A stretch of DNA of 64,000 nt from a virus. Its lineage: Duplodnaviria; Caudoviricetes. The notes under the pieces were generated by a model. It was not told where the DNA came from, searched no databases, and was given only the letters and a program-made list of their open reading frames with translations. The DNA is taken from the IMG/VR virus record IMGVR_UViG_3300036770_008730; one strand, 5' to 3'. Below are positions 1 to 64,000 of the stretch, in pieces (the stretch's first letter is position 1; each line of letters begins with the position of its first letter). The translations under genes were made by a program, and so were the position numbers.

Positions 1-55
1 CTATTTCCAGTTATTTACCTAACTTCTTATATAATATATAAAATACTTGATAAAC

Positions 56-343
56 ATGTCTATTGAAAAAGTAAAAATATCCAGAACATTAGTAGTGAAT
101 TCACCTATTCATCTTTGGAAATTAATTAAGACGAAGGATGAAATATTGCAATTAAATTCACATCTAAATATATTTTGTTACTATGTTGATAAATATTTAA
201 ATGGATGTAGGTGTGATGATGAATCAAATAAAGAAACCATAAACAATGAATATCAGATAATTAAAAACACATCGACCTTAGTGGAGTTTATCAAAACTCA
301 ATTTAATTGTAATACAGTTATTTTTAATGATAATGATTGGTAA
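56..343 (+). CDS. hypothetical protein
   Basis: Open frame; ATG at 56 preferred over TTG at 47; TAATATATA at 32-40 upstream, terminator downstream. Confidence 0.6.
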   Translation: MSIEKVKISRTLVVNSPIHLWKLIKTKDEILQLNSHLNIFCYYVDKYLNGCRCDDESNKETINNEYQIIKNTSTLVEFIKTQFNCNTVIFNDNDW

Positions 344-346
344 TAA

Positions 347-373
347 AAAACCCATACTTTAAGTATGGGTTTT
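347..373. terminator. bidirectional intrinsic terminator
   Basis: aaaacccatact-tta-agtatgggtttt hairpin between convergent ORFs, with A/T tracts on both sides. Confidence 0.8.
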
Positions 374-377
374 ATTT

Positions 378-794
378 TTAGTTAGCCTCTACGACTTCGA
401 TGTCAAAAACTAGTTCTTCTCCTGCCAGTGGATGGTTTCCATCAACCACCACATGATCTTCGTAAACTTCAGTCACTAAAACTTGAACTGGTTGATTATC
501 ATCAGCGACCGCTTGTAATGTTTGACCAACCTGAACAGGTCCAGGTAGTTTGTCTAATGGAACTTTAACAATAAGCTCTTCTCTTACAGAGCCATAGGCT
601 TCTTCTGGTTTGATGTTTATTGTTACTAAATCGCCAACTTTTTTTCCAATTAAAGCATTTTCAAATCCTGGAATGATTTGACCAGCCCCAATCTGGAAAT
701 AAAGAGGGTCTTTACCTGATGATGTATCAAAAACATCGCCATTTGTAAATCTTCCGGTGTAGTGTACTTTAACTGTACTTCCTTGTTGAATCAT
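378..794 (-). CDS. FKBP-type peptidyl-prolyl isomerase (SlyD/SlpA-like, no His-rich tail)
   Basis: VKVHYTGRF..G.VFDTS, GAGQIIPGFENAL, PEEAYG, VDGNHPLAGEEL.FDIEV. Confidence 0.92.
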   Translation of the reverse strand: MIQQGSTVKVHYTGRFTNGDVFDTSSGKDPLYFQIGAGQIIPGFENALIGKKVGDLVTINIKPEEAYGSVREELIVKVPLDKLPGPVQVGQTLQAVADDNQPVQVLVTEVYEDHVVVDGNHPLAGEELVFDIEVVEAN

Positions 795-836
795 GATATT
801 TGTTTTTCTTTATTATAGATAAATAAAATTGAAAGT

Positions 837-1112
837 TTAATAGGAAGCTTCTATCTCAACTATTTTATTGGTTGAGTTTGACTTTTCTGAAATTCCTTTT
901 ATTCTTAATGTATGGTGATTTGGAAGCTTTACTGATGTGTCATAATACCATTTGTTACCAACCTTATATTGAAAGGAGTTACCAAGGAAATCATCTATAT
1001 CCCATTCTGTAGAATTAATTGGCACATCAATATTAATGATGTAAGTTTGTGGATTAGTTTTTAATCCACTTAAAAAAAGTTTTTTTAGTTCTTTGAATTT
1101 CAACATATCCAT
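837..1112 (-). CDS. hypothetical protein
   Basis: Open frame co-oriented with neighbours. Confidence 0.5.
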   Translation of the reverse strand: MDMLKFKELKKLFLSGLKTNPQTYIINIDVPINSTEWDIDDFLGNSFQYKVGNKWYYDTSVKLPNHHTLRIKGISEKSNSTNKIVEIEASY

Positions 1113-1644
1113 CAGGGTTAAATTGTTCTTTAGTTAGGTTACAAGTAAATTGATGTCCTTTATACTTGGCTATAAGTCCAGGATAAGACATCGAACTTCC
1201 ATTAAATTGTATATCTTTATGATCGGTAAGTTGTGATGCGGAAACTTTTATATTTAATTCCTCTTTAATTCCTCTTACACCAGCCACAGATGGTGATTCT
1301 CCAAATTTCATTTTCTCTGAAACAGAAGACAACATCTTTCTTTTTCTTACCCTACCATCATTGAATTCTTGTCTATCCTCAATGAGATGATAAATATTTT
1401 CTTCCTCATCTTTATAGAAAACTTCTACCCCAACAAATTCAATAATTCTATGAAGTGATTCTCCATTCTCTATTAACTGACATTCATTATTCACTAACTC
1501 CTCATATAGATCTTGTAAGTCTTTAGCCTTACCGGTTCCCCAACTTGAAATAGGTATTGAAAATTTTCGCAAGTAATTCTCTAGTTCCTCTACTGACTGA
1601 AAATCTTTTGATTTAAAGTCTTCAAATAGTTTTATAAAACGCAT
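1054..1644 (-). CDS. Nudix-like hydrolase
   Basis: Variant Nudix box GESPSVAGVRGIKEELNI; N-terminus MRFIKLFEDF. Confidence 0.6.
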   Translation of the reverse strand: MRFIKLFEDFKSKDFQSVEELENYLRKFSIPISSWGTGKAKDLQDLYEELVNNECQLIENGESLHRIIEFVGVEVFYKDEEENIYHLIEDRQEFNDGRVRKRKMLSSVSEKMKFGESPSVAGVRGIKEELNIKVSASQLTDHKDIQFNGSSMSYPGLIAKYKGHQFTCNLTKEQFNPDGYVEIQRTKKTFFKWIKN

Positions 1645-1648
1645 AGCA

Positions 1649-1658
1649 TATATATTAA
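1649..1658 (-). promoter_or_regulatory. putative late promoter TTAATATATA
   Basis: Recurrent motif 4 nt upstream of ATG at 1644. Confidence 0.55.
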
Positions 1659-1686
1659 ACTTATCATATTATTATTTAATAATAGT

Positions 1687-2370
1687 ATGAGGGAATCTTT
1701 CACTGAGTATAAAAAAACAATTGAATTAAATGTGATTAATTGTTCTTTCATATATGCCGGTGATGTTATTAACTCTAAAGATGAGTCTTTTCAACAAATA
1801 AAAAATACACCACTAACATCTCCTTCTTTCATAAGAAATTGTATCATTGACATCTATAACAAAAGTTTTCAAGAATTAATTTTAAGAGCCAAAGAGTTTG
1901 TTATAGCAGAAGAGTCATTAGTTGATAATGAGTTTTATAAATCCGACCTCTTAACAAAGATTAGAAATTTAGGAATTGATAATCATTATTGGTTTTTAAG
2001 TGAAAAGAAATCTTTTTTAATTGACACATTTTCAAATCAAACAGATAGAATTATGCCCAATTACTTTTATGAATCAAAAAAGTATGATGGGTTGAACTTA
2101 GATGTTTTGCACTGTCCACTTATTGTGGAAGATGAAGGCGAGACGATTGTTTATGTTACTGACAGACCAATTCAGAGTTTATGTTATGTAATTCAAAATA
2201 TGGACTACACAATAACTAAATGTGAAGAAGATGTTAAAGAACCACATCTAATGACATGGAAACATGAAATAAAATATCCTTTTTATAATTGCGATTATAA
2301 CTCATATAAAATTATTATCAAAAATATATCTCAGATTAGAAATCAAAAAATAAATGAATTACTTAAATGA
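1687..2370 (+). CDS. hypothetical protein with C-terminal RNQKINELL motif
   Basis: 227-aa ORF, ATGA overlap with next gene. Confidence 0.65.
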   Translation: MRESFTEYKKTIELNVINCSFIYAGDVINSKDESFQQIKNTPLTSPSFIRNCIIDIYNKSFQELILRAKEFVIAEESLVDNEFYKSDLLTKIRNLGIDNHYWFLSEKKSFLIDTFSNQTDRIMPNYFYESKKYDGLNLDVLHCPLIVEDEGETIVYVTDRPIQSLCYVIQNMDYTITKCEEDVKEPHLMTWKHEIKYPFYNCDYNSYKIIIKNISQIRNQKINELLK

Positions 2371-2744
2371 CAATTGATCTAAATGATATACCAATTGGAG
2401 TTGCTGAATCTCAATACCAACTAGATATATTAAAGTCTGGAAAAATTTATAAAGAATTACTTAAAATGAGTGAAAAAAAATATACTTGTATTATAGTTTC
2501 AATGCCGGTTTATAATGTTTTGGTGCACCATGATAAGTTTTATCAGAACCCATTCGATTCAATAGAATCAACTACTGAAGTGGGTATATTCTGTGGATAT
2601 AAAGTTTTTTTGGACCTGACTCTACAAGAAAATTTGATTCAACTCACTTATGATTTTCAAGAGAAGAGAGATAATGTTTTAGATAATCTTCTAGAAAATG
2701 AGGAAATAAAAAAAGACCTTAAAATTAAGGTCTTAAATTGTTAA
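2367..2744 (+). CDS. hypothetical protein
   Basis: 125-aa ORF coupled to previous gene; KRDNVLDNLL motif. Confidence 0.6.
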   Translation: MTIDLNDIPIGVAESQYQLDILKSGKIYKELLKMSEKKYTCIIVSMPVYNVLVHHDKFYQNPFDSIESTTEVGIFCGYKVFLDLTLQENLIQLTYDFQEKRDNVLDNLLENEEIKKDLKIKVLNC

Positions 2745-4236
2745 ATTTTTTGAAGTTTATAACTTTCTTTTCCGTTGTTGGTTTTATCACTTTACCATAT
2801 GGATCAAGTTTAGTCACCTGTTCTGTTGGAATAACCTTATAATCTTCTGGTTTATCTTGTTCTCTACTTTCACCCGCTTCGCCCCAAACCGTTTGTATAG
2901 GAAAATTAACACCTGAAAGATCGGTTATGATTTTATTTTTAAACATATCGATGAATCTAACTCCTTCAAAACCTTTACTGTTACATGTACCAAATATATT
3001 TGAAATAGAACCAATTCCACCGTGGCCTCCTGAAACAGTAATTTCATCTTGTCCGATTGAAGTATCTGGATCATAATAACCTAAATGCTGTTGGAAATTT
3101 TTTAATAACTCTGTCATATAAACTCCCAAATCATCAACTGTTTTACCATTCTTTAACACCGGTAGATTCTGAGTCTCAGTCATAGGTTTATAAGAACAAA
3201 CTTGAAGTGTTCCTCCATATTGGAGTAGAATAAATTTAGGTTCTTTTGATAATAGTCCGTTTTTGAAATCTGTTTCAATTATAGAACGAGCTCTTAACGC
3301 ATTAGCCCAAGTTCCAGTAGGAACAAATGCTAAATCACCAATCATTGTATAACCATCTAATCTAATTTTACCAGCTGATAAAAAGTCATTCATAAAGTCT
3401 TGATGTGATTGATAGTTCTTTTTAGCTCCACCTAACTTTCCTCTTGTTTTTTGTTGCATTTGATTCAATCTCCATTCGGAGTCAGAAATAAAGTCTTTTG
3501 ATTGACCTTTCATAGGTCCTGATGGAAACACATTATGTTCACCGTAAACAGTTTTCATCACATTGAAAATTGAATATATTGATGCATCTTTACAATTGTG
3601 AATAACTGATATAAGTGTTTGATGATCAGCTCTTTTTAAGAATTGATTAAAAGCTGCTGCGAATTCAAGTCTTTTATTTGGAGATTTTTTAATTTCAGAT
3701 AAATCAAAATCTAAAAGTCTTGACCAACTAACATTGTATTGTTGATACTTTGCAGCATCAATCATATCTATTACAGACAGAACTAACTCATCTTGTGGGA
3801 CTCCAAGTGATTGACAAATCGCTTCATAAGCTGAAGCTGTTTTTTTCTTTTGAACTGGAGAAGATTTATATTTCTCTAAATCTTCAGCACTGAATGATCC
3901 GTGATGATCTAAGTAATAGTCGATATATTGGTCTCTTTCATCACCTGGCATACTTGCAAAATCTACCACAACATTTATGAGTTTAGGATCTACTGATGTG
4001 TATTTCCAACCATCCATATAATTTAAGATACCATATTTCTCTATTGTAAAACCTTTATTAAGAAGATACTTCTTAACTTCGATTGCTGAAAAAATTCCAT
4101 CCATATCATCATGTGTATATAGAGCTACGACTTTTCCTTTTTTTCCTTTTCTCATCCAATATTCTTGATCTACTGGAAGTCTTGGTGATGCCTCTTCGTT
4201 GAGAGGCATAAAATTATTGAAGTTTCTTATTTTCAT
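2725..4236 (-). CDS. DHH-family phosphoesterase
   Basis: HDDMDGIFSA (motif I), VVVDF (II), LDHHG (DHH), C-terminal SGGHGG (DHHA1-like). Confidence 0.75.
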   Translation of the reverse strand: MKIRNFNNFMPLNEEASPRLPVDQEYWMRKGKKGKVVALYTHDDMDGIFSAIEVKKYLLNKGFTIEKYGILNYMDGWKYTSVDPKLINVVVDFASMPGDERDQYIDYYLDHHGSFSAEDLEKYKSSPVQKKKTASAYEAICQSLGVPQDELVLSVIDMIDAAKYQQYNVSWSRLLDFDLSEIKKSPNKRLEFAAAFNQFLKRADHQTLISVIHNCKDASIYSIFNVMKTVYGEHNVFPSGPMKGQSKDFISDSEWRLNQMQQKTRGKLGGAKKNYQSHQDFMNDFLSAGKIRLDGYTMIGDLAFVPTGTWANALRARSIIETDFKNGLLSKEPKFILLQYGGTLQVCSYKPMTETQNLPVLKNGKTVDDLGVYMTELLKNFQQHLGYYDPDTSIGQDEITVSGGHGGIGSISNIFGTCNSKGFEGVRFIDMFKNKIITDLSGVNFPIQTVWGEAGESREQDKPEDYKVIPTEQVTKLDPYGKVIKPTTEKKVINFKKFNNLRP

Positions 4237-4239
4237 ATC

Positions 4240-4644
4240 TTATATATTAATTTTACAGATGGAAATATTTATATGGTCAAGTTCTTTTCTAATATGATTT
4301 ATTTTCCAACCATAATCTTTCAATCTTAAACTTGATATGTTGATAATATCATTGAATTCATCTGAGTCAACTAATTGCTCTAAATCAAATTCCACCATTC
4401 TTTGACTCATATTTTGGTAATTCTTCTTTCCAATATTTACTGATATATATGGTTCTAAATCAAATTTTAAATTTGAATAATCTGATGACTTTGTTATAAG
4501 TTTTTCTGTGAATTTTACATTTATATAGTAATCTTTTTCTTCTAAATCATAAAACATATCCTTTATATCCTCAGGATAAAGACCATATTTTTCGAGATAA
4601 TCTATCTCTTCATTATTCTCAAAGAATGGTTTTAGATATTTCAT
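4240..4644 (-). CDS. hypothetical protein
   Basis: 134-aa ORF, N-terminus MKYLKPFFEN. Confidence 0.65.
   Translation of the reverse strand: MKYLKPFFENNEEIDYLEKYGLYPEDIKDMFYDLEEKDYYINVKFTEKLITKSSDYSNLKFDLEPYISVNIGKKNYQNMSQRMVEFDLEQLVDSDEFNDIINISSLRLKDYGWKINHIRKELDHINISICKINI
4241..4250 (-). promoter_or_regulatory. putative late promoter TTAATATATA
   Basis: Motif 4 nt upstream of ATG at 4236. Confidence 0.55.
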
Positions 4645-6032
4645 TTTTTTGGTATAAATTTTCCGTAACCTTTCATCACTCCTTTATCGGTTCCTTTCTG
4701 ACCTTCTTCCTCAAATTTAGTATCAAAGAAATTATCATTATCTGTTACTACTTTAACATCACTATCCATAGATGCATAAGGTCCTAATTTACCACTTCTA
4801 AATACACCACCAAACATATCACCGTTAAGATATCCATCCATGAAATAGCAAGAATGCAATTGACTATCTTCAACCCTACAGTTAAGAACTTTAGAATTTT
4901 GAACATCGGTAAATTTTAACTTACATTTGGTTAGTTGTGAATTATCAATTTCTGAACCAACTATAAAACAATCTTCTAATATACCTTCCACTTTGCAGTT
5001 TATTAACTCTACTGATTTTAGTGTTGAATTTGTTTTAATTTGAGCATCCACTAATTCTATTGTTTGTGTATTGGTAACATAATTTATCATACACTCTTTT
5101 AAAGAATCAACAGAGTCAATTATATTGAACAAATTAGTAAAAATTTTACTATAATATGCGGATACAACATCATAATTACTATTCTGATCTATTTGAATTT
5201 GAACATTTGGAAAATCAATTATAAAGTTATCATATTTAGAAAAGTTTTTAAAAGTAGATATATTTGTTTCCAAATACTCTTCAAGTTTATTTATATCCTC
5301 TGAATTGAATCCTACATCTATACAATCATGTAGAGTTATAATAAATCTGTCTAAGAAATAAATAAGTTGACCAATATTTTTCTCATAGTCCTTACCACCT
5401 ATGTACCTAAATTCTAGCCTTTGTGAATTTTTATCATTGTTTATATGAAGAAAGTTTATACCATAATATTTGTCTGATGGTAGCCTTAGATTATTTTTTA
5501 CTACCTCAACTGGTATGTTGAAAAAGTCATATTCTTTATATGGAATTATCTTTTTAACTGTTTTAGCATAAACATTATTTTTTCTTGATGGAAAAACTCT
5601 GTAAATTTCATTTTCATCTATATTTAAAATCAATTTTAATACATTTAAATCATTAAGGTTTTTTTCTCCATCAAATGATATATTAAAATGTATCGATGAT
5701 TTTTCATTTGTATATCCATAGTTTTGGATAAATTTTATAATTTTTACCAAATAATATTTTGCATCGAAGTAGTTTAATGGACCAGTTACTAACTCAACCA
5801 TATTAGAACCACCTGATAAATCCGGTTCTATTTTGAAGTTTTTAGAATCAGGTGTCATATCCGAGTGGTATTGCCTAAACCCCCAGACCTTTACAGGATT
5901 CAGTTCTTGATTTAGCAATTCGAGTGTTTTATAGAAAGATAGTTCTTTCAGGTAAAATTCGAACTCAAATCCTATTTTTGAATTTTTTAATTTATTGGTT
6001 TGATTGAGAAACTTCTCAGAATATTTTTCCAT
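4641..6032 (-). CDS. putative amidoligase (COOH-NH2 ligase type) with C-terminal beta-repeat region
   Basis: IGFEFEF, IEPDLSGG, ELVTGP, SIHFNIS, KYYGINF, RLEFRYIGG; start revised to ATG 6032, just after TTAATATATA (6038-6047). Confidence 0.7.
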   Translation of the reverse strand: MEKYSEKFLNQTNKLKNSKIGFEFEFYLKELSFYKTLELLNQELNPVKVWGFRQYHSDMTPDSKNFKIEPDLSGGSNMVELVTGPLNYFDAKYYLVKIIKFIQNYGYTNEKSSIHFNISFDGEKNLNDLNVLKLILNIDENEIYRVFPSRKNNVYAKTVKKIIPYKEYDFFNIPVEVVKNNLRLPSDKYYGINFLHINNDKNSQRLEFRYIGGKDYEKNIGQLIYFLDRFIITLHDCIDVGFNSEDINKLEEYLETNISTFKNFSKYDNFIIDFPNVQIQIDQNSNYDVVSAYYSKIFTNLFNIIDSVDSLKECMINYVTNTQTIELVDAQIKTNSTLKSVELINCKVEGILEDCFIVGSEIDNSQLTKCKLKFTDVQNSKVLNCRVEDSQLHSCYFMDGYLNGDMFGGVFRSGKLGPYASMDSDVKVVTDNDNFFDTKFEEEGQKGTDKGVMKGYGKFIPKK

Positions 6033-6169
6033 GTCTTTATATATTAAAAATCTATTTTTAAAACCTAAATACAACAAATACTTGAGGAGGTAGATTTGTT
6101 TTTATATATAATTTCAATTATGATAGGTAATAAATTAGTGGACATTCCACAGATAAGTAATTGAAATTA

Positions 6170-6559
6170 ATGGAGTTCTTCTGTGTATATTGCAAAACCC
6201 GTAAGAAATTTGATAAGTTTGTCAAAGTCAATCGTATTAAGAATAAGTATATTATTGATTTGAAAAAAATAATGGACGAAGAAGAAATAAATTTTTCCAA
6301 TGATAAGACTTATTTGAAAATTTTAGTTTTTAATAAAATACAACAAGCTATAGATAAAAAGAAAGATATTTATTACATTCCTGATTTCGATAATGAATTT
6401 TCGATAGAAAAATTACTCAACTTGAAAAAAATACTTGCTGAGAATAATTTTAATGTTTTAATTTTTTATAATGAATTTAGAAAAAGTCCAGAAGTAATTG
6501 ATGATGTTTTTTCAAATCTGTCGAAATTTTCCAACTCGCAAATAATAAGAGATTACTAA
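6170..6559 (+). CDS. hypothetical protein
   Basis: Open frame; ATG 6170 preferred over TTG 6161. Confidence 0.6.
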   Translation: MEFFCVYCKTRKKFDKFVKVNRIKNKYIIDLKKIMDEEEINFSNDKTYLKILVFNKIQQAIDKKKDIYYIPDFDNEFSIEKLLNLKKILAENNFNVLIFYNEFRKSPEVIDDVFSNLSKFSNSQIIRDY

Positions 6560-6563
6560 CCTT

Positions 6564-6573
6564 TTAATATATA
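6564..6573 (+). promoter_or_regulatory. putative late promoter TTAATATATA
   Basis: Motif upstream of the baseplate cluster start (6599). Confidence 0.55.
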
Positions 6574-6598
6574 GCTGTATAAAAATTATAATTAAAAA

Positions 6599-8710
6599 AT
6601 GGCTATTTTAGGTGGATCACCACTCGGTCTTATTGGTTCTAGAAGTAGACCAGAAACTTCCGGTAAATCTAGTTTTCCATTTGATGGTGCATCAATAGGG
6701 GTTCAAAGATATAATCAGTCTAATGACGTTTTCAGAACCTATACTCCCAGTAAAACTGTAAAAGATAATAAAGAAGAAAGATTCGAACCAAGCGCCCCAG
6801 GGCCACAAAATAAGTCAAGTATTTCTATATTTTCAAGTACTACTAGACCAAATAGGTTCACACCATTTCCAAATTTTGATAAAAAAGCCGCACCAAAAGA
6901 TGATCTTCCAAATATATCCGAAAATGGACTTTCACCATCAAGATTACATAGAGATGATCTATATGATACAAGTATATTGAATATATTAAATCAACTTAGA
7001 GGAACAAGAGCTGAATTAAGAGCCTCACACTTTGCTTATCTTAAAAATGTTGGTGTTTTTCCAAATAACAGACTCATGATAGCTCGAAGGTTTGAGTCAT
7101 CGGGAGCTTCTGTAACAAATATACTCAGAAAGGGTTCACCTGCTATGTCAGTTATGATTAGTTGGGTTCCACAAGACGCAGACTTTTTTACAATAGGATT
7201 TGGAGAGGAGTGGATGGCTGCTGAAGTTGATTTTACAGCAGTATTGAATGATTTGGGTAATGATTTCACCAAAGCATCAGGATTAGGAGATAAAATGGGT
7301 GGTGGATTAGGAGTAATACCTTTACCTGGATTCACAGAGACAATACAGAGATATGTGTTGGAGAAAATGGGTATAATGAGTGATGGATCATCTTCTTTTA
7401 TACCAGCTGGTGAACCAAATCTTATTAAGGAGGCGAAAAGAAGGAAGACCATTGGGTATAGTGAGGCCGGATCTGGTCTCAAAGCTAGCTTTACAGTTAA
7501 AATGACTTGTGAGTGGGAACAAAAATTTATTTCTGGATTAGATCCAACTATAGTTTGGTTAGATATTGTTCAACAATGTTTGAGATTTGGAACTTCAAAT
7601 AGTGTTACTTATGGTTTGTCCGGTGGATTTGAAGCTAAGATTATGAGATATGTTAATAATCCTATGTTGATGCTTTATGATTTAATAGACGCGATAAAAT
7701 CAGGCATTAATAAAATAAAGGCTGAGATTAAAAAATTATTTGATAAAGCAATTGCTGCAGTTGGTCCAAAACCGGAAACCCCAAAAGAACAACAGGAATC
7801 TAATGCTAAAGCGGAAGCTGAAGCCGAGAAAAAAAGTTTAAACGAAAAAATGGCAGATATTTTTTCTACATTAGAGGCTGGAGCGACAGCATTGTTAAAA
7901 AGAATTATTGGTAAATATAAAGTTAGAATTGAAGGTATATTACATGCACTTGTAGGGTCTCCTTCTGGTCCTTGGCACATAACAATAGGAAATCCTATGA
8001 GGCCGGTCTTTTCTTCAGGTGATATGGTTATTAGTGATATGGTAAATCTTACATTTGGTTCAACTTTAGCATTTAATGATTTGCCATCAACCATAAAAGC
8101 TGAATTCACATTGACTCCTGCGAGAAATCTAGGTCTACAAGAGATTTTTGCCAGATTTAATAGTGGTCATGTCAGATCAGTTCTTGCTTACCCCACTCAA
8201 GCAGAGAAGGAAACCTTCGCAAAGGCACTTGGGATAGATGTTGAAGGTGACTCATATACTCCCGATCCAGATCGATCAAGTCAGGCAAATCAAGATCAAC
8301 AGGAGTCAGCATCTGCTAAACTCAATAAGTCAGTTGATGATAAAATAAATGAATACTATGGAAATCCACCAAAGGATAACCCACCGCCATATTATGGACC
8401 AAGTTCGCAATTGAATTACAGAGATGAGTCTCCTTCGAGAGCAAATGGTCAAAGTTCACCTGATAAAAATACAAATACTAACGTATCAAATAGTCAGGCT
8501 GAAACAACCACAACAACAACCACCGTTGCTCCATCAGCAACAACGACTACTACAACTGTTAATCCAAACTCTCTAAATCCAAAACAAGAAGAGACTAAGA
8601 CAAAGTTTAGTATGGTACAAAACAACACTACCAATTCGGATGCAAATGGACCAACATTCAATGAATCAACTTCTACACTTGGTCCAAAAAAAGCTGATGG
8701 TAGTTTTTAA
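6599..8710 (+). CDS. probable baseplate/tail-tube-junction structural protein
   Basis: 703 aa, first gene of cluster containing gp53- and gp5-like genes; IGNPMRPVF..GDM...F...LAFNDLP core; Thr-rich C-terminal linker. Confidence 0.45.
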   Translation: MAILGGSPLGLIGSRSRPETSGKSSFPFDGASIGVQRYNQSNDVFRTYTPSKTVKDNKEERFEPSAPGPQNKSSISIFSSTTRPNRFTPFPNFDKKAAPKDDLPNISENGLSPSRLHRDDLYDTSILNILNQLRGTRAELRASHFAYLKNVGVFPNNRLMIARRFESSGASVTNILRKGSPAMSVMISWVPQDADFFTIGFGEEWMAAEVDFTAVLNDLGNDFTKASGLGDKMGGGLGVIPLPGFTETIQRYVLEKMGIMSDGSSSFIPAGEPNLIKEAKRRKTIGYSEAGSGLKASFTVKMTCEWEQKFISGLDPTIVWLDIVQQCLRFGTSNSVTYGLSGGFEAKIMRYVNNPMLMLYDLIDAIKSGINKIKAEIKKLFDKAIAAVGPKPETPKEQQESNAKAEAEAEKKSLNEKMADIFSTLEAGATALLKRIIGKYKVRIEGILHALVGSPSGPWHITIGNPMRPVFSSGDMVISDMVNLTFGSTLAFNDLPSTIKAEFTLTPARNLGLQEIFARFNSGHVRSVLAYPTQAEKETFAKALGIDVEGDSYTPDPDRSSQANQDQQESASAKLNKSVDDKINEYYGNPPKDNPPPYYGPSSQLNYRDESPSRANGQSSPDKNTNTNVSNSQAETTTTTTTVAPSATTTTTTVNPNSLNPKQEETKTKFSMVQNNTTNSDANGPTFNESTSTLGPKKADGSF

Positions 8711-8725
8711 AAAAATTAAAAAGTT

Positions 8726-9238
8726 ATGGTAGATATAAAATCAGTATATTTTGGATTCTTTGACAGGAATAGTGGTACACACAAAGGTCAGGAGATGTCA
8801 CCTAGAATAAAACCTACTTTCTCAATAGAAAGTGGTGATTTATGGTTACAGTATAGGGTTTTGGAATGGCAAGAGATGAGAATAGACTTAGTATTAATTT
8901 CTATGTATGGTGAGATTCCTAATGCGATGGATGCTGTAGATATTATTTTAGCAATAAATGGTATTGATAATCCACTGAACATAAAAGCCGGGATGATTCT
9001 TATTTATCCAAATAATATTGATAATATAGATGATTTCAGATATCAAGATCAGTCTATAAAAGAAGAAAGACAGAACCCACTTGAATTGCTTGGTAAGGCA
9101 AACAAAAACACAAGAGTTGATGAAAAGAGAAAAGCATTTGTTCAGAATGGATACTCTTTACCACCAACAGTTAACAAAAATCCAATTAGTCCTGTGAGAG
9201 TAGAGTCTGGAAATTTTATAGCAGGAGGAGTAAAATAA
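8726..9238 (+). CDS. baseplate wedge gp53-like / LysM-like protein
   Basis: ILAINGIDNPLNIKAGMILIYP LysM-type signature; position before gp5-like gene. Confidence 0.65.
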   Translation: MVDIKSVYFGFFDRNSGTHKGQEMSPRIKPTFSIESGDLWLQYRVLEWQEMRIDLVLISMYGEIPNAMDAVDIILAINGIDNPLNIKAGMILIYPNNIDNIDDFRYQDQSIKEERQNPLELLGKANKNTRVDEKRKAFVQNGYSLPPTVNKNPISPVRVESGNFIAGGVK

Positions 9239-9248
9239 TTAAAAATAT

Positions 9249-11294
9249 ATGAGTGATTTTTTTGATTCAATTAAAAATAAAGCTGACCAAGTCAAGGATA
9301 ATTTCTTAGATAAGTTAGGATTGTTAAGAGGTGATTGGCCACAAACATCAGCTCAACCACCATTTGGTAAACCAGGGTTCTTACCACCACAACTTATTAG
9401 TCCAACTTTGAAGATGAAAAAGTCCAAACCGGACAAAAAAGAGGATGAAATCGATGAAGAAGAAACTCCCACTGAGAGAAAAGACGGAGAATATACTTAC
9501 ACCGACTGGTTAGGATACAAGATAACAGAAAATAGCCAATATAAGTTATCTACTCCACTTATGACTAAAGATAGATTTAATCTAAGCGTAAATTTACCAA
9601 AAGACAGAGACGCTAGAAAAACTGATCCATATTCAATAAGAGATACTTTAATTTTATACAACGATTCCACACAGGATTATTTTAAACACAGTTTACAAGT
9701 TATAAATAATCTCAATAGTGATTTTCCAGAGACACAACCACTTCGAAAAGGAGAGGGTTCTACATCTAGGTTGTATAATTTTATGAACAATGTTAAAACC
9801 ACACCTTATGAAAATAACGATCCTGTTATGTTTGGTTTTGAAATAATAATAGATGCGGTTAGTTCACCTTTACTAAATGGTTCTATTTATGACTTTTTAG
9901 ATACCTTTAGTAATGAAATTCAGGAGGTAAAAGCTAGATATGAAGTCTATGAAGACTTTAAAAATCAATTTAAGAAACTATTTAAAACTAGAGGAACGGT
10001 CAGAGTGGATGAATCATTGACTAAAATGACTAATTTAGGATCTAATCCAGCAACCATTGATTCTAAGCAAAACTTTTTTAATCCCGGTAGAAGAGCTTAC
10101 ATGGCTTATTTTCTAAAGAAAGTTGAGGGATTGTCAAATCTATCTGAAAAAAATACACCAGGTACAAAAAAATTTATTACCGATTATGGTAAAGATATAA
10201 TTAAATTAGAATTTTATGAAGATGTTTCTTTGACATTAGGAACACTTGCTCATCTTTATAAACTACTTTATTGGTCCAAACCAAATGGAAAGGGAATAAT
10301 ACCAGAAAATTTATTGAGGTTTAATTGTGATATAATCGTCTCTGAATGTAGAAATCTAAACAGAGTTAGAAGGGCAGCTGATACCGGAAATCTTGAGATT
10401 GTTAAGGATAATGTTTCTAGATATGTATACTCACTTAGAGAGTGTCAGTTTTACTTCGATGCATATACTCACCCAGATTCAATTGATAACTCCAATATAA
10501 CTACGACAGAGGCATATACTTGTCAATTTGATTATAAATATAGCTCTGTAAAATTTGAGAGATGGACACCAAGTTCGGATAATTTTGGAAAATATGTTGG
10601 ATATCACAACGGCGCCATTTGGAAAATTGGAAATACAAACACAAGGGGAGCATCATATTCACAATCGGTTCCAAAGTTTTTGACCGTTGGTGAAAATATT
10701 TTTTTTCAAAATGGTGTTACTAAACCCTTTGTTCTTAAAGATGATTTTAGTATTGTTGGTAAACAAGATGAAATTGCAAACCCACAGGATCCGTCTTTGC
10801 CACAGGATAGTCTTGCAGATAGAGCAGGCCAACAGTTAAAAAACTTTGCAAAGAGGTCAGGAGATAAAGCTAAAGGACTAGCAAAGCAAGCTGGTAATAG
10901 ACTTGTAGCATCAGCGGTGAAAGAAGCTCAAAGTTTTGTAAACACGAAGGTTGCTTTATTGAACAGTAGTATAAATAAAATCTTAAATGGTATAGGTATA
11001 GATGGATTAAATCAACCAAGAAATATTTATACTGGTCAAAACTTAGATTTAAGAGGTAGACTTTTTTATGATGTTAGAGGAGAGATGTTGAATTTTGTTG
11101 GTGGTGTGTTAGGTAATCAGGTATTGGGCGCGGGTGCTGGAGTTGGTGGTACAATAGTAGTTCCTCCTAAACCACCAAAATATAATCCATTTACTCAAGA
11201 TAATAGAACCGCTCAACAATTATATGGAACATCAGACTTTACAAAGATTCAATTTCCATATTATGCACAAAGATTCCCACCTCCTATTACATAG
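9249..11294 (+). CDS. probable tail/baseplate structural protein (tail-tube-like core)
   Basis: 681 aa within baseplate operon; FYEDVSL...LY, FNCDIIVSE, YVYSLRECQF resemble tube-fold proteins. Confidence 0.4.
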   Translation: MSDFFDSIKNKADQVKDNFLDKLGLLRGDWPQTSAQPPFGKPGFLPPQLISPTLKMKKSKPDKKEDEIDEEETPTERKDGEYTYTDWLGYKITENSQYKLSTPLMTKDRFNLSVNLPKDRDARKTDPYSIRDTLILYNDSTQDYFKHSLQVINNLNSDFPETQPLRKGEGSTSRLYNFMNNVKTTPYENNDPVMFGFEIIIDAVSSPLLNGSIYDFLDTFSNEIQEVKARYEVYEDFKNQFKKLFKTRGTVRVDESLTKMTNLGSNPATIDSKQNFFNPGRRAYMAYFLKKVEGLSNLSEKNTPGTKKFITDYGKDIIKLEFYEDVSLTLGTLAHLYKLLYWSKPNGKGIIPENLLRFNCDIIVSECRNLNRVRRAADTGNLEIVKDNVSRYVYSLRECQFYFDAYTHPDSIDNSNITTTEAYTCQFDYKYSSVKFERWTPSSDNFGKYVGYHNGAIWKIGNTNTRGASYSQSVPKFLTVGENIFFQNGVTKPFVLKDDFSIVGKQDEIANPQDPSLPQDSLADRAGQQLKNFAKRSGDKAKGLAKQAGNRLVASAVKEAQSFVNTKVALLNSSINKILNGIGIDGLNQPRNIYTGQNLDLRGRLFYDVRGEMLNFVGGVLGNQVLGAGAGVGGTIVVPPKPPKYNPFTQDNRTAQQLYGTSDFTKIQFPYYAQRFPPPIT

Positions 11295-11323
11295 TCAACA
11301 TTTTTTTCAAGACTTAGTATAAC

Positions 11324-11333
11324 TTAATATATA
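11324..11333 (+). promoter_or_regulatory. putative late promoter TTAATATATA
   Basis: Motif upstream of gp5-like gene. Confidence 0.55.
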
Positions 11334-11353
11334 TACAAAGATTTGAAAATTTT

Positions 11354-13210
11354 ATGATTAAAGTCGAAGAGGGAAAAAGTTATGTTGGTGTTGTAGAGGA
11401 TAATAATGATCCAAAAAAAATCGGCCGCGTCAAAGTTCGAGTTATGAATGTCTTTGATGATTTGGAAGCCGAGGATATACCTTGGGCTAGACCTTGGAAA
11501 GATTTGGGTGGTAATTCTTTTAACCTACCCGATAAAGGAAAAGTGGTTACTGTAGTTTTCGAAAGTGCAAATATTTATAAACCAGAATATATATGCTCAG
11601 ACCATTTCAACATAAACCTCGAAAAGAAATTATCCCAATTAGGTGAAGCTGATTATTTAAGCATGAAGGCTTTAATTTTCGACCACAAGACTCAAATTTA
11701 TGTAAATGAAGGTGAGGGTCTAAAGCTTGATCACAAATTCAACATGATTAATATTAAAGACAAAAGTATAAATGTTAATCTCAAAGATAATTTTGGAAAG
11801 ATAAATTTAGGAACAGCTAACTCAACACAAAGGGCTATTTTAGGTGATAATTTTTTAAACTGGTTTGATGATTTTGTTAAAATTTTACTTGGAGACCAAG
11901 GAGGTCCATTTCTTGGAAATCTCGGTGCTCCTGTTATCGCAACACCAGCATTGATGTCAAATTTACAAATTTATCAACAAAAGAAAATACCTAAATTTCT
12001 TTCTAAAAACGTTTATATTGTTGATAATGAAGATGTTGCAAAATTAGATAGAATAGCCGAAGGTCAAAAAGGAGACACTTGGAAATCTACAGTAAAAGAA
12101 AATGAATTAACAAAGAATGAACCAGTTAACTACAAAGCAACTCCTGGATCTTCAGCAACTCAGTTTGATAAACCGGCTGAAAATGCACCCACACAGTCCA
12201 GTGCTGACCAAGCTGTTTCTCAAAATCCAGCTCTGAATCCGGATTCTACTAGTCCTAATCAATCTGTTAATCCAGCTGATATAAATAACGGAGCACCACC
12301 AAAACCTGAGCCACATCCAGATGTAGATGTTCTAATTCAGTTAATGAATGATAAAGGTTATACAATTTTCACCGAACCTTATAAGCTGAATATAGTTGCT
12401 ATCAGAAATCAATGTTTGAGGGTCAATGATGTATATACTGATGATTTTGTTGATGATTTATATGTTATGTGGAAAGATGATGCTAACAACTGGGAGTTAA
12501 GAAAATATAAGATATCAACAACACCAGGCGTGGAATTTGTTATAACTGATTCTTGGATTCGAGATAGAAAAGCTTTGAATAAGGTTGATTTTTGGCAGTC
12601 GGTTAAAGGTCAAAAATCCACTATAAAGGATTATTACAAAATCGAGACCGTTGATAATTTTGCACCAAATGGTGAAAATGGATTAACAATATTAGCACCC
12701 TCTCAATATATTGATGTTTTCATATTATCAACATTCCGTGGTGATCAGGCTTTATTAACACATGGAGACTCTCTACAGGCTGTTTATATTGATAATGATT
12801 ATACACTACCTTTTAACTTTAAGCCTTCTAATTTTACATCACCAAAAACCGTAAATCTACAAGGTAAAGGTGATTTCAAAATCGGATTACACAAGGGATA
12901 TCCAGGTGGGAAAAAAGTTGGAGACTGGTCAGAGGGTTCTCATTGTTTCCAGGATGCAAATGCACTTGATGATTTCTTTTCATTGTGTTCAAAGCATGTT
13001 GAAAGACATAAAAATCCAACAACTGGAAATGTCTTTTTCAGTTACACCTTAGCTTTGAAAGGTGATTGGGATCAAGCTCTTAGAGATAATGAAATTGATA
13101 AGCAAGATCAATCAAGTCCTTTACCACCAGCAACTCCTACACAGTTACCATCCACTGAACAATCTGCGACTCAATCAGTAATTGCCACTCAATCATCCGT
13201 AAATAATTAA
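11354..13210 (+). CDS. baseplate central spike (gp5/VgrG OB-fold) fused to YkuD-like cell-wall-enzyme domain
   Basis: N-term YVGVVEDNNDPKKIGRVKVRV..IPWARP..LPDKGKVV.V.F; C-term LNIVAIRN..TTPG..LAPSQY..IGLHKG..WSEG..FSYTL. Confidence 0.8.
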   Translation: MIKVEEGKSYVGVVEDNNDPKKIGRVKVRVMNVFDDLEAEDIPWARPWKDLGGNSFNLPDKGKVVTVVFESANIYKPEYICSDHFNINLEKKLSQLGEADYLSMKALIFDHKTQIYVNEGEGLKLDHKFNMINIKDKSINVNLKDNFGKINLGTANSTQRAILGDNFLNWFDDFVKILLGDQGGPFLGNLGAPVIATPALMSNLQIYQQKKIPKFLSKNVYIVDNEDVAKLDRIAEGQKGDTWKSTVKENELTKNEPVNYKATPGSSATQFDKPAENAPTQSSADQAVSQNPALNPDSTSPNQSVNPADINNGAPPKPEPHPDVDVLIQLMNDKGYTIFTEPYKLNIVAIRNQCLRVNDVYTDDFVDDLYVMWKDDANNWELRKYKISTTPGVEFVITDSWIRDRKALNKVDFWQSVKGQKSTIKDYYKIETVDNFAPNGENGLTILAPSQYIDVFILSTFRGDQALLTHGDSLQAVYIDNDYTLPFNFKPSNFTSPKTVNLQGKGDFKIGLHKGYPGGKKVGDWSEGSHCFQDANALDDFFSLCSKHVERHKNPTTGNVFFSYTLALKGDWDQALRDNEIDKQDQSSPLPPATPTQLPSTEQSATQSVIATQSSVNN

Positions 13211-13288
13211 TTTATTTTTAAGGTATTAAAATGATTAAATTTATTATTAAAAATTAATATATACCTTAACAAAAAATATTATAATATT

Positions 13289-13528
13289 ATGAATTATCCA
13301 AAATATCCAGTATCAATTTACTATTATAAAAGATACATGAGTGGTCAAACAGAGGTTAGTATTTCCGGGGTTACTCAATCAATGCCTACTTATTCTGGTG
13401 GGTTTTATGTAGCGCAAATGGCTTATGCAAATATTTTAGCGACTGGGTCTACTTATGAGATTTGTCTGGATAACCTTCTTGCAATTGCGACTGCAAGCAC
13501 TACTCCAGATCCAGGAATTGTTATTTAA
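13289..13528 (+). CDS. small hypothetical protein
   Basis: 79-aa ORF preceded by TTAATATATA (13254-13263). Confidence 0.6.
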   Translation: MNYPKYPVSIYYYKRYMSGQTEVSISGVTQSMPTYSGGFYVAQMAYANILATGSTYEICLDNLLAIATASTTPDPGIVI

Positions 13529-13531
13529 TCA

Positions 13532-15973
13532 TCACACTAGATATTCATTTGGTCTACTAGGTTCAACCTTCCAAAAAGACCCTTTTAGGTCTGATACATT
13601 TTTAACGTAAACTACTCTTGTAGCATCACTGTTTCCCGGATCGTTTATTATTATAACATCCTCTCCATTGATGGTTGCCTTACCTGCAATAACCATGTAG
13701 TGACCTGGATAAGTCTTTAATACTCCTTTTCCATTAAGACCTCCTGAATTTTTAACACACCAAAGCACCGGTCTATTTGAATTAATTTGTTCTGATATTT
13801 CTTTATCTTTCTCTTTAATATCAGTCAACGAAAGTCCACATGTTTCTAAAAGAGTTTTTCTCAGATTCTTTGAATAAGATGTTCCTGAACAAGCGGCCTC
13901 GGAAGTATTCTTGAATGTCGTAGGAAAGCTACCAGGTCTACCTGAATTTTCACAAGCTAACTTGGCCATTTTAATAGGATTCGTATAGAATGCCTTTGAT
14001 TGATCTTTCTTCATTTTTCCCCAATAATTAACAACCATTGATAAGCTCGTAATACCACATCCGCCCGCATTTATAGTAGAGTATCCTAAATCACCACATC
14101 CTTTATATTTAGTTAACTTATGCCATTCATAGTGTGTCTGAACTTCAAAATCTTGAACAGTGCCATTTATATTAACCTTACCTTTAGCGGGTCCAAATTT
14201 ATTATTTGACCAACCAGTCTTTAAGTCTTCCTGATCCATTTTGTAAGTTGTATCTCTTGGTGAAGTACTTCCATTTCTCACCGGGAATGTCTTACTGAAT
14301 TTAGGATCCTCAACAAAAACAGTCTTGCCATCTTTAGTTGTCACTAAACCATATATTTGACCTCCCCATCTACTATCCCACTGACCATAATAAGGAACTT
14401 TTGTCAAATCAGAATATTTATCAACAGAATTCGGTGGTAACCCAGAGACTGAATAGGACCTATTATCAGAAACCTCTACTACTGTTTTAGGTGTTTCTTT
14501 TGCTTCGTTAGTCGTATTTGTTTGACTATTTGGTGTAATAATTTCTTTATCACTTACAACTTTCGATGGAGGTGTCGTTGTATTATCTTTTACTTGATTT
14601 GATTCTGCAAATTGTTGAAGTTTAGCATTTTCTTCCTCGTCTCTTATATGGTCATTTGCTTGAAATTGATTAAGTTCAATTTCGACATATTCATCACTTA
14701 ATGCCTCTTCATCCAAATCGATTTCCTCTTGTCTGTATTTTGGTTGACTTTGTTGAGGAACATTATTAGTATTGGGCACCACAAATAACTCCAAAGCGGG
14801 TTCTTTTCTAAAGAATGTTTTTTCATCTTCAACATTGAATATGAATTTTGGCTCATCAGCTGCTGGTGCTATTTCCGGTAGAGATTGAGTAGCTGTTACT
14901 GATTGAGTGACTGAGTCTGTTGTCTTTGGCTCTTCTTTTTTAAATGGAAAGGTTACATATTCGTAGTTGTCTCCTGCTTGAATGAATGCTTTATAAAGAC
15001 TAATAACTTCCCAATTTCCATAAAAATAGGTTTCATCTTTACTTAATTGACCTCTTGTTCTTTGAAATTTTGGATTATTTTTCAAATCTTCTAAATTACC
15101 ACTTAGGTAAAGAGTTTTCAGTGATTGAAAAGGTACATTATTCGGAACAGGAGGATCTCCCGAAATTTGATAGTTATTTTGAAATCCAATTGTTGCGATA
15201 AATCTCATATCAGTATAGTATGGATTTTCCATTTTACTTTCACAGATATTGTTGAAAACCGAATATCCAGCCTGACCATCATCAGCTCCATATCCTTTTG
15301 CTTTGAACGGAGAATCTTTTATAATAATATTACCATCGGGTGTAAAAGAAGAAATAGAAAAAGTAAAAGTTTCTTTCCCCTCTCTAAGTGCTCTTAGATA
15401 GTCCAATCCAAAATCATATTCTTCTTCTTTTTTGATGTATTTTTTCATTTCATCATGAAAATATTCAAAATAGTAAAGACCTGGTGACCAAAGATTAGGA
15501 TTTTTACCCTGTGGAGTTTTCAAAGCTAATTTTTTATTTAAACTTTTAACTCTATTTAGACCTTCCAAAATCTTACTTTTTAATGGTTTGAGATCTTGTT
15601 TTGGTATCATTGTGTCTCCGTTAATATCTTTGTTGAATTGTGATACTATCTCCGCGGATGCTGAGTCAACCTGACCTGAAAAATATTTAACCTTTGGGCT
15701 AAGGTCATCGCCTGTATCAAGATTGTAAGAATATTTATAGAGATCTCCTATTGTTTTGACAGAGGTATTACCTTCTGGAAATGAACATTGTTTCAACTGA
15801 GTAATATTAGAAACAGATGCCAATATTAATTTAGCATCATTTACCTCTACCTTTAATTCTTCTATTACTTTATCAAATTCTTTATTGAATGCTTCAACAA
15901 AAGCTAGAATATCACCAGTTGGTGCTTTAGCGGTTGATGATGTTGTTTCAGATGATGTTGATGCCGTTGCCAT
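13532..15973 (-). CDS. large protein with C-terminal C39-like cysteine peptidase domain
   Basis: VPYYGQWDSRWG, GGCGITSLSMVVNYW (Cys), GHYMVIAG (His), IIINDPG (Asp). Confidence 0.75.
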   Translation of the reverse strand: MATASTSSETTSSTAKAPTGDILAFVEAFNKEFDKVIEELKVEVNDAKLILASVSNITQLKQCSFPEGNTSVKTIGDLYKYSYNLDTGDDLSPKVKYFSGQVDSASAEIVSQFNKDINGDTMIPKQDLKPLKSKILEGLNRVKSLNKKLALKTPQGKNPNLWSPGLYYFEYFHDEMKKYIKKEEEYDFGLDYLRALREGKETFTFSISSFTPDGNIIIKDSPFKAKGYGADDGQAGYSVFNNICESKMENPYYTDMRFIATIGFQNNYQISGDPPVPNNVPFQSLKTLYLSGNLEDLKNNPKFQRTRGQLSKDETYFYGNWEVISLYKAFIQAGDNYEYVTFPFKKEEPKTTDSVTQSVTATQSLPEIAPAADEPKFIFNVEDEKTFFRKEPALELFVVPNTNNVPQQSQPKYRQEEIDLDEEALSDEYVEIELNQFQANDHIRDEEENAKLQQFAESNQVKDNTTTPPSKVVSDKEIITPNSQTNTTNEAKETPKTVVEVSDNRSYSVSGLPPNSVDKYSDLTKVPYYGQWDSRWGGQIYGLVTTKDGKTVFVEDPKFSKTFPVRNGSTSPRDTTYKMDQEDLKTGWSNNKFGPAKGKVNINGTVQDFEVQTHYEWHKLTKYKGCGDLGYSTINAGGCGITSLSMVVNYWGKMKKDQSKAFYTNPIKMAKLACENSGRPGSFPTTFKNTSEAACSGTSYSKNLRKTLLETCGLSLTDIKEKDKEISEQINSNRPVLWCVKNSGGLNGKGVLKTYPGHYMVIAGKATINGEDVIIINDPGNSDATRVVYVKNVSDLKGSFWKVEPSRPNEYLV

Positions 15974-15979
15974 TATAAT

Positions 15980-18091
15980 TTATACTTTTTTCATAGTTCC
16001 CTCTATTTCAATACCATTCTCAAGAACATTGGTGACTGTTATCTCATATTTTGTACCATCGTTTTGTACAACTTGAACTTTATCACCTACTTTATATTTT
16101 GCGTTTGGTTTTGGTTGGTCAGTTTGTTGATTTTCATTTTTATTTCCATCTTTAGACTCTGGTGCCTGTTTTTTATCATCCTTCATCTCTTCTGGAGTTT
16201 TACCCAACTCTTTTCTTGCGAGACTTAGTTTTTGAGTAAATTTATTTTTACCACCTGATGATGTCATTTCAAATGATATGTCTATTATTATCCATTCACC
16301 ACTGTATCTATGATCCATTCCTTGATCACTTGTAGGTGAACTACCTATGTGATAAAATAACATGTGAACCTTCTGTAATCTATATAAGTTATAATTTATG
16401 TTAGGTAGTGATATTTGGCAAACTATACTTGTTAAGTTGTCAAGGTTTTTTCTATTTTGTTCTACTGCATAATTGTAATTTTTATGAACATTTTCAGAAT
16501 CAACTTTTCCAAGGAATCTTTTTTGAACTTTTTTATCCAAAAACTTGTTATCACCTGATTCACCTTTTAGCACATGTTTTGTACCGTCACTACTTGATTG
16601 TGAATCTACTTCAAACTCAACCATAGTTTTCTTATCTTCATCATAATACCTAGTAACTGTTCTGTATCCTGTTTTTAGTTTTGTTGCAGTAGATTGATTC
16701 AAAACTTTAAAATCTTGATAATATCCACAACTTTCTTTTTGAGATGGCTCATTGGTTAGAACTAATGGTACTAATTTCCTTTCTTCTTTTTTTATTCTAT
16801 CTAAATTTGTAGTTTCTACCATATAGTCATTGTCGATAGCTCTTTTCCATTCTTTTTCCACATCAACATAATTTAGACAATAATAGAAATCAATATATCC
16901 ATATAAAAAGGTTGTATCGTCTTTATAAGAATGTTCTATAATTTCTTTTATGAAATCTTTATATTCTTTGTTCGTATTTATCCATTTCATATCATCATCT
17001 GTATTGTCGATGTTTGAATTGAATCCTAAATCTAATTTTTTAGAAATCTTTCTAAGAACCTCAAAAGAAGTTCCTTTATATGTTTTAGAAGATGGTACAT
17101 ATAAATCATCCACATCAATAGTTCCTTCAAAATAATATGATGAATCTGGATTTTTTTTATGATTTCTAATTTTAAACTTTAAATGTATAGATTTTATTAA
17201 ATCAACAGTGGAATTTAAAAATAGCTCAATTTTTGTATCGTCTCTAGGTGGTTGATCTTTGATAAATCCATTACTATCTGAAAATGTCATCTTACATCTT
17301 GGTATGTTATCCTCATAGTAAAGAATTATATTTTTTATTTGAGTTTCTCTAGCAATTTCTATACCATTATAATATATTAATGGCTTCAGACCCATACCCA
17401 TTCCTGATTCAACTGCCTCATCTTTATTATTTTGTATTTCTCTTTTTATAGGTTGAAGTTTTTGATTGGTATCATCTATTTGAGTAATAATTGGTCTGTC
17501 ACCGGATTCTTTTTTATCTTCTTCTGGTTTTTTATCTTGTTCAATCACTGATGGCTCAGGCTCTACATCTATATCGAATTCTGTTTTTTCCAGATCATTA
17601 CTTGTAGGTATTACTTCTATTGTATATCTTCCACCCTGACTTAATTGAAGTCCAGAGAAAGAAACAGATCCTGCTATTACATCTAATTCAACAACTCCAA
17701 CTAACTCACCTGGTCCACTTTTTTTGACTAGTTTAATCTTACTAACTACTGTCTTAGGATCTATGGGTGTACTGAATGTACTAGCCTGTTTTGGTGGTGT
17801 AGAGTTTGTTCCAGTCTCTACTGTAATAAAAACATTAGAATATTTACTTGATGTCCCAAAACTATTACTAGCAATTAAGTTAATTGAATATGTTCCCAAT
17901 TGATTGAACTGAGCGGTTGGATTGGATGCGGTAATTGAAGACCATATAACACTTGTACTGGGAGTTGCGGACCACTGATAAAATGTTGCATTTGCAGTGG
18001 TATTTGTTATAGTAATTGAACCTCCAGGTTTTATTTTATCTGGACTAAATGTAAAATTGATAGTTGGTATCTGACTCGATGCAGTTGGCAT
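15980..18091 (-). CDS. PKD/Ig-domain protein fused to probable baseplate hub (gp27-like)
   Basis: N-term PKD (FTFSP..ITITNTT.NAT.YQW..NPTAQF..GTYSI.L.ASN..G); C-term resembles hub proteins (G.SFEVL.KIS..L.LGFNSN, GEWIIIDI). Confidence 0.55.
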   Translation of the reverse strand: MPTASSQIPTINFTFSPDKIKPGGSITITNTTANATFYQWSATPSTSVIWSSITASNPTAQFNQLGTYSINLIASNSFGTSSKYSNVFITVETGTNSTPPKQASTFSTPIDPKTVVSKIKLVKKSGPGELVGVVELDVIAGSVSFSGLQLSQGGRYTIEVIPTSNDLEKTEFDIDVEPEPSVIEQDKKPEEDKKESGDRPIITQIDDTNQKLQPIKREIQNNKDEAVESGMGMGLKPLIYYNGIEIARETQIKNIILYYEDNIPRCKMTFSDSNGFIKDQPPRDDTKIELFLNSTVDLIKSIHLKFKIRNHKKNPDSSYYFEGTIDVDDLYVPSSKTYKGTSFEVLRKISKKLDLGFNSNIDNTDDDMKWINTNKEYKDFIKEIIEHSYKDDTTFLYGYIDFYYCLNYVDVEKEWKRAIDNDYMVETTNLDRIKKEERKLVPLVLTNEPSQKESCGYYQDFKVLNQSTATKLKTGYRTVTRYYDEDKKTMVEFEVDSQSSSDGTKHVLKGESGDNKFLDKKVQKRFLGKVDSENVHKNYNYAVEQNRKNLDNLTSIVCQISLPNINYNLYRLQKVHMLFYHIGSSPTSDQGMDHRYSGEWIIIDISFEMTSSGGKNKFTQKLSLARKELGKTPEEMKDDKKQAPESKDGNKNENQQTDQPKPNAKYKVGDKVQVVQNDGTKYEITVTNVLENGIEIEGTMKKV

Positions 18092-18147
18092 TTAAATGAT
18101 TAATTTCTATTATCATTTATATATTATCAAAGAGAACCTTCAATGAA

Positions 18148-19758
18148 TCAAATATTGACTTTTATGACTTTATAGGGATATTTTCTTTTTTGATAAAATC
18201 TTTCTCTTTCTCTAAAATGGTTATATAAGATATTATTATGATTTTGAAAAGTATAAACATCAACTAAGTCAAAAATCATAGCTTTCTTTTTATCATCATG
18301 TAGTCTGAGAGCTCTACCAATTGATTGAATTATTATCTGTTCAGATTTAAAAGAATCGGCAAATATAACATTGAAAATCGCATTAATAGAAACACCTGTA
18401 CTTAGTGTTCCATATGAGGCAACAAGAACTTTAACGCTATTATCCGTTTGCTCCATTTGTTTCTTTATCTCCTCTCTTTTCTTCCCACTTATTTCTCCAT
18501 CGATATAAAAAAACTCTTTATTAGTTAATTCTGTTTTTAATTTTTCAAATATCTTTTGACCATATTCTATTGTATGAAAGAGTAGTAGTGTGTTAGATTC
18601 ACACTTATCAACTATCTTTTTTATAAATTCTAGCCTTTTATCCGAGATATGTATGTAGTCTTTTTCTAACTCAAAAGCATCTTTACCTGCACCAGCCTTC
18701 TTAATCAATTTTATTCTCTCATCAAATTCAGCATCATTATGATTCATAATTACCGCCTTAATCTCCATAGGGGTTATTATACCCTTATCCTTTAACTCAA
18801 CAGCTGATACTTCTGTTATTTTTGGTCCTAACACAGATTGTATTGTTAATATTTCACAAGTATTATCTTCTGGAAAAGTACCAGAAACTCCAAATCTTGA
18901 ATAAGCTGATTTGAAAGTGTGTCCTAAAATCGTTGTGATCGTTTTAGCTTTAGCTCCGTGAGCTTCGTCTGTCACAACCGTGTGAAATTGTTTGAAAAAT
19001 TCCTTTGGCCATTTTTCTAAAGATTGATAAGTTCCGATATAAATATTCGCATCTTGTGTACCAGACCATTTTCTTGGTCTTTCAGACATAACTTCTTCTA
19101 TTCTGATATCAACAGGAGAGTGATTTGTATTCAGTATTACTTCGGATTTCTTTTCTCTCATCTCAATAATGTTACTCAAGCCAAGATTATATTCTACTAT
19201 GTTATCATAAAATTGAGTTACGAGTGTTATTGAGGGAACAATTATTAAAAACTTTGCTTTTGGATCAATGTTTTTTAAAGTGTAAAAAATAACTATAGAA
19301 ATGATTAAAGACTTTCCACCAGATGTTGCTACTTCAGCCATACAGTATCTATTTTTAAGAATTTTATAAGCTGATTCTATTTGATGATCGTAAGGCATGA
19401 AATCTATCAGTTCCTTTTGTTTATTAAGAACTTTATGTGTTTTGAAAAATTCTTTGCAGAATTCTTTTACTTTATCTAAAGTAACATCTCTATTGATTGG
19501 AAATTCTTCTTTATTTTCAACTACAAATTGTGCTCCTATTTCTTGACATCCTCTCATAGCCTCTTTCCAAAGTCCTAAATTTATTCTACCATTTTTGAAA
19601 TAGGATTGTTGACCATTCCAGACTCCCATTTTGAAAGCTGGCATATATCTATATCCTTTTACGTGACGAGTTAACCATAGACCGACTTGATGATATTCAA
19701 TCCTGGTGGCTTCTTGAACTACTAATTCTTCTGTATTTTTATCATATTTAAATTTCAC
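18148..19758 (-). CDS. uvsW: UvsW-like superfamily 2 DNA helicase
   Basis: PYDHQ, EVATSGGKSLI, IIVPSITLVTQ, TDEAHG, RFGVSGT, YGTLSTGVSI, QSIGRALR. Confidence 0.92.
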   Translation of the reverse strand: MKFKYDKNTEELVVQEATRIEYHQVGLWLTRHVKGYRYMPAFKMGVWNGQQSYFKNGRINLGLWKEAMRGCQEIGAQFVVENKEEFPINRDVTLDKVKEFCKEFFKTHKVLNKQKELIDFMPYDHQIESAYKILKNRYCMAEVATSGGKSLIISIVIFYTLKNIDPKAKFLIIVPSITLVTQFYDNIVEYNLGLSNIIEMREKKSEVILNTNHSPVDIRIEEVMSERPRKWSGTQDANIYIGTYQSLEKWPKEFFKQFHTVVTDEAHGAKAKTITTILGHTFKSAYSRFGVSGTFPEDNTCEILTIQSVLGPKITEVSAVELKDKGIITPMEIKAVIMNHNDAEFDERIKLIKKAGAGKDAFELEKDYIHISDKRLEFIKKIVDKCESNTLLLFHTIEYGQKIFEKLKTELTNKEFFYIDGEISGKKREEIKKQMEQTDNSVKVLVASYGTLSTGVSINAIFNVIFADSFKSEQIIIQSIGRALRLHDDKKKAMIFDLVDVYTFQNHNNILYNHFRERERFYQKRKYPYKVIKVNI

Positions 19759-19898
19759 AAAGTATATAGTATTTTACTCTAAGTATATAGTTTTATAGTA
19801 AAAAGTTTGTCTATAAAAGTTTAACCTTAATTTTTTTGTGGTTTTTTATAGAGGGAAACAAAACTTTGTTATATATAATAAAAAAATAATAAAATATC

Positions 19899-20270
19899 AT
19901 GGAAAAATTTATATCATTTTTCAAACAATTATTCGGAAAAAAACAAACAACCACAGAGACAGCTGAAACTAAAGTTGAACCAGTTGCTGTAAAGGAGCCG
20001 GTAAAAGAGGTTATTTTGGAACCGATTAAATCTGAACCAGTAAAAGAGGAACCAGTAAAAGAGGAGCCTGTTCAAGCAATTGAAACAAGACTAGCTGAAA
20101 AGTCTTCAAATGAGAAAAAAGTAACAGCTAAAGATATTAAATCTAAAGCTAGAAAAACTCAAAACACTGAACAAAAGAAATCAGATAAACCAGTTCAGAA
20201 AAATCAAAAACCAAAACCTAATAATAATCCTAACAGGAAGCCAAATCCTAAAAAGAAGGAAGGTCAATAA
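19899..20270 (+). CDS. low-complexity Lys/Glu/Pro-rich hypothetical protein
   Basis: 123-aa ORF with EP-repeat segment and basic tail, followed by a terminator. Confidence 0.65.
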   Translation: MEKFISFFKQLFGKKQTTTETAETKVEPVAVKEPVKEVILEPIKSEPVKEEPVKEEPVQAIETRLAEKSSNEKKVTAKDIKSKARKTQNTEQKKSDKPVQKNQKPKPNNNPNRKPNPKKKEGQ

Positions 20271-20276
20271 AAAATT

Positions 20277-20302
20277 AACCCACTCAATGAGTGGGTTTTT
20301 TA
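20277..20302 (+). terminator. intrinsic terminator
   Basis: aacccactc-aat-gagtgggtt followed by T-tract. Confidence 0.8.
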
Positions 20303-20325
20303 ATGCTAAATTAAATATATACCCT

Positions 20326-21015
20326 ATGAAATATTTAGTAGAGTGGAGAATTTTTGAATCAAAAGAAGATAAAAAACCAAGTAAGGACGTTGAAAATGAA
20401 ATAAAAAGATTCAAATCTAAATGGGGAATTGAACTTGACCAGAATTTCACATTGAGAGAAATAAAGGTCATATCTGAAGGTCTTTCTTATTATAATACTA
20501 AGTTTATAAAAAATCGTATAGATAGAATAATACGAAAAGATATGGGTGCTGTGAAAGGTAGATGGAAAAACACTGAAAAAAAGAAATGGATGTTTTTAAA
20601 TCCAAAAATTTTTAATTTCAAAAAAAGGTGGAAAAATGAAGATGTTGATATTCCGTATGCTGTGTTTACAGTAGTACATGAAACCGCACATTGTATAGAT
20701 TATTTGGAAAGAATTTCCTTTTCTAAGGAATGGCAGTCTTTATCAGGATTTAAAAAATGTGATATTCATGATAAAGTTCCGGATGGATATATTAGATACA
20801 TTGAAAGAAGACCTGGTAGAAAAGGTCCAAAAAAATCTGAGTGGATTCATAAAGAAGATTCAAACTTTTGTAGAAAATATAGTTCAAAAAATCCAAGAGA
20901 AGATTTTGCTGATTCACTAGCATTTACAATTTTAGGACTTTCTGAAAAAATGAAAGGTGAAGATGGTAAAGAAAAACTTAAAATAATTAAAAAATTATTA
21001 AAAAGGGCTGAGTAG
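20326..21015 (+). CDS. zincin-like metallopeptidase (HEXXH)
   Basis: VVHETAHCID plus downstream NPREDFADS; start revised to ATG 20326 because the track start lies inside the terminator. Confidence 0.65.
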   Translation: MKYLVEWRIFESKEDKKPSKDVENEIKRFKSKWGIELDQNFTLREIKVISEGLSYYNTKFIKNRIDRIIRKDMGAVKGRWKNTEKKKWMFLNPKIFNFKKRWKNEDVDIPYAVFTVVHETAHCIDYLERISFSKEWQSLSGFKKCDIHDKVPDGYIRYIERRPGRKGPKKSEWIHKEDSNFCRKYSSKNPREDFADSLAFTILGLSEKMKGEDGKEKLKIIKKLLKRAE

Positions 21016-21026
21016 TTTTGAAATAA

Positions 21027-21713
21027 CTAAAAATCTGTAAGATCAACAGCCTGAACAGTTTCTTTATTAAATAAAAAAACCTCAATTCCTCTTAATCCAC
21101 TAATCCATTGTTCTCTACGCTGACTTGGTAATTCTAATACGTTTTGGATAGCAATTGATATTTTTTCTTCAGGAGTATTATCATATATCACTGCATTCAT
21201 AGTTGATGCACCCAAATGCGTAAGAATTTTAATTTTGAAATTTGTTTTATATATCTTTAGTTTGTGATAGACATCTATAACATCCTGTATCAACTCATCG
21301 GTGTTTTGATATTTTAATCTTATATAGCTCTCATAGTAATATCCACCATCCCAAGACGGATAATCTTCAATATCTTCAGTTCTATCTGTAAATGGTAATA
21401 GACAATCCTTCATATCTGAGTAATCTATTTTTAATGAATAAGCATTGAAAAAGGATTCTTGTGATCCATCATCTACCATATCTTGATAGTATTGAACATA
21501 GTCTTCTGTAATCTTATCAATTAATTCATCTAAAGCTACCTTTGTTTCGGAACTAAAAATACAATTCCCAGTCATAGGGTCATCTGTTCTATTAGTTAAA
21601 ATGTGTTCTATGAGTGGATTGAATATTTGGTTCCAGTCTTCCGCATTAACAAGTGGGTGTTTAGTCCACCTTTCTTTTTTCTTTTCTAAGATAAGTTTAG
21701 AGAATTTCTTCAT
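21027..21713 (-). CDS. hypothetical protein
   Basis: 228 aa, N-terminus MKKFSKLILE, TTAATATATA at 21718-21727. Confidence 0.7.
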   Translation of the reverse strand: MKKFSKLILEKKKERWTKHPLVNAEDWNQIFNPLIEHILTNRTDDPMTGNCIFSSETKVALDELIDKITEDYVQYYQDMVDDGSQESFFNAYSLKIDYSDMKDCLLPFTDRTEDIEDYPSWDGGYYYESYIRLKYQNTDELIQDVIDVYHKLKIYKTNFKIKILTHLGASTMNAVIYDNTPEEKISIAIQNVLELPSQRREQWISGLRGIEVFLFNKETVQAVDLTDF

Positions 21714-21736
21714 TCTCTATATATTAAGCAAATAGA

Positions 21737-22393
21737 TTACTTTTTTTTGAAGATTATTTCATCAATCATTCCGTATTTTTTGGCATCATTGGATGACATC
21801 CAATAATCTCTATCACCATCTTTGTAAACTCTATCATAGTTTTGTCCAGTTCTATCAGAGATAATTTCATATAATTCCTTTTTTAACAAATTCATCTCTC
21901 TAGCTTCAATTTCTATATCTGAAGCTTGTTGCATCCATCCACCATAAGTAAGTGGTTGATGAATCATTGTCCTACTTCTTTTAAGAGCCTTTCTTTTTCC
22001 TTTAGACCCAGAGCAAAGTATAACTGCTGCCATCGATGCCGCAAGTCCAGTATTAACGGTTACTATATCAGATTTTATATAGTCCATAACATCTAACAAA
22101 CCAAGTCCAGAATAAACAGAACCACCTGGCGAATCAATGTAAATTTTAATATCATCATTTGATTCACTATCAAGATACATAAGTTGAGCTTTAATGATGT
22201 TACAAACATCCGAATCTATTTCAGTTGATAAGAAAATAATTCTTTCTTCTAGTAGTTTAGAGAATACATCTACTGGTATTCCATTACTTTCGAGTAGTTG
22301 AGCTGTGTTATTTACTTTCTTAATTTTTTTGAAGTAGTCTTCTATTTTATGAGTGCTTACAATCTGATTTGAGTATTTTATAAAGTCGTTCAT
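21737..22393 (-). CDS. clpP: ATP-dependent Clp protease proteolytic subunit
   Basis: LLEERIIFL, IYIDSPGGSVYSGL, GLAASMAAVIL (Ser), MIHQP (His), DRDYWMS; start revised to ATG 22393. Confidence 0.93.
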   Translation of the reverse strand: MNDFIKYSNQIVSTHKIEDYFKKIKKVNNTAQLLESNGIPVDVFSKLLEERIIFLSTEIDSDVCNIIKAQLMYLDSESNDDIKIYIDSPGGSVYSGLGLLDVMDYIKSDIVTVNTGLAASMAAVILCSGSKGKRKALKRSRTMIHQPLTYGGWMQQASDIEIEAREMNLLKKELYEIISDRTGQNYDRVYKDGDRDYWMSSNDAKKYGMIDEIIFKKK

Positions 22394-22517
22394 TTGAATC
22401 TGGTTTTTTGTTTTTATATCAAATCGAATTAAAAGTTTAATATATACTAAGATGTGTGAATATTTTGAAAAATTCACATAATAGAAAATTAATATATAAA
22501 AAAAAATAAAAATTAAC

Positions 22518-22967
22518 ATGAAGACTACAATAGAAGTTAACGGTTATGAAATCGTAATTGAAGAAACAGGCGGAATGGTTTCCGTTAGTGCTCTTAAAGA
22601 TGGTGAAACTGTCGAAGAATTTTCATTAGAGACTACTGAAGGAGCTGAGGGAACTGAAGGAGAAGAAGTTCAATCATTCGGCGAATATGAAGAGGAAGAA
22701 GATTTTGAAGGTGAAGAAATGCCTGAAGAGACTGGTGATCTTGAGGATGAATTAGAAGAGGAAGAAGAAGATGAAATGCCTGAAGAAGATGAATTAGAAG
22801 AGGAAGAAGAAGATGAAATGCCTGAAGAAGATGAATTAGAAGAGGAAGAAAATGCTCCTGCTCTTGAATCATTCAGTTCTTTTCTTAATAAGAAATCTAA
22901 ATCTAATACTAACAACAAAAAAACTACTAAAAAAAATAGTAATTCAAAAGTAGTTAAGAAAAAGTAA
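22518..22967 (+). CDS. acidic repeat protein with basic C-terminal tail
   Basis: Glu-rich core, internal LESFSSFL, Lys-rich end; two TTAATATATA upstream (22437-22446, 22489-22498). Confidence 0.7.
   Translation: MKTTIEVNGYEIVIEETGGMVSVSALKDGETVEEFSLETTEGAEGTEGEEVQSFGEYEEEEDFEGEEMPEETGDLEDELEEEEEDEMPEEDELEEEEEDEMPEEDELEEEENAPALESFSSFLNKKSKSNTNNKKTTKKNSNSKVVKKK
22746..22850 (+). repeat. 42-bp tandem repeat, 2.5 copies (DELEEEEEDEMPEE)
   Basis: gatgaattagaagaggaagaagaagatgaaatgcctgaagaa at 22746, 22788 and partial at 22830. Confidence 0.9.
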
Positions 22968-22968
22968 T

Positions 22969-23973
22969 ATGATAATTAAAAAATATACAGACTTCTTAAA
23001 AGAGGAATATTTACAAGGAAATTTCAAAGATTCCACAGGTTCTGATTATAAAGTATATCAGTTACTATACTACGCTTTTGATTGGGATGATAATATTCTT
23101 AGAATGCCAACTGAGATAATACTTGTTAATCAAGATGGAAATGAGGTTGGTATGTCCACAGAGGATTTTGCAAAATATAGAGATATTATAGGAAAAAGTC
23201 AATTTGAATATAACGGTCAAACTATCACCGGATATGCCAATGACGCCTTTAGATACTTTAGAGATGACGCCGATCCAGATATCTTTACTAAAGATGTTGA
23301 AAAAGCACTAAATGAAAAAAGATTTGCTAAGTCTTATAATGATTTTATTGAGTGTCTAACAACCGGGTCTCTTTTTGCAATCATCACTGCTCGTGGTCAT
23401 GAGCCATTACCTATGAGAAAAGGTATAGAGTTTATGATTAACAAATTAACACCTACTCAAAAAACAAGCATGATAGACCATCTAAAAATGTTCTCTCATC
23501 TATTTGATGAGCCAATTAAACCTGATGATATTTTGATAAAAGAGTATCTTGATAAGTGTGAATATATTGGAGTATCTTCACCATCAAGAGGAGGAAAGCC
23601 TGATAATCCTGAAAAGGCAAAAGAAGATGCTTTCTTTGGTTTTGTCGAAAAATGCAATACTTTTTCAAAAGAACTTGAAAACAAATTCAATAGTGATCCA
23701 GAGACTCTTAAAAGAGGGGAAAGGTGGAAAGTTATTGCTAAAATAGGATTCTCTGATGATGATGCAAAAAACATCAAACATTTAGATGATGTTGTGAGAG
23801 AATTGAAAAATGAAACATACTCGAATGTAAAAGAATTTTACATGAAAGATACTGGTAAAGAAGATTTACAAACAAATGTTTATACAAAATATCAAGAGGG
23901 TGAACCTAATCCAACATCAGAATCAGTTGTTAGAAAATTTGACAGATTCTTAAAAAAAAAGCTAACTCGTTAA
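22969..23973 (+). CDS. HAD-superfamily phosphatase-like protein (possibly extended to 24191 by -1 frameshift)
   Basis: FDWDDN (motif I), IITARGH (II), IGFSDDD (IV); see frameshift finding. Confidence 0.7.
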   Translation: MIIKKYTDFLKEEYLQGNFKDSTGSDYKVYQLLYYAFDWDDNILRMPTEIILVNQDGNEVGMSTEDFAKYRDIIGKSQFEYNGQTITGYANDAFRYFRDDADPDIFTKDVEKALNEKRFAKSYNDFIECLTTGSLFAIITARGHEPLPMRKGIEFMINKLTPTQKTSMIDHLKMFSHLFDEPIKPDDILIKEYLDKCEYIGVSSPSRGGKPDNPEKAKEDAFFGFVEKCNTFSKELENKFNSDPETLKRGERWKVIAKIGFSDDDAKNIKHLDDVVRELKNETYSNVKEFYMKDTGKEDLQTNVYTKYQEGEPNPTSESVVRKFDRFLKKKLTR

Positions 23974-24179
23974 CAGAAACATCACATCAAACTCCCGGTT
24001 TAGAGTCTTCAGTGTTAAAGTTTACTCAGTTTGGAAATATGGCAGCTCATTTAAATCCTACCGGTCCAGATCAAAGGCAGGATGATAGAGCAAATGCTTT
24101 TAGAAGAGCTACTAATTATTTATCAGGTGTTTCAAAGGAAATATTGAAACCAAAAAGAAGAATTAAAAGAAAAAAGAAG

Positions 24180-24204
24180 TCCTCTAAATAGTAGAGGATT
24201 TTTT
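24180..24204. terminator. intrinsic terminator (likely bidirectional)
   Basis: tcctcta-aatag-tagagga-tttttt with A-rich run upstream. Confidence 0.7.
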
Positions 24205-24394
24205 AGTTTAAACGAATTGCATCCATTTTAAGAATGCACCTAATAAATCCATCAAACTCAACATAATAATCTCTTGTAGATTCAGAATCTATAATAAACT
24301 CTTCACCAATATGTTTATTATACCAAGACTTTTCAGAGTTGGACTTTTTTATTTTAATTTTTATTGGCTTAGCAGCTTTTGCGAATTTTGTCAT
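24203..24394 (-). CDS. small hypothetical protein
   Basis: 63-aa ORF between terminator and palindromic promoter motif. Confidence 0.5.
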   Translation of the reverse strand: MTKFAKAAKPIKIKIKKSNSEKSWYNKHIGEEFIIDSESTRDYYVEFDGFIRCILKMDAIRLN

Positions 24395-24408
24395 TTAATA
24401 TATATTAA
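24395..24408. promoter_or_regulatory. palindromic TTAATATATATTAA, putative bidirectional late promoter
   Basis: Perfect 14-bp palindrome containing the motif on both strands, between divergent ORFs. Confidence 0.55.
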
Positions 24409-24413
24409 TCAAT

Positions 24414-26315
24414 ATGAAAGTGTTTAAATATTTTGATTTTTTATTAGAAGCAACTAGAGTTCAAAAAACAATGAGACTTCACTATTCAGAGAAGTTTAGA
24501 AGTCTTCTACAAAAGATGCAAAAAAATAATGATTTCGCATCACTACTTTTAGCAGCCGAAGACTCAAATCAAATCTCAGATATCTACACATTAATTGATG
24601 TGACTGATAAAAATGATATGATTTCTTGCATACAAGTAAATCGTATTTTAAGATCGAATCCCGATACTAAAACCTATACAAATGATGATGTTTATTTTTT
24701 GAATAGATCAATCACCAACGATGAAAAAAATGAGTTTTGGAAGAATGGCAGAACTAATATGGGAATTGGAAAATGGATGAGAAGGGTTGTTGTTGATTTA
24801 TATAAATCACCATCAGTCCTAAATGATAAAAAACTGGAAGATTTTGTCAATCTCTATAAATCTACTTTTGATGGTATTAATAATGTTAAAGAAGAAAGAT
24901 TTCAACTAGTAGAAGGTGACGAAATTAGAAAATGGTATCATGCAGATAACTATTTTGAACTAAAAGGTCAATTAGGAAATTCTTGCATGAGATATACAAG
25001 ATGTCAAGATTACTTAGATATTTATGTTAAAAATCCAGAAGTTTGCAAATTGTTAATTTACAAAAGTGAAGAAGACCCTGAAAAGATTATTGGACGAGCT
25101 CTTATCTGGAATATTAAACCAACACCGAAAGGTATTACAAAATACATGGATAGAATTTATACCATCGCTGATTCTGATAGGTTACTATTTCAAGATTGGG
25201 CTACTGAAAATGGCGTAAATTATGGATACTCTGGTGTCAAATATATTCAACTTAATAATGTTAATTTCAACAAATATCCATATATGGACACATTTATCTA
25301 TCTAAATAAAGAAACAAAGTCTTTAACAAATGACGATGGTGTTTGGCCTGGACAAAGCTATATAAAAATACAAGACACAAACGGTGGATATACTGACGAT
25401 GATAGCGTTTGGTCAGAATATCACGGTGATTATATATCAAGAGAAAATGCTGTTTATTGTGACTACAGTGACGATTGGATTCACATTGATGATGCTAATT
25501 ATCTTGACTATAAGGATGTATATGTTGGTCCTAATGTAGATACCGCTTATTCGGAATATCACGGAGAGACCTTTTTAACGGATGATGTTGTTTGGTCAGA
25601 ATGTATGAATGATAATCTTTATCCAGAATATTCAAATGTTGTTGAAATGAAAACAAGTTACCAAGGTGATACAGATTGGGTTATTAGCACTCGAACAGAT
25701 CTTTGTTTGAAAGTTGGTGATGATTATTATAGTAGAAAAGATTATATAAAAGATCCATATAGTGATGAATATCATTTCTTAGATGAAAAAGAAATGAAAA
25801 CTTATGAAGATAGATTCAAAGAAAGTTGGGGTGATAAACTTTATGATAAGTTACTAAAAGACATTATTCCTGAAGGAATGAGAAATGAAGAATTCAATAT
25901 TTTAAGAGAATGGGTAGTTTCTGAAATTAAAAAGGATATATTAGAGGAAAACTATGATATACATTTAATTTCTGAGATTGAAAATAATGAAATATTTAGA
26001 CGAAACATCAATTTCTTCTATGCTGCACAACGGGATAAAGAAATAAAACCTACTGCAAAAGATTTGGTGCCGTTAATTATTGCCTGTAAAATAAAACCAG
26101 TGAGTGTGCGAGGATATGTTAGTACTGGATTATATAAAGAATTACACACAATGGCTACAAGTATGATAAATCCCGAAGATAAAGATTTAGTAAAGAAGTA
26201 TAAATTTTATGCAGAAAATAGATTTATCTCAATCATCAATAGATTGGCCTTATCTATAAGTTCCGAATCACTTGGATTAGATTTGTATAAGAAGTTCTTA
26301 TTTATTAATAGTTAA
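24414..26315 (+). CDS. hypothetical protein, SCM/GRALIW/MDRIYT family (paralog 1)
   Basis: GQLGNSCMRY, IIGRALIW, YMDRIYT, YPYMDTF; W/YSExH repeats; N-terminus MKVFKYFDFLLEA. Confidence 0.75.
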   Translation: MKVFKYFDFLLEATRVQKTMRLHYSEKFRSLLQKMQKNNDFASLLLAAEDSNQISDIYTLIDVTDKNDMISCIQVNRILRSNPDTKTYTNDDVYFLNRSITNDEKNEFWKNGRTNMGIGKWMRRVVVDLYKSPSVLNDKKLEDFVNLYKSTFDGINNVKEERFQLVEGDEIRKWYHADNYFELKGQLGNSCMRYTRCQDYLDIYVKNPEVCKLLIYKSEEDPEKIIGRALIWNIKPTPKGITKYMDRIYTIADSDRLLFQDWATENGVNYGYSGVKYIQLNNVNFNKYPYMDTFIYLNKETKSLTNDDGVWPGQSYIKIQDTNGGYTDDDSVWSEYHGDYISRENAVYCDYSDDWIHIDDANYLDYKDVYVGPNVDTAYSEYHGETFLTDDVVWSECMNDNLYPEYSNVVEMKTSYQGDTDWVISTRTDLCLKVGDDYYSRKDYIKDPYSDEYHFLDEKEMKTYEDRFKESWGDKLYDKLLKDIIPEGMRNEEFNILREWVVSEIKKDILEENYDIHLISEIENNEIFRRNINFFYAAQRDKEIKPTAKDLVPLIIACKIKPVSVRGYVSTGLYKELHTMATSMINPEDKDLVKKYKFYAENRFISIINRLALSISSESLGLDLYKKFLFINS

Positions 26316-26563
26316 TCTATGATTTTTTTTATATTGTGTTCTCTATCGATAGAGACTTGATTTTGATAATACCATCTACGAAAATCGCTTGCAAAGTAAA
26401 CAAATTCTTTTTCACCACTACCGTCTAACTTATCTTCCATAATACATCCTTGACCACAAATAAATCTATCGAAGCTTTGTTTCCAGTGCTCCGGGATATA
26501 AGAATCTCTAACATCGACGTTAGCATCATATAACTCTTTTAGTGTCGGTATTCTTTCTTTCAT
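26312..26563 (-). CDS. small hypothetical protein
   Basis: 83 aa; TATATTTG box upstream; ends IDREHNIKKIID. Confidence 0.6.
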   Translation of the reverse strand: MKERIPTLKELYDANVDVRDSYIPEHWKQSFDRFICGQGCIMEDKLDGSGEKEFVYFASDFRRWYYQNQVSIDREHNIKKIID

Positions 26564-26568
26564 AGTTA

Positions 26569-26576
26569 CAAATATA
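26569..26576 (-). promoter_or_regulatory. Bacteroidota sigma70-type -7 box (TAnnTTTG)
   Basis: TATATTTG on minus strand 5 nt upstream of ATG 26563. Confidence 0.45.
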
Positions 26577-26623
26577 CAAAAATATATTAATAAACTAAAT
26601 AATTGTTTTAGAATATATCATGT

Positions 26624-27811
26624 GTGGATAAATCTTATGTCGCTAATATTATTCAAAACGTATTAAATAAAGAGTTTTCTTCTACTCATAGAAGAAAAAT
26701 AATAACATATGCAGATCGTTTAAACATATGTTGTCCATACTGTGGTGATGGAAAATCAGACCATAAAAAAAGAGGTAATTTTTATTTCAATCGTTTAATT
26801 TATATTTGCTTTAATTGTGATAAGAAAACCACATTTGATAGATTTTGTAAAGACTTCAACGAACAATTAGATCCTGAAAAGAAACTAGAAATGATTGAAC
26901 ACTTAAATAGTGTTATGACATATTCTGATTATGAAGGAGACTTTGTTGATGCCAGATTAGAAAATCTAATTGACTTAACAGAGCTTGAAAGGGTTTTTTC
27001 ACAAGACCTTACTCCCATATCCGATTTCAAACCAATTCAAGTAAATGGAGGAGTCTACAAATATCTAATCGGAAGAGGTATTCCACCAGAATATCATAAT
27101 AACATTTATCAAGCCAAATACTGGAAAAATGAAGATGAACACGAGTGGATTATTGTTCTATTAAATAGAAGAGGTGATAAGATTTTAGGAATGCAAATTA
27201 GAAATTTGAAAGAAGGCAGAAAAAGAATGTTCAAAATTTACAATTATGAGAATCTTTTAGAATGGGTAAATATTGGAAAAGATACTGGAGAATCAGATAT
27301 GAATAGTTTAGTAATTTACAACAAACTTTCTTACTACTTTAACATATTAAATGTTGATTTCGGTGAAAGAATTACTGTATTTGAAGGATATTTAGATTCT
27401 TTATTTTTTCCAAATTCAATTGGACTTGTTGGTGTAAATACAGACTTTCGCTTTTTAGAAAATAATAATTTAGATTTACAATACTTTTTTGACAATGATG
27501 AAGCCGGGTATAAAAAATCTGAAGAAAAATTAAAAAATGGATATTCTATTTTCTTATGGAAAAAGTTATTTGAAGATATTGTTGAAAAAAAGAATTCAGA
27601 CGATCCATATAAACTCTTACATAGAATTGGCAAGGTAAAAGATGTAAACAAACTTTGTCAGCTTGTTCCAGATGCTTATAAAAAACTACAATTACAAAGC
27701 TTTTTTAGTAAAGATATTTTAGATATAAAGTGGATTCCTAAGTTTAGAAAAACAAAGAAGAAAGAAGAAACCGACTATAATAAAAAGTTTGACTCTTTCA
27801 AATATCTTTAA
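26624..27811 (+). CDS. DNA primase (T4 gp61-like)
   Basis: CCPYCGD...YICFNCD zinc finger, VFEGYLDSLF and FFDNDEAG TOPRIM motifs; GTG start. Confidence 0.88.
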   Translation: MDKSYVANIIQNVLNKEFSSTHRRKIITYADRLNICCPYCGDGKSDHKKRGNFYFNRLIYICFNCDKKTTFDRFCKDFNEQLDPEKKLEMIEHLNSVMTYSDYEGDFVDARLENLIDLTELERVFSQDLTPISDFKPIQVNGGVYKYLIGRGIPPEYHNNIYQAKYWKNEDEHEWIIVLLNRRGDKILGMQIRNLKEGRKRMFKIYNYENLLEWVNIGKDTGESDMNSLVIYNKLSYYFNILNVDFGERITVFEGYLDSLFFPNSIGLVGVNTDFRFLENNNLDLQYFFDNDEAGYKKSEEKLKNGYSIFLWKKLFEDIVEKKNSDDPYKLLHRIGKVKDVNKLCQLVPDAYKKLQLQSFFSKDILDIKWIPKFRKTKKKEETDYNKKFDSFKYL

Positions 27812-27813
27812 CC

Positions 27814-28287
27814 TCAAATAAAAACTATTTTCTCGTTACTATATTTGGTATTTTTTCTTGAAAGATAATACATAAAATCTAAGTTTCCTCTTTCTGCATT
27901 ACAGTCTTTACAACAAACAATTAAATTTACTTGGCAATTATTCCCACCATTTGAAATTGGAACTATGTGGTCCGCTGTTGCATTTTCCAAATTAAGAGGT
28001 TTTTCACAATAAAGACATTTTGCTTTTTTGTTAGAAATAACAAATTCTCTGGCATATCCTGAAGTTCTTCTCTTAACATTTTTACCGTTGTATTTCAGAC
28101 CAACAACAACAAAGTTTTTTAGTATTTTGTATTTCCTTCTGTATATCTCACACATTTTATAATGTCGATTTATTGCAACTGATAAATTAATCAGATATTT
28201 CCATCTTTTGTATGTTTTACTATCAACTGAAATAAAGTGTGGATGTTCTGCGGTTGCAAGGAAAATTAAAGTTTTAATCAAATTCAT
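27814..28287 (-). CDS. HNH endonuclease
   Basis: CLYCE..L....ATADHIVPISNGG.N...NL..CC..CN..RG. Confidence 0.88.
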   Translation of the reverse strand: MNLIKTLIFLATAEHPHFISVDSKTYKRWKYLINLSVAINRHYKMCEIYRRKYKILKNFVVVGLKYNGKNVKRRTSGYAREFVISNKKAKCLYCEKPLNLENATADHIVPISNGGNNCQVNLIVCCKDCNAERGNLDFMYYLSRKNTKYSNEKIVFI

Positions 28288-28370
28288 ATCTATTCATATC
28301 CTAAGTTATATATTGATAAAGTCCTCTTTCCTAAAATTATATATATCCATGAAAAAATAAATTAATCACT

Positions 28371-28709
28371 ATGGCAAACGAAAAAAAGGCAGTAACTCCA
28401 GCTGCAACAACTGGTTCTAAAAAATGGTTTTTTGGTTGGGAAAACATTAAATGGGTTTGTAAAGAACTTATGAATGTTTATTCTGCTAAGGATTCTTACT
28501 TTTCTAAGAAAAGAATTGAATCAGGAGTAGCTTTTATCATCGCTCAATGGGGTATGATATTCTTCTTACTTGAAAAACATTCAACACTTTCAATGGGAGA
28601 ATTTTTATTATGGGCCGGTGCTGAATTTGCAGTATCTGGATACATCATCAATAAAATTCAGAGTGAGAAAAAGACTCAATCTGAAACACAAACAGAAGAA
28701 CAACTTTAA
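28371..28709 (+). CDS. membrane protein (holin-like candidate)
   Basis: Two hydrophobic segments, SKKRIESG motif, charged termini. Confidence 0.5.
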   Translation: MANEKKAVTPAATTGSKKWFFGWENIKWVCKELMNVYSAKDSYFSKKRIESGVAFIIAQWGMIFFLLEKHSTLSMGEFLLWAGAEFAVSGYIINKIQSEKKTQSETQTEEQL

Positions 28710-28713
28710 AACT

Positions 28714-28742
28714 AAAAACCCTCTAAAAGAGGGTTTTTTTTA
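28714..28742. terminator. bidirectional intrinsic terminator
   Basis: aaaaaccctct-aaa-agagggttttt between convergent genes. Confidence 0.8.
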
Positions 28743-29252
28743 TTTTTTATACTTTTGAAATTTTCTTGTATTTCTGTAGCTCTTAGATTCTTTTTGCATT
28801 GTCATCTCTAAGTCCTCAACTGCCTGTTGGTCAGACACTTCTCTCTCGTCTGAAATTTCTTCTGTAGATTCACTTGCTAATAAATAGTCAGCAACTTCTT
28901 GAGCGGTTTTAAACTTCTTTTTATCAACATGAAATACACCTTCACCGGTCTCGTCATTAAATGTCTCAGATGGAAATAGTATTGTTTTTTCTTTGTAAAT
29001 AACTGAATTATTTGACACTGTTGATCCTGGTAATAATTCTGATAAAGTATTTAAATTGTCAGAATAAACATCACCTCCTTCTTGTTCTGTTCCTAACTCC
29101 TCATCTTCAATTGGACCTTCTGCTTTTGGTAATTCACCTTCCAATTGTTCAATCTCAACATCTTCTTCGGATGACATAGGAGCAACATTTGCCGGTGGAA
29201 CCATATCTTCATTAATTTTATTCTTTACGAATTGATTATATCTTTTAATCAT
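28740..29252 (-). CDS. acidic hypothetical protein
   Basis: N-terminus MIKRYNQFVKNKINED; ATG 29252 preferred. Confidence 0.65.
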   Translation of the reverse strand: MIKRYNQFVKNKINEDMVPPANVAPMSSEEDVEIEQLEGELPKAEGPIEDEELGTEQEGGDVYSDNLNTLSELLPGSTVSNNSVIYKEKTILFPSETFNDETGEGVFHVDKKKFKTAQEVADYLLASESTEEISDEREVSDQQAVEDLEMTMQKESKSYRNTRKFQKYKK

Positions 29253-29285
29253 TTTCAATAGTTATTTTTTTGTATATATAAAATT

Positions 29286-29783
29286 TTAATTTTCAGTTTT
29301 TCCACTCAATTCACCAACTACATAATCTAAGAAGGAATCAAGTTCATATTCTAAACCATTACAAAACTCGAAAACATCATATTCATATCCTTCTTCATCT
29401 TTAGTTAGTGAATAGAAATCAGGAACGACTTGACCATTGTCATATGAAATTATACATCCTTCAAGTCTTCCCTCTAATTTTTTACCATTTGGCCAAGTTA
29501 GGTCTGGAACATAAAGAACTCCTTTGTAATGTTTTTCATCACCGAAATCTTCTATCTCACTTAGTTCAAATTTGAAATAACCGTGATCATCTTCAAAAAC
29601 AGATTCCATTTCTTTTTTTGCTAAATTAACATGATGTAATTCCTGTTGACCTGATTTATGAGAGTCTAAAAATTCTTTTTCCTCTTTTGATAAAGATGAC
29701 ATACCAAACTTGGAAATCTTATCAAGTAAGTCATCCAATCGTTGATTGGAAGTGTATCCTTCATATCTCATTAAATGTTTCAT
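29286..29783 (-). CDS. hypothetical protein with DUF6576-like motif
   Basis: LDDLLDKISKFGMSSLSKEEKEFL; N-terminus MKHLMRYEG. Confidence 0.65.
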   Translation of the reverse strand: MKHLMRYEGYTSNQRLDDLLDKISKFGMSSLSKEEKEFLDSHKSGQQELHHVNLAKKEMESVFEDDHGYFKFELSEIEDFGDEKHYKGVLYVPDLTWPNGKKLEGRLEGCIISYDNGQVVPDFYSLTKDEEGYEYDVFEFCNGLEYELDSFLDYVVGELSGKTEN

Positions 29784-29822
29784 AACTTTCACATAGTATA
29801 TATTCTGGTTTTAAATAGATAA

Positions 29823-30170
29823 TTAGTGATATTCATTGGTATCACTGAACATATCATTTCCATATTCTCTGATTTGTTTTTTTACAACATCTAACATCGT
29901 ATTTAGACCAACGCCTTCATATTGATATATCCCCACAAAATCATGAGCCATCTCTTCGGTATCAAATGGTACGAAATCTTGTTTTTGTAGAATAGAAACT
30001 AATTTTCTATCTCTATTTTGGTTTTTTATTTCATTAATAAAAGATTCAATAAGAAAAACAATAAATCCACCTGAACCGTCTTTTGGGTGATTTCTTATCA
30101 TATCAAAATCAATACCATGATAATAGTAACAAAGTCTGTTATTTATTATTTCTTTTTCAATTAATGTCAT
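29823..30170 (-). CDS. hypothetical protein
   Basis: 115 aa; NRDRKLVSIL motif. Confidence 0.6.
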   Translation of the reverse strand: MTLIEKEIINNRLCYYYHGIDFDMIRNHPKDGSGGFIVFLIESFINEIKNQNRDRKLVSILQKQDFVPFDTEEMAHDFVGIYQYEGVGLNTMLDVVKKQIREYGNDMFSDTNEYH

Positions 30171-30399
30171 CGAAAATATCGTCTAATTTTTGATCTCTAA
30201 TTTCTGATTTATAAACTTCTAGTATTTTATTCTTGAAAAGTTCATCTTCATCAAACCTATCTTTGAATTCTAAAAAATAAGAATTAGATATTTTAAGAAG
30301 AGCCATCTTCGCCCTGGTCAATTTTTCTCCAAACTGATTTGAGCATAGTCTATTTTCTAAATAAGATAGATAAAGTGGATACAATTGGTCATTTTTCAT
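30157..30399 (-). CDS. hypothetical protein
   Basis: 80 aa; ends IRDQKLDDIFDDIN. Confidence 0.6.
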   Translation of the reverse strand: MKNDQLYPLYLSYLENRLCSNQFGEKLTRAKMALLKISNSYFLEFKDRFDEDELFKNKILEVYKSEIRDQKLDDIFDDIN

Positions 30400-30430
30400 A
30401 ATTTATATATCCACATTTAATATATACATT

Positions 30431-31090
30431 ATGATATTAAAATTTAAACTTTTTGAAGCTCAACAAAGACATTACGGTAAAGGAACTTTATTCTCTGATA
30501 ATCACAGAATACCAAATCTACCAGAACAGTGTGCAATGATTGATATTGATGGTGTATCACTATCAGGAAATCAAATAAATGCTATAATCGAGGATAAATT
30601 CAAATTCGATTCGAAAGCATTAGGTAATCCTTTAGAAGGAGAAGGAACTTGGCAAAGAAAAAAATTAGTAGATATCTCCAAAACACTGAGATGTCCTTTA
30701 ATTTTGAATGAGTTATCAACAAAAACTTATATCAAGTTTGATAATAATTTACAACCAGAAAAAATAGATTCACTTGATGAATACTCAGTTATTGAAACTG
30801 CTAATAGAGTATTTGTAGAAATTAGATTTGGTAGACCAAAGGCAATAATGTTTAGAATTGAGGATATAAAAGTTGATGATTTGCCAAATTCGGATTTATT
30901 TAAAGTCGCTTTACAACTATCTCAGAAATTAAATTGTGAACTCTACATCATAAGTGATGACTATAAACCTGGAAAAATATATATCAGAAAATACTTTTCA
31001 AAAGATGGTCAAAAGTCACCAACTTATGTAATAGATTGCGAAAATCCAATAACATGGATTACTGTTTACAAGCAATTAAATCTACTTTAA
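30431..31090 (+). CDS. hypothetical protein, possible PD-(D/E)XK fold
   Basis: IDIDG...IIEDK spacing; TTAATATATA at 30417-30426; N-terminus MILKFKLFEA. Confidence 0.5.
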   Translation: MILKFKLFEAQQRHYGKGTLFSDNHRIPNLPEQCAMIDIDGVSLSGNQINAIIEDKFKFDSKALGNPLEGEGTWQRKKLVDISKTLRCPLILNELSTKTYIKFDNNLQPEKIDSLDEYSVIETANRVFVEIRFGRPKAIMFRIEDIKVDDLPNSDLFKVALQLSQKLNCELYIISDDYKPGKIYIRKYFSKDGQKSPTYVIDCENPITWITVYKQLNLL

Positions 31091-32520
31091 AATCCTTTTC
31101 CAAAAATATCTAAAACGACTGAAAGTCTTTTTGTTATTTCTGGCATTCCAAGTGGCTCAATAATAGAATTTATCGGTGACAAAATTGACTTATCAAATTG
31201 CTCATCAAAATCAATAGCTGGTGCAAACTCAATCGGATAAGCACCTCTTTGATAAGCAAACATATCCGTTACCGATTTATCTTTACAACAGTAGTATTTA
31301 ATCTTCATTCCTGATTTTATAAATTCATACTTAGACTGTAATTCTTTGTTTTTGAATAAAAGATAATTATGGTGTGCTGCTGACTTAACTGCAAAGTGAG
31401 CCCCAGAAACAAAGTTCAGAGGTAAAGTTTTATCATTATGAACCTTTGTTTCATATTTTGAAACTGAAGATTGCATACAAATATCATCAATATCAGCTAA
31501 CTCAAATTCTCTTCTTAGTTGTTTTACTTGTTTAAGTAAGTCTTTTATATTAAAACTATCAGGGTGTGTAAATAAATACTTTACAATACTAACAATCTTA
31601 TCTCTGGCAAATGCTGGTGTAGATGATCTTACAAGCTCTACTCCCTTTGGGTAAATATAGTTTAATCTATCATATGGAATACCATCTTCGAATAAAATAT
31701 GTTGAATATATTTCTTTTTTGCTATATTGATAATTGACTCTGAAATCCTTTCAAGTTCGAAATCTTCTTTGTTTTCAACTCCAAATGAGTCAGCATATTC
31801 TTCTAAACATTTTTTGAAGTAACCACCATATCTGTAATGGTCTATACCTTGAATAAAATCAATTTCATTAGACCAATTCCACTTGATTTTACTTTTGTCA
31901 ATTTGACCATTTTTTATTAACCCCTTTAATGTTCTATCTTTTACAAAATGACCATCTATAAGAATAACTTCGAAGTCTCCGGTCTTAAGATAGTTTTCTA
32001 GTTCTTGTATTTTACTACAAATAAATTGGCAGTTTTTATTATCCGTTTTAATTTCTTCTTTTGAAAGTATGACAAACTTTTTTGTAATGGCTTTTAGTTG
32101 ACCTTCATTGAAGATTAAGTTTTTCCATTGGCAATGATCGATTGCTGGCTTAAATGATACAAAAAGAGAATCGGTGTCTGCATAAATACTCACCGGTTCT
32201 TCTTTAGGAATTTGTGTAACATTTTTTACACAAAGTAATTTATGTAAATCTAAATCATTTTGCCACTGATTATACCAATAATCTTCATTAACTCTATCCA
32301 TAGTTTTGGTGAGATCACGACCCTGAGCAGTTATGGTTCCTGCTACATGGTTATTGTAGAGAATGAAGTAGGATGTAGCGAATGCACCGTAGCTTCCGTT
32401 TAGAACGAGTTTTAATGCAAGTTGAAGTGCGTTGTAATAATCAACTTCCTTCTTTATCTCGTTTGCTTTTTTCTTTAATGACTCTAATTTAGTAATTTTT
32501 TCTTCTTTTGTCATATACAT
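31087..32520 (-). CDS. family B DNA polymerase, C-terminal subunit (split gene)
   Basis: KLVLNGSYG (motif B), ITAQGR, IYADTDS (motif C), KKKY, KGVELVRSS; lacks exonuclease and motif A. Confidence 0.88.
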   Translation of the reverse strand: MYMTKEEKITKLESLKKKANEIKKEVDYYNALQLALKLVLNGSYGAFATSYFILYNNHVAGTITAQGRDLTKTMDRVNEDYWYNQWQNDLDLHKLLCVKNVTQIPKEEPVSIYADTDSLFVSFKPAIDHCQWKNLIFNEGQLKAITKKFVILSKEEIKTDNKNCQFICSKIQELENYLKTGDFEVILIDGHFVKDRTLKGLIKNGQIDKSKIKWNWSNEIDFIQGIDHYRYGGYFKKCLEEYADSFGVENKEDFELERISESIINIAKKKYIQHILFEDGIPYDRLNYIYPKGVELVRSSTPAFARDKIVSIVKYLFTHPDSFNIKDLLKQVKQLRREFELADIDDICMQSSVSKYETKVHNDKTLPLNFVSGAHFAVKSAAHHNYLLFKNKELQSKYEFIKSGMKIKYYCCKDKSVTDMFAYQRGAYPIEFAPAIDFDEQFDKSILSPINSIIEPLGMPEITKRLSVVLDIFGKGF

Positions 32521-32543
32521 GATATGATTTTAAGAGAAAATGT

Positions 32544-32897
32544 TTACAAAGAGTCCTTCTTCTGAAACGTAGTAGTATCTAATATTTTATTAACGTTATC
32601 AGTATCTATTGAATTAATAATAGTATCTTTTTTTGTAACTTTTTTAGGCTTTTTTACTTCTATTACCACTGGTATTTCAACCGGTTTAGATTTAAGAGAG
32701 TCTAATTTTTTTTGTAATTCAACTATTGTTGTGTCTCTTTTATTAATTGCAATTTTCAAAAAATCATTTGTGGATTCTGCATTTTCTATATCTTCTTTTA
32801 AAGAAAATATCCAAATAATTCCTATTAGGATAAAAAGAAATAACCATCCAATTTGTCTTCTTTGTCTTGCAATTATTCTGTTTTTTTCTATTAGCAT
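32544..32897 (-). CDS. single-pass membrane coiled-coil protein (i-spanin-like candidate)
   Basis: N-terminal TM helix IGWLFLFILIGIIWIFSL followed by coiled coil. Confidence 0.45.
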   Translation of the reverse strand: MLIEKNRIIARQRRQIGWLFLFILIGIIWIFSLKEDIENAESTNDFLKIAINKRDTTIVELQKKLDSLKSKPVEIPVVIEVKKPKKVTKKDTIINSIDTDNVNKILDTTTFQKKDSL

Positions 32898-33229
32898 AGT
32901 ATTTTGTTTAATTGTGAATTTCTATCTTCTTGTTTTAGGAACTCTATAAATGTTTCTAGTTTAAGTGAAACTCCTTCATATCCATCACCAAATTGATATC
33001 TAAAATCAGATTTACATAATTCATAAAATTTTTTGTAGATAAGATTTGATTTCTCATGACTTGATTTTGGATTGGTTAAAAAGATATCATTTACTCTTTC
33101 ATCTAAAATAAAGTCGGATGTTTTTTCACCATATAGAACTATTAATTTTCTAGCAGAGGCATATTCTGAATTTGAATCACTCCATTTTAAAGTGACCAGT
33201 TCACTTGCGAGAAAGATTTTATTTTCCAT
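32891..33229 (-). CDS. hypothetical protein
   Basis: 112 aa; TATATTTG upstream; ends EDRNSQLNKILC. Confidence 0.6.
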   Translation of the reverse strand: MENKIFLASELVTLKWSDSNSEYASARKLIVLYGEKTSDFILDERVNDIFLTNPKSSHEKSNLIYKKFYELCKSDFRYQFGDGYEGVSLKLETFIEFLKQEDRNSQLNKILC

Positions 33230-33233
33230 TTAA

Positions 33234-33241
33234 CAAATATA
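33234..33241 (-). promoter_or_regulatory. Bacteroidota sigma70-type -7 box (TAnnTTTG)
   Basis: TATATTTG on minus strand 4 nt upstream of ATG 33229. Confidence 0.45.
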
Positions 33242-33248
33242 TGGAAAA

Positions 33249-34034
33249 TTATTCATCTTCGGAAAAATCCTGTTCAAAACTCAACATTAAATTTGACGAA
33301 TCGTCTTTTATTAACATGAAGGAGTCAAATATATTTACCTCTACTTCATTATTATCATCAATGCAGCTTAAAAACTTTTTATTTAAAATTAGATTAGAAT
33401 TTCTTTGTTCATCCAATTTATCAATTTCAAGTTCCCAGGCTGCCTTTTCAGAGAAAAGGACGGTTCCATTTGTGACAGTTACATTGATAATTCTTTCAGA
33501 GTTTATATTCGAAAGTTTTTTTATATCGGTGAAATCTGATTGTGAAATTTTGAAGGACCACTTTTTATTCTTCAAGTCCAATCTTTGCTTTAAGATATTC
33601 TTATTTATATCTCTCATTTCATAATGTTCCCCTGTAAGCCAGTTGACTTTTAACTTACCACCAACGACTTGTAATGATCTAGCATTCCAGATATTATCAT
33701 CATCAGATGAGGGTTTATAACTTATCTCTAATGTTACTTTTTGACTTTCCTTAATAAAGTTTAGATTTTTAACAAACTTTTTAGAGTTTGGCAAGATCAT
33801 ATCAATAGTAGATTCAAACTCAGAAGATGTTTCAATGAAATCTTTTGTTGGTAGTAAATAGTTTTTGAATGCCAACATCACATTACCACCTAACATAGAA
33901 TACATTAATATATGGTCACTGTCAATTTTTAGTTTGATAGTGTCTTCTATTTTGCACAATTCTTCTAATTTATCGATAAACTCTGAGAACTTTTCAGTTT
34001 TGATATTGAATTTGATTTTATTTGACATATACAT
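33249..34034 (-). CDS. probable DNA sliding clamp (gp45/PCNA-like)
   Basis: 261 aa, two-domain beta-alpha pattern (F.I....F.EF...L......I.LKI), near the polymerase gene. Confidence 0.55.
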   Translation of the reverse strand: MYMSNKIKFNIKTEKFSEFIDKLEELCKIEDTIKLKIDSDHILMYSMLGGNVMLAFKNYLLPTKDFIETSSEFESTIDMILPNSKKFVKNLNFIKESQKVTLEISYKPSSDDDNIWNARSLQVVGGKLKVNWLTGEHYEMRDINKNILKQRLDLKNKKWSFKISQSDFTDIKKLSNINSERIINVTVTNGTVLFSEKAAWELEIDKLDEQRNSNLILNKKFLSCIDDNNEVEVNIFDSFMLIKDDSSNLMLSFEQDFSEDE

Positions 34035-34093
34035 GATACTTTTTTATGAATGATTTGTTTAAATAATGAATTACTACTTTAATATATACTGAT

Positions 34094-35026
34094 ATGGTAA
34101 AAAGATGGCATGAATTTATAAGAGAATTTGTTGAAAACTCTAATAATATTATTGATATTAAAATGCAAGAGTTGAGAGATTTAATTGATAGTTTCTCAAA
34201 TGGCCAAAACATCATATATGAATGGGAAAATATGAATGACCATCAGTTAGATGTTGCATTTAGTTACGAAGGTTTATCTATTAAATATGAATTTGATATA
34301 GACCAAATGAAAGTTACTAAAATCTCAGGAGATGTTGTTGATTTTACAACTGAAGTGGAGTCAATTGATGAAGGACTTGATGTTATTGAAAAGGACATAC
34401 ATTTTGTATTAGGTGTTTCTGAAAGTTACAGTCCAGAATATGATTCATCTTTGTCAGAAGAAGAGGTTAGAGAAGTGGTGAGAAAAATTAGGAATTTTGC
34501 AAAAATTGAAGTTATAGACAATACAGCAGATGTTGAAGGATTAGTAGAAGAGTTACAAAAATCTTTATCGAACTATGATAAAGAAACTATTGATTTAGTT
34601 ATCGACACTACTCTATTCGGTGATGATTCTGATAATTGGGAAGATTGGGCGATTGAACAAATCATTCAAACTGGTGATAAAATAATGAGTAAACATGGAA
34701 CAGAACCAACTCAAATTTTAAATGCTTATGATAACTCATTTCAGTATTTACGAAAATATTTTAGATGGGAAGATGATGTTTTTGAATCAAAGAGTGGAAG
34801 ACCTAGATCTCAAAGATATAAAGGTCGTAAAATACCAGGTAAGTATCTGACTAAAAATCCAAAAGCGATGAAAAGAGAAATTGATACTTACAGAGGTAAA
34901 AAAGAATATAAAAAAGATTGGGATGCTGATTATAAATCTGGTAAAGGTGGTAAAGGTAAAAGAGTAAAGACAAAAAAATCAGCGGCTACTCTAGCCTATG
35001 AGAAAAAATTTAAAAATAAAGAATAA
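34094..35026 (+). CDS. hypothetical protein with basic C-terminal domain
   Basis: TTAATATATA at 34079-34088; N-terminus MVKRWHEFIRE; acidic body then FES followed by basic tail. Confidence 0.7.
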   Translation: MVKRWHEFIREFVENSNNIIDIKMQELRDLIDSFSNGQNIIYEWENMNDHQLDVAFSYEGLSIKYEFDIDQMKVTKISGDVVDFTTEVESIDEGLDVIEKDIHFVLGVSESYSPEYDSSLSEEEVREVVRKIRNFAKIEVIDNTADVEGLVEELQKSLSNYDKETIDLVIDTTLFGDDSDNWEDWAIEQIIQTGDKIMSKHGTEPTQILNAYDNSFQYLRKYFRWEDDVFESKSGRPRSQRYKGRKIPGKYLTKNPKAMKREIDTYRGKKEYKKDWDADYKSGKGGKGKRVKTKKSAATLAYEKKFKNKE

Positions 35027-35028
35027 CT

Positions 35029-35427
35029 ATGGAACATTTATTAAGTTTTGAAGATCTATTTGAAGATTATTCTAAGTATTTAGAATCAGAGGATTTTGAA
35101 TTACAGGATGACTTTGACACCGAGATGGTTGAAGAAGATTTAGAAGAAAATGAAGAACTTTATGAAAAAAAGAAAAGTGGTGTAACTGCTTCACTAAAAA
35201 AGAAATCTAAGGCATCTGGAATTCCTATGGGAATTTTAAGAAAAGTATTTTCAAAAGGAATGCAAGCTTGGAACGCAGGTCATAGACCTGGTGTTGCACA
35301 ACATCAGTGGGGAATGGGTAGAGTAAATAGCTTTATTACCGGTGCGGGTGGAGCTAGAAAATCAGATGCTAAACTTTGGGCACAAGCTAAGAAAGCTAAA
35401 GCAAGAAAAAAGAAAAAGAAAAAATGA
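35029..35427 (+). CDS. DUF5824-like protein
   Basis: SGIPMGILRKVF.KG.QAW..GHRPG..QHQWG.GRVNSF; poly-Lys tail. Confidence 0.6.
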   Translation: MEHLLSFEDLFEDYSKYLESEDFELQDDFDTEMVEEDLEENEELYEKKKSGVTASLKKKSKASGIPMGILRKVFSKGMQAWNAGHRPGVAQHQWGMGRVNSFITGAGGARKSDAKLWAQAKKAKARKKKKKK

Positions 35428-35912
35428 AATACGTAAAGTTATTTGAAGAATTCAGCGCTGTAAAAAAATCATCGAAAAAAGAATCTTTGAAGAAAGGTAA
35501 AATTGAAGTTAAAACCTCAACAATACCAAATGCTGGTAAAGGTTTATTCGCCTTACAAGATTTCTCTAAGGGTGATGAGATCTGTGAATTTACTGGAAAA
35601 GAAGTAAGTAAAGAAGAAATTAAAAAACTTACAGGAACAAGAGCTGAGTATTTGATTGGAAAGGATGATGGATCAACTGTGGATGTCTATAACTCAAAGA
35701 GTCCAGCAAAGTATTCAAATGACCACGATGGATATTTAAAAGCTACAAAGAAGACTGGCTTTGAAAAGAAGAACAACTGTGAAATTATGGAACTAGATAA
35801 TGGTGAGTTGTGGCTTATAGCTACCAAAAAAATCAAAGAAGGTGATGAAATCTTCTGTTCTTATGGTTCAAGTTATTGGACAAATTGGTTAAAAAGTAAT
35901 AAAGAAAAATAA
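35424..35912 (+). CDS. SET-domain protein (putative lysine methyltransferase)
   Basis: STIPNAGKGLFA..DF.KGD.I.EFTG, PAKYSNDH, IATKKIKEGDEIFCSYG..YW. Confidence 0.88.
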   Translation: MKYVKLFEEFSAVKKSSKKESLKKGKIEVKTSTIPNAGKGLFALQDFSKGDEICEFTGKEVSKEEIKKLTGTRAEYLIGKDDGSTVDVYNSKSPAKYSNDHDGYLKATKKTGFEKKNNCEIMELDNGELWLIATKKIKEGDEIFCSYGSSYWTNWLKSNKEK

Positions 35913-35916
35913 TAAC

Positions 35917-36318
35917 TTATCTAACCAAAGGTTTGATTTGCTCTTCAAATATTCTTTGAATTTCTTTTAATTTCTTTCTTGTTGTTTTTACATCTAATTG
36001 AATTCTCCAGTTTTTTACTTGATTATCATCATCCTCTGGTACCTCTTCTATTATCAACTCTGAATCAAAATGGTCAATTCGTTCAAAAAGTAATTTGCCA
36101 TCTTCATCAACAGCATTTGACATACCTTCTTCATCTGATATCATTCTACCACCAACACGAGGATTCTCTTCTGACCAACCTCCATAAATAATGTGATATT
36201 CTCCGTTTTTAGTTGGTGTGATTGTGTGTCCCTCAGATAGGATAAGTGTTCTATTTTTAACACCAAGTATACTAGTAGTAATATACCAATCTTTTTTTAA
36301 TTTGAAATCTGGTAGCAT
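35917..36318 (-). CDS. hypothetical protein
   Basis: 133-aa ORF. Confidence 0.6.
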   Translation of the reverse strand: MLPDFKLKKDWYITTSILGVKNRTLILSEGHTITPTKNGEYHIIYGGWSEENPRVGGRMISDEEGMSNAVDEDGKLLFERIDHFDSELIIEEVPEDDDNQVKNWRIQLDVKTTRKKLKEIQRIFEEQIKPLVR

Positions 36319-36389
36319 AAAATTTGTATTTAGTAAAGAAAATAAGTTGTAGAAAATAATATATAAGTAGTAAAATTATAAAATTTAAT

Positions 36390-37640
36390 ATGATTAAGAA
36401 ATATACAGGATTCCTATTAGAAAACTTTAGATACAATGCTACTCTTATATTAGAAGCTCAATTATCAGCAACTGGTGGTTTTTTAGATAAACTCGATACT
36501 ATCTCAAAAGAAAAAGGAATGGCTGGTGAAATTGCAAAAAATATAAAAGATTTTATAGAGAAAGAGGGTTGGGTAAGTGATGATAACATTAAACAAAATT
36601 ACTTTGATACCACTGAAAAAGAAGATATGATTTCTTTTTTAATGCAAAGTAAGTTACCAAAGGATTGGGATGAAGAAGTTGACCCTTCTCTTCCATACAA
36701 CACAAAAGGTAGAACAGAAGTAAAAGTTTCCAAGATAATCAAATACATCGTCACTCTTATGGATGCCGAAGGTGAGTGGAATAGTGTTCCACCAAAAGAT
36801 AAAGATATAGAGGCATTTGTAAATGCATTTAAAGCAACAAAGGCATCTACTGACTTTAAGTTCAAAGAAATAAAAGGTGATGAAATTGCTAAGTATTACA
36901 ATCAAAAGAAATATTTCAATTCATCAGGAACACTTGGTGGATCTTGCATGGCTGATGAATCAAAAGGAACATTTAAGATTTATAGTCAAAATGAAACTAA
37001 AGTTAAGTTGTTGGTCTTTATAGATGAAAAACAAGATAAAATATCTGGAAGAGCGATTCTTTGGAAACTGAGTAAATCACCATGTGATGCAAATTGGTTT
37101 ATGGATAGAGTATATACAAATAGAGACTCTGACTTTATTAAGTTCAAAAATTATGCTGAAGAAAAGGGTTATTTATACAAATCTATTATGAATAGTCATA
37201 CCAGTGAAAATGTAAAGTTTAGATACAAAGGTTCGGATGTTCAAGGTATAGTAAAAGTAAAATTAGACGGTTCAGCAAAAAGTTATCCTTTTATCGACAC
37301 AATGTGTTTCCTAAATAAAGATAAAACTGAGTTAAGTAATGTTCCATCAGTAGGAAGCTTTTTTCTTCATTCAGTGTCTGGTGATTGTGACCACTGTAGT
37401 GATTGTGATGGGAAGATGTTTATTTGTGACGACTATCAGTGTGGATATAATAATGGTGAGATTGATTGTGATGAATGTAATTCTTCAGGAATGGTTGATG
37501 GAAAAAAATGTACCAGTTGTAAGGGTACTGGTTATATAAAATGTGATCATCCAAATACTGAAATTTGCAATGATTGTTGTGATGGATTAATGACTTTAGG
37601 TGTCAGAACAGTTGAAGACCTTAAGAAGATATCTAAGTAA
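36390..37640 (+). CDS. hypothetical protein, SCM/GRAILW/MDRVYT family (paralog 2) with C-terminal CxxCxGxG zinc finger
   Basis: GTLGGSCM, ISGRAILW, FMDRVYT, YPFIDTM; CDECNSSG..CTSCKGTG; TAATATATA 36357-36365. Confidence 0.75.
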   Translation: MIKKYTGFLLENFRYNATLILEAQLSATGGFLDKLDTISKEKGMAGEIAKNIKDFIEKEGWVSDDNIKQNYFDTTEKEDMISFLMQSKLPKDWDEEVDPSLPYNTKGRTEVKVSKIIKYIVTLMDAEGEWNSVPPKDKDIEAFVNAFKATKASTDFKFKEIKGDEIAKYYNQKKYFNSSGTLGGSCMADESKGTFKIYSQNETKVKLLVFIDEKQDKISGRAILWKLSKSPCDANWFMDRVYTNRDSDFIKFKNYAEEKGYLYKSIMNSHTSENVKFRYKGSDVQGIVKVKLDGSAKSYPFIDTMCFLNKDKTELSNVPSVGSFFLHSVSGDCDHCSDCDGKMFICDDYQCGYNNGEIDCDECNSSGMVDGKKCTSCKGTGYIKCDHPNTEICNDCCDGLMTLGVRTVEDLKKISK

Positions 37641-37642
37641 TT

Positions 37643-38143
37643 TTATCTACCCAAATAGTTCATTAATTCTATCATATTCTTAATTGAGTATGAAAAACTC
37701 TCTAGGTTCTTAACCGTGTCTCTAAGAAATTCAATATAAGATTCGATTAATTCTAAACTTCTATCATTTTCAGCCAAGTGAGCATCGATTAAGATTGCCT
37801 TTTCACCCATATTTGTTTTTACACCAAATCCAGTAGCATAGAAAATAAATTTATCTTGTCTAATTTTTTTAATTTTTGTAGTTTCTTTACTTCTCTTATT
37901 TAAGAAGAAGTTAATTTGTTCGTTTATTTGCTGTCTAAAAGACAGAGCTATTGCCTGAGCATCCAAAACATGCTTTGAATTTGAGGGATTAGATAAATCC
38001 TGTGATAAAACCTTAAAAACAGGTTCTACATTTTTGTTCCAGTCAGCGCGTTTTTCGTTGAAAAACTCTTCTAATTTATCATTAGTTTCTTTTGCCTTTT
38101 GTATGCGGTCTAATTCTTCCTGATTATATAGATTCATCGTCAA
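37643..38143 (-). CDS. uvsY: UvsY-like recombination mediator
   Basis: Helical protein; C-terminus IEFLRDTVKNLESFSYSIKNMIE resembles the UvsY end. Confidence 0.5.
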   Translation of the reverse strand: MTMNLYNQEELDRIQKAKETNDKLEEFFNEKRADWNKNVEPVFKVLSQDLSNPSNSKHVLDAQAIALSFRQQINEQINFFLNKRSKETTKIKKIRQDKFIFYATGFGVKTNMGEKAILIDAHLAENDRSLELIESYIEFLRDTVKNLESFSYSIKNMIELMNYLGR

Positions 38144-38525
38144 TTATTTTTTTCATTAAGTATTCTCTATGTAAGTTTTTATTATCACAACTTATTAGAG
38201 TTTTTTCTATTAGGGATTTTAATTTTGATTCAATTTCTGAATTTAGTATTTCATCGAGTATTGTAGTCCAAAAATCAACTAAGTAATGGTCTTCTATCAC
38301 AATCGGTAAATCCTCATCATTATTTATTTCGATACATTTATTTCTATTGTCAATTATGATTGACATCTGCGGCCTTAAAAACGGATTACCATTTCTATCA
38401 ATTAGATCAGAAAAAAATTCAATATAGAAATGTTTGAATCCATATTTCATCTTTTTGTGAAGATTTATTCTTTCATCTTCTCGGTGAGAAATAAGAAATT
38501 CAATAAAATTGTTAAGTTCTTTCAT
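38124..38525 (-). CDS. hypothetical protein
   Basis: 133 aa; ends LHREYLMKKIIDDESI. Confidence 0.6.
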   Translation of the reverse strand: MKELNNFIEFLISHREDERINLHKKMKYGFKHFYIEFFSDLIDRNGNPFLRPQMSIIIDNRNKCIEINNDEDLPIVIEDHYLVDFWTTILDEILNSEIESKLKSLIEKTLISCDNKNLHREYLMKKIIDDESI

Positions 38526-38572
38526 AGTTTTTTTATGAAAAAAAGTTGTTTTTGTTTGAATGTCTATAAAAC

Positions 38573-38600
38573 AAAAAATCCCTAAAATATAGGGATTTTA
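38573..38600 (-). terminator. intrinsic terminator
   Basis: aaaatcccta-aaata-tagggatttt hairpin just downstream of 38608..39216. Confidence 0.75.
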
Positions 38601-38607
38601 ATTTCTA

Positions 38608-39216
38608 TTACATAGAAGGCTGATTCTCATCATCGTCATCATCTCCGACTTCTTCATCTTCCCAATTAGAATCATCATCAACCTCCTCTTCTTCATATTC
38701 ATCTTCAGGAAGTTCTCCTGTCTCATACTCATCAAATTCTTCTTCATACTCTGCATCAAATTCATTATCTTCTTCATCATCTTCATGATCGTGTGATGGA
38801 GATCCGTGATTCATTAAGAAATTATGAACGTGTTCTAGGTTTTCACAAGAAACCGATATGTGGTCTGAAGCCCAATCATGTTCTTTGAGTATCTCATCAA
38901 CTTCCTCTTGTGATAAATTCATAATAGCATCAATATATCTTTGCATTGTTTGAAGATTTGCAAAGAACATATAGTTACTTGTTGTTTGGTGTTCATTAAA
39001 GCTTTTAAGTCTTTTAGATTCATTTTGTTTCATGAAATCTGGTTCCTCAGAAAGATTATAAGGATTTTCTTGAGCTTCTTGTTTTTCATATTCAGTAAAC
39101 TCACCTGTTGGATTATTAACATCATATTCACCAGAATGTGTTTCCGGTTTATCGTCGGAATAAACTTCTGTTTCTTCTGGTAAGTTAAAATGTTCAAATT
39201 TTTTAATATTTTTCAT
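38608..39216 (-). CDS. acidic hypothetical protein
   Basis: N-terminus MKNIKKFEHF, internal KRLKSFNE, YMFFANL..HDWASDH core, Asp/Glu tail; TAATATATA 39240-39248. Confidence 0.7.
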   Translation of the reverse strand: MKNIKKFEHFNLPEETEVYSDDKPETHSGEYDVNNPTGEFTEYEKQEAQENPYNLSEEPDFMKQNESKRLKSFNEHQTTSNYMFFANLQTMQRYIDAIMNLSQEEVDEILKEHDWASDHISVSCENLEHVHNFLMNHGSPSHDHEDDEEDNEFDAEYEEEFDEYETGELPEDEYEEEEVDDDSNWEDEEVGDDDDDENQPSM

Positions 39217-39259
39217 AGTTAATTCGTTATTTATTAGGTTATATATTAGAATTGAAAAG

Positions 39260-40609
39260 TTATTTTAATACAGTAATAACTTCTGGATACCACTCTATAG
39301 CTTCTTTATTCTTTTCAGGATAGTTTAAAACTGAAAGTGCATATCTGATAGCATTCAGTCTTCCAATCTTTTTATCATTTGAATTTACAACGACCCAAGG
39401 ACATTTAGAACTGGATGTTCTGTTAAACATTTGATTTTTATAATTTGTGATTAAGTCATACTTATCTACAACTCTAGCATCATTAGGTGAGAATTTCCAA
39501 AATTTAAGTGGGTTAGTTTGTCTTAATTTGAATCTTTCTTTTTGTTTTTCTTCAGTAATTGAGAACCAAAACTTGATAAGTATTATTCCGGAATCGACCA
39601 AACTTTCTTCCCACGGAAGAACTTTCTCCATAAAGTCTTTATATTCTTCTTCTGTGCAATATCCATTTACTGGTTCAACAACAGCTCTATTATACCAACT
39701 TCTATCGAAGTAAACTATTTCTCCTGGATTTGGTAAATTCCTTTCATATCTTGAAAACCAATTTTTTCTTTCTTCTTCTGTTGGTATTCCCAAACCAGCA
39801 ACAACTCTTGCAACACCAGGTATTGCATTTAACATAAATCTTTTAATCGAAGATCCTTTGCCAGCGGAATCTCTACCTTCAAAAATTATGGCTACACGTT
39901 GTTTTTTATAACCAGGAATTGGTTCAAATCTGTATTTTTGTGTGGTGTCCATACCATCAACTTCTCTTAAAAACTTATGTCTTGTTCCTTCACCTGGAGT
40001 AGTATTTTTTCCAAGTTTTTCTTGATTTTCTTTCCAAGCTTTTATTTTCGATTGATATGCGTCATTAGCATCTGAAGTTTTAATCCTCTTTCCACCTTTT
40101 ACCCAACATTGAAGTTTTATCAACTCATCTTGAAGTTCTTCTTCTTCTGGTTGATAAACAGAACCTCTTATCAAAGAACTTTCTCCTTCTTCCGAGTCGA
40201 AATGTTCAGAGTCTTCTCCTCTAATTTGACCTGATTCAATTGATTCAAATCTTTCATCTAAGCTTTCTATGAAATTATCAAATTCTAATCGGATTAATTT
40301 CTTAGTATCTTTTCTTTTTAACTCTAGCAATTGATGGATTTTTATCAAGAATGTTTTGACATTCAAATCTCTTATTAGTTCTTCAGTAAATTCATTTGTA
40401 AGCTCTCTTATAGCAGTATTAAGATTAAAAAAGTCATCTGCTTCATAGCTAACTCCTCCACCTAATTTGTCTAACTTGATGTTTACTAATATAGATTCTT
40501 TATATTCTTGTAATCTATCAGTTAAGTTATATTTTATTTGTTGAAGATTCTCCTTAGAAAGGTTATTTAGTTCTTCATTTATAAACTTTAAATAATCTAA
40601 AATTTTCAT
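39260..40609 (-). CDS. ppk2: polyphosphate kinase 2 with N-terminal extension and internal insertion
   Basis: IIFEGRDSAGKG (Walker A), YFDRSWYNR (Walker B), IKFWFSI, WKFSPND, PW.VV.SNDKK.GRLNAIR. Confidence 0.93.
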   Translation of the reverse strand: MKILDYLKFINEELNNLSKENLQQIKYNLTDRLQEYKESILVNIKLDKLGGGVSYEADDFFNLNTAIRELTNEFTEELIRDLNVKTFLIKIHQLLELKRKDTKKLIRLEFDNFIESLDERFESIESGQIRGEDSEHFDSEEGESSLIRGSVYQPEEEELQDELIKLQCWVKGGKRIKTSDANDAYQSKIKAWKENQEKLGKNTTPGEGTRHKFLREVDGMDTTQKYRFEPIPGYKKQRVAIIFEGRDSAGKGSSIKRFMLNAIPGVARVVAGLGIPTEEERKNWFSRYERNLPNPGEIVYFDRSWYNRAVVEPVNGYCTEEEYKDFMEKVLPWEESLVDSGIILIKFWFSITEEKQKERFKLRQTNPLKFWKFSPNDARVVDKYDLITNYKNQMFNRTSSSKCPWVVVNSNDKKIGRLNAIRYALSVLNYPEKNKEAIEWYPEVITVLK

Positions 40610-40627
40610 ATTATTATATATTAAAAT

Positions 40628-41533
40628 TTATGCTAATTTTTTATCGAATAAGTAGAGGTCATATAAAGAGTTGCCTTTAACCTTTTTAATACTTTTTAAA
40701 ACATCACCAGTAATAGAATCTAAAACTTTATAAACACCTAAAAGTCCTCCTTTATCGTTCATAACTTTTACTGTGTTACCTGGTTGACCGAGTGCTCCTA
40801 AGATTGCAATATATTTATTTCCATATATGCTTTTCAAAAAGGAAACTCTGAGATTTGTTGTATCTTTTGTATTATTTACATAAGCATTTTCAAAAGGTTT
40901 CAGTAAATCCAATTTAGTAGATGTATCTTTAACTCTGATGGTAATAAACTTTCTTTCTTCAGAACCTAAGGTTACCTCTTCTCTGTTTTGAATTTTGTTT
41001 TGTTTTACTAAATCTTGTTGGTTTTTTCTGATGATATTAAAATCGGCCTTAGCAATTATTCCACCTCTCATGCCTTTGTCATTCATATTATAACCTGTTG
41101 GTGGTAACCTATAAAAAGATCCTGTAAAAGTCATGGATAGAATTCTATCAGCTCTAAACAACCTCCAAATTTTATTTATATGTCTTTTTTGAGAAACAGA
41201 CCAACCATTAAGATGCCAACCTCTTATAAGTAATTTACCTTGACTAGATTTACCTAATACCATAGGATAAATAACTCTTTCATGTCCTGCGAAATGTTTA
41301 TCTTCTTCTCCTTTGTAGTTAATAAGAAATATCATTCCATATTTAATTGCCTTTGTAAGTATTTCCTGAGTGAATTTAATGGGTTTATTAACAGGTATAT
41401 CGGATATTTCTTTAACATTGTTTAAAGAAAAACGAGGGATAAATTCATTATCCTCAATCAAATTATAATGTTCCCTTATAACAAACTCTACAGGTTTCTT
41501 ATTGTAGAAGTCTCTCAATTGGCTAAGATTCAT
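40628..41533 (-). CDS. WYL-domain protein
   Basis: INYKG...HERVIYPMVLG....LLIRGW....IWRLFRADRI; TAATATATA 41539-41547. Confidence 0.6.
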   Translation of the reverse strand: MNLSQLRDFYNKKPVEFVIREHYNLIEDNEFIPRFSLNNVKEISDIPVNKPIKFTQEILTKAIKYGMIFLINYKGEEDKHFAGHERVIYPMVLGKSSQGKLLIRGWHLNGWSVSQKRHINKIWRLFRADRILSMTFTGSFYRLPPTGYNMNDKGMRGGIIAKADFNIIRKNQQDLVKQNKIQNREEVTLGSEERKFITIRVKDTSTKLDLLKPFENAYVNNTKDTTNLRVSFLKSIYGNKYIAILGALGQPGNTVKVMNDKGGLLGVYKVLDSITGDVLKSIKKVKGNSLYDLYLFDKKLA

Positions 41534-41574
41534 AAATGTATATATTATTTCTTCTTTGTTGACTTTTTAAAATA

Positions 41575-41601
41575 AAAAAAGAGAGAACAAACTTCTCTCT
41601 T
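41575..41601 (-). terminator. intrinsic terminator
   Basis: agagagaa-caaac-ttctctct hairpin with A-tract on plus strand (U-tract on minus). Confidence 0.65.
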
Positions 41602-41627
41602 TCAATTCCTACTTTTAGTAAATAATA

Positions 41628-41888
41628 TTATTTAACTTCGTTAGTAGAGTCAGCAACTGTAACTGTTGCTGAAGCATCATATATAATACCATTAATTTTG
41701 TAATTAAGATTTGTTACATTAAAAATCATTCCAGTTCCTGACCAAGATGCAGCACCTGAAATAAGTTGTGTATCTGTACCACCTGGTAAATCATTTAATG
41801 TTAAATAATAATTTGTTGCAGTAGGAGAATTAGCTTCTGTTGCTGCAAGATATTTATTATTTGGTAAATCTCTTCTTAATTGTCCCAT
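41628..41888 (-). CDS. small virion-type protein, possibly truncated
   Basis: 86 aa Thr/Ala/Gly-rich, co-oriented with adhesin gene. Confidence 0.5.
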   Translation of the reverse strand: MGQLRRDLPNNKYLAATEANSPTATNYYLTLNDLPGGTDTQLISGAASWSGTGMIFNVTNLNYKINGIIYDASATVTVADSTNEVK

Positions 41889-41910
41889 GTTATTTTATGT
41901 TGTACATTAA

Positions 41911-44535
41911 TTATATTGTTTTTATAAAAGCAGGATCTCCTACTAAAAGATTACTAGATTGTCCTGGAGTTAATATATTTTGTATACTAGGAACTCCTTT
42001 AGATATTCCATTAGGTAAACTGTTAACATACCTTATACCTTTTGAAGTAGAGCTTTTTTTGCTATCAGTTATTACTAATAATTGTTGTGGCCTTGATAAT
42101 GTGCAACCACTAATATCTACAAACTTTGCTATTTTTTCAAAATTATCTGTAAATGTTACGGTATAATTGTTTGTTGCGATTGTCGGTCTAACAACTGTTC
42201 TTGTATAAGCATTACCACAGAAAAATTCATTCATAGTTAAAATTGTTGCTGTACCTGCAACATTAACACTTTTCCAAGCAATTTTGTGCATATTTGTAAG
42301 CGTGTGATTCAAATTTTGATTTAAGTACAAATCGCATTTACTTGCATCAACATTACCCCTTATTAAGTTTATTATTCTTGCTACTCCATTTGCAAAATTG
42401 ATAGGAGTACTAATTGTTATTTTACCACCAGTATCAAAATATAAATTTGTATTTATAGGATAAATTATATTTAAACTTGATATAACCCCATTACCTACCA
42501 TATAAATATTTCCTGCTCCTTGAGTTGATGCAGGCGCATTGAAAAATACACTACCTCCAACATATACTGTTCCTGTGATTGAACAGACACTACTGTTACC
42601 ACTAAATGTTAAATTATTTGAACAATAAATTATTCCTGAATATGTTATTGTTGTAACAGATGCCCCAGAAGAAGAATTATTTATATTGCAATTCCCACAA
42701 TAAATATCAAAAGTACCACTTATTGTTCCATTACCACCACAAGTAAAAGTGTTTGAAATATATAAATTATTTGCTAATGTCATAGTATTTGCTCCACCAC
42801 TAGCAAAGAAAAAATTATTCCAAGTAATATCAGAAATATTTATGGTACCGCCACGCACATAGAAAGTATTAGAATTTGTCGTAGTGTCAATAGTTCCAGA
42901 TAATTTACTTATTGTTCCACCACCTAAAAACACAATAGTTCCAAATGTTATAGTTCCTGCTGTGTCTATTGTTATATCTCCATTATGGGAAGCATAAAAA
43001 CCCGCAACAGTTGTAGTACAAGACCAAGTTCCATTTCCAACTAATCTAATAGGTGTGCAAGTAATAGTTCCAGAACTATTATCCATATTATTAAGTGTAT
43101 AATTACCTGATATATTTATATTAGCACTACCATTATTTACTACATAAGTATAACCTAATCTTAAATTAACAAAAAGATTAACAATGTTTATATCAGTATT
43201 TGTAAATGATACATTTACACTTGAAATATTATTACCAATATATAAATCCCCAGTTAGATTGTAAACTGCTCCTGAATGGGTTATAGTTCCATTAAAGTAT
43301 TGAGCATAATTAGTAATGTTTAAATTACTTGTTAATGTTATTGTTGCTGTTGTTCCACATATTAATCTATACCAACTCATATCACTTGTATTAAGTGTTG
43401 TTGAACCACCTATATTCAATATACTTGAATTAGATGTAGCATCTACCGTTCCTCCTGATGCAATAAAAGTTAGAGTACCTGTTCTATAATAAACATTTGA
43501 TCCTAAAGTGAGAGTTCCGCTTGGTTTGTTTATTGTAATATTTTTTTGAATATAACCTGCTGCGGTATGAGTCCAAGATTGACTACCTGTTCCATTAATT
43601 AATATATCAAATGAACCAGTTATAGTAGCTGTCGTTGTTACACTTAAATTACCTGTAACTATAATATCACTACCATTAATAGTCGTTGTTGTTGTTCCTG
43701 AAAATGATAATGTTCCTGAAACAGTTAAGTTATTATTTAGTGTAAAAGTTTGAGCTGTTGTACCTGCAAAAGTAAAATTATTCCAAATAATACCATCTGT
43801 TTCAAAAGTTGTACCAACTGCTGAATTTAAAGTTGATGTACCTTCATCAACTGTTCCTTGAACATAGGTAAAAGTTCCTGTGTTGTAGTTTATTGTTCCT
43901 GATAAAAAAAGTGTACCACCTGTTTTATCTATTTTTATATTACTTCTTGTTTGTCCAGTTGATGAGTAAGATATGGTTTGATTTGCAGTACCAGTAAACT
44001 TAATTGTTGCATTACCAGTTAATACTGCACCTGTTCCACTTGATGTAAAATCTCCAAGCACATCAAATCTTTCAGGGTCAAGAGCATCACTTGAATCTAA
44101 AGTAAATGTATTACCTGTTGCTCCACTTACAGTTATTAATCCACTAATAGTTATTTTATCAATTAATGTAATAGTGTATGAACCAGGAGCGAAAGTAAAC
44201 CTAAATGTCCAAATTTTTCCATTTGATGTTAAATTACCAGTACCAGTTTTTCTAAAATCTCCATTAGCACCTGATGCAACTGTATATGTAGATAATCCAC
44301 CAGCATCACCAAATGTTATGTTTCTTGAAACACTTAATGTAGAATTAAAAGTAATAACATTTTGATAATTAGAAAAATCTATATCTTGTATAGTAGTAGT
44401 AGTATTAACAGTTAATTGACCAGATGATGTTGTAAAATCAATAGCATCTGTTGCTCCTGGTATTCCTACCCCGCCAACATAAGTTGATGCAGAATTTATA
44501 TTACCTCCACTTGGAGCTACTGTGTAAGTTGCCAT
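41911..44535 (-). CDS. beta-helical adhesin / tail-fibre-like protein
   Basis: 874 aa Thr/Gly/Asn-rich imperfect repeats (ITINKPSGTLTLG, IKIDKTGGTLFLSG, ITIDTAGTITFG). Confidence 0.6.
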   Translation of the reverse strand: MATYTVAPSGGNINSASTYVGGVGIPGATDAIDFTTSSGQLTVNTTTTIQDIDFSNYQNVITFNSTLSVSRNITFGDAGGLSTYTVASGANGDFRKTGTGNLTSNGKIWTFRFTFAPGSYTITLIDKITISGLITVSGATGNTFTLDSSDALDPERFDVLGDFTSSGTGAVLTGNATIKFTGTANQTISYSSTGQTRSNIKIDKTGGTLFLSGTINYNTGTFTYVQGTVDEGTSTLNSAVGTTFETDGIIWNNFTFAGTTAQTFTLNNNLTVSGTLSFSGTTTTTINGSDIIVTGNLSVTTTATITGSFDILINGTGSQSWTHTAAGYIQKNITINKPSGTLTLGSNVYYRTGTLTFIASGGTVDATSNSSILNIGGSTTLNTSDMSWYRLICGTTATITLTSNLNITNYAQYFNGTITHSGAVYNLTGDLYIGNNISSVNVSFTNTDINIVNLFVNLRLGYTYVVNNGSANINISGNYTLNNMDNSSGTITCTPIRLVGNGTWSCTTTVAGFYASHNGDITIDTAGTITFGTIVFLGGGTISKLSGTIDTTTNSNTFYVRGGTINISDITWNNFFFASGGANTMTLANNLYISNTFTCGGNGTISGTFDIYCGNCNINNSSSGASVTTITYSGIIYCSNNLTFSGNSSVCSITGTVYVGGSVFFNAPASTQGAGNIYMVGNGVISSLNIIYPINTNLYFDTGGKITISTPINFANGVARIINLIRGNVDASKCDLYLNQNLNHTLTNMHKIAWKSVNVAGTATILTMNEFFCGNAYTRTVVRPTIATNNYTVTFTDNFEKIAKFVDISGCTLSRPQQLLVITDSKKSSTSKGIRYVNSLPNGISKGVPSIQNILTPGQSSNLLVGDPAFIKTI

Positions 44536-44548
44536 AACTTATAATCTA

Positions 44549-44974
44549 TTAATAATCTCCTGCAAAAGCACAAGCGTCTGTTTGGTCTTGTCCGCCTAAA
44601 AAAATTGATTGAATAACACTCATTATTTGACCAGATTGCATAATTATTGGTTGATCAAAAGTGTAAATAGCTGTTTGTCCAATAGTAGATGTATTATTTC
44701 TTGTTGCTGCCGCTGCTGCTACTTCTCCAATTAATCTTGGATTTGCACCAAGAGTATCAGATAAAAATATTCTATACTGTTTTGCCCCTGCTGCAACTCC
44801 TGCAGTAGCTTGTGAGTTAATAAATCTTACTCCATCTACTCTTGTACCGTCAGTAACTGCTGTAACTAAAGTCTCTAAAGTTCCTGATCCGTCAGATGCT
44901 GTATTAGCAGCTGCTATTCTAGCAGGAGTAAAGTTGCCTTGTCTTATAAATATTGGTGTTGTGTTTGCTGCCAT
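44549..44974 (-). CDS. small virion structural-type protein
   Basis: MAANTTPIF..., jelly-roll-like beta pattern, ends FAGDY. Confidence 0.55.
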   Translation of the reverse strand: MAANTTPIFIRQGNFTPARIAAANTASDGSGTLETLVTAVTDGTRVDGVRFINSQATAGVAAGAKQYRIFLSDTLGANPRLIGEVAAAAATRNNTSTIGQTAIYTFDQPIIMQSGQIMSVIQSIFLGGQDQTDACAFAGDY

Positions 44975-45237
44975 TATATTAAAGTGTTATTGTTTATGTA
45001 TTCTATTAATTCTTCGTTGCTATATTCTTTTATTTTTATAGTCATGTTTCCATTATCAACTGTTCTAGTTATATGAATAGCTTGTATTCCTATTTCTGTT
45101 GCAGCTCCTTTTACTTCATCACTATGATATATACCATCTGTATATTCTTTAGGATTACAAACACAAGAATAGATTACTTCCTCTGGATAAGGTAAACTTT
45201 CAATAATATGCCCATCAGGCGCAGGATATTTCATCAT
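44974..45237 (-). CDS. hypothetical protein
   Basis: 87 aa, translationally coupled on both sides. Confidence 0.55.
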   Translation of the reverse strand: MMKYPAPDGHIIESLPYPEEVIYSCVCNPKEYTDGIYHSDEVKGAATEIGIQAIHITRTVDNGNMTIKIKEYSNEELIEYINNNTLI

Positions 45238-45452
45238 ATTTTTTTATTTTTAAAGTTAACAGCAACTGTTGTGTCAACAACTACTGCTGTAGCAGTAGAG
45301 TCAGCAGCTGGTGCTGCAGTTTCAACAGCAACTGTTGTGTCAACAACTACTGCTGTAGCAGTAGAGTCAGCAGCTGGTGTTTCTTCAGTAGTAGCAGTTC
45401 CACAAGAGAACAAAAATGCTGAACATACTAAAATAAGCGCGATTTTTTTCAT
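45234..45452 (-). CDS. small lipoprotein (Bacteroidota type)
   Basis: MKKIALILVCSAFLFS-C lipobox; duplicated PAADSTATAVVVDTTVAV. Confidence 0.75.
   Translation of the reverse strand: MKKIALILVCSAFLFSCGTATTEETPAADSTATAVVVDTTVAVETAAPAADSTATAVVVDTTVAVNFKNKKI
45258..45379. repeat. 56-bp perfect direct repeat, 66-bp period
   Basis: aacagcaactgttgtgtcaacaactactgctgtagcagtagagtcagcagctggtg at 45258-45313 and 45324-45379. Confidence 0.9.
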
Positions 45453-45556
45453 GTTTTAATTTATTTTTTTCAGACATATATATAATTTTTTTCTCTCTTT
45501 GTTTTAAAATTAAGAGATAATTTTTTTTAATATATACAAAAAAACCTTAGAATATT

Positions 45557-46288
45557 ATGTCTATTAATAGCAGAGAAGAATTAAATAATTATTATCAATA
45601 TTTTAATAATTTAGTTGATGACTATACAGATAAGTGGAAAATTAGACCATCTAATCTAAAAAGATATCTTCAACCTGGTAGTGAAAGATTTAATAAATTT
45701 TTAGAAAAATCCAAATCTCACGTAAGACAAAAATGGGGTGTCGAAATTAATGATGCTTATGGTAGATTAGTTCTTCAGAATATTTTGGAAGATAGATATC
45801 ATATGGAAAAAGACGGAGTTCTTACTTTTGAATCTTATAATGTTTTTGAATCTGATGAGTTTAAACTAAAATCAATGAAAGATTGTTTATATAAAGGAAT
45901 TGAAAAATCTACTATTAAAATGGAAAAAATTCTAGCAGATTATTTTGATACTAATTTATCCGACATCGATGTTGAAGATTCCAACAAACATTTATTCAAA
46001 ATTAGCGAATGGAAAGAAAAAGATTTATCAGTCATTATTTATTCTGAGGAAGAGATGGATGTCATAAAAGAAAATATAAGTGGTCATTTGTTAGAAGAAT
46101 TACAAGATAAAAAAATAATGCTAACTGATGACTTACATATTGACTTAAAAGATATTTTAGATAGAGAATCTTATGAATCTAAAGTAAAGTCTAAACTGAC
46201 AGACAACTATTGTATTAAAGTGATTGAGGATTTAACAGGACATAAATATAAAGGTAATCCGGATTCACATTACGTTTGGGTCATGTAA
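45557..46288 (+). CDS. hypothetical protein
   Basis: 243 aa; TTAATATATA 45527-45536; internal LTFESYNVFES. Confidence 0.7.
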   Translation: MSINSREELNNYYQYFNNLVDDYTDKWKIRPSNLKRYLQPGSERFNKFLEKSKSHVRQKWGVEINDAYGRLVLQNILEDRYHMEKDGVLTFESYNVFESDEFKLKSMKDCLYKGIEKSTIKMEKILADYFDTNLSDIDVEDSNKHLFKISEWKEKDLSVIIYSEEEMDVIKENISGHLLEELQDKKIMLTDDLHIDLKDILDRESYESKVKSKLTDNYCIKVIEDLTGHKYKGNPDSHYVWVM

Positions 46289-46733
46289 CATCATGATATA
46301 ACTCTTTATATAATTTTATAATTTTTGCATTCTCCAATTCAATATTAACCATTTCAATATATTTTTTTATAATGGTTTTGTGACTTTCCTTTAATTCTAA
46401 TTTATGCAGTGTTTCTAAAGGAGTCCAGTAGTAGTTTTCGGATGTATTGATTGGTTCTATGTTTGAGATACAAACTCCGTGATGTATTTTTACATCTTTT
46501 ATTGTTTGTATACTCCACGGATTTATAATTGCGTCGTGATTAATGGTATATGAGTTTGTAATATCTTCTAATTTTGTTTCGAATATTTGTTCTGTTAATT
46601 TTATAGTGCTTTTAATTGATGTAATTTCATCTTCTAATTCTTTATGTGGTAATATCCAATTTTCATTTTCTTTTTTTAGAAGTATCATATCTCCGTTTAG
46701 TATGCAGGTAAATGTAATTTCGACTTTTCTCAT
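46281..46733 (-). CDS. degenerate Nudix-fold protein
   Basis: ILLKK..ENWILPHKELE and YYWTPLETL..L.L.ESHKTII flank a non-canonical Nudix box. Confidence 0.4.
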   Translation of the reverse strand: MRKVEITFTCILNGDMILLKKENENWILPHKELEDEITSIKSTIKLTEQIFETKLEDITNSYTINHDAIINPWSIQTIKDVKIHHGVCISNIEPINTSENYYWTPLETLHKLELKESHKTIIKKYIEMVNIELENAKIIKLYKELYHDVT

Positions 46734-46793
46734 TTTTAAAATTAATTTTTTAATTTTTATATCAAATATATATTCTAAAAATAATAATTTGTT

Positions 46794-47621
46794 ATGTTGT
46801 TAAAAATAGGGAGTAAAGGCGAAGATGTAAAAAAACTTCAATCTAAATTAGGATTATCATCTGATGGTGTTTTTGGTAATGGTACTGACTTAGCTGTAAA
46901 GAAATGGCAGTCAGAAAATGGACTAACACCTGATGGTATTGTCGGTGATGCAACTTGGAATAAAATGTTTGGACCAACTGTTGCTGCTACACTTTCAAAT
47001 GTTGTACCTGTTGTTGGTGAAATTAAATTAGAAAAATTAAAAGGTCATATTCCAGATGCAGTTTTATCTCAAATACCAGATGTGATTTCTAAATTCAACT
47101 GTAATACTCCTTTGAGATTAGCTCATTTTTTAGCTCAGTGTGGTCATGAAAGTGGTAATTTCAAAGCCGTTTCAGAGAATCTAAATTATTCCGCTGATGG
47201 ATTGAAAAAAATATTCGGAAAATATTTTCCAGGTGATTTATCTAATTCTTATGCTAAGAATCCAGAAAAGATTGCTTCACGTGTTTATGGTAGTAGGATG
47301 GGTAACGGAGATGAGAGTACAAAAGATGGATTTAAATTTCGCGGTCGAGGATATATTCAATTGACTGGAAAAGATAACTATACTAAATTTACAAAATTTA
47401 TTGGAGAGGATTGTATTGGTAATCCAGATTTAGTTGCGACTAAATATCCTTTAGCTTCTGCTGCATTTTTCTTTGATTCTAACAAATTATGGGCTATTTG
47501 TGATAAAGGATCAGATGATGCGACCGTTACTGCTGTAACTAAACGAGTAAATGGCGGTACTATTGGATTATCTGATAGAATAAAACACTTTAAAGAGTTT
47601 TACTCATATTTAATCAAATAA
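46794..47621 (+). CDS. endolysin: PG-binding domain plus GH19 glycosidase
   Basis: LKIGSKGEDVKKLQSKL..DG.FG.GT..AVK.WQ..GL..DGIVG; RLAHFLAQCGHESG, ENLNYSA, FRGRGYIQLTG, TKRVNGG. Confidence 0.93.
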   Translation: MLLKIGSKGEDVKKLQSKLGLSSDGVFGNGTDLAVKKWQSENGLTPDGIVGDATWNKMFGPTVAATLSNVVPVVGEIKLEKLKGHIPDAVLSQIPDVISKFNCNTPLRLAHFLAQCGHESGNFKAVSENLNYSADGLKKIFGKYFPGDLSNSYAKNPEKIASRVYGSRMGNGDESTKDGFKFRGRGYIQLTGKDNYTKFTKFIGEDCIGNPDLVATKYPLASAAFFFDSNKLWAICDKGSDDATVTAVTKRVNGGTIGLSDRIKHFKEFYSYLIK

Positions 47622-47836
47622 TTATTTTGATGGTCAAATCTTTGATTAATAACATTTATTAAAAATTGACAATCTTCATATCTTTCAATGGTCTCAAAAT
47701 AAGAGACCATTTTTTTTATGAAGATTATATCATATGTTTTTAGATTTTTATCGAAATAAATTCCTGATTTTATTCTCTTTATCGATTCCTCATAAAGACG
47801 CAGTAGAGCAATTTCTATAATTTCTTTGTTATTCAT
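47600..47836 (-). CDS. small hypothetical protein
   Basis: 78 aa; FETIERYEDC motif. Confidence 0.55.
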   Translation of the reverse strand: MNNKEIIEIALLRLYEESIKRIKSGIYFDKNLKTYDIIFIKKMVSYFETIERYEDCQFLINVINQRFDHQNNYLIKYE

Positions 47837-48399
47837 TTGTAGTTGTTTAAGAATTCTAATTCTTCCTTTGTTAAGGATTCTAATCCAGTCGCTGAAATTT
47901 TATCTAAAATTTGGTCTATGTTGTAATTATTTTCTTCCTCACTTTTTTTGAGGTTGCTAAATTTCATTATTTGTTGATTGAATTGACTATTTAAATACTC
48001 CTTAGACATTTGTATACCCATCACTTCTATTACATCATTTATTTGATGATTATGTTTTTCTTGAATTTGAAATATTATTTTATTTATAAAATTATTTTCT
48101 TTTATTTGAATTGATGATGTTATGAACTTATCTTCTTTGAATATCCATATCTCTTCTTTATCCATCATATAGATAACCATCACTATTCCAAAATTATTAA
48201 GTGTTGTTTCAATTAACACTGAATTTTTAATTCTGTTTCTAAAAATTGTCTGATTTGAAATCAACTTTTCATTAAATTCTATGAAAATTTTTTTCGAGTG
48301 TTTACTTTTTTTAAATGATTTCAATTGATTTGATAGTAAAATAAACACGTAAGAGGTTAGTAGCCCTACTATAAGTCCTGTTAAGAATATTATAATCAT
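47833..48399 (-). CDS. membrane-anchored protein with C-terminal DUF6576-like motif
   Basis: N-terminal TM helix; NIDQILDKISATGLESLTKEELEFL. Confidence 0.65.
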   Translation of the reverse strand: MIIIFLTGLIVGLLTSYVFILLSNQLKSFKKSKHSKKIFIEFNEKLISNQTIFRNRIKNSVLIETTLNNFGIVMVIYMMDKEEIWIFKEDKFITSSIQIKENNFINKIIFQIQEKHNHQINDVIEVMGIQMSKEYLNSQFNQQIMKFSNLKKSEEENNYNIDQILDKISATGLESLTKEELEFLNNYK

Positions 48400-48488
48400 T
48401 TATTATTTATAAAAATAAGTGAATTGAGTTGTAAAATTACGAAATAAATATTGAATAGAAAAAAATGTAATCAATTAAGTTTTCTAAA

Positions 48489-48498
48489 TTAATATATA
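48489..48498 (+). promoter_or_regulatory. putative late promoter TTAATATATA
   Basis: Upstream of structural gene run starting 48518. Confidence 0.55.
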
Positions 48499-48517
48499 CA
48501 AAAAAAATAATAGTTTA

Positions 48518-49546
48518 ATGGCATTAGTAGGATCATATTCGGTACCTGGACCCTCCTCTTCTATAACATTTTCTGAAGAATATAACACAATTGATGAGTT
48601 GTTAGTTCAGATTCCGAATAATACATCAAATCAAATACAAGCACAAGATGTTCGAGATTCTGTTTTGTCTTTATGGAGAAGAATAGATTATGTTCAATCA
48701 ATTGCTGCTACAGCAGCCTCAGCTTCTACACTTTATACAAATGCAACTCCAACTCCTATTACTATTGGTGGGATTTCAGCAGGAACTTCTTTTCCTACTC
48801 CTCAAACTATGCAACAGATGTGGGATGCTTTACTTTATCCTTATATCGCACCTGCAGCTGGACTAAGTATTGCTAGTAATGCTAGTAGAGAATATGGGTC
48901 GTCAACTGGTGTGACATTGAATTGGTCAGTAACTAAAAATTCCAATACAATAACTTCTATTTTAGTTGATGGAGTTCCTCAAATACCAACTGGTGTTTCT
49001 CAGGCTGGTACTAAACTAGCAACTGCTACTCATAGTGTGACTCCTGTTTCGCCTAGCACAAGTCAAGTTTATTCTATGACTGTTTCTGACGGAACATCTA
49101 CTCCTTCTGCTAACACTACACTTACTTGGCTTACAAGAATTTATTGGGGAAGAATTGATTTTAGTTCAATTGGTAATCCTAATCTGACTACAAATCCTGG
49201 TTCCGCATCACTTTGTGCTACTTTAGCAACTGATGCTGTAATAGAAGCATTGTCTGGAGCTAATGCAAATAGTCAAGCTTTTGGAAGTGAATTATCATCA
49301 ACCAAAAGTAAAACATACACTGGTATAGATGGAGCTGGTCAATATTTGATATTTGCCTGGCCAAGTATAGTTTCTAATCCTTATACTCCAACCTTTACTG
49401 TGAATGGACTACCTAACACAGCTTTTACTAGAATAAGAAATAATTCATCCTTTTATAGATCACTTTATGGATATAGTGGAGTAAATTATGAGGTTTGGGT
49501 AAGCAATACTTTACAAAATTCACCTTTAAATTTAGTAGTGAGTTAA
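48518..49546 (+). CDS. virion structural/fibre-associated protein
   Basis: 342 aa Ser/Thr-rich, Ig-like beta pattern, first gene of fibre run. Confidence 0.6.
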   Translation: MALVGSYSVPGPSSSITFSEEYNTIDELLVQIPNNTSNQIQAQDVRDSVLSLWRRIDYVQSIAATAASASTLYTNATPTPITIGGISAGTSFPTPQTMQQMWDALLYPYIAPAAGLSIASNASREYGSSTGVTLNWSVTKNSNTITSILVDGVPQIPTGVSQAGTKLATATHSVTPVSPSTSQVYSMTVSDGTSTPSANTTLTWLTRIYWGRIDFSSIGNPNLTTNPGSASLCATLATDAVIEALSGANANSQAFGSELSSTKSKTYTGIDGAGQYLIFAWPSIVSNPYTPTFTVNGLPNTAFTRIRNNSSFYRSLYGYSGVNYEVWVSNTLQNSPLNLVVS

Positions 49547-49565
49547 TGAAAAATAATAAAAATAG

Positions 49566-52322
49566 ATGTCACAAAACGTAGGAACATTAATATCAGCAGC
49601 AATTAGACCGAACGATTCACTCGATCCTATTGCATCCGCCTTTGCATCCGAAATAAAAGGTGGTTTTCATACGGCTACTTCTTCTACTGATAGAGATGCC
49701 ATAATCGTTGAGAGAAGAGAATGGGGAATGATGTGTTATGTAATCAATGATAATAAAACATATCAACTTACATATGCTTACTCTAGTACATCAATTATAG
49801 ATAATAGCAATTGGAAAGAATTCAGTGGTGCTGGGTCTGGTGGATCTGGTAACGAGTGGATAGATTCTGTTTTGTCTGTTACTTTTAGTCAACCTGGATC
49901 ACCAATCAACGGTGATAGATATTTAGTTGGTAGAAATCCTTCAGATTCAATAAGTTGGGGAACTTGGAGTCAACCAGGTTTCGTGGCTCAGTGGAATTCA
50001 TCTTTATCAAACTGGGATATTACAATTCCAACTAACGGAATGTCTGTGAGAGTCGATAATGAGGATAACTCTATATATCGATACGAGGGAAATTTTGATA
50101 CCGGTCAATGGGAAAAAGAGATGTTAGGTCAAGTGAGGTCTATAACATCAACAACCATTAACGGAACTAGTTATTCAGTAACAATGGATCCTCCTATAGG
50201 TGGTTATGTTGAAGACATGATATTTTTAACAAAATTCAACGCTACAAACACTGGATCTACCGTATCTTTAAATATAAATGGTCTTGGTGAAAAACTTATA
50301 AAAAGACCATCATCTACTGGGTTATCGAATTTAAATCCACTTGAGATAGAACCTTCTTTTGTTTATAGCTTAGCTTTCGATGGAACTTACTTTCAGATGA
50401 TTAAACCTTTTGAAGAAGGTGTTTTTGATATTAAGTATTACATAGAACCTACAGATTATGTTATTGTTCCTCAGTATTATCAATATTGGGTATATGGTGA
50501 TTTAACAATTTCTGGTTATTTAGAAAACTATGGAAATGTTATTATAATGAATGGTGGTTTAATTTTAACGGGTGGTACATTTTCTAATTTTGGGCAACTT
50601 CTTTTATTTAGTTCAGCAGTTGGACTAACACCATCATTTAATAATTCCGATACAATACAATTTACTCAACAAAGCACTTTGCTTGGATTGTCAGTATCAT
50701 CAACAATAATTAACGGTTCTATAACTCAATCAAAATTAGATATTACTAATCCTTCTTCTGGAACTGCTGGTTCATTATTGGCTTGGACAGCATCTGGTGA
50801 GTTTATGTGGGTTGATGGATCTTCTTTTGGAGTAATAGGTCAGGCAGAAGATGGTGATTACACAGATGGTATTTTCACAGACTTCACCCCTACGACACCA
50901 ATTGGAACAGCTGTTGATAGATTCAACGAGATGTTATTATTACTGGCTCCTACACCTCCCTCTAATTGGAATAATGCTATTACATCAATAGGATTTACTA
51001 ACACTTCTTATTCAGCAAGAGCTCTTTCAACATCAAGTCCTGTGACAATATATAGCACAACAACTCCTACTTTAACTAATGTTGACATAGTGGGTTCACA
51101 ATCGAGTGCTAGAGTAGACACTTCTGGATTGACATTTTCATTAGTAGATAATGGTTCTCAAATTGAATTAGTCACCCTTTCTGGAACTGCAACTGCAATA
51201 AAAAATACAGGAAATATAAGACATTCAGCTTCACAAGATCCTTATTCTGGAGTATCTGGAAAAGCTGGATTCTGGACTGGAATAATTGATTTCTCTTTGA
51301 GTGGAAATTTACCAGCAATAACTCCTTCTTCGTCACAACGTCTATTGGAGTTGTATCATCCTGGAATTGATTCCCCTGAAACTTTCTACTACTATATTGA
51401 TAATCCGTTGACAGTTACTATAGGGACAATAACTGCAAGCGTTCCATCCATGACTAGCTATATATCTGGTGTTCCAACATTGACGACATCTGATACAATC
51501 ACATCTATAGGATTTAGTGTGAGTAATGTTAGTAGTTATTTTTACGCAGCTACTTCAGTATATCAAATAAATGCTGGTATAATTGCTGGTTCGACTGGTG
51601 ATCCAAACACTATACCTTCTGCCTTCGGAGAAACTGGTAATGTTACTGGGAAATCAGGTGCGATACAGACTAATCAATTCAGTGATTTATCAATTAGCTT
51701 TACGGTAAGAGGAAGAAACTCGATAGGAACTTATGGTTCAAATACAACCTTTACTTCCACATCACATAGAGTCGATACTGTTTCAAGCGAAAGTGCTAGA
51801 AAAACATCTGGATCTGGAAGTTATCCTGCTTCGGGATATAACGGAGTTTTTGACTCGACACAATCACTTGTAGGAACTTACACTGAAGAATTGCAATTAA
51901 GAAACGGTATATATGTTTATCCTTCTGTTAATTATACATCTATAGGTGGTCCTGATTATTCATCAGCATCCGGAACTAGATGGGCAACTTTTAATATTGG
52001 AACCTTTACTAATAATAGTGCATTCACATTAAACATAAATGGTTCTTCTGGTATCTCATCTATTGGTCAAGCAAACTTATTAATTGAGGTAAAAATTGAA
52101 GGAGCTACTTTCTGGGTTGATGGTGATGCTGCTTACTCAGGTACTGGTAATCCAGGGTCTGTGTCAGATGGTGTTGCTGCTGTGGTGATTGGTTCATCTA
52201 CCGCCACATCTAGAAGAATAACATTTGGTGCGGTCACATATAGTGGTTCGATTATAGTTAGAATTGGATTTACCGGAACTGGATTGCAGTTTACAAACTT
52301 AACAGCAACAAGTATAGTATAA
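49566..52322 (+). CDS. large virion structural protein with DUF2793-like segment
   Basis: 918 aa; P.SP.NGDRYLVG..W...G.VAQW...W....P.NGM motif; Ser/Thr/Gly-rich. Confidence 0.6.
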   Translation: MSQNVGTLISAAIRPNDSLDPIASAFASEIKGGFHTATSSTDRDAIIVERREWGMMCYVINDNKTYQLTYAYSSTSIIDNSNWKEFSGAGSGGSGNEWIDSVLSVTFSQPGSPINGDRYLVGRNPSDSISWGTWSQPGFVAQWNSSLSNWDITIPTNGMSVRVDNEDNSIYRYEGNFDTGQWEKEMLGQVRSITSTTINGTSYSVTMDPPIGGYVEDMIFLTKFNATNTGSTVSLNINGLGEKLIKRPSSTGLSNLNPLEIEPSFVYSLAFDGTYFQMIKPFEEGVFDIKYYIEPTDYVIVPQYYQYWVYGDLTISGYLENYGNVIIMNGGLILTGGTFSNFGQLLLFSSAVGLTPSFNNSDTIQFTQQSTLLGLSVSSTIINGSITQSKLDITNPSSGTAGSLLAWTASGEFMWVDGSSFGVIGQAEDGDYTDGIFTDFTPTTPIGTAVDRFNEMLLLLAPTPPSNWNNAITSIGFTNTSYSARALSTSSPVTIYSTTTPTLTNVDIVGSQSSARVDTSGLTFSLVDNGSQIELVTLSGTATAIKNTGNIRHSASQDPYSGVSGKAGFWTGIIDFSLSGNLPAITPSSSQRLLELYHPGIDSPETFYYYIDNPLTVTIGTITASVPSMTSYISGVPTLTTSDTITSIGFSVSNVSSYFYAATSVYQINAGIIAGSTGDPNTIPSAFGETGNVTGKSGAIQTNQFSDLSISFTVRGRNSIGTYGSNTTFTSTSHRVDTVSSESARKTSGSGSYPASGYNGVFDSTQSLVGTYTEELQLRNGIYVYPSVNYTSIGGPDYSSASGTRWATFNIGTFTNNSAFTLNINGSSGISSIGQANLLIEVKIEGATFWVDGDAAYSGTGNPGSVSDGVAAVVIGSSTATSRRITFGAVTYSGSIIVRIGFTGTGLQFTNLTATSIV

Positions 52323-52339
52323 AAAAAGAAAGAAAATAA

Positions 52340-55300
52340 ATGGCTTTAACAAGTTCACAAATATCAAGTAAATTGTTCAAGAAAGCACTCGGTGCTGGTG
52401 AAACCATTGTCAGTAGACAATTTTTTGAAGAGCCACGTCTTGGCAGAGAATTGGTTTTATCTGACCAGATTTGGTCTCAATCTAACTTGATACCGACTTC
52501 GGCTCCTAGTTTAGCTCCTGGTGCTAGTGCTGGAGTTGTTCAATATTTACAATTAGAAACTCTTTCACATGTTTCTGGATCACTTAATCTTTCTTATTTT
52601 AGTTCTAATTTAATAGATTCTATTCCTTTCAATTATGGAGATGGATCATATAATTATCAATTATTCAAAAATGATGGTGTTACTCCTATAGCATTTGGTG
52701 ACGGAGACTGGATTGTTGATAATACTGCTGGATTATTGACCTTTTACGGAACTTTACCTTCTGGTGTGAGCTCTGCATTACCTCCTAAAATATCCTTTTA
52801 CAAATATATCGGAACTAAAGGAATGGGAATTGGATCTGGAATAGGAACAATAACAGGAGTCAACGCTGGTGTTGGATTAACTGGTGGAGGAACTGCTGGT
52901 AATGTCAATTTAGATATAGTTGTCGATAATGGATTATCGATAGTTGGTGATAATGTTGTATTAGGTGGTACCTTATCACAGGATACTTTAATTGATGGTG
53001 ATGATAATAGCTGGCAATTACATGTTATTGATACATCTAATATACTTTTAAGTAATGTTACATCAGCAACTCAGGGTGGTGTTTTATCATTATATCCAGG
53101 TGAATCAAAGATTACCTACCTAAATAATAGTACTCTTGGTGAAGTTGCAATTGATTTACAAGGAATTAAAGTTCTCTCAAGTACACCACTGGGGATTGCA
53201 AAATTAGAATTATTAAATAGTCCTGATTTTACAGTTGGTGATGGATCAGATGATAGTTATATGGTTATTACTGATAATATTAGTAATAAAGGATTAGTCT
53301 ACTGGGATGATTACTCCTCAAACTTTACAACTTATTCACTTGTTACCAAAGGTTATGTAGATTCGGTAGTTGGTTCAGTTGGAGCTACAAACGGGTTAAC
53401 AGAAATTGCAACAGGTGTTGTTGCATTAGGAGGAACTCTTTCTCAAAATACAAATATCGAGGCCTCAGGATTTGATTTCACTTTATCTGGAGCAGATAAT
53501 ATAATATTCACCTCTTCCACTTTTGATATAATTGCAGATGGTTTGGTGAGTATCGATGCGGGTTTTGGAACCATACAAGTAGTAGCTGACGATGATATTG
53601 ACATAATATCAACAGGAGCTAATATTTATCTTAATTCTCTCGAATTATACATAACTAACACTTCAAGTAACGTTACTACCTATGATAGTAGAGGTTTGGT
53701 CTATACTTCTGATTATTCTGGAACATTTGTCACTAATTCATTGATTACGAAAAAATATGTAGATGATGCGGTTGCTGTAATTAATAGTGACTTTATCTCT
53801 GGAGTTACAGCAGGTGCTGGTATTTCAGGAGGAGGAACATCCGGATTTGTTGACATTTCAGTTGAAATTACAAACTCTAAAGGTCTTACTTTTTCAACTA
53901 CTGGAGACTCTGGAACACTTGAGGTCTCTCTTACCGAAAATGGAGGGTTAACCTTCTCGACTGGTGGCGGAATAGAGGCTGTTGTTGATGGAGTGACAGT
54001 GTTTGTTGTAGATGGAGTTATTAAAGGTGCTGCACAGGGAGTTTTAGGAGTTACAGCAGGGTCTGGTCTTGTAGGAGGTGGAACCAACTCATACATAACC
54101 GTAGAGGTTGCTGATACAATAGCTGGTAACGGTTTAACATTCTCCGCTGGTGTTATTGATGTTAATGTAAATTCCGATTCTCTGGAGATAGTTGGAGACA
54201 CTATAAGACTCAAAGATACTATAACAGGAGATAGAACATTCCAAGACTCAATAACTGTCGCTGGTAACATGACAATTAATGGGACTGTATCTTATGTTTT
54301 TACTGAAAATGTATACATATCAGATAACATATTGACATTAAATGCGACTTGGTCAAGTGGAACACCATTCTTAGATGCAGGGTTTGAAGTATTAAGAGGA
54401 GCTTCTCAAGCAGCTGTATTGAAGTGGGATGAAAGTCAAGATCTTTGGACAATTGGTCTTTCTGGATCAACTTCACCTATAATTACTGAAGCGGGAACTG
54501 GATTAACAAAATCTGGAAATACACTATCAATAGATTCAACTGGATTTGCTTCTTCTTTAGCAGGAAACGGATTAACTTCAAATGCTGGAGTTTTAAATGT
54601 AAATGTAACAAACGGATTAACTATAATAAATGATGATGTTCAGATTTCGAGTGATGTAGCAGGTGCTGGTTTAACCTTTTCTTCAGGTGTTATGGATGTT
54701 CAAATAACATCTTCAAAGGGTTTAACCTTTTCAACATCTGGTAATAATGGAACATTAGAGGTATCACTTAAACAAAATGGAGGTTTGACTTTTTCAACTA
54801 GTGGTGATATAGAAGCCGTTGTTGATGGAGTTACAGTATTTGTTGTTGATGGTGTTATTAAAGGAGCAGCTCAGGGAGTTTTAGGAGTTACCGCTGGTAG
54901 TGGTTTATCTGGAGGAGGTACTAATTCCTATATTACATTAGATGTGAACACCGGATTAGGATTAACATTATCAAATGATGATGTTTCTATAATCTGGGGT
55001 GGAACTTCCACAGGTTTAACTTTTTCAAACAATGCATTAGCCGTAAATGTTGATGGTACGACTATACAAATCGTAAATGGTCAGTTGACTGGTTCTTCTC
55101 AAGGTATTTTGGGTATTACCGCAGGATCTGGTTTAACATTTAGTGCTACTGGTTCTTATGTTACTTTAGATGTAAATGTAGGTAATGGAATTTCAATCTC
55201 GAGTGATAATGTTGTGCTTGGTGGTTCTTTTTCACAAAATACTTTTATTGATGGCCAGTTTTATGATTTCTTTTTAACAAATTTTGATTACATACAATTT

Positions 55301-56275
55301 ACTTCTTCTACATTTGATGTAGAATCTGAATTCATAAGTCTAGAATCTGGAACAGGTTCGGTTCAGATTATTGCCGGTGATCAAGTTAATATCTCAGGTG
55401 TTGATGGTTCTTTTATAGCTAGTAATAGTTTAAGTCTTTCTTCTAATACATTTGATCTTCAAACTAGTGGATTATTAAATATTGATTCTGGTATAGGTCA
55501 AATTCAAATTACATCCGATAGTGATATAAACTTAAATTCCAATTCTGGAGATATATCATTGACGGCTATTTTTGACTTATTAATCAATGTTACATCAAGT
55601 ACAATCACAGTAAGTGATGGTAGAGGTTTGGTTTATAATTCAGACTATTCTAATACCTTTGTTACACACTCATTAGTTGATAGAAATTTTGTAGATAATG
55701 CTACAGCTTCTTTGTGGTCAGCTATAAACCTTTTGAGTGGGTCTTCTATTTTTGGATTGACTGCTGGTCAAGGATTATTGGGTGGTGGAACTGCTGGATA
55801 TCTTACAATTGATGTAAATACTGGAATTGGTCTTACAATTTCTAACGACCAGGTTTCAATGATTTGGGGTGGTACTTCTTCGGGTTTGACTTTTTCTAAT
55901 AACTCAATTAGTGTAAATGTTGATGGTACAACCATATATATCAATAGCAATGGTCAGTTGAGTTCAGTTTCGGGAGCGTCTGTTCCTGTTTATGAGAAGA
56001 AACTTTCTTTATCAACAACAGGTGATAATCAACCTACTGGATTTACATTGTCATATGTTCCAAGTGACTATTCAAGAATACAAGTTTTTATAAATGGACA
56101 AGTTCAATTTGTAGGCGATGGGACTTCAAGTAATGTTGATTGTTATTTTTGGAATGGTTCTATTGCAAAAAATTTAAATAATCTAAATATTACGGACGAA
56201 CTTTATTGGAATGGATCAGTCTCTGGATTCGATTTGACTACTTCTGATGTAATTTATGTTGTCTATGAAGTGTAG
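52340..56275 (+). CDS. modular tail-fibre-like protein A
   Basis: 1311 aa; repeated SL[IV]TKxYVD, V.AG.GL.GGG, GLTFS modules. Confidence 0.7.
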   Translation: MALTSSQISSKLFKKALGAGETIVSRQFFEEPRLGRELVLSDQIWSQSNLIPTSAPSLAPGASAGVVQYLQLETLSHVSGSLNLSYFSSNLIDSIPFNYGDGSYNYQLFKNDGVTPIAFGDGDWIVDNTAGLLTFYGTLPSGVSSALPPKISFYKYIGTKGMGIGSGIGTITGVNAGVGLTGGGTAGNVNLDIVVDNGLSIVGDNVVLGGTLSQDTLIDGDDNSWQLHVIDTSNILLSNVTSATQGGVLSLYPGESKITYLNNSTLGEVAIDLQGIKVLSSTPLGIAKLELLNSPDFTVGDGSDDSYMVITDNISNKGLVYWDDYSSNFTTYSLVTKGYVDSVVGSVGATNGLTEIATGVVALGGTLSQNTNIEASGFDFTLSGADNIIFTSSTFDIIADGLVSIDAGFGTIQVVADDDIDIISTGANIYLNSLELYITNTSSNVTTYDSRGLVYTSDYSGTFVTNSLITKKYVDDAVAVINSDFISGVTAGAGISGGGTSGFVDISVEITNSKGLTFSTTGDSGTLEVSLTENGGLTFSTGGGIEAVVDGVTVFVVDGVIKGAAQGVLGVTAGSGLVGGGTNSYITVEVADTIAGNGLTFSAGVIDVNVNSDSLEIVGDTIRLKDTITGDRTFQDSITVAGNMTINGTVSYVFTENVYISDNILTLNATWSSGTPFLDAGFEVLRGASQAAVLKWDESQDLWTIGLSGSTSPIITEAGTGLTKSGNTLSIDSTGFASSLAGNGLTSNAGVLNVNVTNGLTIINDDVQISSDVAGAGLTFSSGVMDVQITSSKGLTFSTSGNNGTLEVSLKQNGGLTFSTSGDIEAVVDGVTVFVVDGVIKGAAQGVLGVTAGSGLSGGGTNSYITLDVNTGLGLTLSNDDVSIIWGGTSTGLTFSNNALAVNVDGTTIQIVNGQLTGSSQGILGITAGSGLTFSATGSYVTLDVNVGNGISISSDNVVLGGSFSQNTFIDGQFYDFFLTNFDYIQFTSSTFDVESEFISLESGTGSVQIIAGDQVNISGVDGSFIASNSLSLSSNTFDLQTSGLLNIDSGIGQIQITSDSDINLNSNSGDISLTAIFDLLINVTSSTITVSDGRGLVYNSDYSNTFVTHSLVDRNFVDNATASLWSAINLLSGSSIFGLTAGQGLLGGGTAGYLTIDVNTGIGLTISNDQVSMIWGGTSSGLTFSNNSISVNVDGTTIYINSNGQLSSVSGASVPVYEKKLSLSTTGDNQPTGFTLSYVPSDYSRIQVFINGQVQFVGDGTSSNVDCYFWNGSIAKNLNNLNITDELYWNGSVSGFDLTTSDVIYVVYEV

Positions 56276-56292
56276 AATTGATATTCTAAAAA

Positions 56293-56302
56293 TTAATATA
56301 TA
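56293..56302 (+). promoter_or_regulatory. putative late promoter TTAATATATA
   Basis: Upstream of fibre gene at 56322. Confidence 0.55.
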
Positions 56303-56321
56303 AAAAAAAAATAAAACTAAA

Positions 56322-59300
56322 ATGGCGTTATTAGATGGTAAACAATTAAAAGATGGTTCGATATCACTTGATAAGTTAAATGGAACCGGTTTGGTTTCAT
56401 TCTCATCAGGAACTATGAGTTTCGGAACCGGAACATTTTTAAGAACCGATGATTCAAATATACTTACAGGATTAGATGTTGTCAATAAAAATTATGTAGA
56501 TGCTGTTGCATCTGGTCTCGATGCGAAATCTCCTGTAAAAATGGTTTCTGCAACTGAATCTATATCACTTTCTGGTGGTATTGGAACATTGGTTATTGAC
56601 GGTATCACTGTGTCTGCTTTTGATAGAATACTTGTTGCTGCTCAAGCTGGTCCTAATGTTGCTACTACTTCAAACGGTATTTATATTGCAACATCATCTA
56701 CATGGTATAGAGCAGATGACTCAGACGGAACGCCACTGAGTGAAGTCTCTCATGGTAACTTTGTATTCGTAACAGATGGGACAACTTACGAACATTCTGG
56801 TTGGGTACTTACAATAACCGATGCTTCTAATCCTAGTCAAATTTTAGTTGGAACCGATTCTCAAGGATGGGTTCAATTCTCTGAACAAACTAACATCACC
56901 GCTGGTGATGGTCTTTATTACACTGGTCAATCAATAAACGTTGGTGCTGGTACTGGTCTTACAGTTTCGGCTAATGATATATCCATAGCTAACACTACAG
57001 TTTCTGCTGGTTCTTATGGTCAGTCAAACGCTGTTACGACATTTACTGTTAATGCACAAGGTCAACTCACTACAGCTGGAACAACTTCTATATCTATTAA
57101 TTCCTCACAAGTTACTGATTTTAATACTGCATCTGAAACCGCAATATTTACTGACTCTAATTTTGTAGATGGTGTCACTATAACTTTTTCTGTTACTTCA
57201 GGTGCTTCTGTAACCGCTGAGGTTCAAAGTGGTTCATTGACCGCTTCTAAGTTAAACTCTACTAATAATCCTGTTCAAGGTTATGTATTAGGATATACTG
57301 GATCTGGTCAGTTTTACTGGTTAGACCCAACACTCATTGGTGATGTGACTGAAGTTATCGCGGGAAATGGTCTTACTGGTGGTGGTGCTTCTGGATCTGT
57401 TACTTTGAGTGTAAATGTTGGAAATATGCTAGAAATCACTAATGATGTAGTTGAGTTTGGTGGAACACTTTCTAGAACTACTGTAATAAACGGTGGTGGA
57501 TTTGACCTATTCTTCAATGGAATTGATAATTTAGTTTTCACATCTTCTGTTTTCGATGTAACGGCTGATGGATTTGTTTCTATAGATGCTGGTACTGGTT
57601 CTGTTCAAATAGTCGGTGATGACCAAGTCACAATTATTTCTACTAATAATGACATAAATTTAAGTGCTGATAATTATCTTTATATAACTACATCTGCTAG
57701 TCAAATTACCACTACTAACTTAAAAGGTTTGGAGTATGATACCGATTATTCAGCTACCTTTGTTTCTAATTCATTGGTATCTAAACAATATGTAGACAAT
57801 GCTGTCTCAGTAATTAACGGAGACTTCATCACTGGAGTGACTGCTGGTAATGGTTTATCTGGTGGTGGGACTTCAGGAGCTATCACACTTGATGTTAATT
57901 TGGGTGTGAATTCTGGTCTTACTTTCTCAGGTGATAATATAATCGTTGAAGTTGATGGTACTACGATACAAATTGTTAATGGTGTATTACAAGGAGCAGC
58001 ACAAGGAGTATTAGGAATAACAGCTGGTAATGGTTTATCTGGTGGTGGAACAACTTCATATGTCACACTTGATGTGAATTTAGGAGTAAACTCTGGTCTT
58101 ACATTCTCTGGGGATAATATAATTGTTGATACTGATATAGCTGGTGATGGTTTATCAATTTCTTCTGGTGTTCTATCGGTTAACACTGCAAATGGTTTAA
58201 CAATTAATGGTGATAATGTTGAAGTAAATCAAACAATTGCGGGTTCTGGTTTAACATTTTCAGCAGGTGTTATTGATGTTAATGTTAATTCTGATTCATT
58301 GGAGATTACTGGTGATAACATCAGATTAAAAGATACAATTACTGGAGATAGAACATTCCAGGACTCTTTAATTGTCGGTGGAAATTTAACAGTTAATGGA
58401 ACAGTATCTTATATTTATACTGAAAATTTATATATCTCTGATAATATTTTAACACTTAACGCCACATATTCTTCAGGAACGCCGTTTCTAAATGCTGGTA
58501 TTGAAGTATTAAGAGGAGCATCACAGGCTGCATCATTCATATGGGATGAATCCTTAGACTTATGGGCTGCTGGACTTTCTGGTTCAACATCTACTATAAT
58601 AACAGAAGCTGGTGTAGGATTGACTAAATCTGGAAACACATTATCAATAGATTCAAGCAGTTTTGCTTCTTCTTTGGCTGGAAATGGACTTACTTCTTCT
58701 GGTTCAACATTAAATGTTAATGTTGCAAATGGATTAGTTATCAATTCCGATAATGTTGAGGTTGCTGATACAATTGCTGGGAATGGTTTAACTTTCTCTG
58801 CAGGTGTTATCAATGTTAATGTTGCGAATGGATTAATAATTAATTCTGATAATGTTGAGGTTGCTGATACAATTGCTGGAAGTGGTTTAACTTTCTCTTC
58901 TGGTGTAATTAATGTAAATGCGACTAATGGTTTGAGTATTATCTCCGATTCTGTTGGATTGGGTGGAACACTTTTACAAAATACTACTATAGATGCTAAC
59001 AATAATCAGTTGGAGATATTTAATTTAAGCTTTGGTAGAATATCTGGAACATATGGTAATGGACAAGTCAATGAGTTAGTGGTGAGTGCGGCTGGTGCTT
59101 CACTTAATGGATATACAGACTATGATAATGGTAATGGTACATCTTCACAAGTGTTAGCAAATACTTTTGGTGAAATATACCTTAGCACTTACGATGGGTT
59201 AAATGATAATCGATTTATTATGAGACCGTTTGCAAGTCCGGTAAACGATTCATCTACAAATAACTACTTTATAGTAGAAGATAATATGGCACAGAAGGGT

Positions 59301-60362
59301 CTAGTTTACTTAGATGACTACTCCCCAAACTTCACAACCTATTCACTTGTCACCAAAGGTTATGTAGATTCGGTAGTTGATTCAGTTGGTGCTACTAACG
59401 GATTAACGGAAATTACAACAGGCGTTGTTGCATTAGGGGGTACATTATCACAGAATACTACGATAACTGGTGACTCAACACAATATGAATTGCATTTATC
59501 ATCTTTGACTAATTTCAGAGTTACTGGATATAATGGAGTTTCTAGATTTAGTGGATCAGGAGCTAGTGGATTTGAAGTAAATACTGGAGCAGTTTCATTA
59601 ACCGCATCCTTTGGGGATTTAACACTATCTTCTCCTATTGGATTTACATCTTCTATATCTGGCGGAACTCTTAAATTATATTTTTCTGAACAGTCATTGG
59701 TAACAGATGCATCCGGTGCGTCAGCTGGTTTAGTTTATGATAGTGATTATTCATCAGGATTTGTAAATAATTCACTTATTACTAAAAAATATGTAGATGA
59801 TACTGTATCCGCACTTGGTTCTGGTACTATAGCTGGTGTTACAGCAGGTGCTGGTTTATCTGGTGGTGGTAGTTCAGGGGCAATTACACTTGATGTTGAA
59901 TTGACTAGCAATAAAGGTCTTACTTTCTCGACTTCTGGTGATTCTGGAACTTTAGAAGTTCTTTTAACCACTAATGGTGGTTTAACATTCTCATCTGGTG
60001 GAATAATTCCTTATGTTGATGGTACAACAATAACGGTAAATGGATCTGGTCAATTATCTACAGTGGCTGGTTCATCTCAGCCTGTTTATGACAGATTTAC
60101 CGCGTCTGTTACAACTGGGGATGCTCAATCAACCGGTGTTACATTAACATCTTCTCCTAATGATTATTCAAGAGTTCAGGTCTTTGTTAATGGTCAGTTA
60201 CAAAGATTAGGAGACGGGGTTAATACACTTGATTGTTATTTTGGTTCTTCACCTATAGCATTGAATAGCTTGTCTTCCGGAGATGAATTATATTGGAACG
60301 GATTGATTGCTGGATTTGATTTATCCACCACTGATGTTATTGATATAATTTATGAGGCTTAA
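56322..60362 (+). CDS. modular tail-fibre-like protein B (paralog of A)
   Basis: 1346 aa; shares internal modules and C-terminal domain (DYSR.QVF.NGQ...LYWNG...GFDL..DVI...YE) with A. Confidence 0.7.
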   Translation: MALLDGKQLKDGSISLDKLNGTGLVSFSSGTMSFGTGTFLRTDDSNILTGLDVVNKNYVDAVASGLDAKSPVKMVSATESISLSGGIGTLVIDGITVSAFDRILVAAQAGPNVATTSNGIYIATSSTWYRADDSDGTPLSEVSHGNFVFVTDGTTYEHSGWVLTITDASNPSQILVGTDSQGWVQFSEQTNITAGDGLYYTGQSINVGAGTGLTVSANDISIANTTVSAGSYGQSNAVTTFTVNAQGQLTTAGTTSISINSSQVTDFNTASETAIFTDSNFVDGVTITFSVTSGASVTAEVQSGSLTASKLNSTNNPVQGYVLGYTGSGQFYWLDPTLIGDVTEVIAGNGLTGGGASGSVTLSVNVGNMLEITNDVVEFGGTLSRTTVINGGGFDLFFNGIDNLVFTSSVFDVTADGFVSIDAGTGSVQIVGDDQVTIISTNNDINLSADNYLYITTSASQITTTNLKGLEYDTDYSATFVSNSLVSKQYVDNAVSVINGDFITGVTAGNGLSGGGTSGAITLDVNLGVNSGLTFSGDNIIVEVDGTTIQIVNGVLQGAAQGVLGITAGNGLSGGGTTSYVTLDVNLGVNSGLTFSGDNIIVDTDIAGDGLSISSGVLSVNTANGLTINGDNVEVNQTIAGSGLTFSAGVIDVNVNSDSLEITGDNIRLKDTITGDRTFQDSLIVGGNLTVNGTVSYIYTENLYISDNILTLNATYSSGTPFLNAGIEVLRGASQAASFIWDESLDLWAAGLSGSTSTIITEAGVGLTKSGNTLSIDSSSFASSLAGNGLTSSGSTLNVNVANGLVINSDNVEVADTIAGNGLTFSAGVINVNVANGLIINSDNVEVADTIAGSGLTFSSGVINVNATNGLSIISDSVGLGGTLLQNTTIDANNNQLEIFNLSFGRISGTYGNGQVNELVVSAAGASLNGYTDYDNGNGTSSQVLANTFGEIYLSTYDGLNDNRFIMRPFASPVNDSSTNNYFIVEDNMAQKGLVYLDDYSPNFTTYSLVTKGYVDSVVDSVGATNGLTEITTGVVALGGTLSQNTTITGDSTQYELHLSSLTNFRVTGYNGVSRFSGSGASGFEVNTGAVSLTASFGDLTLSSPIGFTSSISGGTLKLYFSEQSLVTDASGASAGLVYDSDYSSGFVNNSLITKKYVDDTVSALGSGTIAGVTAGAGLSGGGSSGAITLDVELTSNKGLTFSTSGDSGTLEVLLTTNGGLTFSSGGIIPYVDGTTITVNGSGQLSTVAGSSQPVYDRFTASVTTGDAQSTGVTLTSSPNDYSRVQVFVNGQLQRLGDGVNTLDCYFGSSPIALNSLSSGDELYWNGLIAGFDLSTTDVIDIIYEA

Positions 60363-60366
60363 AAAT

Positions 60367-60395
60367 AAAAAGGAGAGAATTTCTCTCCTTTTTTT
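60367..60395. terminator. intrinsic terminator
   Basis: aaaaggagagaa-t-ttctctcctttt hairpin with T-tract. Confidence 0.8.
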
Positions 60396-60425
60396 ATGCT
60401 TCATTTCAAAAAAGAGTATTTCATT

Positions 60426-60435
60426 TTAATATATA
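60426..60435 (+). promoter_or_regulatory. putative late promoter TTAATATATA
   Basis: Upstream of ATG 60464. Confidence 0.55.
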
Positions 60436-60463
60436 CTTTAGAAAAAAATGAATTAAGTCCTTA

Positions 60464-63400
60464 ATGGCTCAAATAAATATTAAACAAATCCGTGGCGCCT
60501 CTCAAGGATCATTGGTTTTTTTAGGAACAAACAGTGTATTAACTGAAGATTTTAATAGATTGAATTGGAATCAATCTCAAAATACACTTTCTATAAATGG
60601 TTCTGTTAAAATTCAAGATGGACTCCAACAAGATGGTTATGTTTTGACATCAGATGTCAATGGATTGGGAAAATGGTCACCGATTATTGCAACAAATGGA
60701 TTATCAAATATAAATGGTCAAATTTATTTAGGAGGCACGGTTGGAACCGGCTCTTATTTATACGGAAATGGTAATGATTTTATATTTGATAATTTTGATA
60801 ATATAATTTTTACTTCTTCTAGTTCATTTGAGATTGATTCTTCTTTTATTCATCTAGATGCTGGTGTTGGTAATATGCAGTTATATGCTGATACTGAAAT
60901 TGAAATATTTTCTTTTCAAGGAGAACTATCATTAGGTTTTAGTTTTTCGTCTGTTACTGATTATTCTGGTTTATCAGCGGGTTTAGTTTACACTGATGAT
61001 TATAGCTCAGGATTTGTTACTCATTCATTGATAACAAAAAAATATTTAGACGATGTTGTAAGTACTCTAAGTGCTAACACATCTGGTACTTCTGGTTCAT
61101 CTGGTACTTCCGGTTCTAGCGGAACCTCTGGTTCTAGTGGAACTTCTGGCTCATCTGGAACATCCGGTTCTAGCGGAACTTCTGGTTCCTCTGGTACTTC
61201 CGGTTCATCTGGTACTTCCGGTTCATCTGGAACATCCGGTTCTAGCGGAACTTCTGGTTCCTCTGGTACTTCCGGTTCATCTGGAACATCCGGTTCTAGC
61301 GGAACTTCCGGTTCATCTGGCACTTCCGGTTCATCTGGTACTTCCGGTTCATCTGGCACTTCTGGCTCATCCGGTTCATCTGGTTCTAGTGGTACTGGAT
61401 TTACTACAATTTCCAATTTCGCTGATAATAGAATACTGACTTCAGATGGAACTTCTAATTCAGCAAATGCTGAATCTAATTTAACATTTGATGGAACAAC
61501 TCTCAGTGTTTTTGGAGACTTAGTAGTAAGTGGAAGTTTTTCAGTTTTTGGATCTTCATCTGTGATTAATACTACAAACCTATCAGTTTCTGACCCAATT
61601 ATTGTACTAGCTGCTAGTCAGTCAGGTTCACCTATAGTAGATTCTGGTGTATTTTTTAATAGGGGTACTGGTCTTACTCAAGCATTTATTTGGGATGAAT
61701 CCAATGATGAGTTTGCACTTATTGGAACAAATAACAATTCGTCTGTAGTAGGTAATATCAATATCAACTCTTACAGTCCATTTAAATCTTCGGATTATAT
61801 AATTATTGGATCTAATACACAATCAACTTCATATTCTCTAACAATTAAGGATAGTAATCTGAGCAACCTGTGGTTTATAAGAAATGATGGTAATGTTGCG
61901 CATGCCTCTGCAGGTTCGGACATAGCTCAATATTGGCTACAGAAACCAACAAGAAATATGGATTATGGATTCTATGTTTCTGGAAATTATACCGTTTCAA
62001 GTTTCGCTGGTACTGGAAAACCGAGAGCGCATTTTTATAGTGTTAATGGTGGATCTTCTGGTGTAGAGGTTGATTTCACTGATAATATTTCTTTTAATAG
62101 AAATGGTATTTCGATAGCTAATACTGGTAATAATACATCAATTAATAAAGGATTGGCTATATCTGTATCTAATGGATCATCAAACATAGGATTTGATACA
62201 AATGGATATAATAAGATAGGAGCTTTAGGAGTTGGTAACCCGAGCGCTAATCTACACATAACTGGGTATAATAACACATCATCTGAATATTCGCTTAAAA
62301 TTGATAATTATGGAACGGTAAGTTTAATAACATCTCCTTTGTTTAATGTTAGGAATGATGGAAATATAGGAATTGGAACTGCTTCCGCTACAACAAAACT
62401 TCACATATTTGCAACTCAATCTGGTGCTTTTAGATTACAAGACGGAACACAAGCAAATGGTTATATACTTGTTTCTGATTCCAATGGTGTCGCTACTTGG
62501 ACAGCTTCTATTCCTGGAACATCCGGTTCATCTGGAACTTCTGGCTCTAGTGGAACATCTGGTTCTAGCGGCACTTCCGGTTCATCTGGAACATCTGGCT
62601 CATCTGGAACATCTGGTTCTAGCGGCACTTCCGGTTCATCTGGTTCATCTGGAACATCTGGTTCTAGTGGCACTTCCGGTTCATCTGGAACTTCTGGCTC
62701 TAGTGGAACATCTGGTTCTAGTGGAACATCTGGTTCATCTGGAACTTCTGGCTCTAGTGGAACATCTGGTTCTAGTGGAACATCTGGTTCATCTGGAACT
62801 TCTGGCTCTAGTGGAACATCTGGTTCTAGTGGTACTTCCGGTTCATCTGGAACTTCTGGCTCTAGTGGAACATCTGGTTCTAGTGGTACTTCCGGTTCAT
62901 CTGGAACTTCTGGCTCTAGTGGAACATCTGGTTCTAGTGGTACATCTGGTTCATCTGGAACTTCTGGCTCTAGTGGAACATCTGGTTCTAGTGGTACTTC
63001 CGGTTCATCTGGAACATCTGGTTCTAGTGGTACATCCGGTTCATCTGGAACATCTGGTTCTAGTGGTACTTCCGGTTCATCTGGAACATCTGGTTCTAGT
63101 GGAACATCCGGTTCATCTGGAACATCTGGCTCTAGTGGAACATCCGGTACTGGATTTAACACAATAACAAATCCGGCTGATAATAGAATATTAACTTCCG
63201 ATGGTGGAACTAATTCAGCGGTTGCTGAATCAAATCTTACGTTTGACGGAAATACTTTGAGTGTTACTGGTGACTTACTAGTATCTGGTGACTTTACAGT
63301 TAATGGAACTGTTTCTTATATCTATACTGAAAATTTATATGTATCTGACAACATACTAACATTAAACGCGACATATTCTTCAGGAACTCCTTTCCTTAAT

Positions 63401-64000
63401 TCTGGTTTAGAGGTATTGAGAGGATCATCTCAGTCTGCAGCTCTCATATGGGATGAATCATTAGATTTATGGACGGCTGGATTATCCGGATCTACATCTG
63501 CTATAATAACAGAAGCTGGCGTAGGATTGACTAAATCTGGAAATACACTTTCTGTTGATACTACCCAAATAGTTTCGACCTTAGCAGGTAATGGTTTAAC
63601 CTCTAATGGTGGATCTTTAGATGTTAATGTTGGTAACGGTTTATCAATAGTTTCTGACATAGTTTATTTGGGTGGAGCACTTTCACAAACTACAACGATT
63701 GATGGAGGATTATTCGACTTAGCACTGTCAAACGCGACAAATTTCACAGTTGGTGTCACAAATTCAGGAAATATCTCATTGGATGCTACTGATGATGGTG
63801 TGAATTATGGTTCATTAGATATTACAAGTGCGTCATCTCAATTAGAAGTTTCTTTTGGTGGAAGTGTTTCCTTAATCTATGCGGGATTTGATCAAATATT
63901 TTTGGAGACTAGTGATGGAATTAGCACATACGCTAATTTTAAGATGTTTCAACCAGGAAATACACAACCAGCTAATGATGGTTCGGTAGGAAATTCAATG
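60464..64000 (+). CDS. modular tail-fibre-like protein C with Gly-X-Y (GTS/GSS) tracts, runs off window end
   Basis: MAQINIKQIRGASQG...; same frame checked at the start, both repeat tracts and the window end (about 1179 codons, not every codon read); absent from the ORF track, presumably because it has no stop; shares modules with A and B. Confidence 0.85.
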   Translation, partial: MAQINIKQIRGASQGSLVFLGTNSVLTEDFNRLNWNQSQNTLSINGSVKIQDGLQQDGYVLTSDVNGLGKWSPIIATNGLSNINGQIYLGGTVGTGSYLYGNGNDFIFDNFDNIIFTSSSSFEIDSSFIHLDAGVGNMQLYADTEIEIFSFQGELSLGFSFSSVTDYSGLSAGLVYTDDYSSGFVTHSLITKKYLDDVVSTLSANTSGTSGSSGTSGSSGTSGSSGTSGSSGTSGSSGTSGSSGTSGSSGTSGSSGTSGSSGTSGSSGTSGSSGTSGSSGTSGSSGTSGSSGTSGSSGTSGSSGSSGSSGTGFTTISNFADNRILTSDGTSNSANAESNLTFDGTTLSVFGDLVVSGSFSVFGSSSVINTTNLSVSDPIIVLAASQSGSPIVDSGVFFNRGTGLTQAFIWDESNDEFALIGTNNNSSVVGNININSYSPFKSSDYIIIGSNTQSTSYSLTIKDSNLSNLWFIRNDGNVAHASAGSDIAQYWLQKPTRNMDYGFYVSGNYTVSSFAGTGKPRAHFYSVNGGSSGVEVDFTDNISFNRNGISIANTGNNTSINKGLAISVSNGSSNIGFDTNGYNKIGALGVGNPSANLHITGYNNTSSEYSLKIDNYGTVSLITSPLFNVRNDGNIGIGTASATTKLHIFATQSGAFRLQDGTQANGYILVSDSNGVATWTASIPGTSGSSGTSGSSGTSGSSGTSGSSGTSGSSGTSGSSGTSGSSGSSGTSGSSGTSGSSGTSGSSGTSGSSGTSGSSGTSGSSGTSGSSGTSGSSGTSGSSGTSGSSGTSGSSGTSGSSGTSGSSGTSGSSGTSGSSGTSGSSGTSGSSGTSGSSGTSGSSGTSGSSGTSGSSGTSGSSGTSGSSGTSGSSGTSGSSGTSGSSGTSGSSGTSGTGFNTITNPADNRILTSDGGTNSAVAESNLTFDGNTLSVTGDLLVSGDFTVNGTVSYIYTENLYVSDNILTLNATYSSGTPFLNSGLEVLRGSSQSAALIWDESLDLWTAGLSGSTSAIITEAGVGLTKSGNTLSVDTTQIVSTLAGNGLTSNGGSLDVNVGNGLSIVSDIVYLGGALSQTTTIDGGLFDLALSNATNFTVGVTNSGNISLDATDDGVNYGSLDITSASSQLEVSFGGSVSLIYAGFDQIFLETSDGISTYANFKMFQPGNTQPANDGSVGNSM
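61085..61393 (+). repeat. Gly-X-Y tract 1, about 34 triplets of GTS/GSS
   Basis: Degenerate 18-bp unit such as tctggtacttccggttca. Confidence 0.9.
62516..63148 (+). repeat. Gly-X-Y tract 2, about 70 triplets of GTS/GSS
   Basis: Degenerate 18-bp unit such as ggaacatctggttctagt. Confidence 0.9.

What the first reader, a model, noticed from the sequence alone, without database searches (positions are those of the whole stretch)
1054..40609. About 16 unrelated proteins share a T4-CTS-like N-terminal peptide: candidate large packaged/injected enzyme cargo
Seen: N-termini MRFIKLFE (1644-, Nudix), MKIRNFNNFMPLNE (4236-, DHH), MKYLKPFFE (4644-), MKYLVEWRIFE (20326+, zincin), MKKFSKLILE (21713-), MIIKKYTDFLKE (22969+, HAD), MKVFKYFDFLLE (24414+), MIKRYNQFVKNKINE (29252-), MKHLMRYE (29783-), MILKFKLFE (30431+), MVKRWHEFIRE (34094+), MEHLLSFEDLFE (35029+), MKYVKLFE (35424+, SET), MIKKYTGFLLE (36390+), MKNIKKFE (39216-), MKILDYLKFINE (40609-, PPK2). 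The replication, ClpP, baseplate and fibre genes lack it. Known: T4 internal proteins IPII/IPIII start with the capsid-targeting sequence MKTYQEFIAE, which the prohead protease gp21 removes after Glu. Inference: this phage uses a similar tag to load many enzymes (nucleotide/phosphate hydrolases, polyP kinase, methyltransferase, protease) into the head for injection. Most of these genes also sit behind the TAATATATA motif, consistent with late synthesis for packaging. Internal copies (LESFSSF at 22.86 kb, KRLKSFNE in 38608..39216, VFES in 34094..35026 and 45557..46288) could be extra processing sites.
Basis: partly seen in the sequence, partly recalled or inferred. Interest (0 to 1): 0.82.

Follow-up and report, generated by a model that had tools for sequence, protein, structure and literature searches.

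The report
T4-like head-address tag, huge phage
About one in six proteins of this uncultivated huge phage starts with the same short peptide. The peptide closely resembles the tag that phage T4 uses to load proteins into its head, so the phage may inject a very large set of enzymes with its DNA, but packaging has not been shown.

Summary
All 16 N-termini are at the stated coordinates. With profiles trained only on a related 635-kb phage, 12 of the window's 65 ORFs exceed 6 bits, against 0.1 expected; two more are borderline and two fit only loosely.

The tag has two forms: M-K-[YH]-[LI]-K-x-[FY]-x-x-F-E and M-I-K-K-Ar-x-x-F-[IL]-x-E. It is a peptide-level, virus-only signal. About 149 of 923 ORFs carry it in the relative, and it occurs in every huge-phage genome sampled.

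The capsid-targeting reading is the best explanation, at about 0.6, but it is unproven.
- The relatives have a T4-type head module.
- The tag keeps the four residues that mutagenesis showed to matter in T4's tag.
- The same heptad recurs 11-14 times in the protease-scaffold repeats.
- Tagged genes use the TAATATATA box that also precedes capsid, portal-like, baseplate and fibre genes, and they avoid host-type promoters.

The claim of internal "extra sites" is at chance level. No virion data exist.

This scan saw the same tag before on other DNA (e1-5208597) and in other windows of this genome. I found no paper describing it.

The parts
1054..1644 (-). Tagged gene, MRFIKLFE. Nudix-like body (lead only). 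TAATATATA box at 1649-1657, 4 nt before the ATG.
   Evidence: (14.4 bits)
2725..4236 (-). Loosely tagged gene, MKIRNFNNFMPLNE. Weak DHH match. Box at 4241-4249, 4 nt before the ATG.
   Evidence: DHH 18 bits, below cut-off; fails fixed-register profiles
4240..4644 (-). Tagged gene, MKYLKPFFE, unknown body. It lies inside an operon, with no box of its own.
   Evidence: 18.4 bits; ortholog 30% identical but the tag is kept, 18.2 bits
20326..21015 (+). Borderline tagged gene, MKYLVEWRIFE. Weak zincin-like match. The start is an internal ATG of the longer ORF 20287..21015.
   Evidence: Peptidase_Mx1 18 bits, below cut-off; 5.1 bits
21027..21713 (-). Borderline tagged gene, MKKFSKLILE. Box at 21718-21726, 4 nt before the ATG.
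   Evidence: (4.3 bits)
22969..23973 (+). Tagged gene, MIIKKYTDFLKE (T4-like form). HAD-phosphatase-like body.
   Evidence: 19.5 bits; ortholog 38% identical, tag 24.7 bits
24414..26315 (+). Tagged gene, MKVFKYFDFLLE. Member of a multi-copy family, paralog of 36390..37640. Box at 24396-24404.
   Evidence: (8.9 bits). The Cellulophaga phage phi38:1 homolog lacks the tag.
28740..29252 (-). Tagged gene, MIKRYNQFVKNKINE. Acidic body. Box at 29273-29281, 20 nt before the ATG.
   Evidence: 17.4 bits; ortholog 36% identical, tag 26 bits
29286..29783 (-). Tagged gene, MKHLMRYE. DUF6576 directly after the tag.
   Evidence: DUF6576 E 1.4e-8; 16.5 bits
30431..31090 (+). Loosely tagged gene, MILKFKLFE. 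Box at 30418-30426, 4 nt before the ATG.
   Evidence: (fails the profiles; keeps Ar-x-x-F and L-F-E)
34094..35026 (+). Tagged gene, MVKRWHEFIRE. Basic C-terminal tail. Box at 34080-34088, 5 nt before the ATG.
   Evidence: 7.9 bits; ortholog tag 29.3 bits
35029..35427 (+). Tagged gene, MEHLLSFEDLFE. DUF5824, lysine-rich tail.
   Evidence: DUF5824 E 9e-15; 8.3 bits
35424..35912 (+). Tagged gene, MKYVKLFE, followed by a Lys/Ser linker and then a SET methyltransferase domain from residue 38.
   Evidence: SET E 4e-11; 19.4 bits
36390..37640 (+). Tagged gene, MIKKYTGFLLE. Paralog of 24414..26315, with a Cys-rich C-terminus. Box at 36357-36365.
   Evidence: (16.2 bits)
38608..39216 (-). Tagged gene, MKNIKKFE. 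Very acidic body. Box at 39240-39248.
   Evidence: (11.5 bits)
39260..40609 (-). Tagged gene, MKILDYLKFINE. A 235-residue N-terminal extension precedes a PPK2 polyphosphate kinase domain. Box at 40615-40623, 5 nt before the ATG.
   Evidence: PPK2 E 1.6e-67; 16.0 bits
38124..38525 (-).
   Evidence: 3.5 bits; ortholog 8.1 bits

Best explanation
The shared N-terminus is a capsid-targeting propeptide of the T4 type, greatly expanded in this clade of huge, probably Bacteroidota-infecting phages.

Proposed mechanism:
1. Tagged proteins are made from the same TAATATATA-type promoters as the structural genes.
2. The aromatic pair spaced i, i+3 (Ar-x-x-F) docks the protein onto the scaffolding core of the prohead. 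In the relatives the scaffold is fused to the maturation protease and is built of 14-residue repeats that carry the same heptad, Y-x-x-Y-[IL]-A-E.
3. The S77 (T4 gp21-like) protease then cuts after the Glu that follows, at [LIF]-x-E. This frees the mature protein inside the head, to be ejected with the DNA into the next host.

The cargo is a fast-changing accessory set. In the window it includes PPK2, SET, and Nudix-, HAD- and DHH-like proteins. In the relative it includes an Acb1-like 2H phosphoesterase with an exonuclease, an Rnl1-type RNA ligase and a tRNA-type nucleotidyltransferase.

What is shown:
- The tag exists, is strictly N-terminal, and is selected as a peptide rather than as DNA.
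- It occurs only in viruses.
- It shares a promoter type with structural genes.
- The relatives have a T4-type head module.

What is inferred: docking to the scaffold, cleavage, encapsidation and ejection.
For: 1. The tag is real and position-specific.
- Unsupervised mixture modelling of 923 N-termini of LR745206.1 gives a log-likelihood of 1123, against 551 +/- 2 when each N-terminus is shuffled.
- 149 of 923 ORFs score above 6 bits. In the window, 12 of 65 do, against 0.1 expected.

2. Selection acts on the peptide. Synonymous codon use inside the tag equals genome-wide use. Lys is AAA:AAG 62:23 against a genome-wide 74:26. Leu uses five codons in roughly genome-wide proportions.

3. The tag is modular. 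Bodies are unrelated. A podovirus homolog lacks the tag. In SET and PPK2 the tag sits ahead of a linker or an extension.

4. It is virus-only. One 24-base-specified DNA pattern gives 36 loci in IMG/VR, almost all fragments of huge phages with up to 12 of 21 genes tagged. In 596 Gb of prokaryote genomes it gives one hit, a spurious 10-codon ORF.

5. The head machinery of relatives is T4-type.
- A gp23-family capsid protein scores 89-96 bits.
- It lies immediately after a roughly 700-aa ORF whose N-terminus is a head maturation protease: PHROG 207 at E 3e-30, and Pfam S77 up to 43.5 bits.
- The capsid protein's N-terminus (KKWSPVLE) parallels that of T4 gp23 (NKWKPLLE).

6. Functional determinants match. 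In T4's MKTYQEFIAE, residues 4 and 7 carry targeting and residues 8 and 10 carry processing (PMC9026906). Those residues, Y, F, I and E, with the same spacing, are the conserved core of the tags.

7. The heptad Ar-x-x-Ar-[ILV]-x-E occurs 11-14 times in the protease-scaffold repeats of four relatives. It was counted proteome-wide in three of them, and that ORF ranked first each time. Background is 3e-4 per position. The heptad also forms T4 gp23's maturation site, FGSFLTE.

8. Co-expression with structural genes.
- The box T[AT]ATATATA precedes the capsid, protease, portal-like, baseplate and fibre genes.
- In LR745206.1 it lies within 60 nt of 71 of 149 tagged ORFs against 113 of 774 untagged ORFs (odds ratio 5.3, P 2e-17).
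- The host-type TAnnTTTG box is found at 5 of 149 tagged against 103 of 774 untagged (odds ratio 0.23).
- This replicates in LR756504.1 (22 of 28 against 42 of 309, P 7e-13). No tagged gene in three further genomes has the host-type box.

9. Tagged genes are accessory. Eight of the 16 have no ortholog in the syntenic relative. The others are 30-67% identical yet keep the tag, while the flanking core genes compared are mostly 70-86% identical.
Against: - There are no virion proteomics, no cleavage data and no structure. The window's own protease, scaffold and capsid genes could not be read, so the head-module evidence comes from relatives that share 40-86% identity.
- About 150 cargo species per genome, 16% of the proteome, is far beyond any known case. 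T4 has a handful, and SPN3US has about 50 head proteins of which 8 are processed (PMC5694885).
- Enzymes such as RNA ligase or a CCA-type nucleotidyltransferase are cytoplasmic in known phages.
- Tagged proteins are acidic on average, whereas the classical T4 internal proteins are basic.
- Many tags of the commoner form end in K-F-E or F-E, without an aliphatic residue at P3.
- T4's own CTS scores only 4 bits under the huge-phage profile, ranking 4-5 of 272.
- The full tag profile does not hit the scaffold repeats. Only the reduced heptad, chosen after seeing them, does.
- Calling the box 'late' rests on its association with structural genes, not on expression data. In LR756501.1 the enrichment is not significant.
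Confidence: 0.6

Rival explanations
1. The peptide is a real address or handle read by a phage partner late in infection, but not for loading into the head. It could, for example, dock proteins on another virion part or assembly factor, sort them to an intracellular phage compartment or condensate, or mark them for timed turnover by the phage ClpP working with a host unfoldase.
For: - The properties (N-terminal, modular, peptide-level, virus-only) fit any docking tag.
- The very large number of tagged proteins (149 of 923) and their cytoplasm-type enzymes are easier to accept for an intracellular role.
- The phage encodes ClpP next to tagged genes.
- An acidic stretch follows the tag: 21% Asp/Glu against 14%.
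Against: - It does not explain why the conserved residues match the T4 CTS determinants position for position.
- It does not explain why the same heptad fills the scaffold repeats of the head protease and forms T4 gp23's cleavage site.
- It does not explain why counter-defence-type enzymes would be driven by the structural-gene promoter type and never by host-type promoters.
- No ClpX-type recognition motif resembles the tag (from general knowledge, not tested).
Confidence: 0.25
2. The pattern is an mRNA- or translation-level feature of near-leaderless late transcripts, such as A/T-rich unstructured 5' coding ends, an initial transcribed sequence or a recombination cassette, rather than a protein signal.
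For: - In 46 of the 71 tagged genes that have a box, the box ends only 4-6 nt before the ATG, so these mRNAs are probably leaderless or nearly so.
- The preferred residues (K, Y, L, I, F, N) have A/T-rich codons.
Against: - Synonymous codons inside the tag follow genome-wide usage.
- His (CAT/CAC) makes up 28% of position 3.
- Shuffling residues within each N-terminus halves the log-likelihood, so the order of residues matters and not their composition.
- About half of tagged genes have no box within 60 nt, and many sit inside operons.
- 35 untagged genes have the same short spacing without the tag.
Confidence: 0.04
3. The similarity reflects chance or common descent: low-complexity N-termini in a 30% G+C proteome, or one diverged paralogous family.
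For: Lys at position 2 is generally common. One pair, 24414 and 36390, is paralogous.
Against: - 12 ORFs are observed against 0.1 expected, using profiles trained on another genome.
- The shuffling control argues against composition.
- There is no other pairwise similarity among the 17 bodies.
- The bodies include well-defined unrelated folds: PPK2, SET, DUF5824 and DUF6576.
Confidence: 0.01

Closest known systems
Capsid targeting sequence (CTS) of phage T4 internal proteins IPII/IPIII (MKTYQEFIAE), IPI and Alt (Mullaney and Black 1996; reviewed in PMC3012670, PMC9026906)
   Same: - A 10-15-residue N-terminal peptide on otherwise unrelated, fast-evolving accessory proteins.
- The Ar-x-x-F-[IL]-x-E core has the same spacing as the T4 residues shown to carry targeting (4, 7) and processing (8, 10).
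- The phage lineage has a gp23-family capsid protein and an S77 maturation protease.
- The genes are driven like structural genes.
   Different: - About 150 tagged genes per genome, against a handful in T4.
- The commoner form is 3 residues longer at the front (M-K-[YH]-[LI]-K) and often ends in F-E.
- Cargo is mostly acidic and includes full-size enzymes.
- The scaffold is fused to the protease and built of repeats that carry the tag's heptad.
- Nothing is shown experimentally.
N-terminal propeptides of ejection and inner-body proteins of giant phages phiKZ, 201phi2-1 and SPN3US (PMC5694885)
   Same: Giant phages with a gp21-like protease that cuts after Glu in many head proteins. The propeptides are proposed to act like a CTS.
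   Different: - Those propeptides are mostly longer than 100 residues.
- Their cleavage motif is (S/A/G)-x-E.
- They share no common short tag.
- Only about 8-20 proteins are processed.
Cargo-loading peptides of encapsulins and encapsulation peptides of bacterial microcompartments (comparison from general knowledge)
   Same: A short terminal, usually helical peptide on unrelated enzymes addresses them to the interior of a protein shell. Encapsulin shells have the same HK97-type fold as phage capsids.
   Different: Those peptides bind the shell protein directly and are not removed. Each system has few cargo types.
Phage P1 Dar system and polyvalent proteins (PMC9024508, PMC12810830; Iyer et al. 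2017, from memory)
   Same: Anti-defence enzymes are packaged in the head and injected with the DNA.
   Different: Loading depends on specific partner proteins and on large fused proteins, not on one short shared tag.

Membership tests
T4-type capsid targeting sequence (CTS) | Short (10-19 residue) peptide at the extreme N-terminus of otherwise unrelated proteins | tested here: met
   Internal occurrences are at the background rate.
T4-type capsid targeting sequence (CTS) | Two aromatic or hydrophobic targeting residues spaced i, i+3 (T4 Tyr4, Phe7) | tested here: met
   Profiles from LR745206.1 show Ar at position 7 (F 0.53, Y 0.38) and F at position 10, or Ar5 and F8 in the second form. The T4 determinants are from PMC9026906.
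T4-type capsid targeting sequence (CTS) | Protease site (L/I)-x-E closing the peptide (T4 Ile8, Glu10) | tested here: inconclusive
   115 of 149 tags have [LIVMF]-x-E ending at residues 7-16, against 158 of 750 untagged, with a small P1' residue in 65%. However, P3 is Phe in 45 cases, and several tags have K-F-E. Actual cleavage is unknown.
T4-type capsid targeting sequence (CTS) | Phage has a T4-type prohead: gp23-family capsid protein, gp21-type (S77) protease and a scaffolding core | tested here: met
   Met in relatives only. PF07068 scores 89-96 bits. PHROG 207 gives E 3e-30. PF03420 scores up to 43.5 bits. The protease is followed by coiled-coil-like 14-residue repeats and an acidic region. 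The window's own genome is not held.
T4-type capsid targeting sequence (CTS) | Tag is sufficient for encapsidation and is removed in the mature virion | not testable with these tools
T4-type capsid targeting sequence (CTS) | Sequence-level similarity to T4's own CTS | tested here: inconclusive
   Under the huge-phage profile, T4 IPII and IPIII rank 4-5 of 272 T4 ORFs but score only 4.0 bits. T4 gp61.1 ranks first at 10.5 bits.
Sec/lipoprotein signal peptide | Hydrophobic core of 10-15 residues after a basic N-region | tested here: not met
   The tags have alternating charged and aromatic residues and are followed by an Asp/Glu-rich stretch.

The most novel reading that the evidence does not exclude
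Roughly one protein in six of these 460-735-kb phages, about 150 per genome, is loaded into the prohead by a tag that imitates one repeat of the protease-scaffold fusion and is then cut off. The virion would then deliver the largest known pre-made proteome. It would include RNA-repair enzymes, enzymes that degrade or make nucleotide signals, a polyphosphate kinase and a SET methyltransferase, all acting before any phage gene is transcribed.
Probability: 0.4. Interest if true: 0.88.

Novelty: new variant of a known kind. Interest (0 to 1): 0.72.

Why it matters
If the tag does load the head, a simple sequence rule would name the injected proteome of a whole clade of uncultivated huge phages, more than 100 proteins per genome. 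Most are of unknown function and many look like counter-defence or RNA-repair enzymes.

That would help explain what part of these very large genomes is for. It would give a ready list of candidate anti-defence proteins. It would also offer a second, naturally diversified capsid-address tag for packaging foreign proteins in phage particles.

The observation that the scaffold repeats carry the same heptad suggests how T4-type tags may work, by joining the scaffold as an extra repeat. This has not been settled even for T4.

If the tag has another role, it still marks an undescribed sorting signal used by a sixth of the proteome.

Tried and rejected
- **Whole genome of the window.** It is not held. 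An exact 42-base search of IMG/VR found nothing. The identity look-up showed only a 3-kb JGI contig. All head-module evidence therefore comes from relatives.
- **Complex prediction.** I did not resend it elsewhere, so there is no docking evidence.
- **Protease against PDB sequences.** phmmer of the protease domain gave only noise, with E above 0.1. The fold was not modelled.
- **Full tag profile against internal positions of 923 proteins.** It did not pick out the protease-scaffold repeats. Only the reduced heptad, chosen after reading the repeats, does. I treat that link as suggestive: a 14-residue unit would contain the heptad by chance about 0.4% of the time.
- **Co-variation test.** I asked whether the tag consensus changes together with the scaffold repeat across diverged clades. 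This was uninformative, because both are conserved in LR756501.1 and LR756504.1, and both are merely more degenerate in LR756500.1.
- **T4 comparison.** The huge-phage profile gives T4's CTS only 4 bits. The resemblance lies in the four key positions, not in overall sequence.
These are at the background rate. The match at residue 68 of 38608..39216 scores 11.3 bits but is one of 15 such hits.
- **PHROGs.** Nine tagged window proteins gave no family. Pfam at a relaxed threshold found no Nudix or HAD.
- **RNA data.** No RNA run holds the region, so transcription starts and timing could not be read.
- **Literature.** Full-text searches for the tag strings, and for 'huge phages' with 'capsid targeting', found no description of this tag.

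Full report
**What the window is**

The window is 30% G+C. It encodes a baseplate hub, a C39-like peptidase protein, long fibre proteins, a UvsW-like helicase, part of a family-B DNA polymerase and ClpP, together with many small ORFs of unknown function.

Its nearest database relatives are the complete uncultivated 'huge phage' genomes LR745206.1 (635 kb) and LR756502.1 (642 kb). More distant relatives are LR756501.1/LR756503.1 (735 kb), LR756504.1 (636 kb) and LR756500.1 (462 kb). The window is syntenic with positions 103-155 kb of LR745206.1. The flanking core genes compared are mostly 70-86% identical.

The window's own genome is not held. The same DNA is present in subsurface and freshwater metagenomes from several studies.

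**Checking the observation**

With simple patterns compared against internal windows of the same proteins, enrichment at N-termini is strong:
- [FYW]..F occurs in 16 of 65 ORFs, against 3.4 expected.
- [KR].?[FYW]..F occurs in 11 of 65, against 0.67 expected.

To avoid fitting the pattern to the data, I assembled LR745206.1 from fetched pieces. I called 923 ORFs by a fixed first-ATG rule and let unsupervised models find what N-termini share.
- A position-anchored mixture finds one class of about 118 ORFs with the form M-K-[YH]-[LI]-[KR]-x-[FY]-[ENK]-x-F-E. Its log-likelihood is 1123, against 551 +/- 2 when residues 2-14 are shuffled within each protein.
- A second form, M-I-K-K-[YFW]-x-x-F-[IL]-x-E, appears among the remaining ORFs.

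Applied to the window, these foreign-trained profiles flag 12 of 65 ORFs above 6 bits, against 0.10 expected.
- 20326 and 21713 are borderline.
- 4236 and 30431 fit only loosely.
- 38124..38525 is an extra weak candidate.

No replication, ClpP, baseplate or fibre ORF scores positive. Beyond the tag, only 24414 and 36390 are related. The 'internal copies' are at the background rate.

**What kind of signal it is**

- It is selected as a peptide. Synonymous codon use inside the tag mirrors the genome. His is frequent at position 3. The order of residues matters, not only their composition.
- It is modular. The family of 24414 has an untagged member in Cellulophaga phage phi38:1. In the SET protein the tag is followed by a Lys/Ser linker before the domain, and in PPK2 by a 235-residue extension.
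- It is followed by an acidic stretch. Asp/Glu make up 21% of residues 14-40, against 14% in other proteins (P 6e-19). Tagged proteins are more acidic overall.
- It is virus-specific. One DNA pattern for the commonest form found 36 loci in IMG/VR, nearly all fragments of huge phages with CheckV completeness of 4-36%. Up to 12 of 21 genes were tagged per locus. In 596 Gb of prokaryote genomes it found one hit, a 10-codon spurious ORF.
- It occurs in all four huge-phage genomes that I sampled, with local flavours that merge the two forms, for example M-K-Y-I-K-E-Y-E-E-F-L-N-E.
- In LR745206.1, 149 of 923 ORFs (16%) carry it. Their median length is 171 aa.
- First-reader notes on other windows of this same genome list many more examples. 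I could not check those.

**Evidence bearing on the capsid-targeting reading**

1. *Head module.* The relatives have a gp23-family major capsid protein (PF07068, 89-96 bits). It lies directly downstream of a roughly 700-aa ORF whose first ~250 residues match 'head maturation protease' (PHROG 207, E 3e-30) and Pfam Peptidase_S77, the T4 gp21 family. The S77 match reaches up to 43.5 bits in eight contigs. The capsid protein's N-terminus is recognisably like the cleaved N-terminal segment of T4 gp23.

2. *Protease-scaffold fusion.* The rest of the protease ORF consists of 11-14 tandem 14-residue repeats (N-I-x-Y-S-E-Y-[IL]-A-E-N-L-D-K), an acidic region and a C-terminal domain. It therefore looks like a protease fused to a scaffold.

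3. *Functional determinants.* T4 mutagenesis, as reviewed in PMC9026906, places targeting at residues 4 and 7 of MKTYQEFIAE and processing at residues 8 and 10. These are Y, F, I and E, which are the conserved core Ar-x-x-F-[IL]-x-E of the huge-phage tags.

4. *Shared heptad.* The reduced heptad [FYW]..[FYW][ILV].E is rare, at 3e-4 per internal position. It occurs 11 times in the protease-scaffold ORF, which is top of the proteome with the next ORF at 3. It occurs at 26 N-termini, against 4.9 expected. The protease-scaffold ORF also ranks first in two further genomes. In T4 the same heptad marks the IPII and IPIII tags and the gp23 maturation site FGSFLTE. I chose this reduced pattern after seeing the repeats, and the full tag profile does not hit them, so I count it as suggestive only.

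5. *Promoter type.* The box T[AT]ATATATA lies upstream of several classes of genes:
   - At 19-40 nt upstream of the capsid, protease, portal-like, baseplate and fibre genes in the relative.
   - At 19-28 nt upstream of the window's baseplate and fibre genes.
   - Mostly only 4-6 nt upstream of tagged genes.

   Comparing tagged and untagged ORFs:
   - In LR745206.1 the box lies within 60 nt of 71 of 149 tagged ORFs, against 113 of 774 untagged (odds ratio 5.3, P 2e-17).
   - The Bacteroidota-type TAnnTTTG box lies before 5 of 149 tagged ORFs, against 103 of 774 untagged (odds ratio 0.23, P 2e-4).
   - LR756504.1 replicates the enrichment (22 of 28 against 42 of 309). LR756500.1 shows a weaker effect and LR756501.1 none.
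   - No tagged gene in these three genomes has the host-type box.

   Tagged genes are therefore driven like structural genes. That would be odd for RNA-repair and nucleotide enzymes unless they travel with the particle.

6. *Accessory, fast-changing cargo.* Half of the window's tagged genes have no ortholog in the syntenic relative. The rest are 30-67% identical yet keep the tag. Recognisable bodies are:
   - PPK2 and SET.
   - Nudix-like and HAD-like, as leads only.
   - Weak DHH and zincin matches.
   - In the relative: DHH with a winged helix, a 2H/Acb1-like phosphoesterase fused to an RNase T-type exonuclease, an Rnl1-type RNA ligase and a poly(A)-polymerase-family nucleotidyltransferase.

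**Weighing the evidence**

These lines converge on the T4 model: dock on the scaffold core, be cut after Glu, stay in the head and be ejected.

Against it:
- There are no particle data of any kind.
- Cargo diversity of 16% of the proteome is unprecedented.
- The proteins are acidic on average.
- Many tags lack an aliphatic P3 residue.
- T4's own tag scores only 4 bits under the profile.
- The head-module evidence is borrowed from relatives.
- The 'late' label rests on association, not on expression data.

I put the head-loading reading at about 0.6. Another late-phase docking, sorting or turnover role gets about 0.25. An mRNA-level explanation gets about 0.04, because the codon data argue against it. 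Chance or shared ancestry is effectively excluded.

**Comparison with what is known**

The closest system is the T4 CTS (PMC3012670, PMC9026906). The propeptides of phiKZ and SPN3US are longer, have an (A/S/G)-x-E motif and share no common tag (PMC5694885).

I found no paper describing this tag. The same tag was noted earlier by this scan on another huge-phage fragment (e1-5208597). Its follow-up also reported that more than 10% of proteins are tagged and that tagged genes are switched on with capsid genes. I reproduced both points independently on different genomes.

I class the finding as a new variant of a known kind.

Noticed in passing
window 1649-1657, 4241-4249, 21718-21726, 30418-30426, 34080-34088, 40615-40623 (short spacing); 6565-6573, 11325-11333, 48490-48498, 56294-56302, 60427-60435 (long spacing): The box T[AT]ATATATA comes in two discrete spacings to the ATG. 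A gap of 4-6 nt probably gives leaderless or near-leaderless mRNA and is mostly seen at tagged and small genes. A gap of 16-35 nt with an A-rich leader is seen at structural genes. A separate set of genes carries the Bacteroidota-type TAnnTTTG box, for example before 26563(-), 33229(-) and 46733(-).
   Followed up: partly
LR745206.1 198546-200669 (L004); also LR756502.1 (L003), LR756501.1 73913-76336, LR756504.1 185342-187636: The head maturation protease is fused to a scaffold-like region made of 11-14 tandem 14-residue repeats (Y-S-E-Y-[IL]-A-E-N-L-D-K-N-I-x), followed by an acidic tract. Each repeat contains a T4-type (L/I)-x-E site.
   Followed up: partly
Phage T4 NC_000866.4 18966-19130 (gene 61.1): The 54-residue hypothetical protein gp61.1 starts MKTFKEFIKED. 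This is the best match in T4 to the huge-phage tag profile (10.5 bits, rank 1 of 272) and it resembles the T4 CTS. It could be an unrecognised head-targeted protein.
   Followed up: no
window 24039-24191 (+) and 22969-23973 (+): The 50-codon ORF at 24039 matches residues 305-340 of the relative's HAD-like ortholog (58% identity). In this phage the C-terminal end of the HAD-like gene therefore appears to be split off by a frameshift or stop.
   Followed up: no
window 22518-22967 (+), next to ClpP 21737-22519 (-): A 149-residue protein with an extremely acidic repeat (E/D-rich, with a repeated E-M-P-E-E-D-E-L unit) and a Lys-rich tail. It lies behind a box with long spacing (19 nt). Its first 45 residues are conserved in the relative. 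It could be a scaffold-like or DNA-mimic protein.
   Followed up: no
window 24414-26315 and 36390-37640; LR756501.1, LR745206.1: The family sharing a G-G-S-C-M ... G-R-A-I-L-W domain is multi-copy in huge phages (7-15 places per genome). It occurs once, untagged, in Cellulophaga podoviruses (phi38:1 gp037). No Pfam or PHROG family matches it.
   Followed up: partly
window 31087-32520 (-): The family-B DNA polymerase ORF is only 477 residues and matches only part of the Pfam profile, so the polymerase seems to be split into separate genes.
   Followed up: no
window 38608-39216 (-), residue 68: A second tag-like stretch (K-R-L-K-S-F-N-E, 11.3 bits without a Met) lies inside this acidic tagged protein, shortly after an internal Met. 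It may be a remnant of a fusion of two tagged genes, or chance.
   Followed up: partly
window 33000-42000: Near-identical DNA is present in subsurface and freshwater metagenomes from several independent studies, so this phage lineage is widespread. No RNA run holds it.
   Followed up: no
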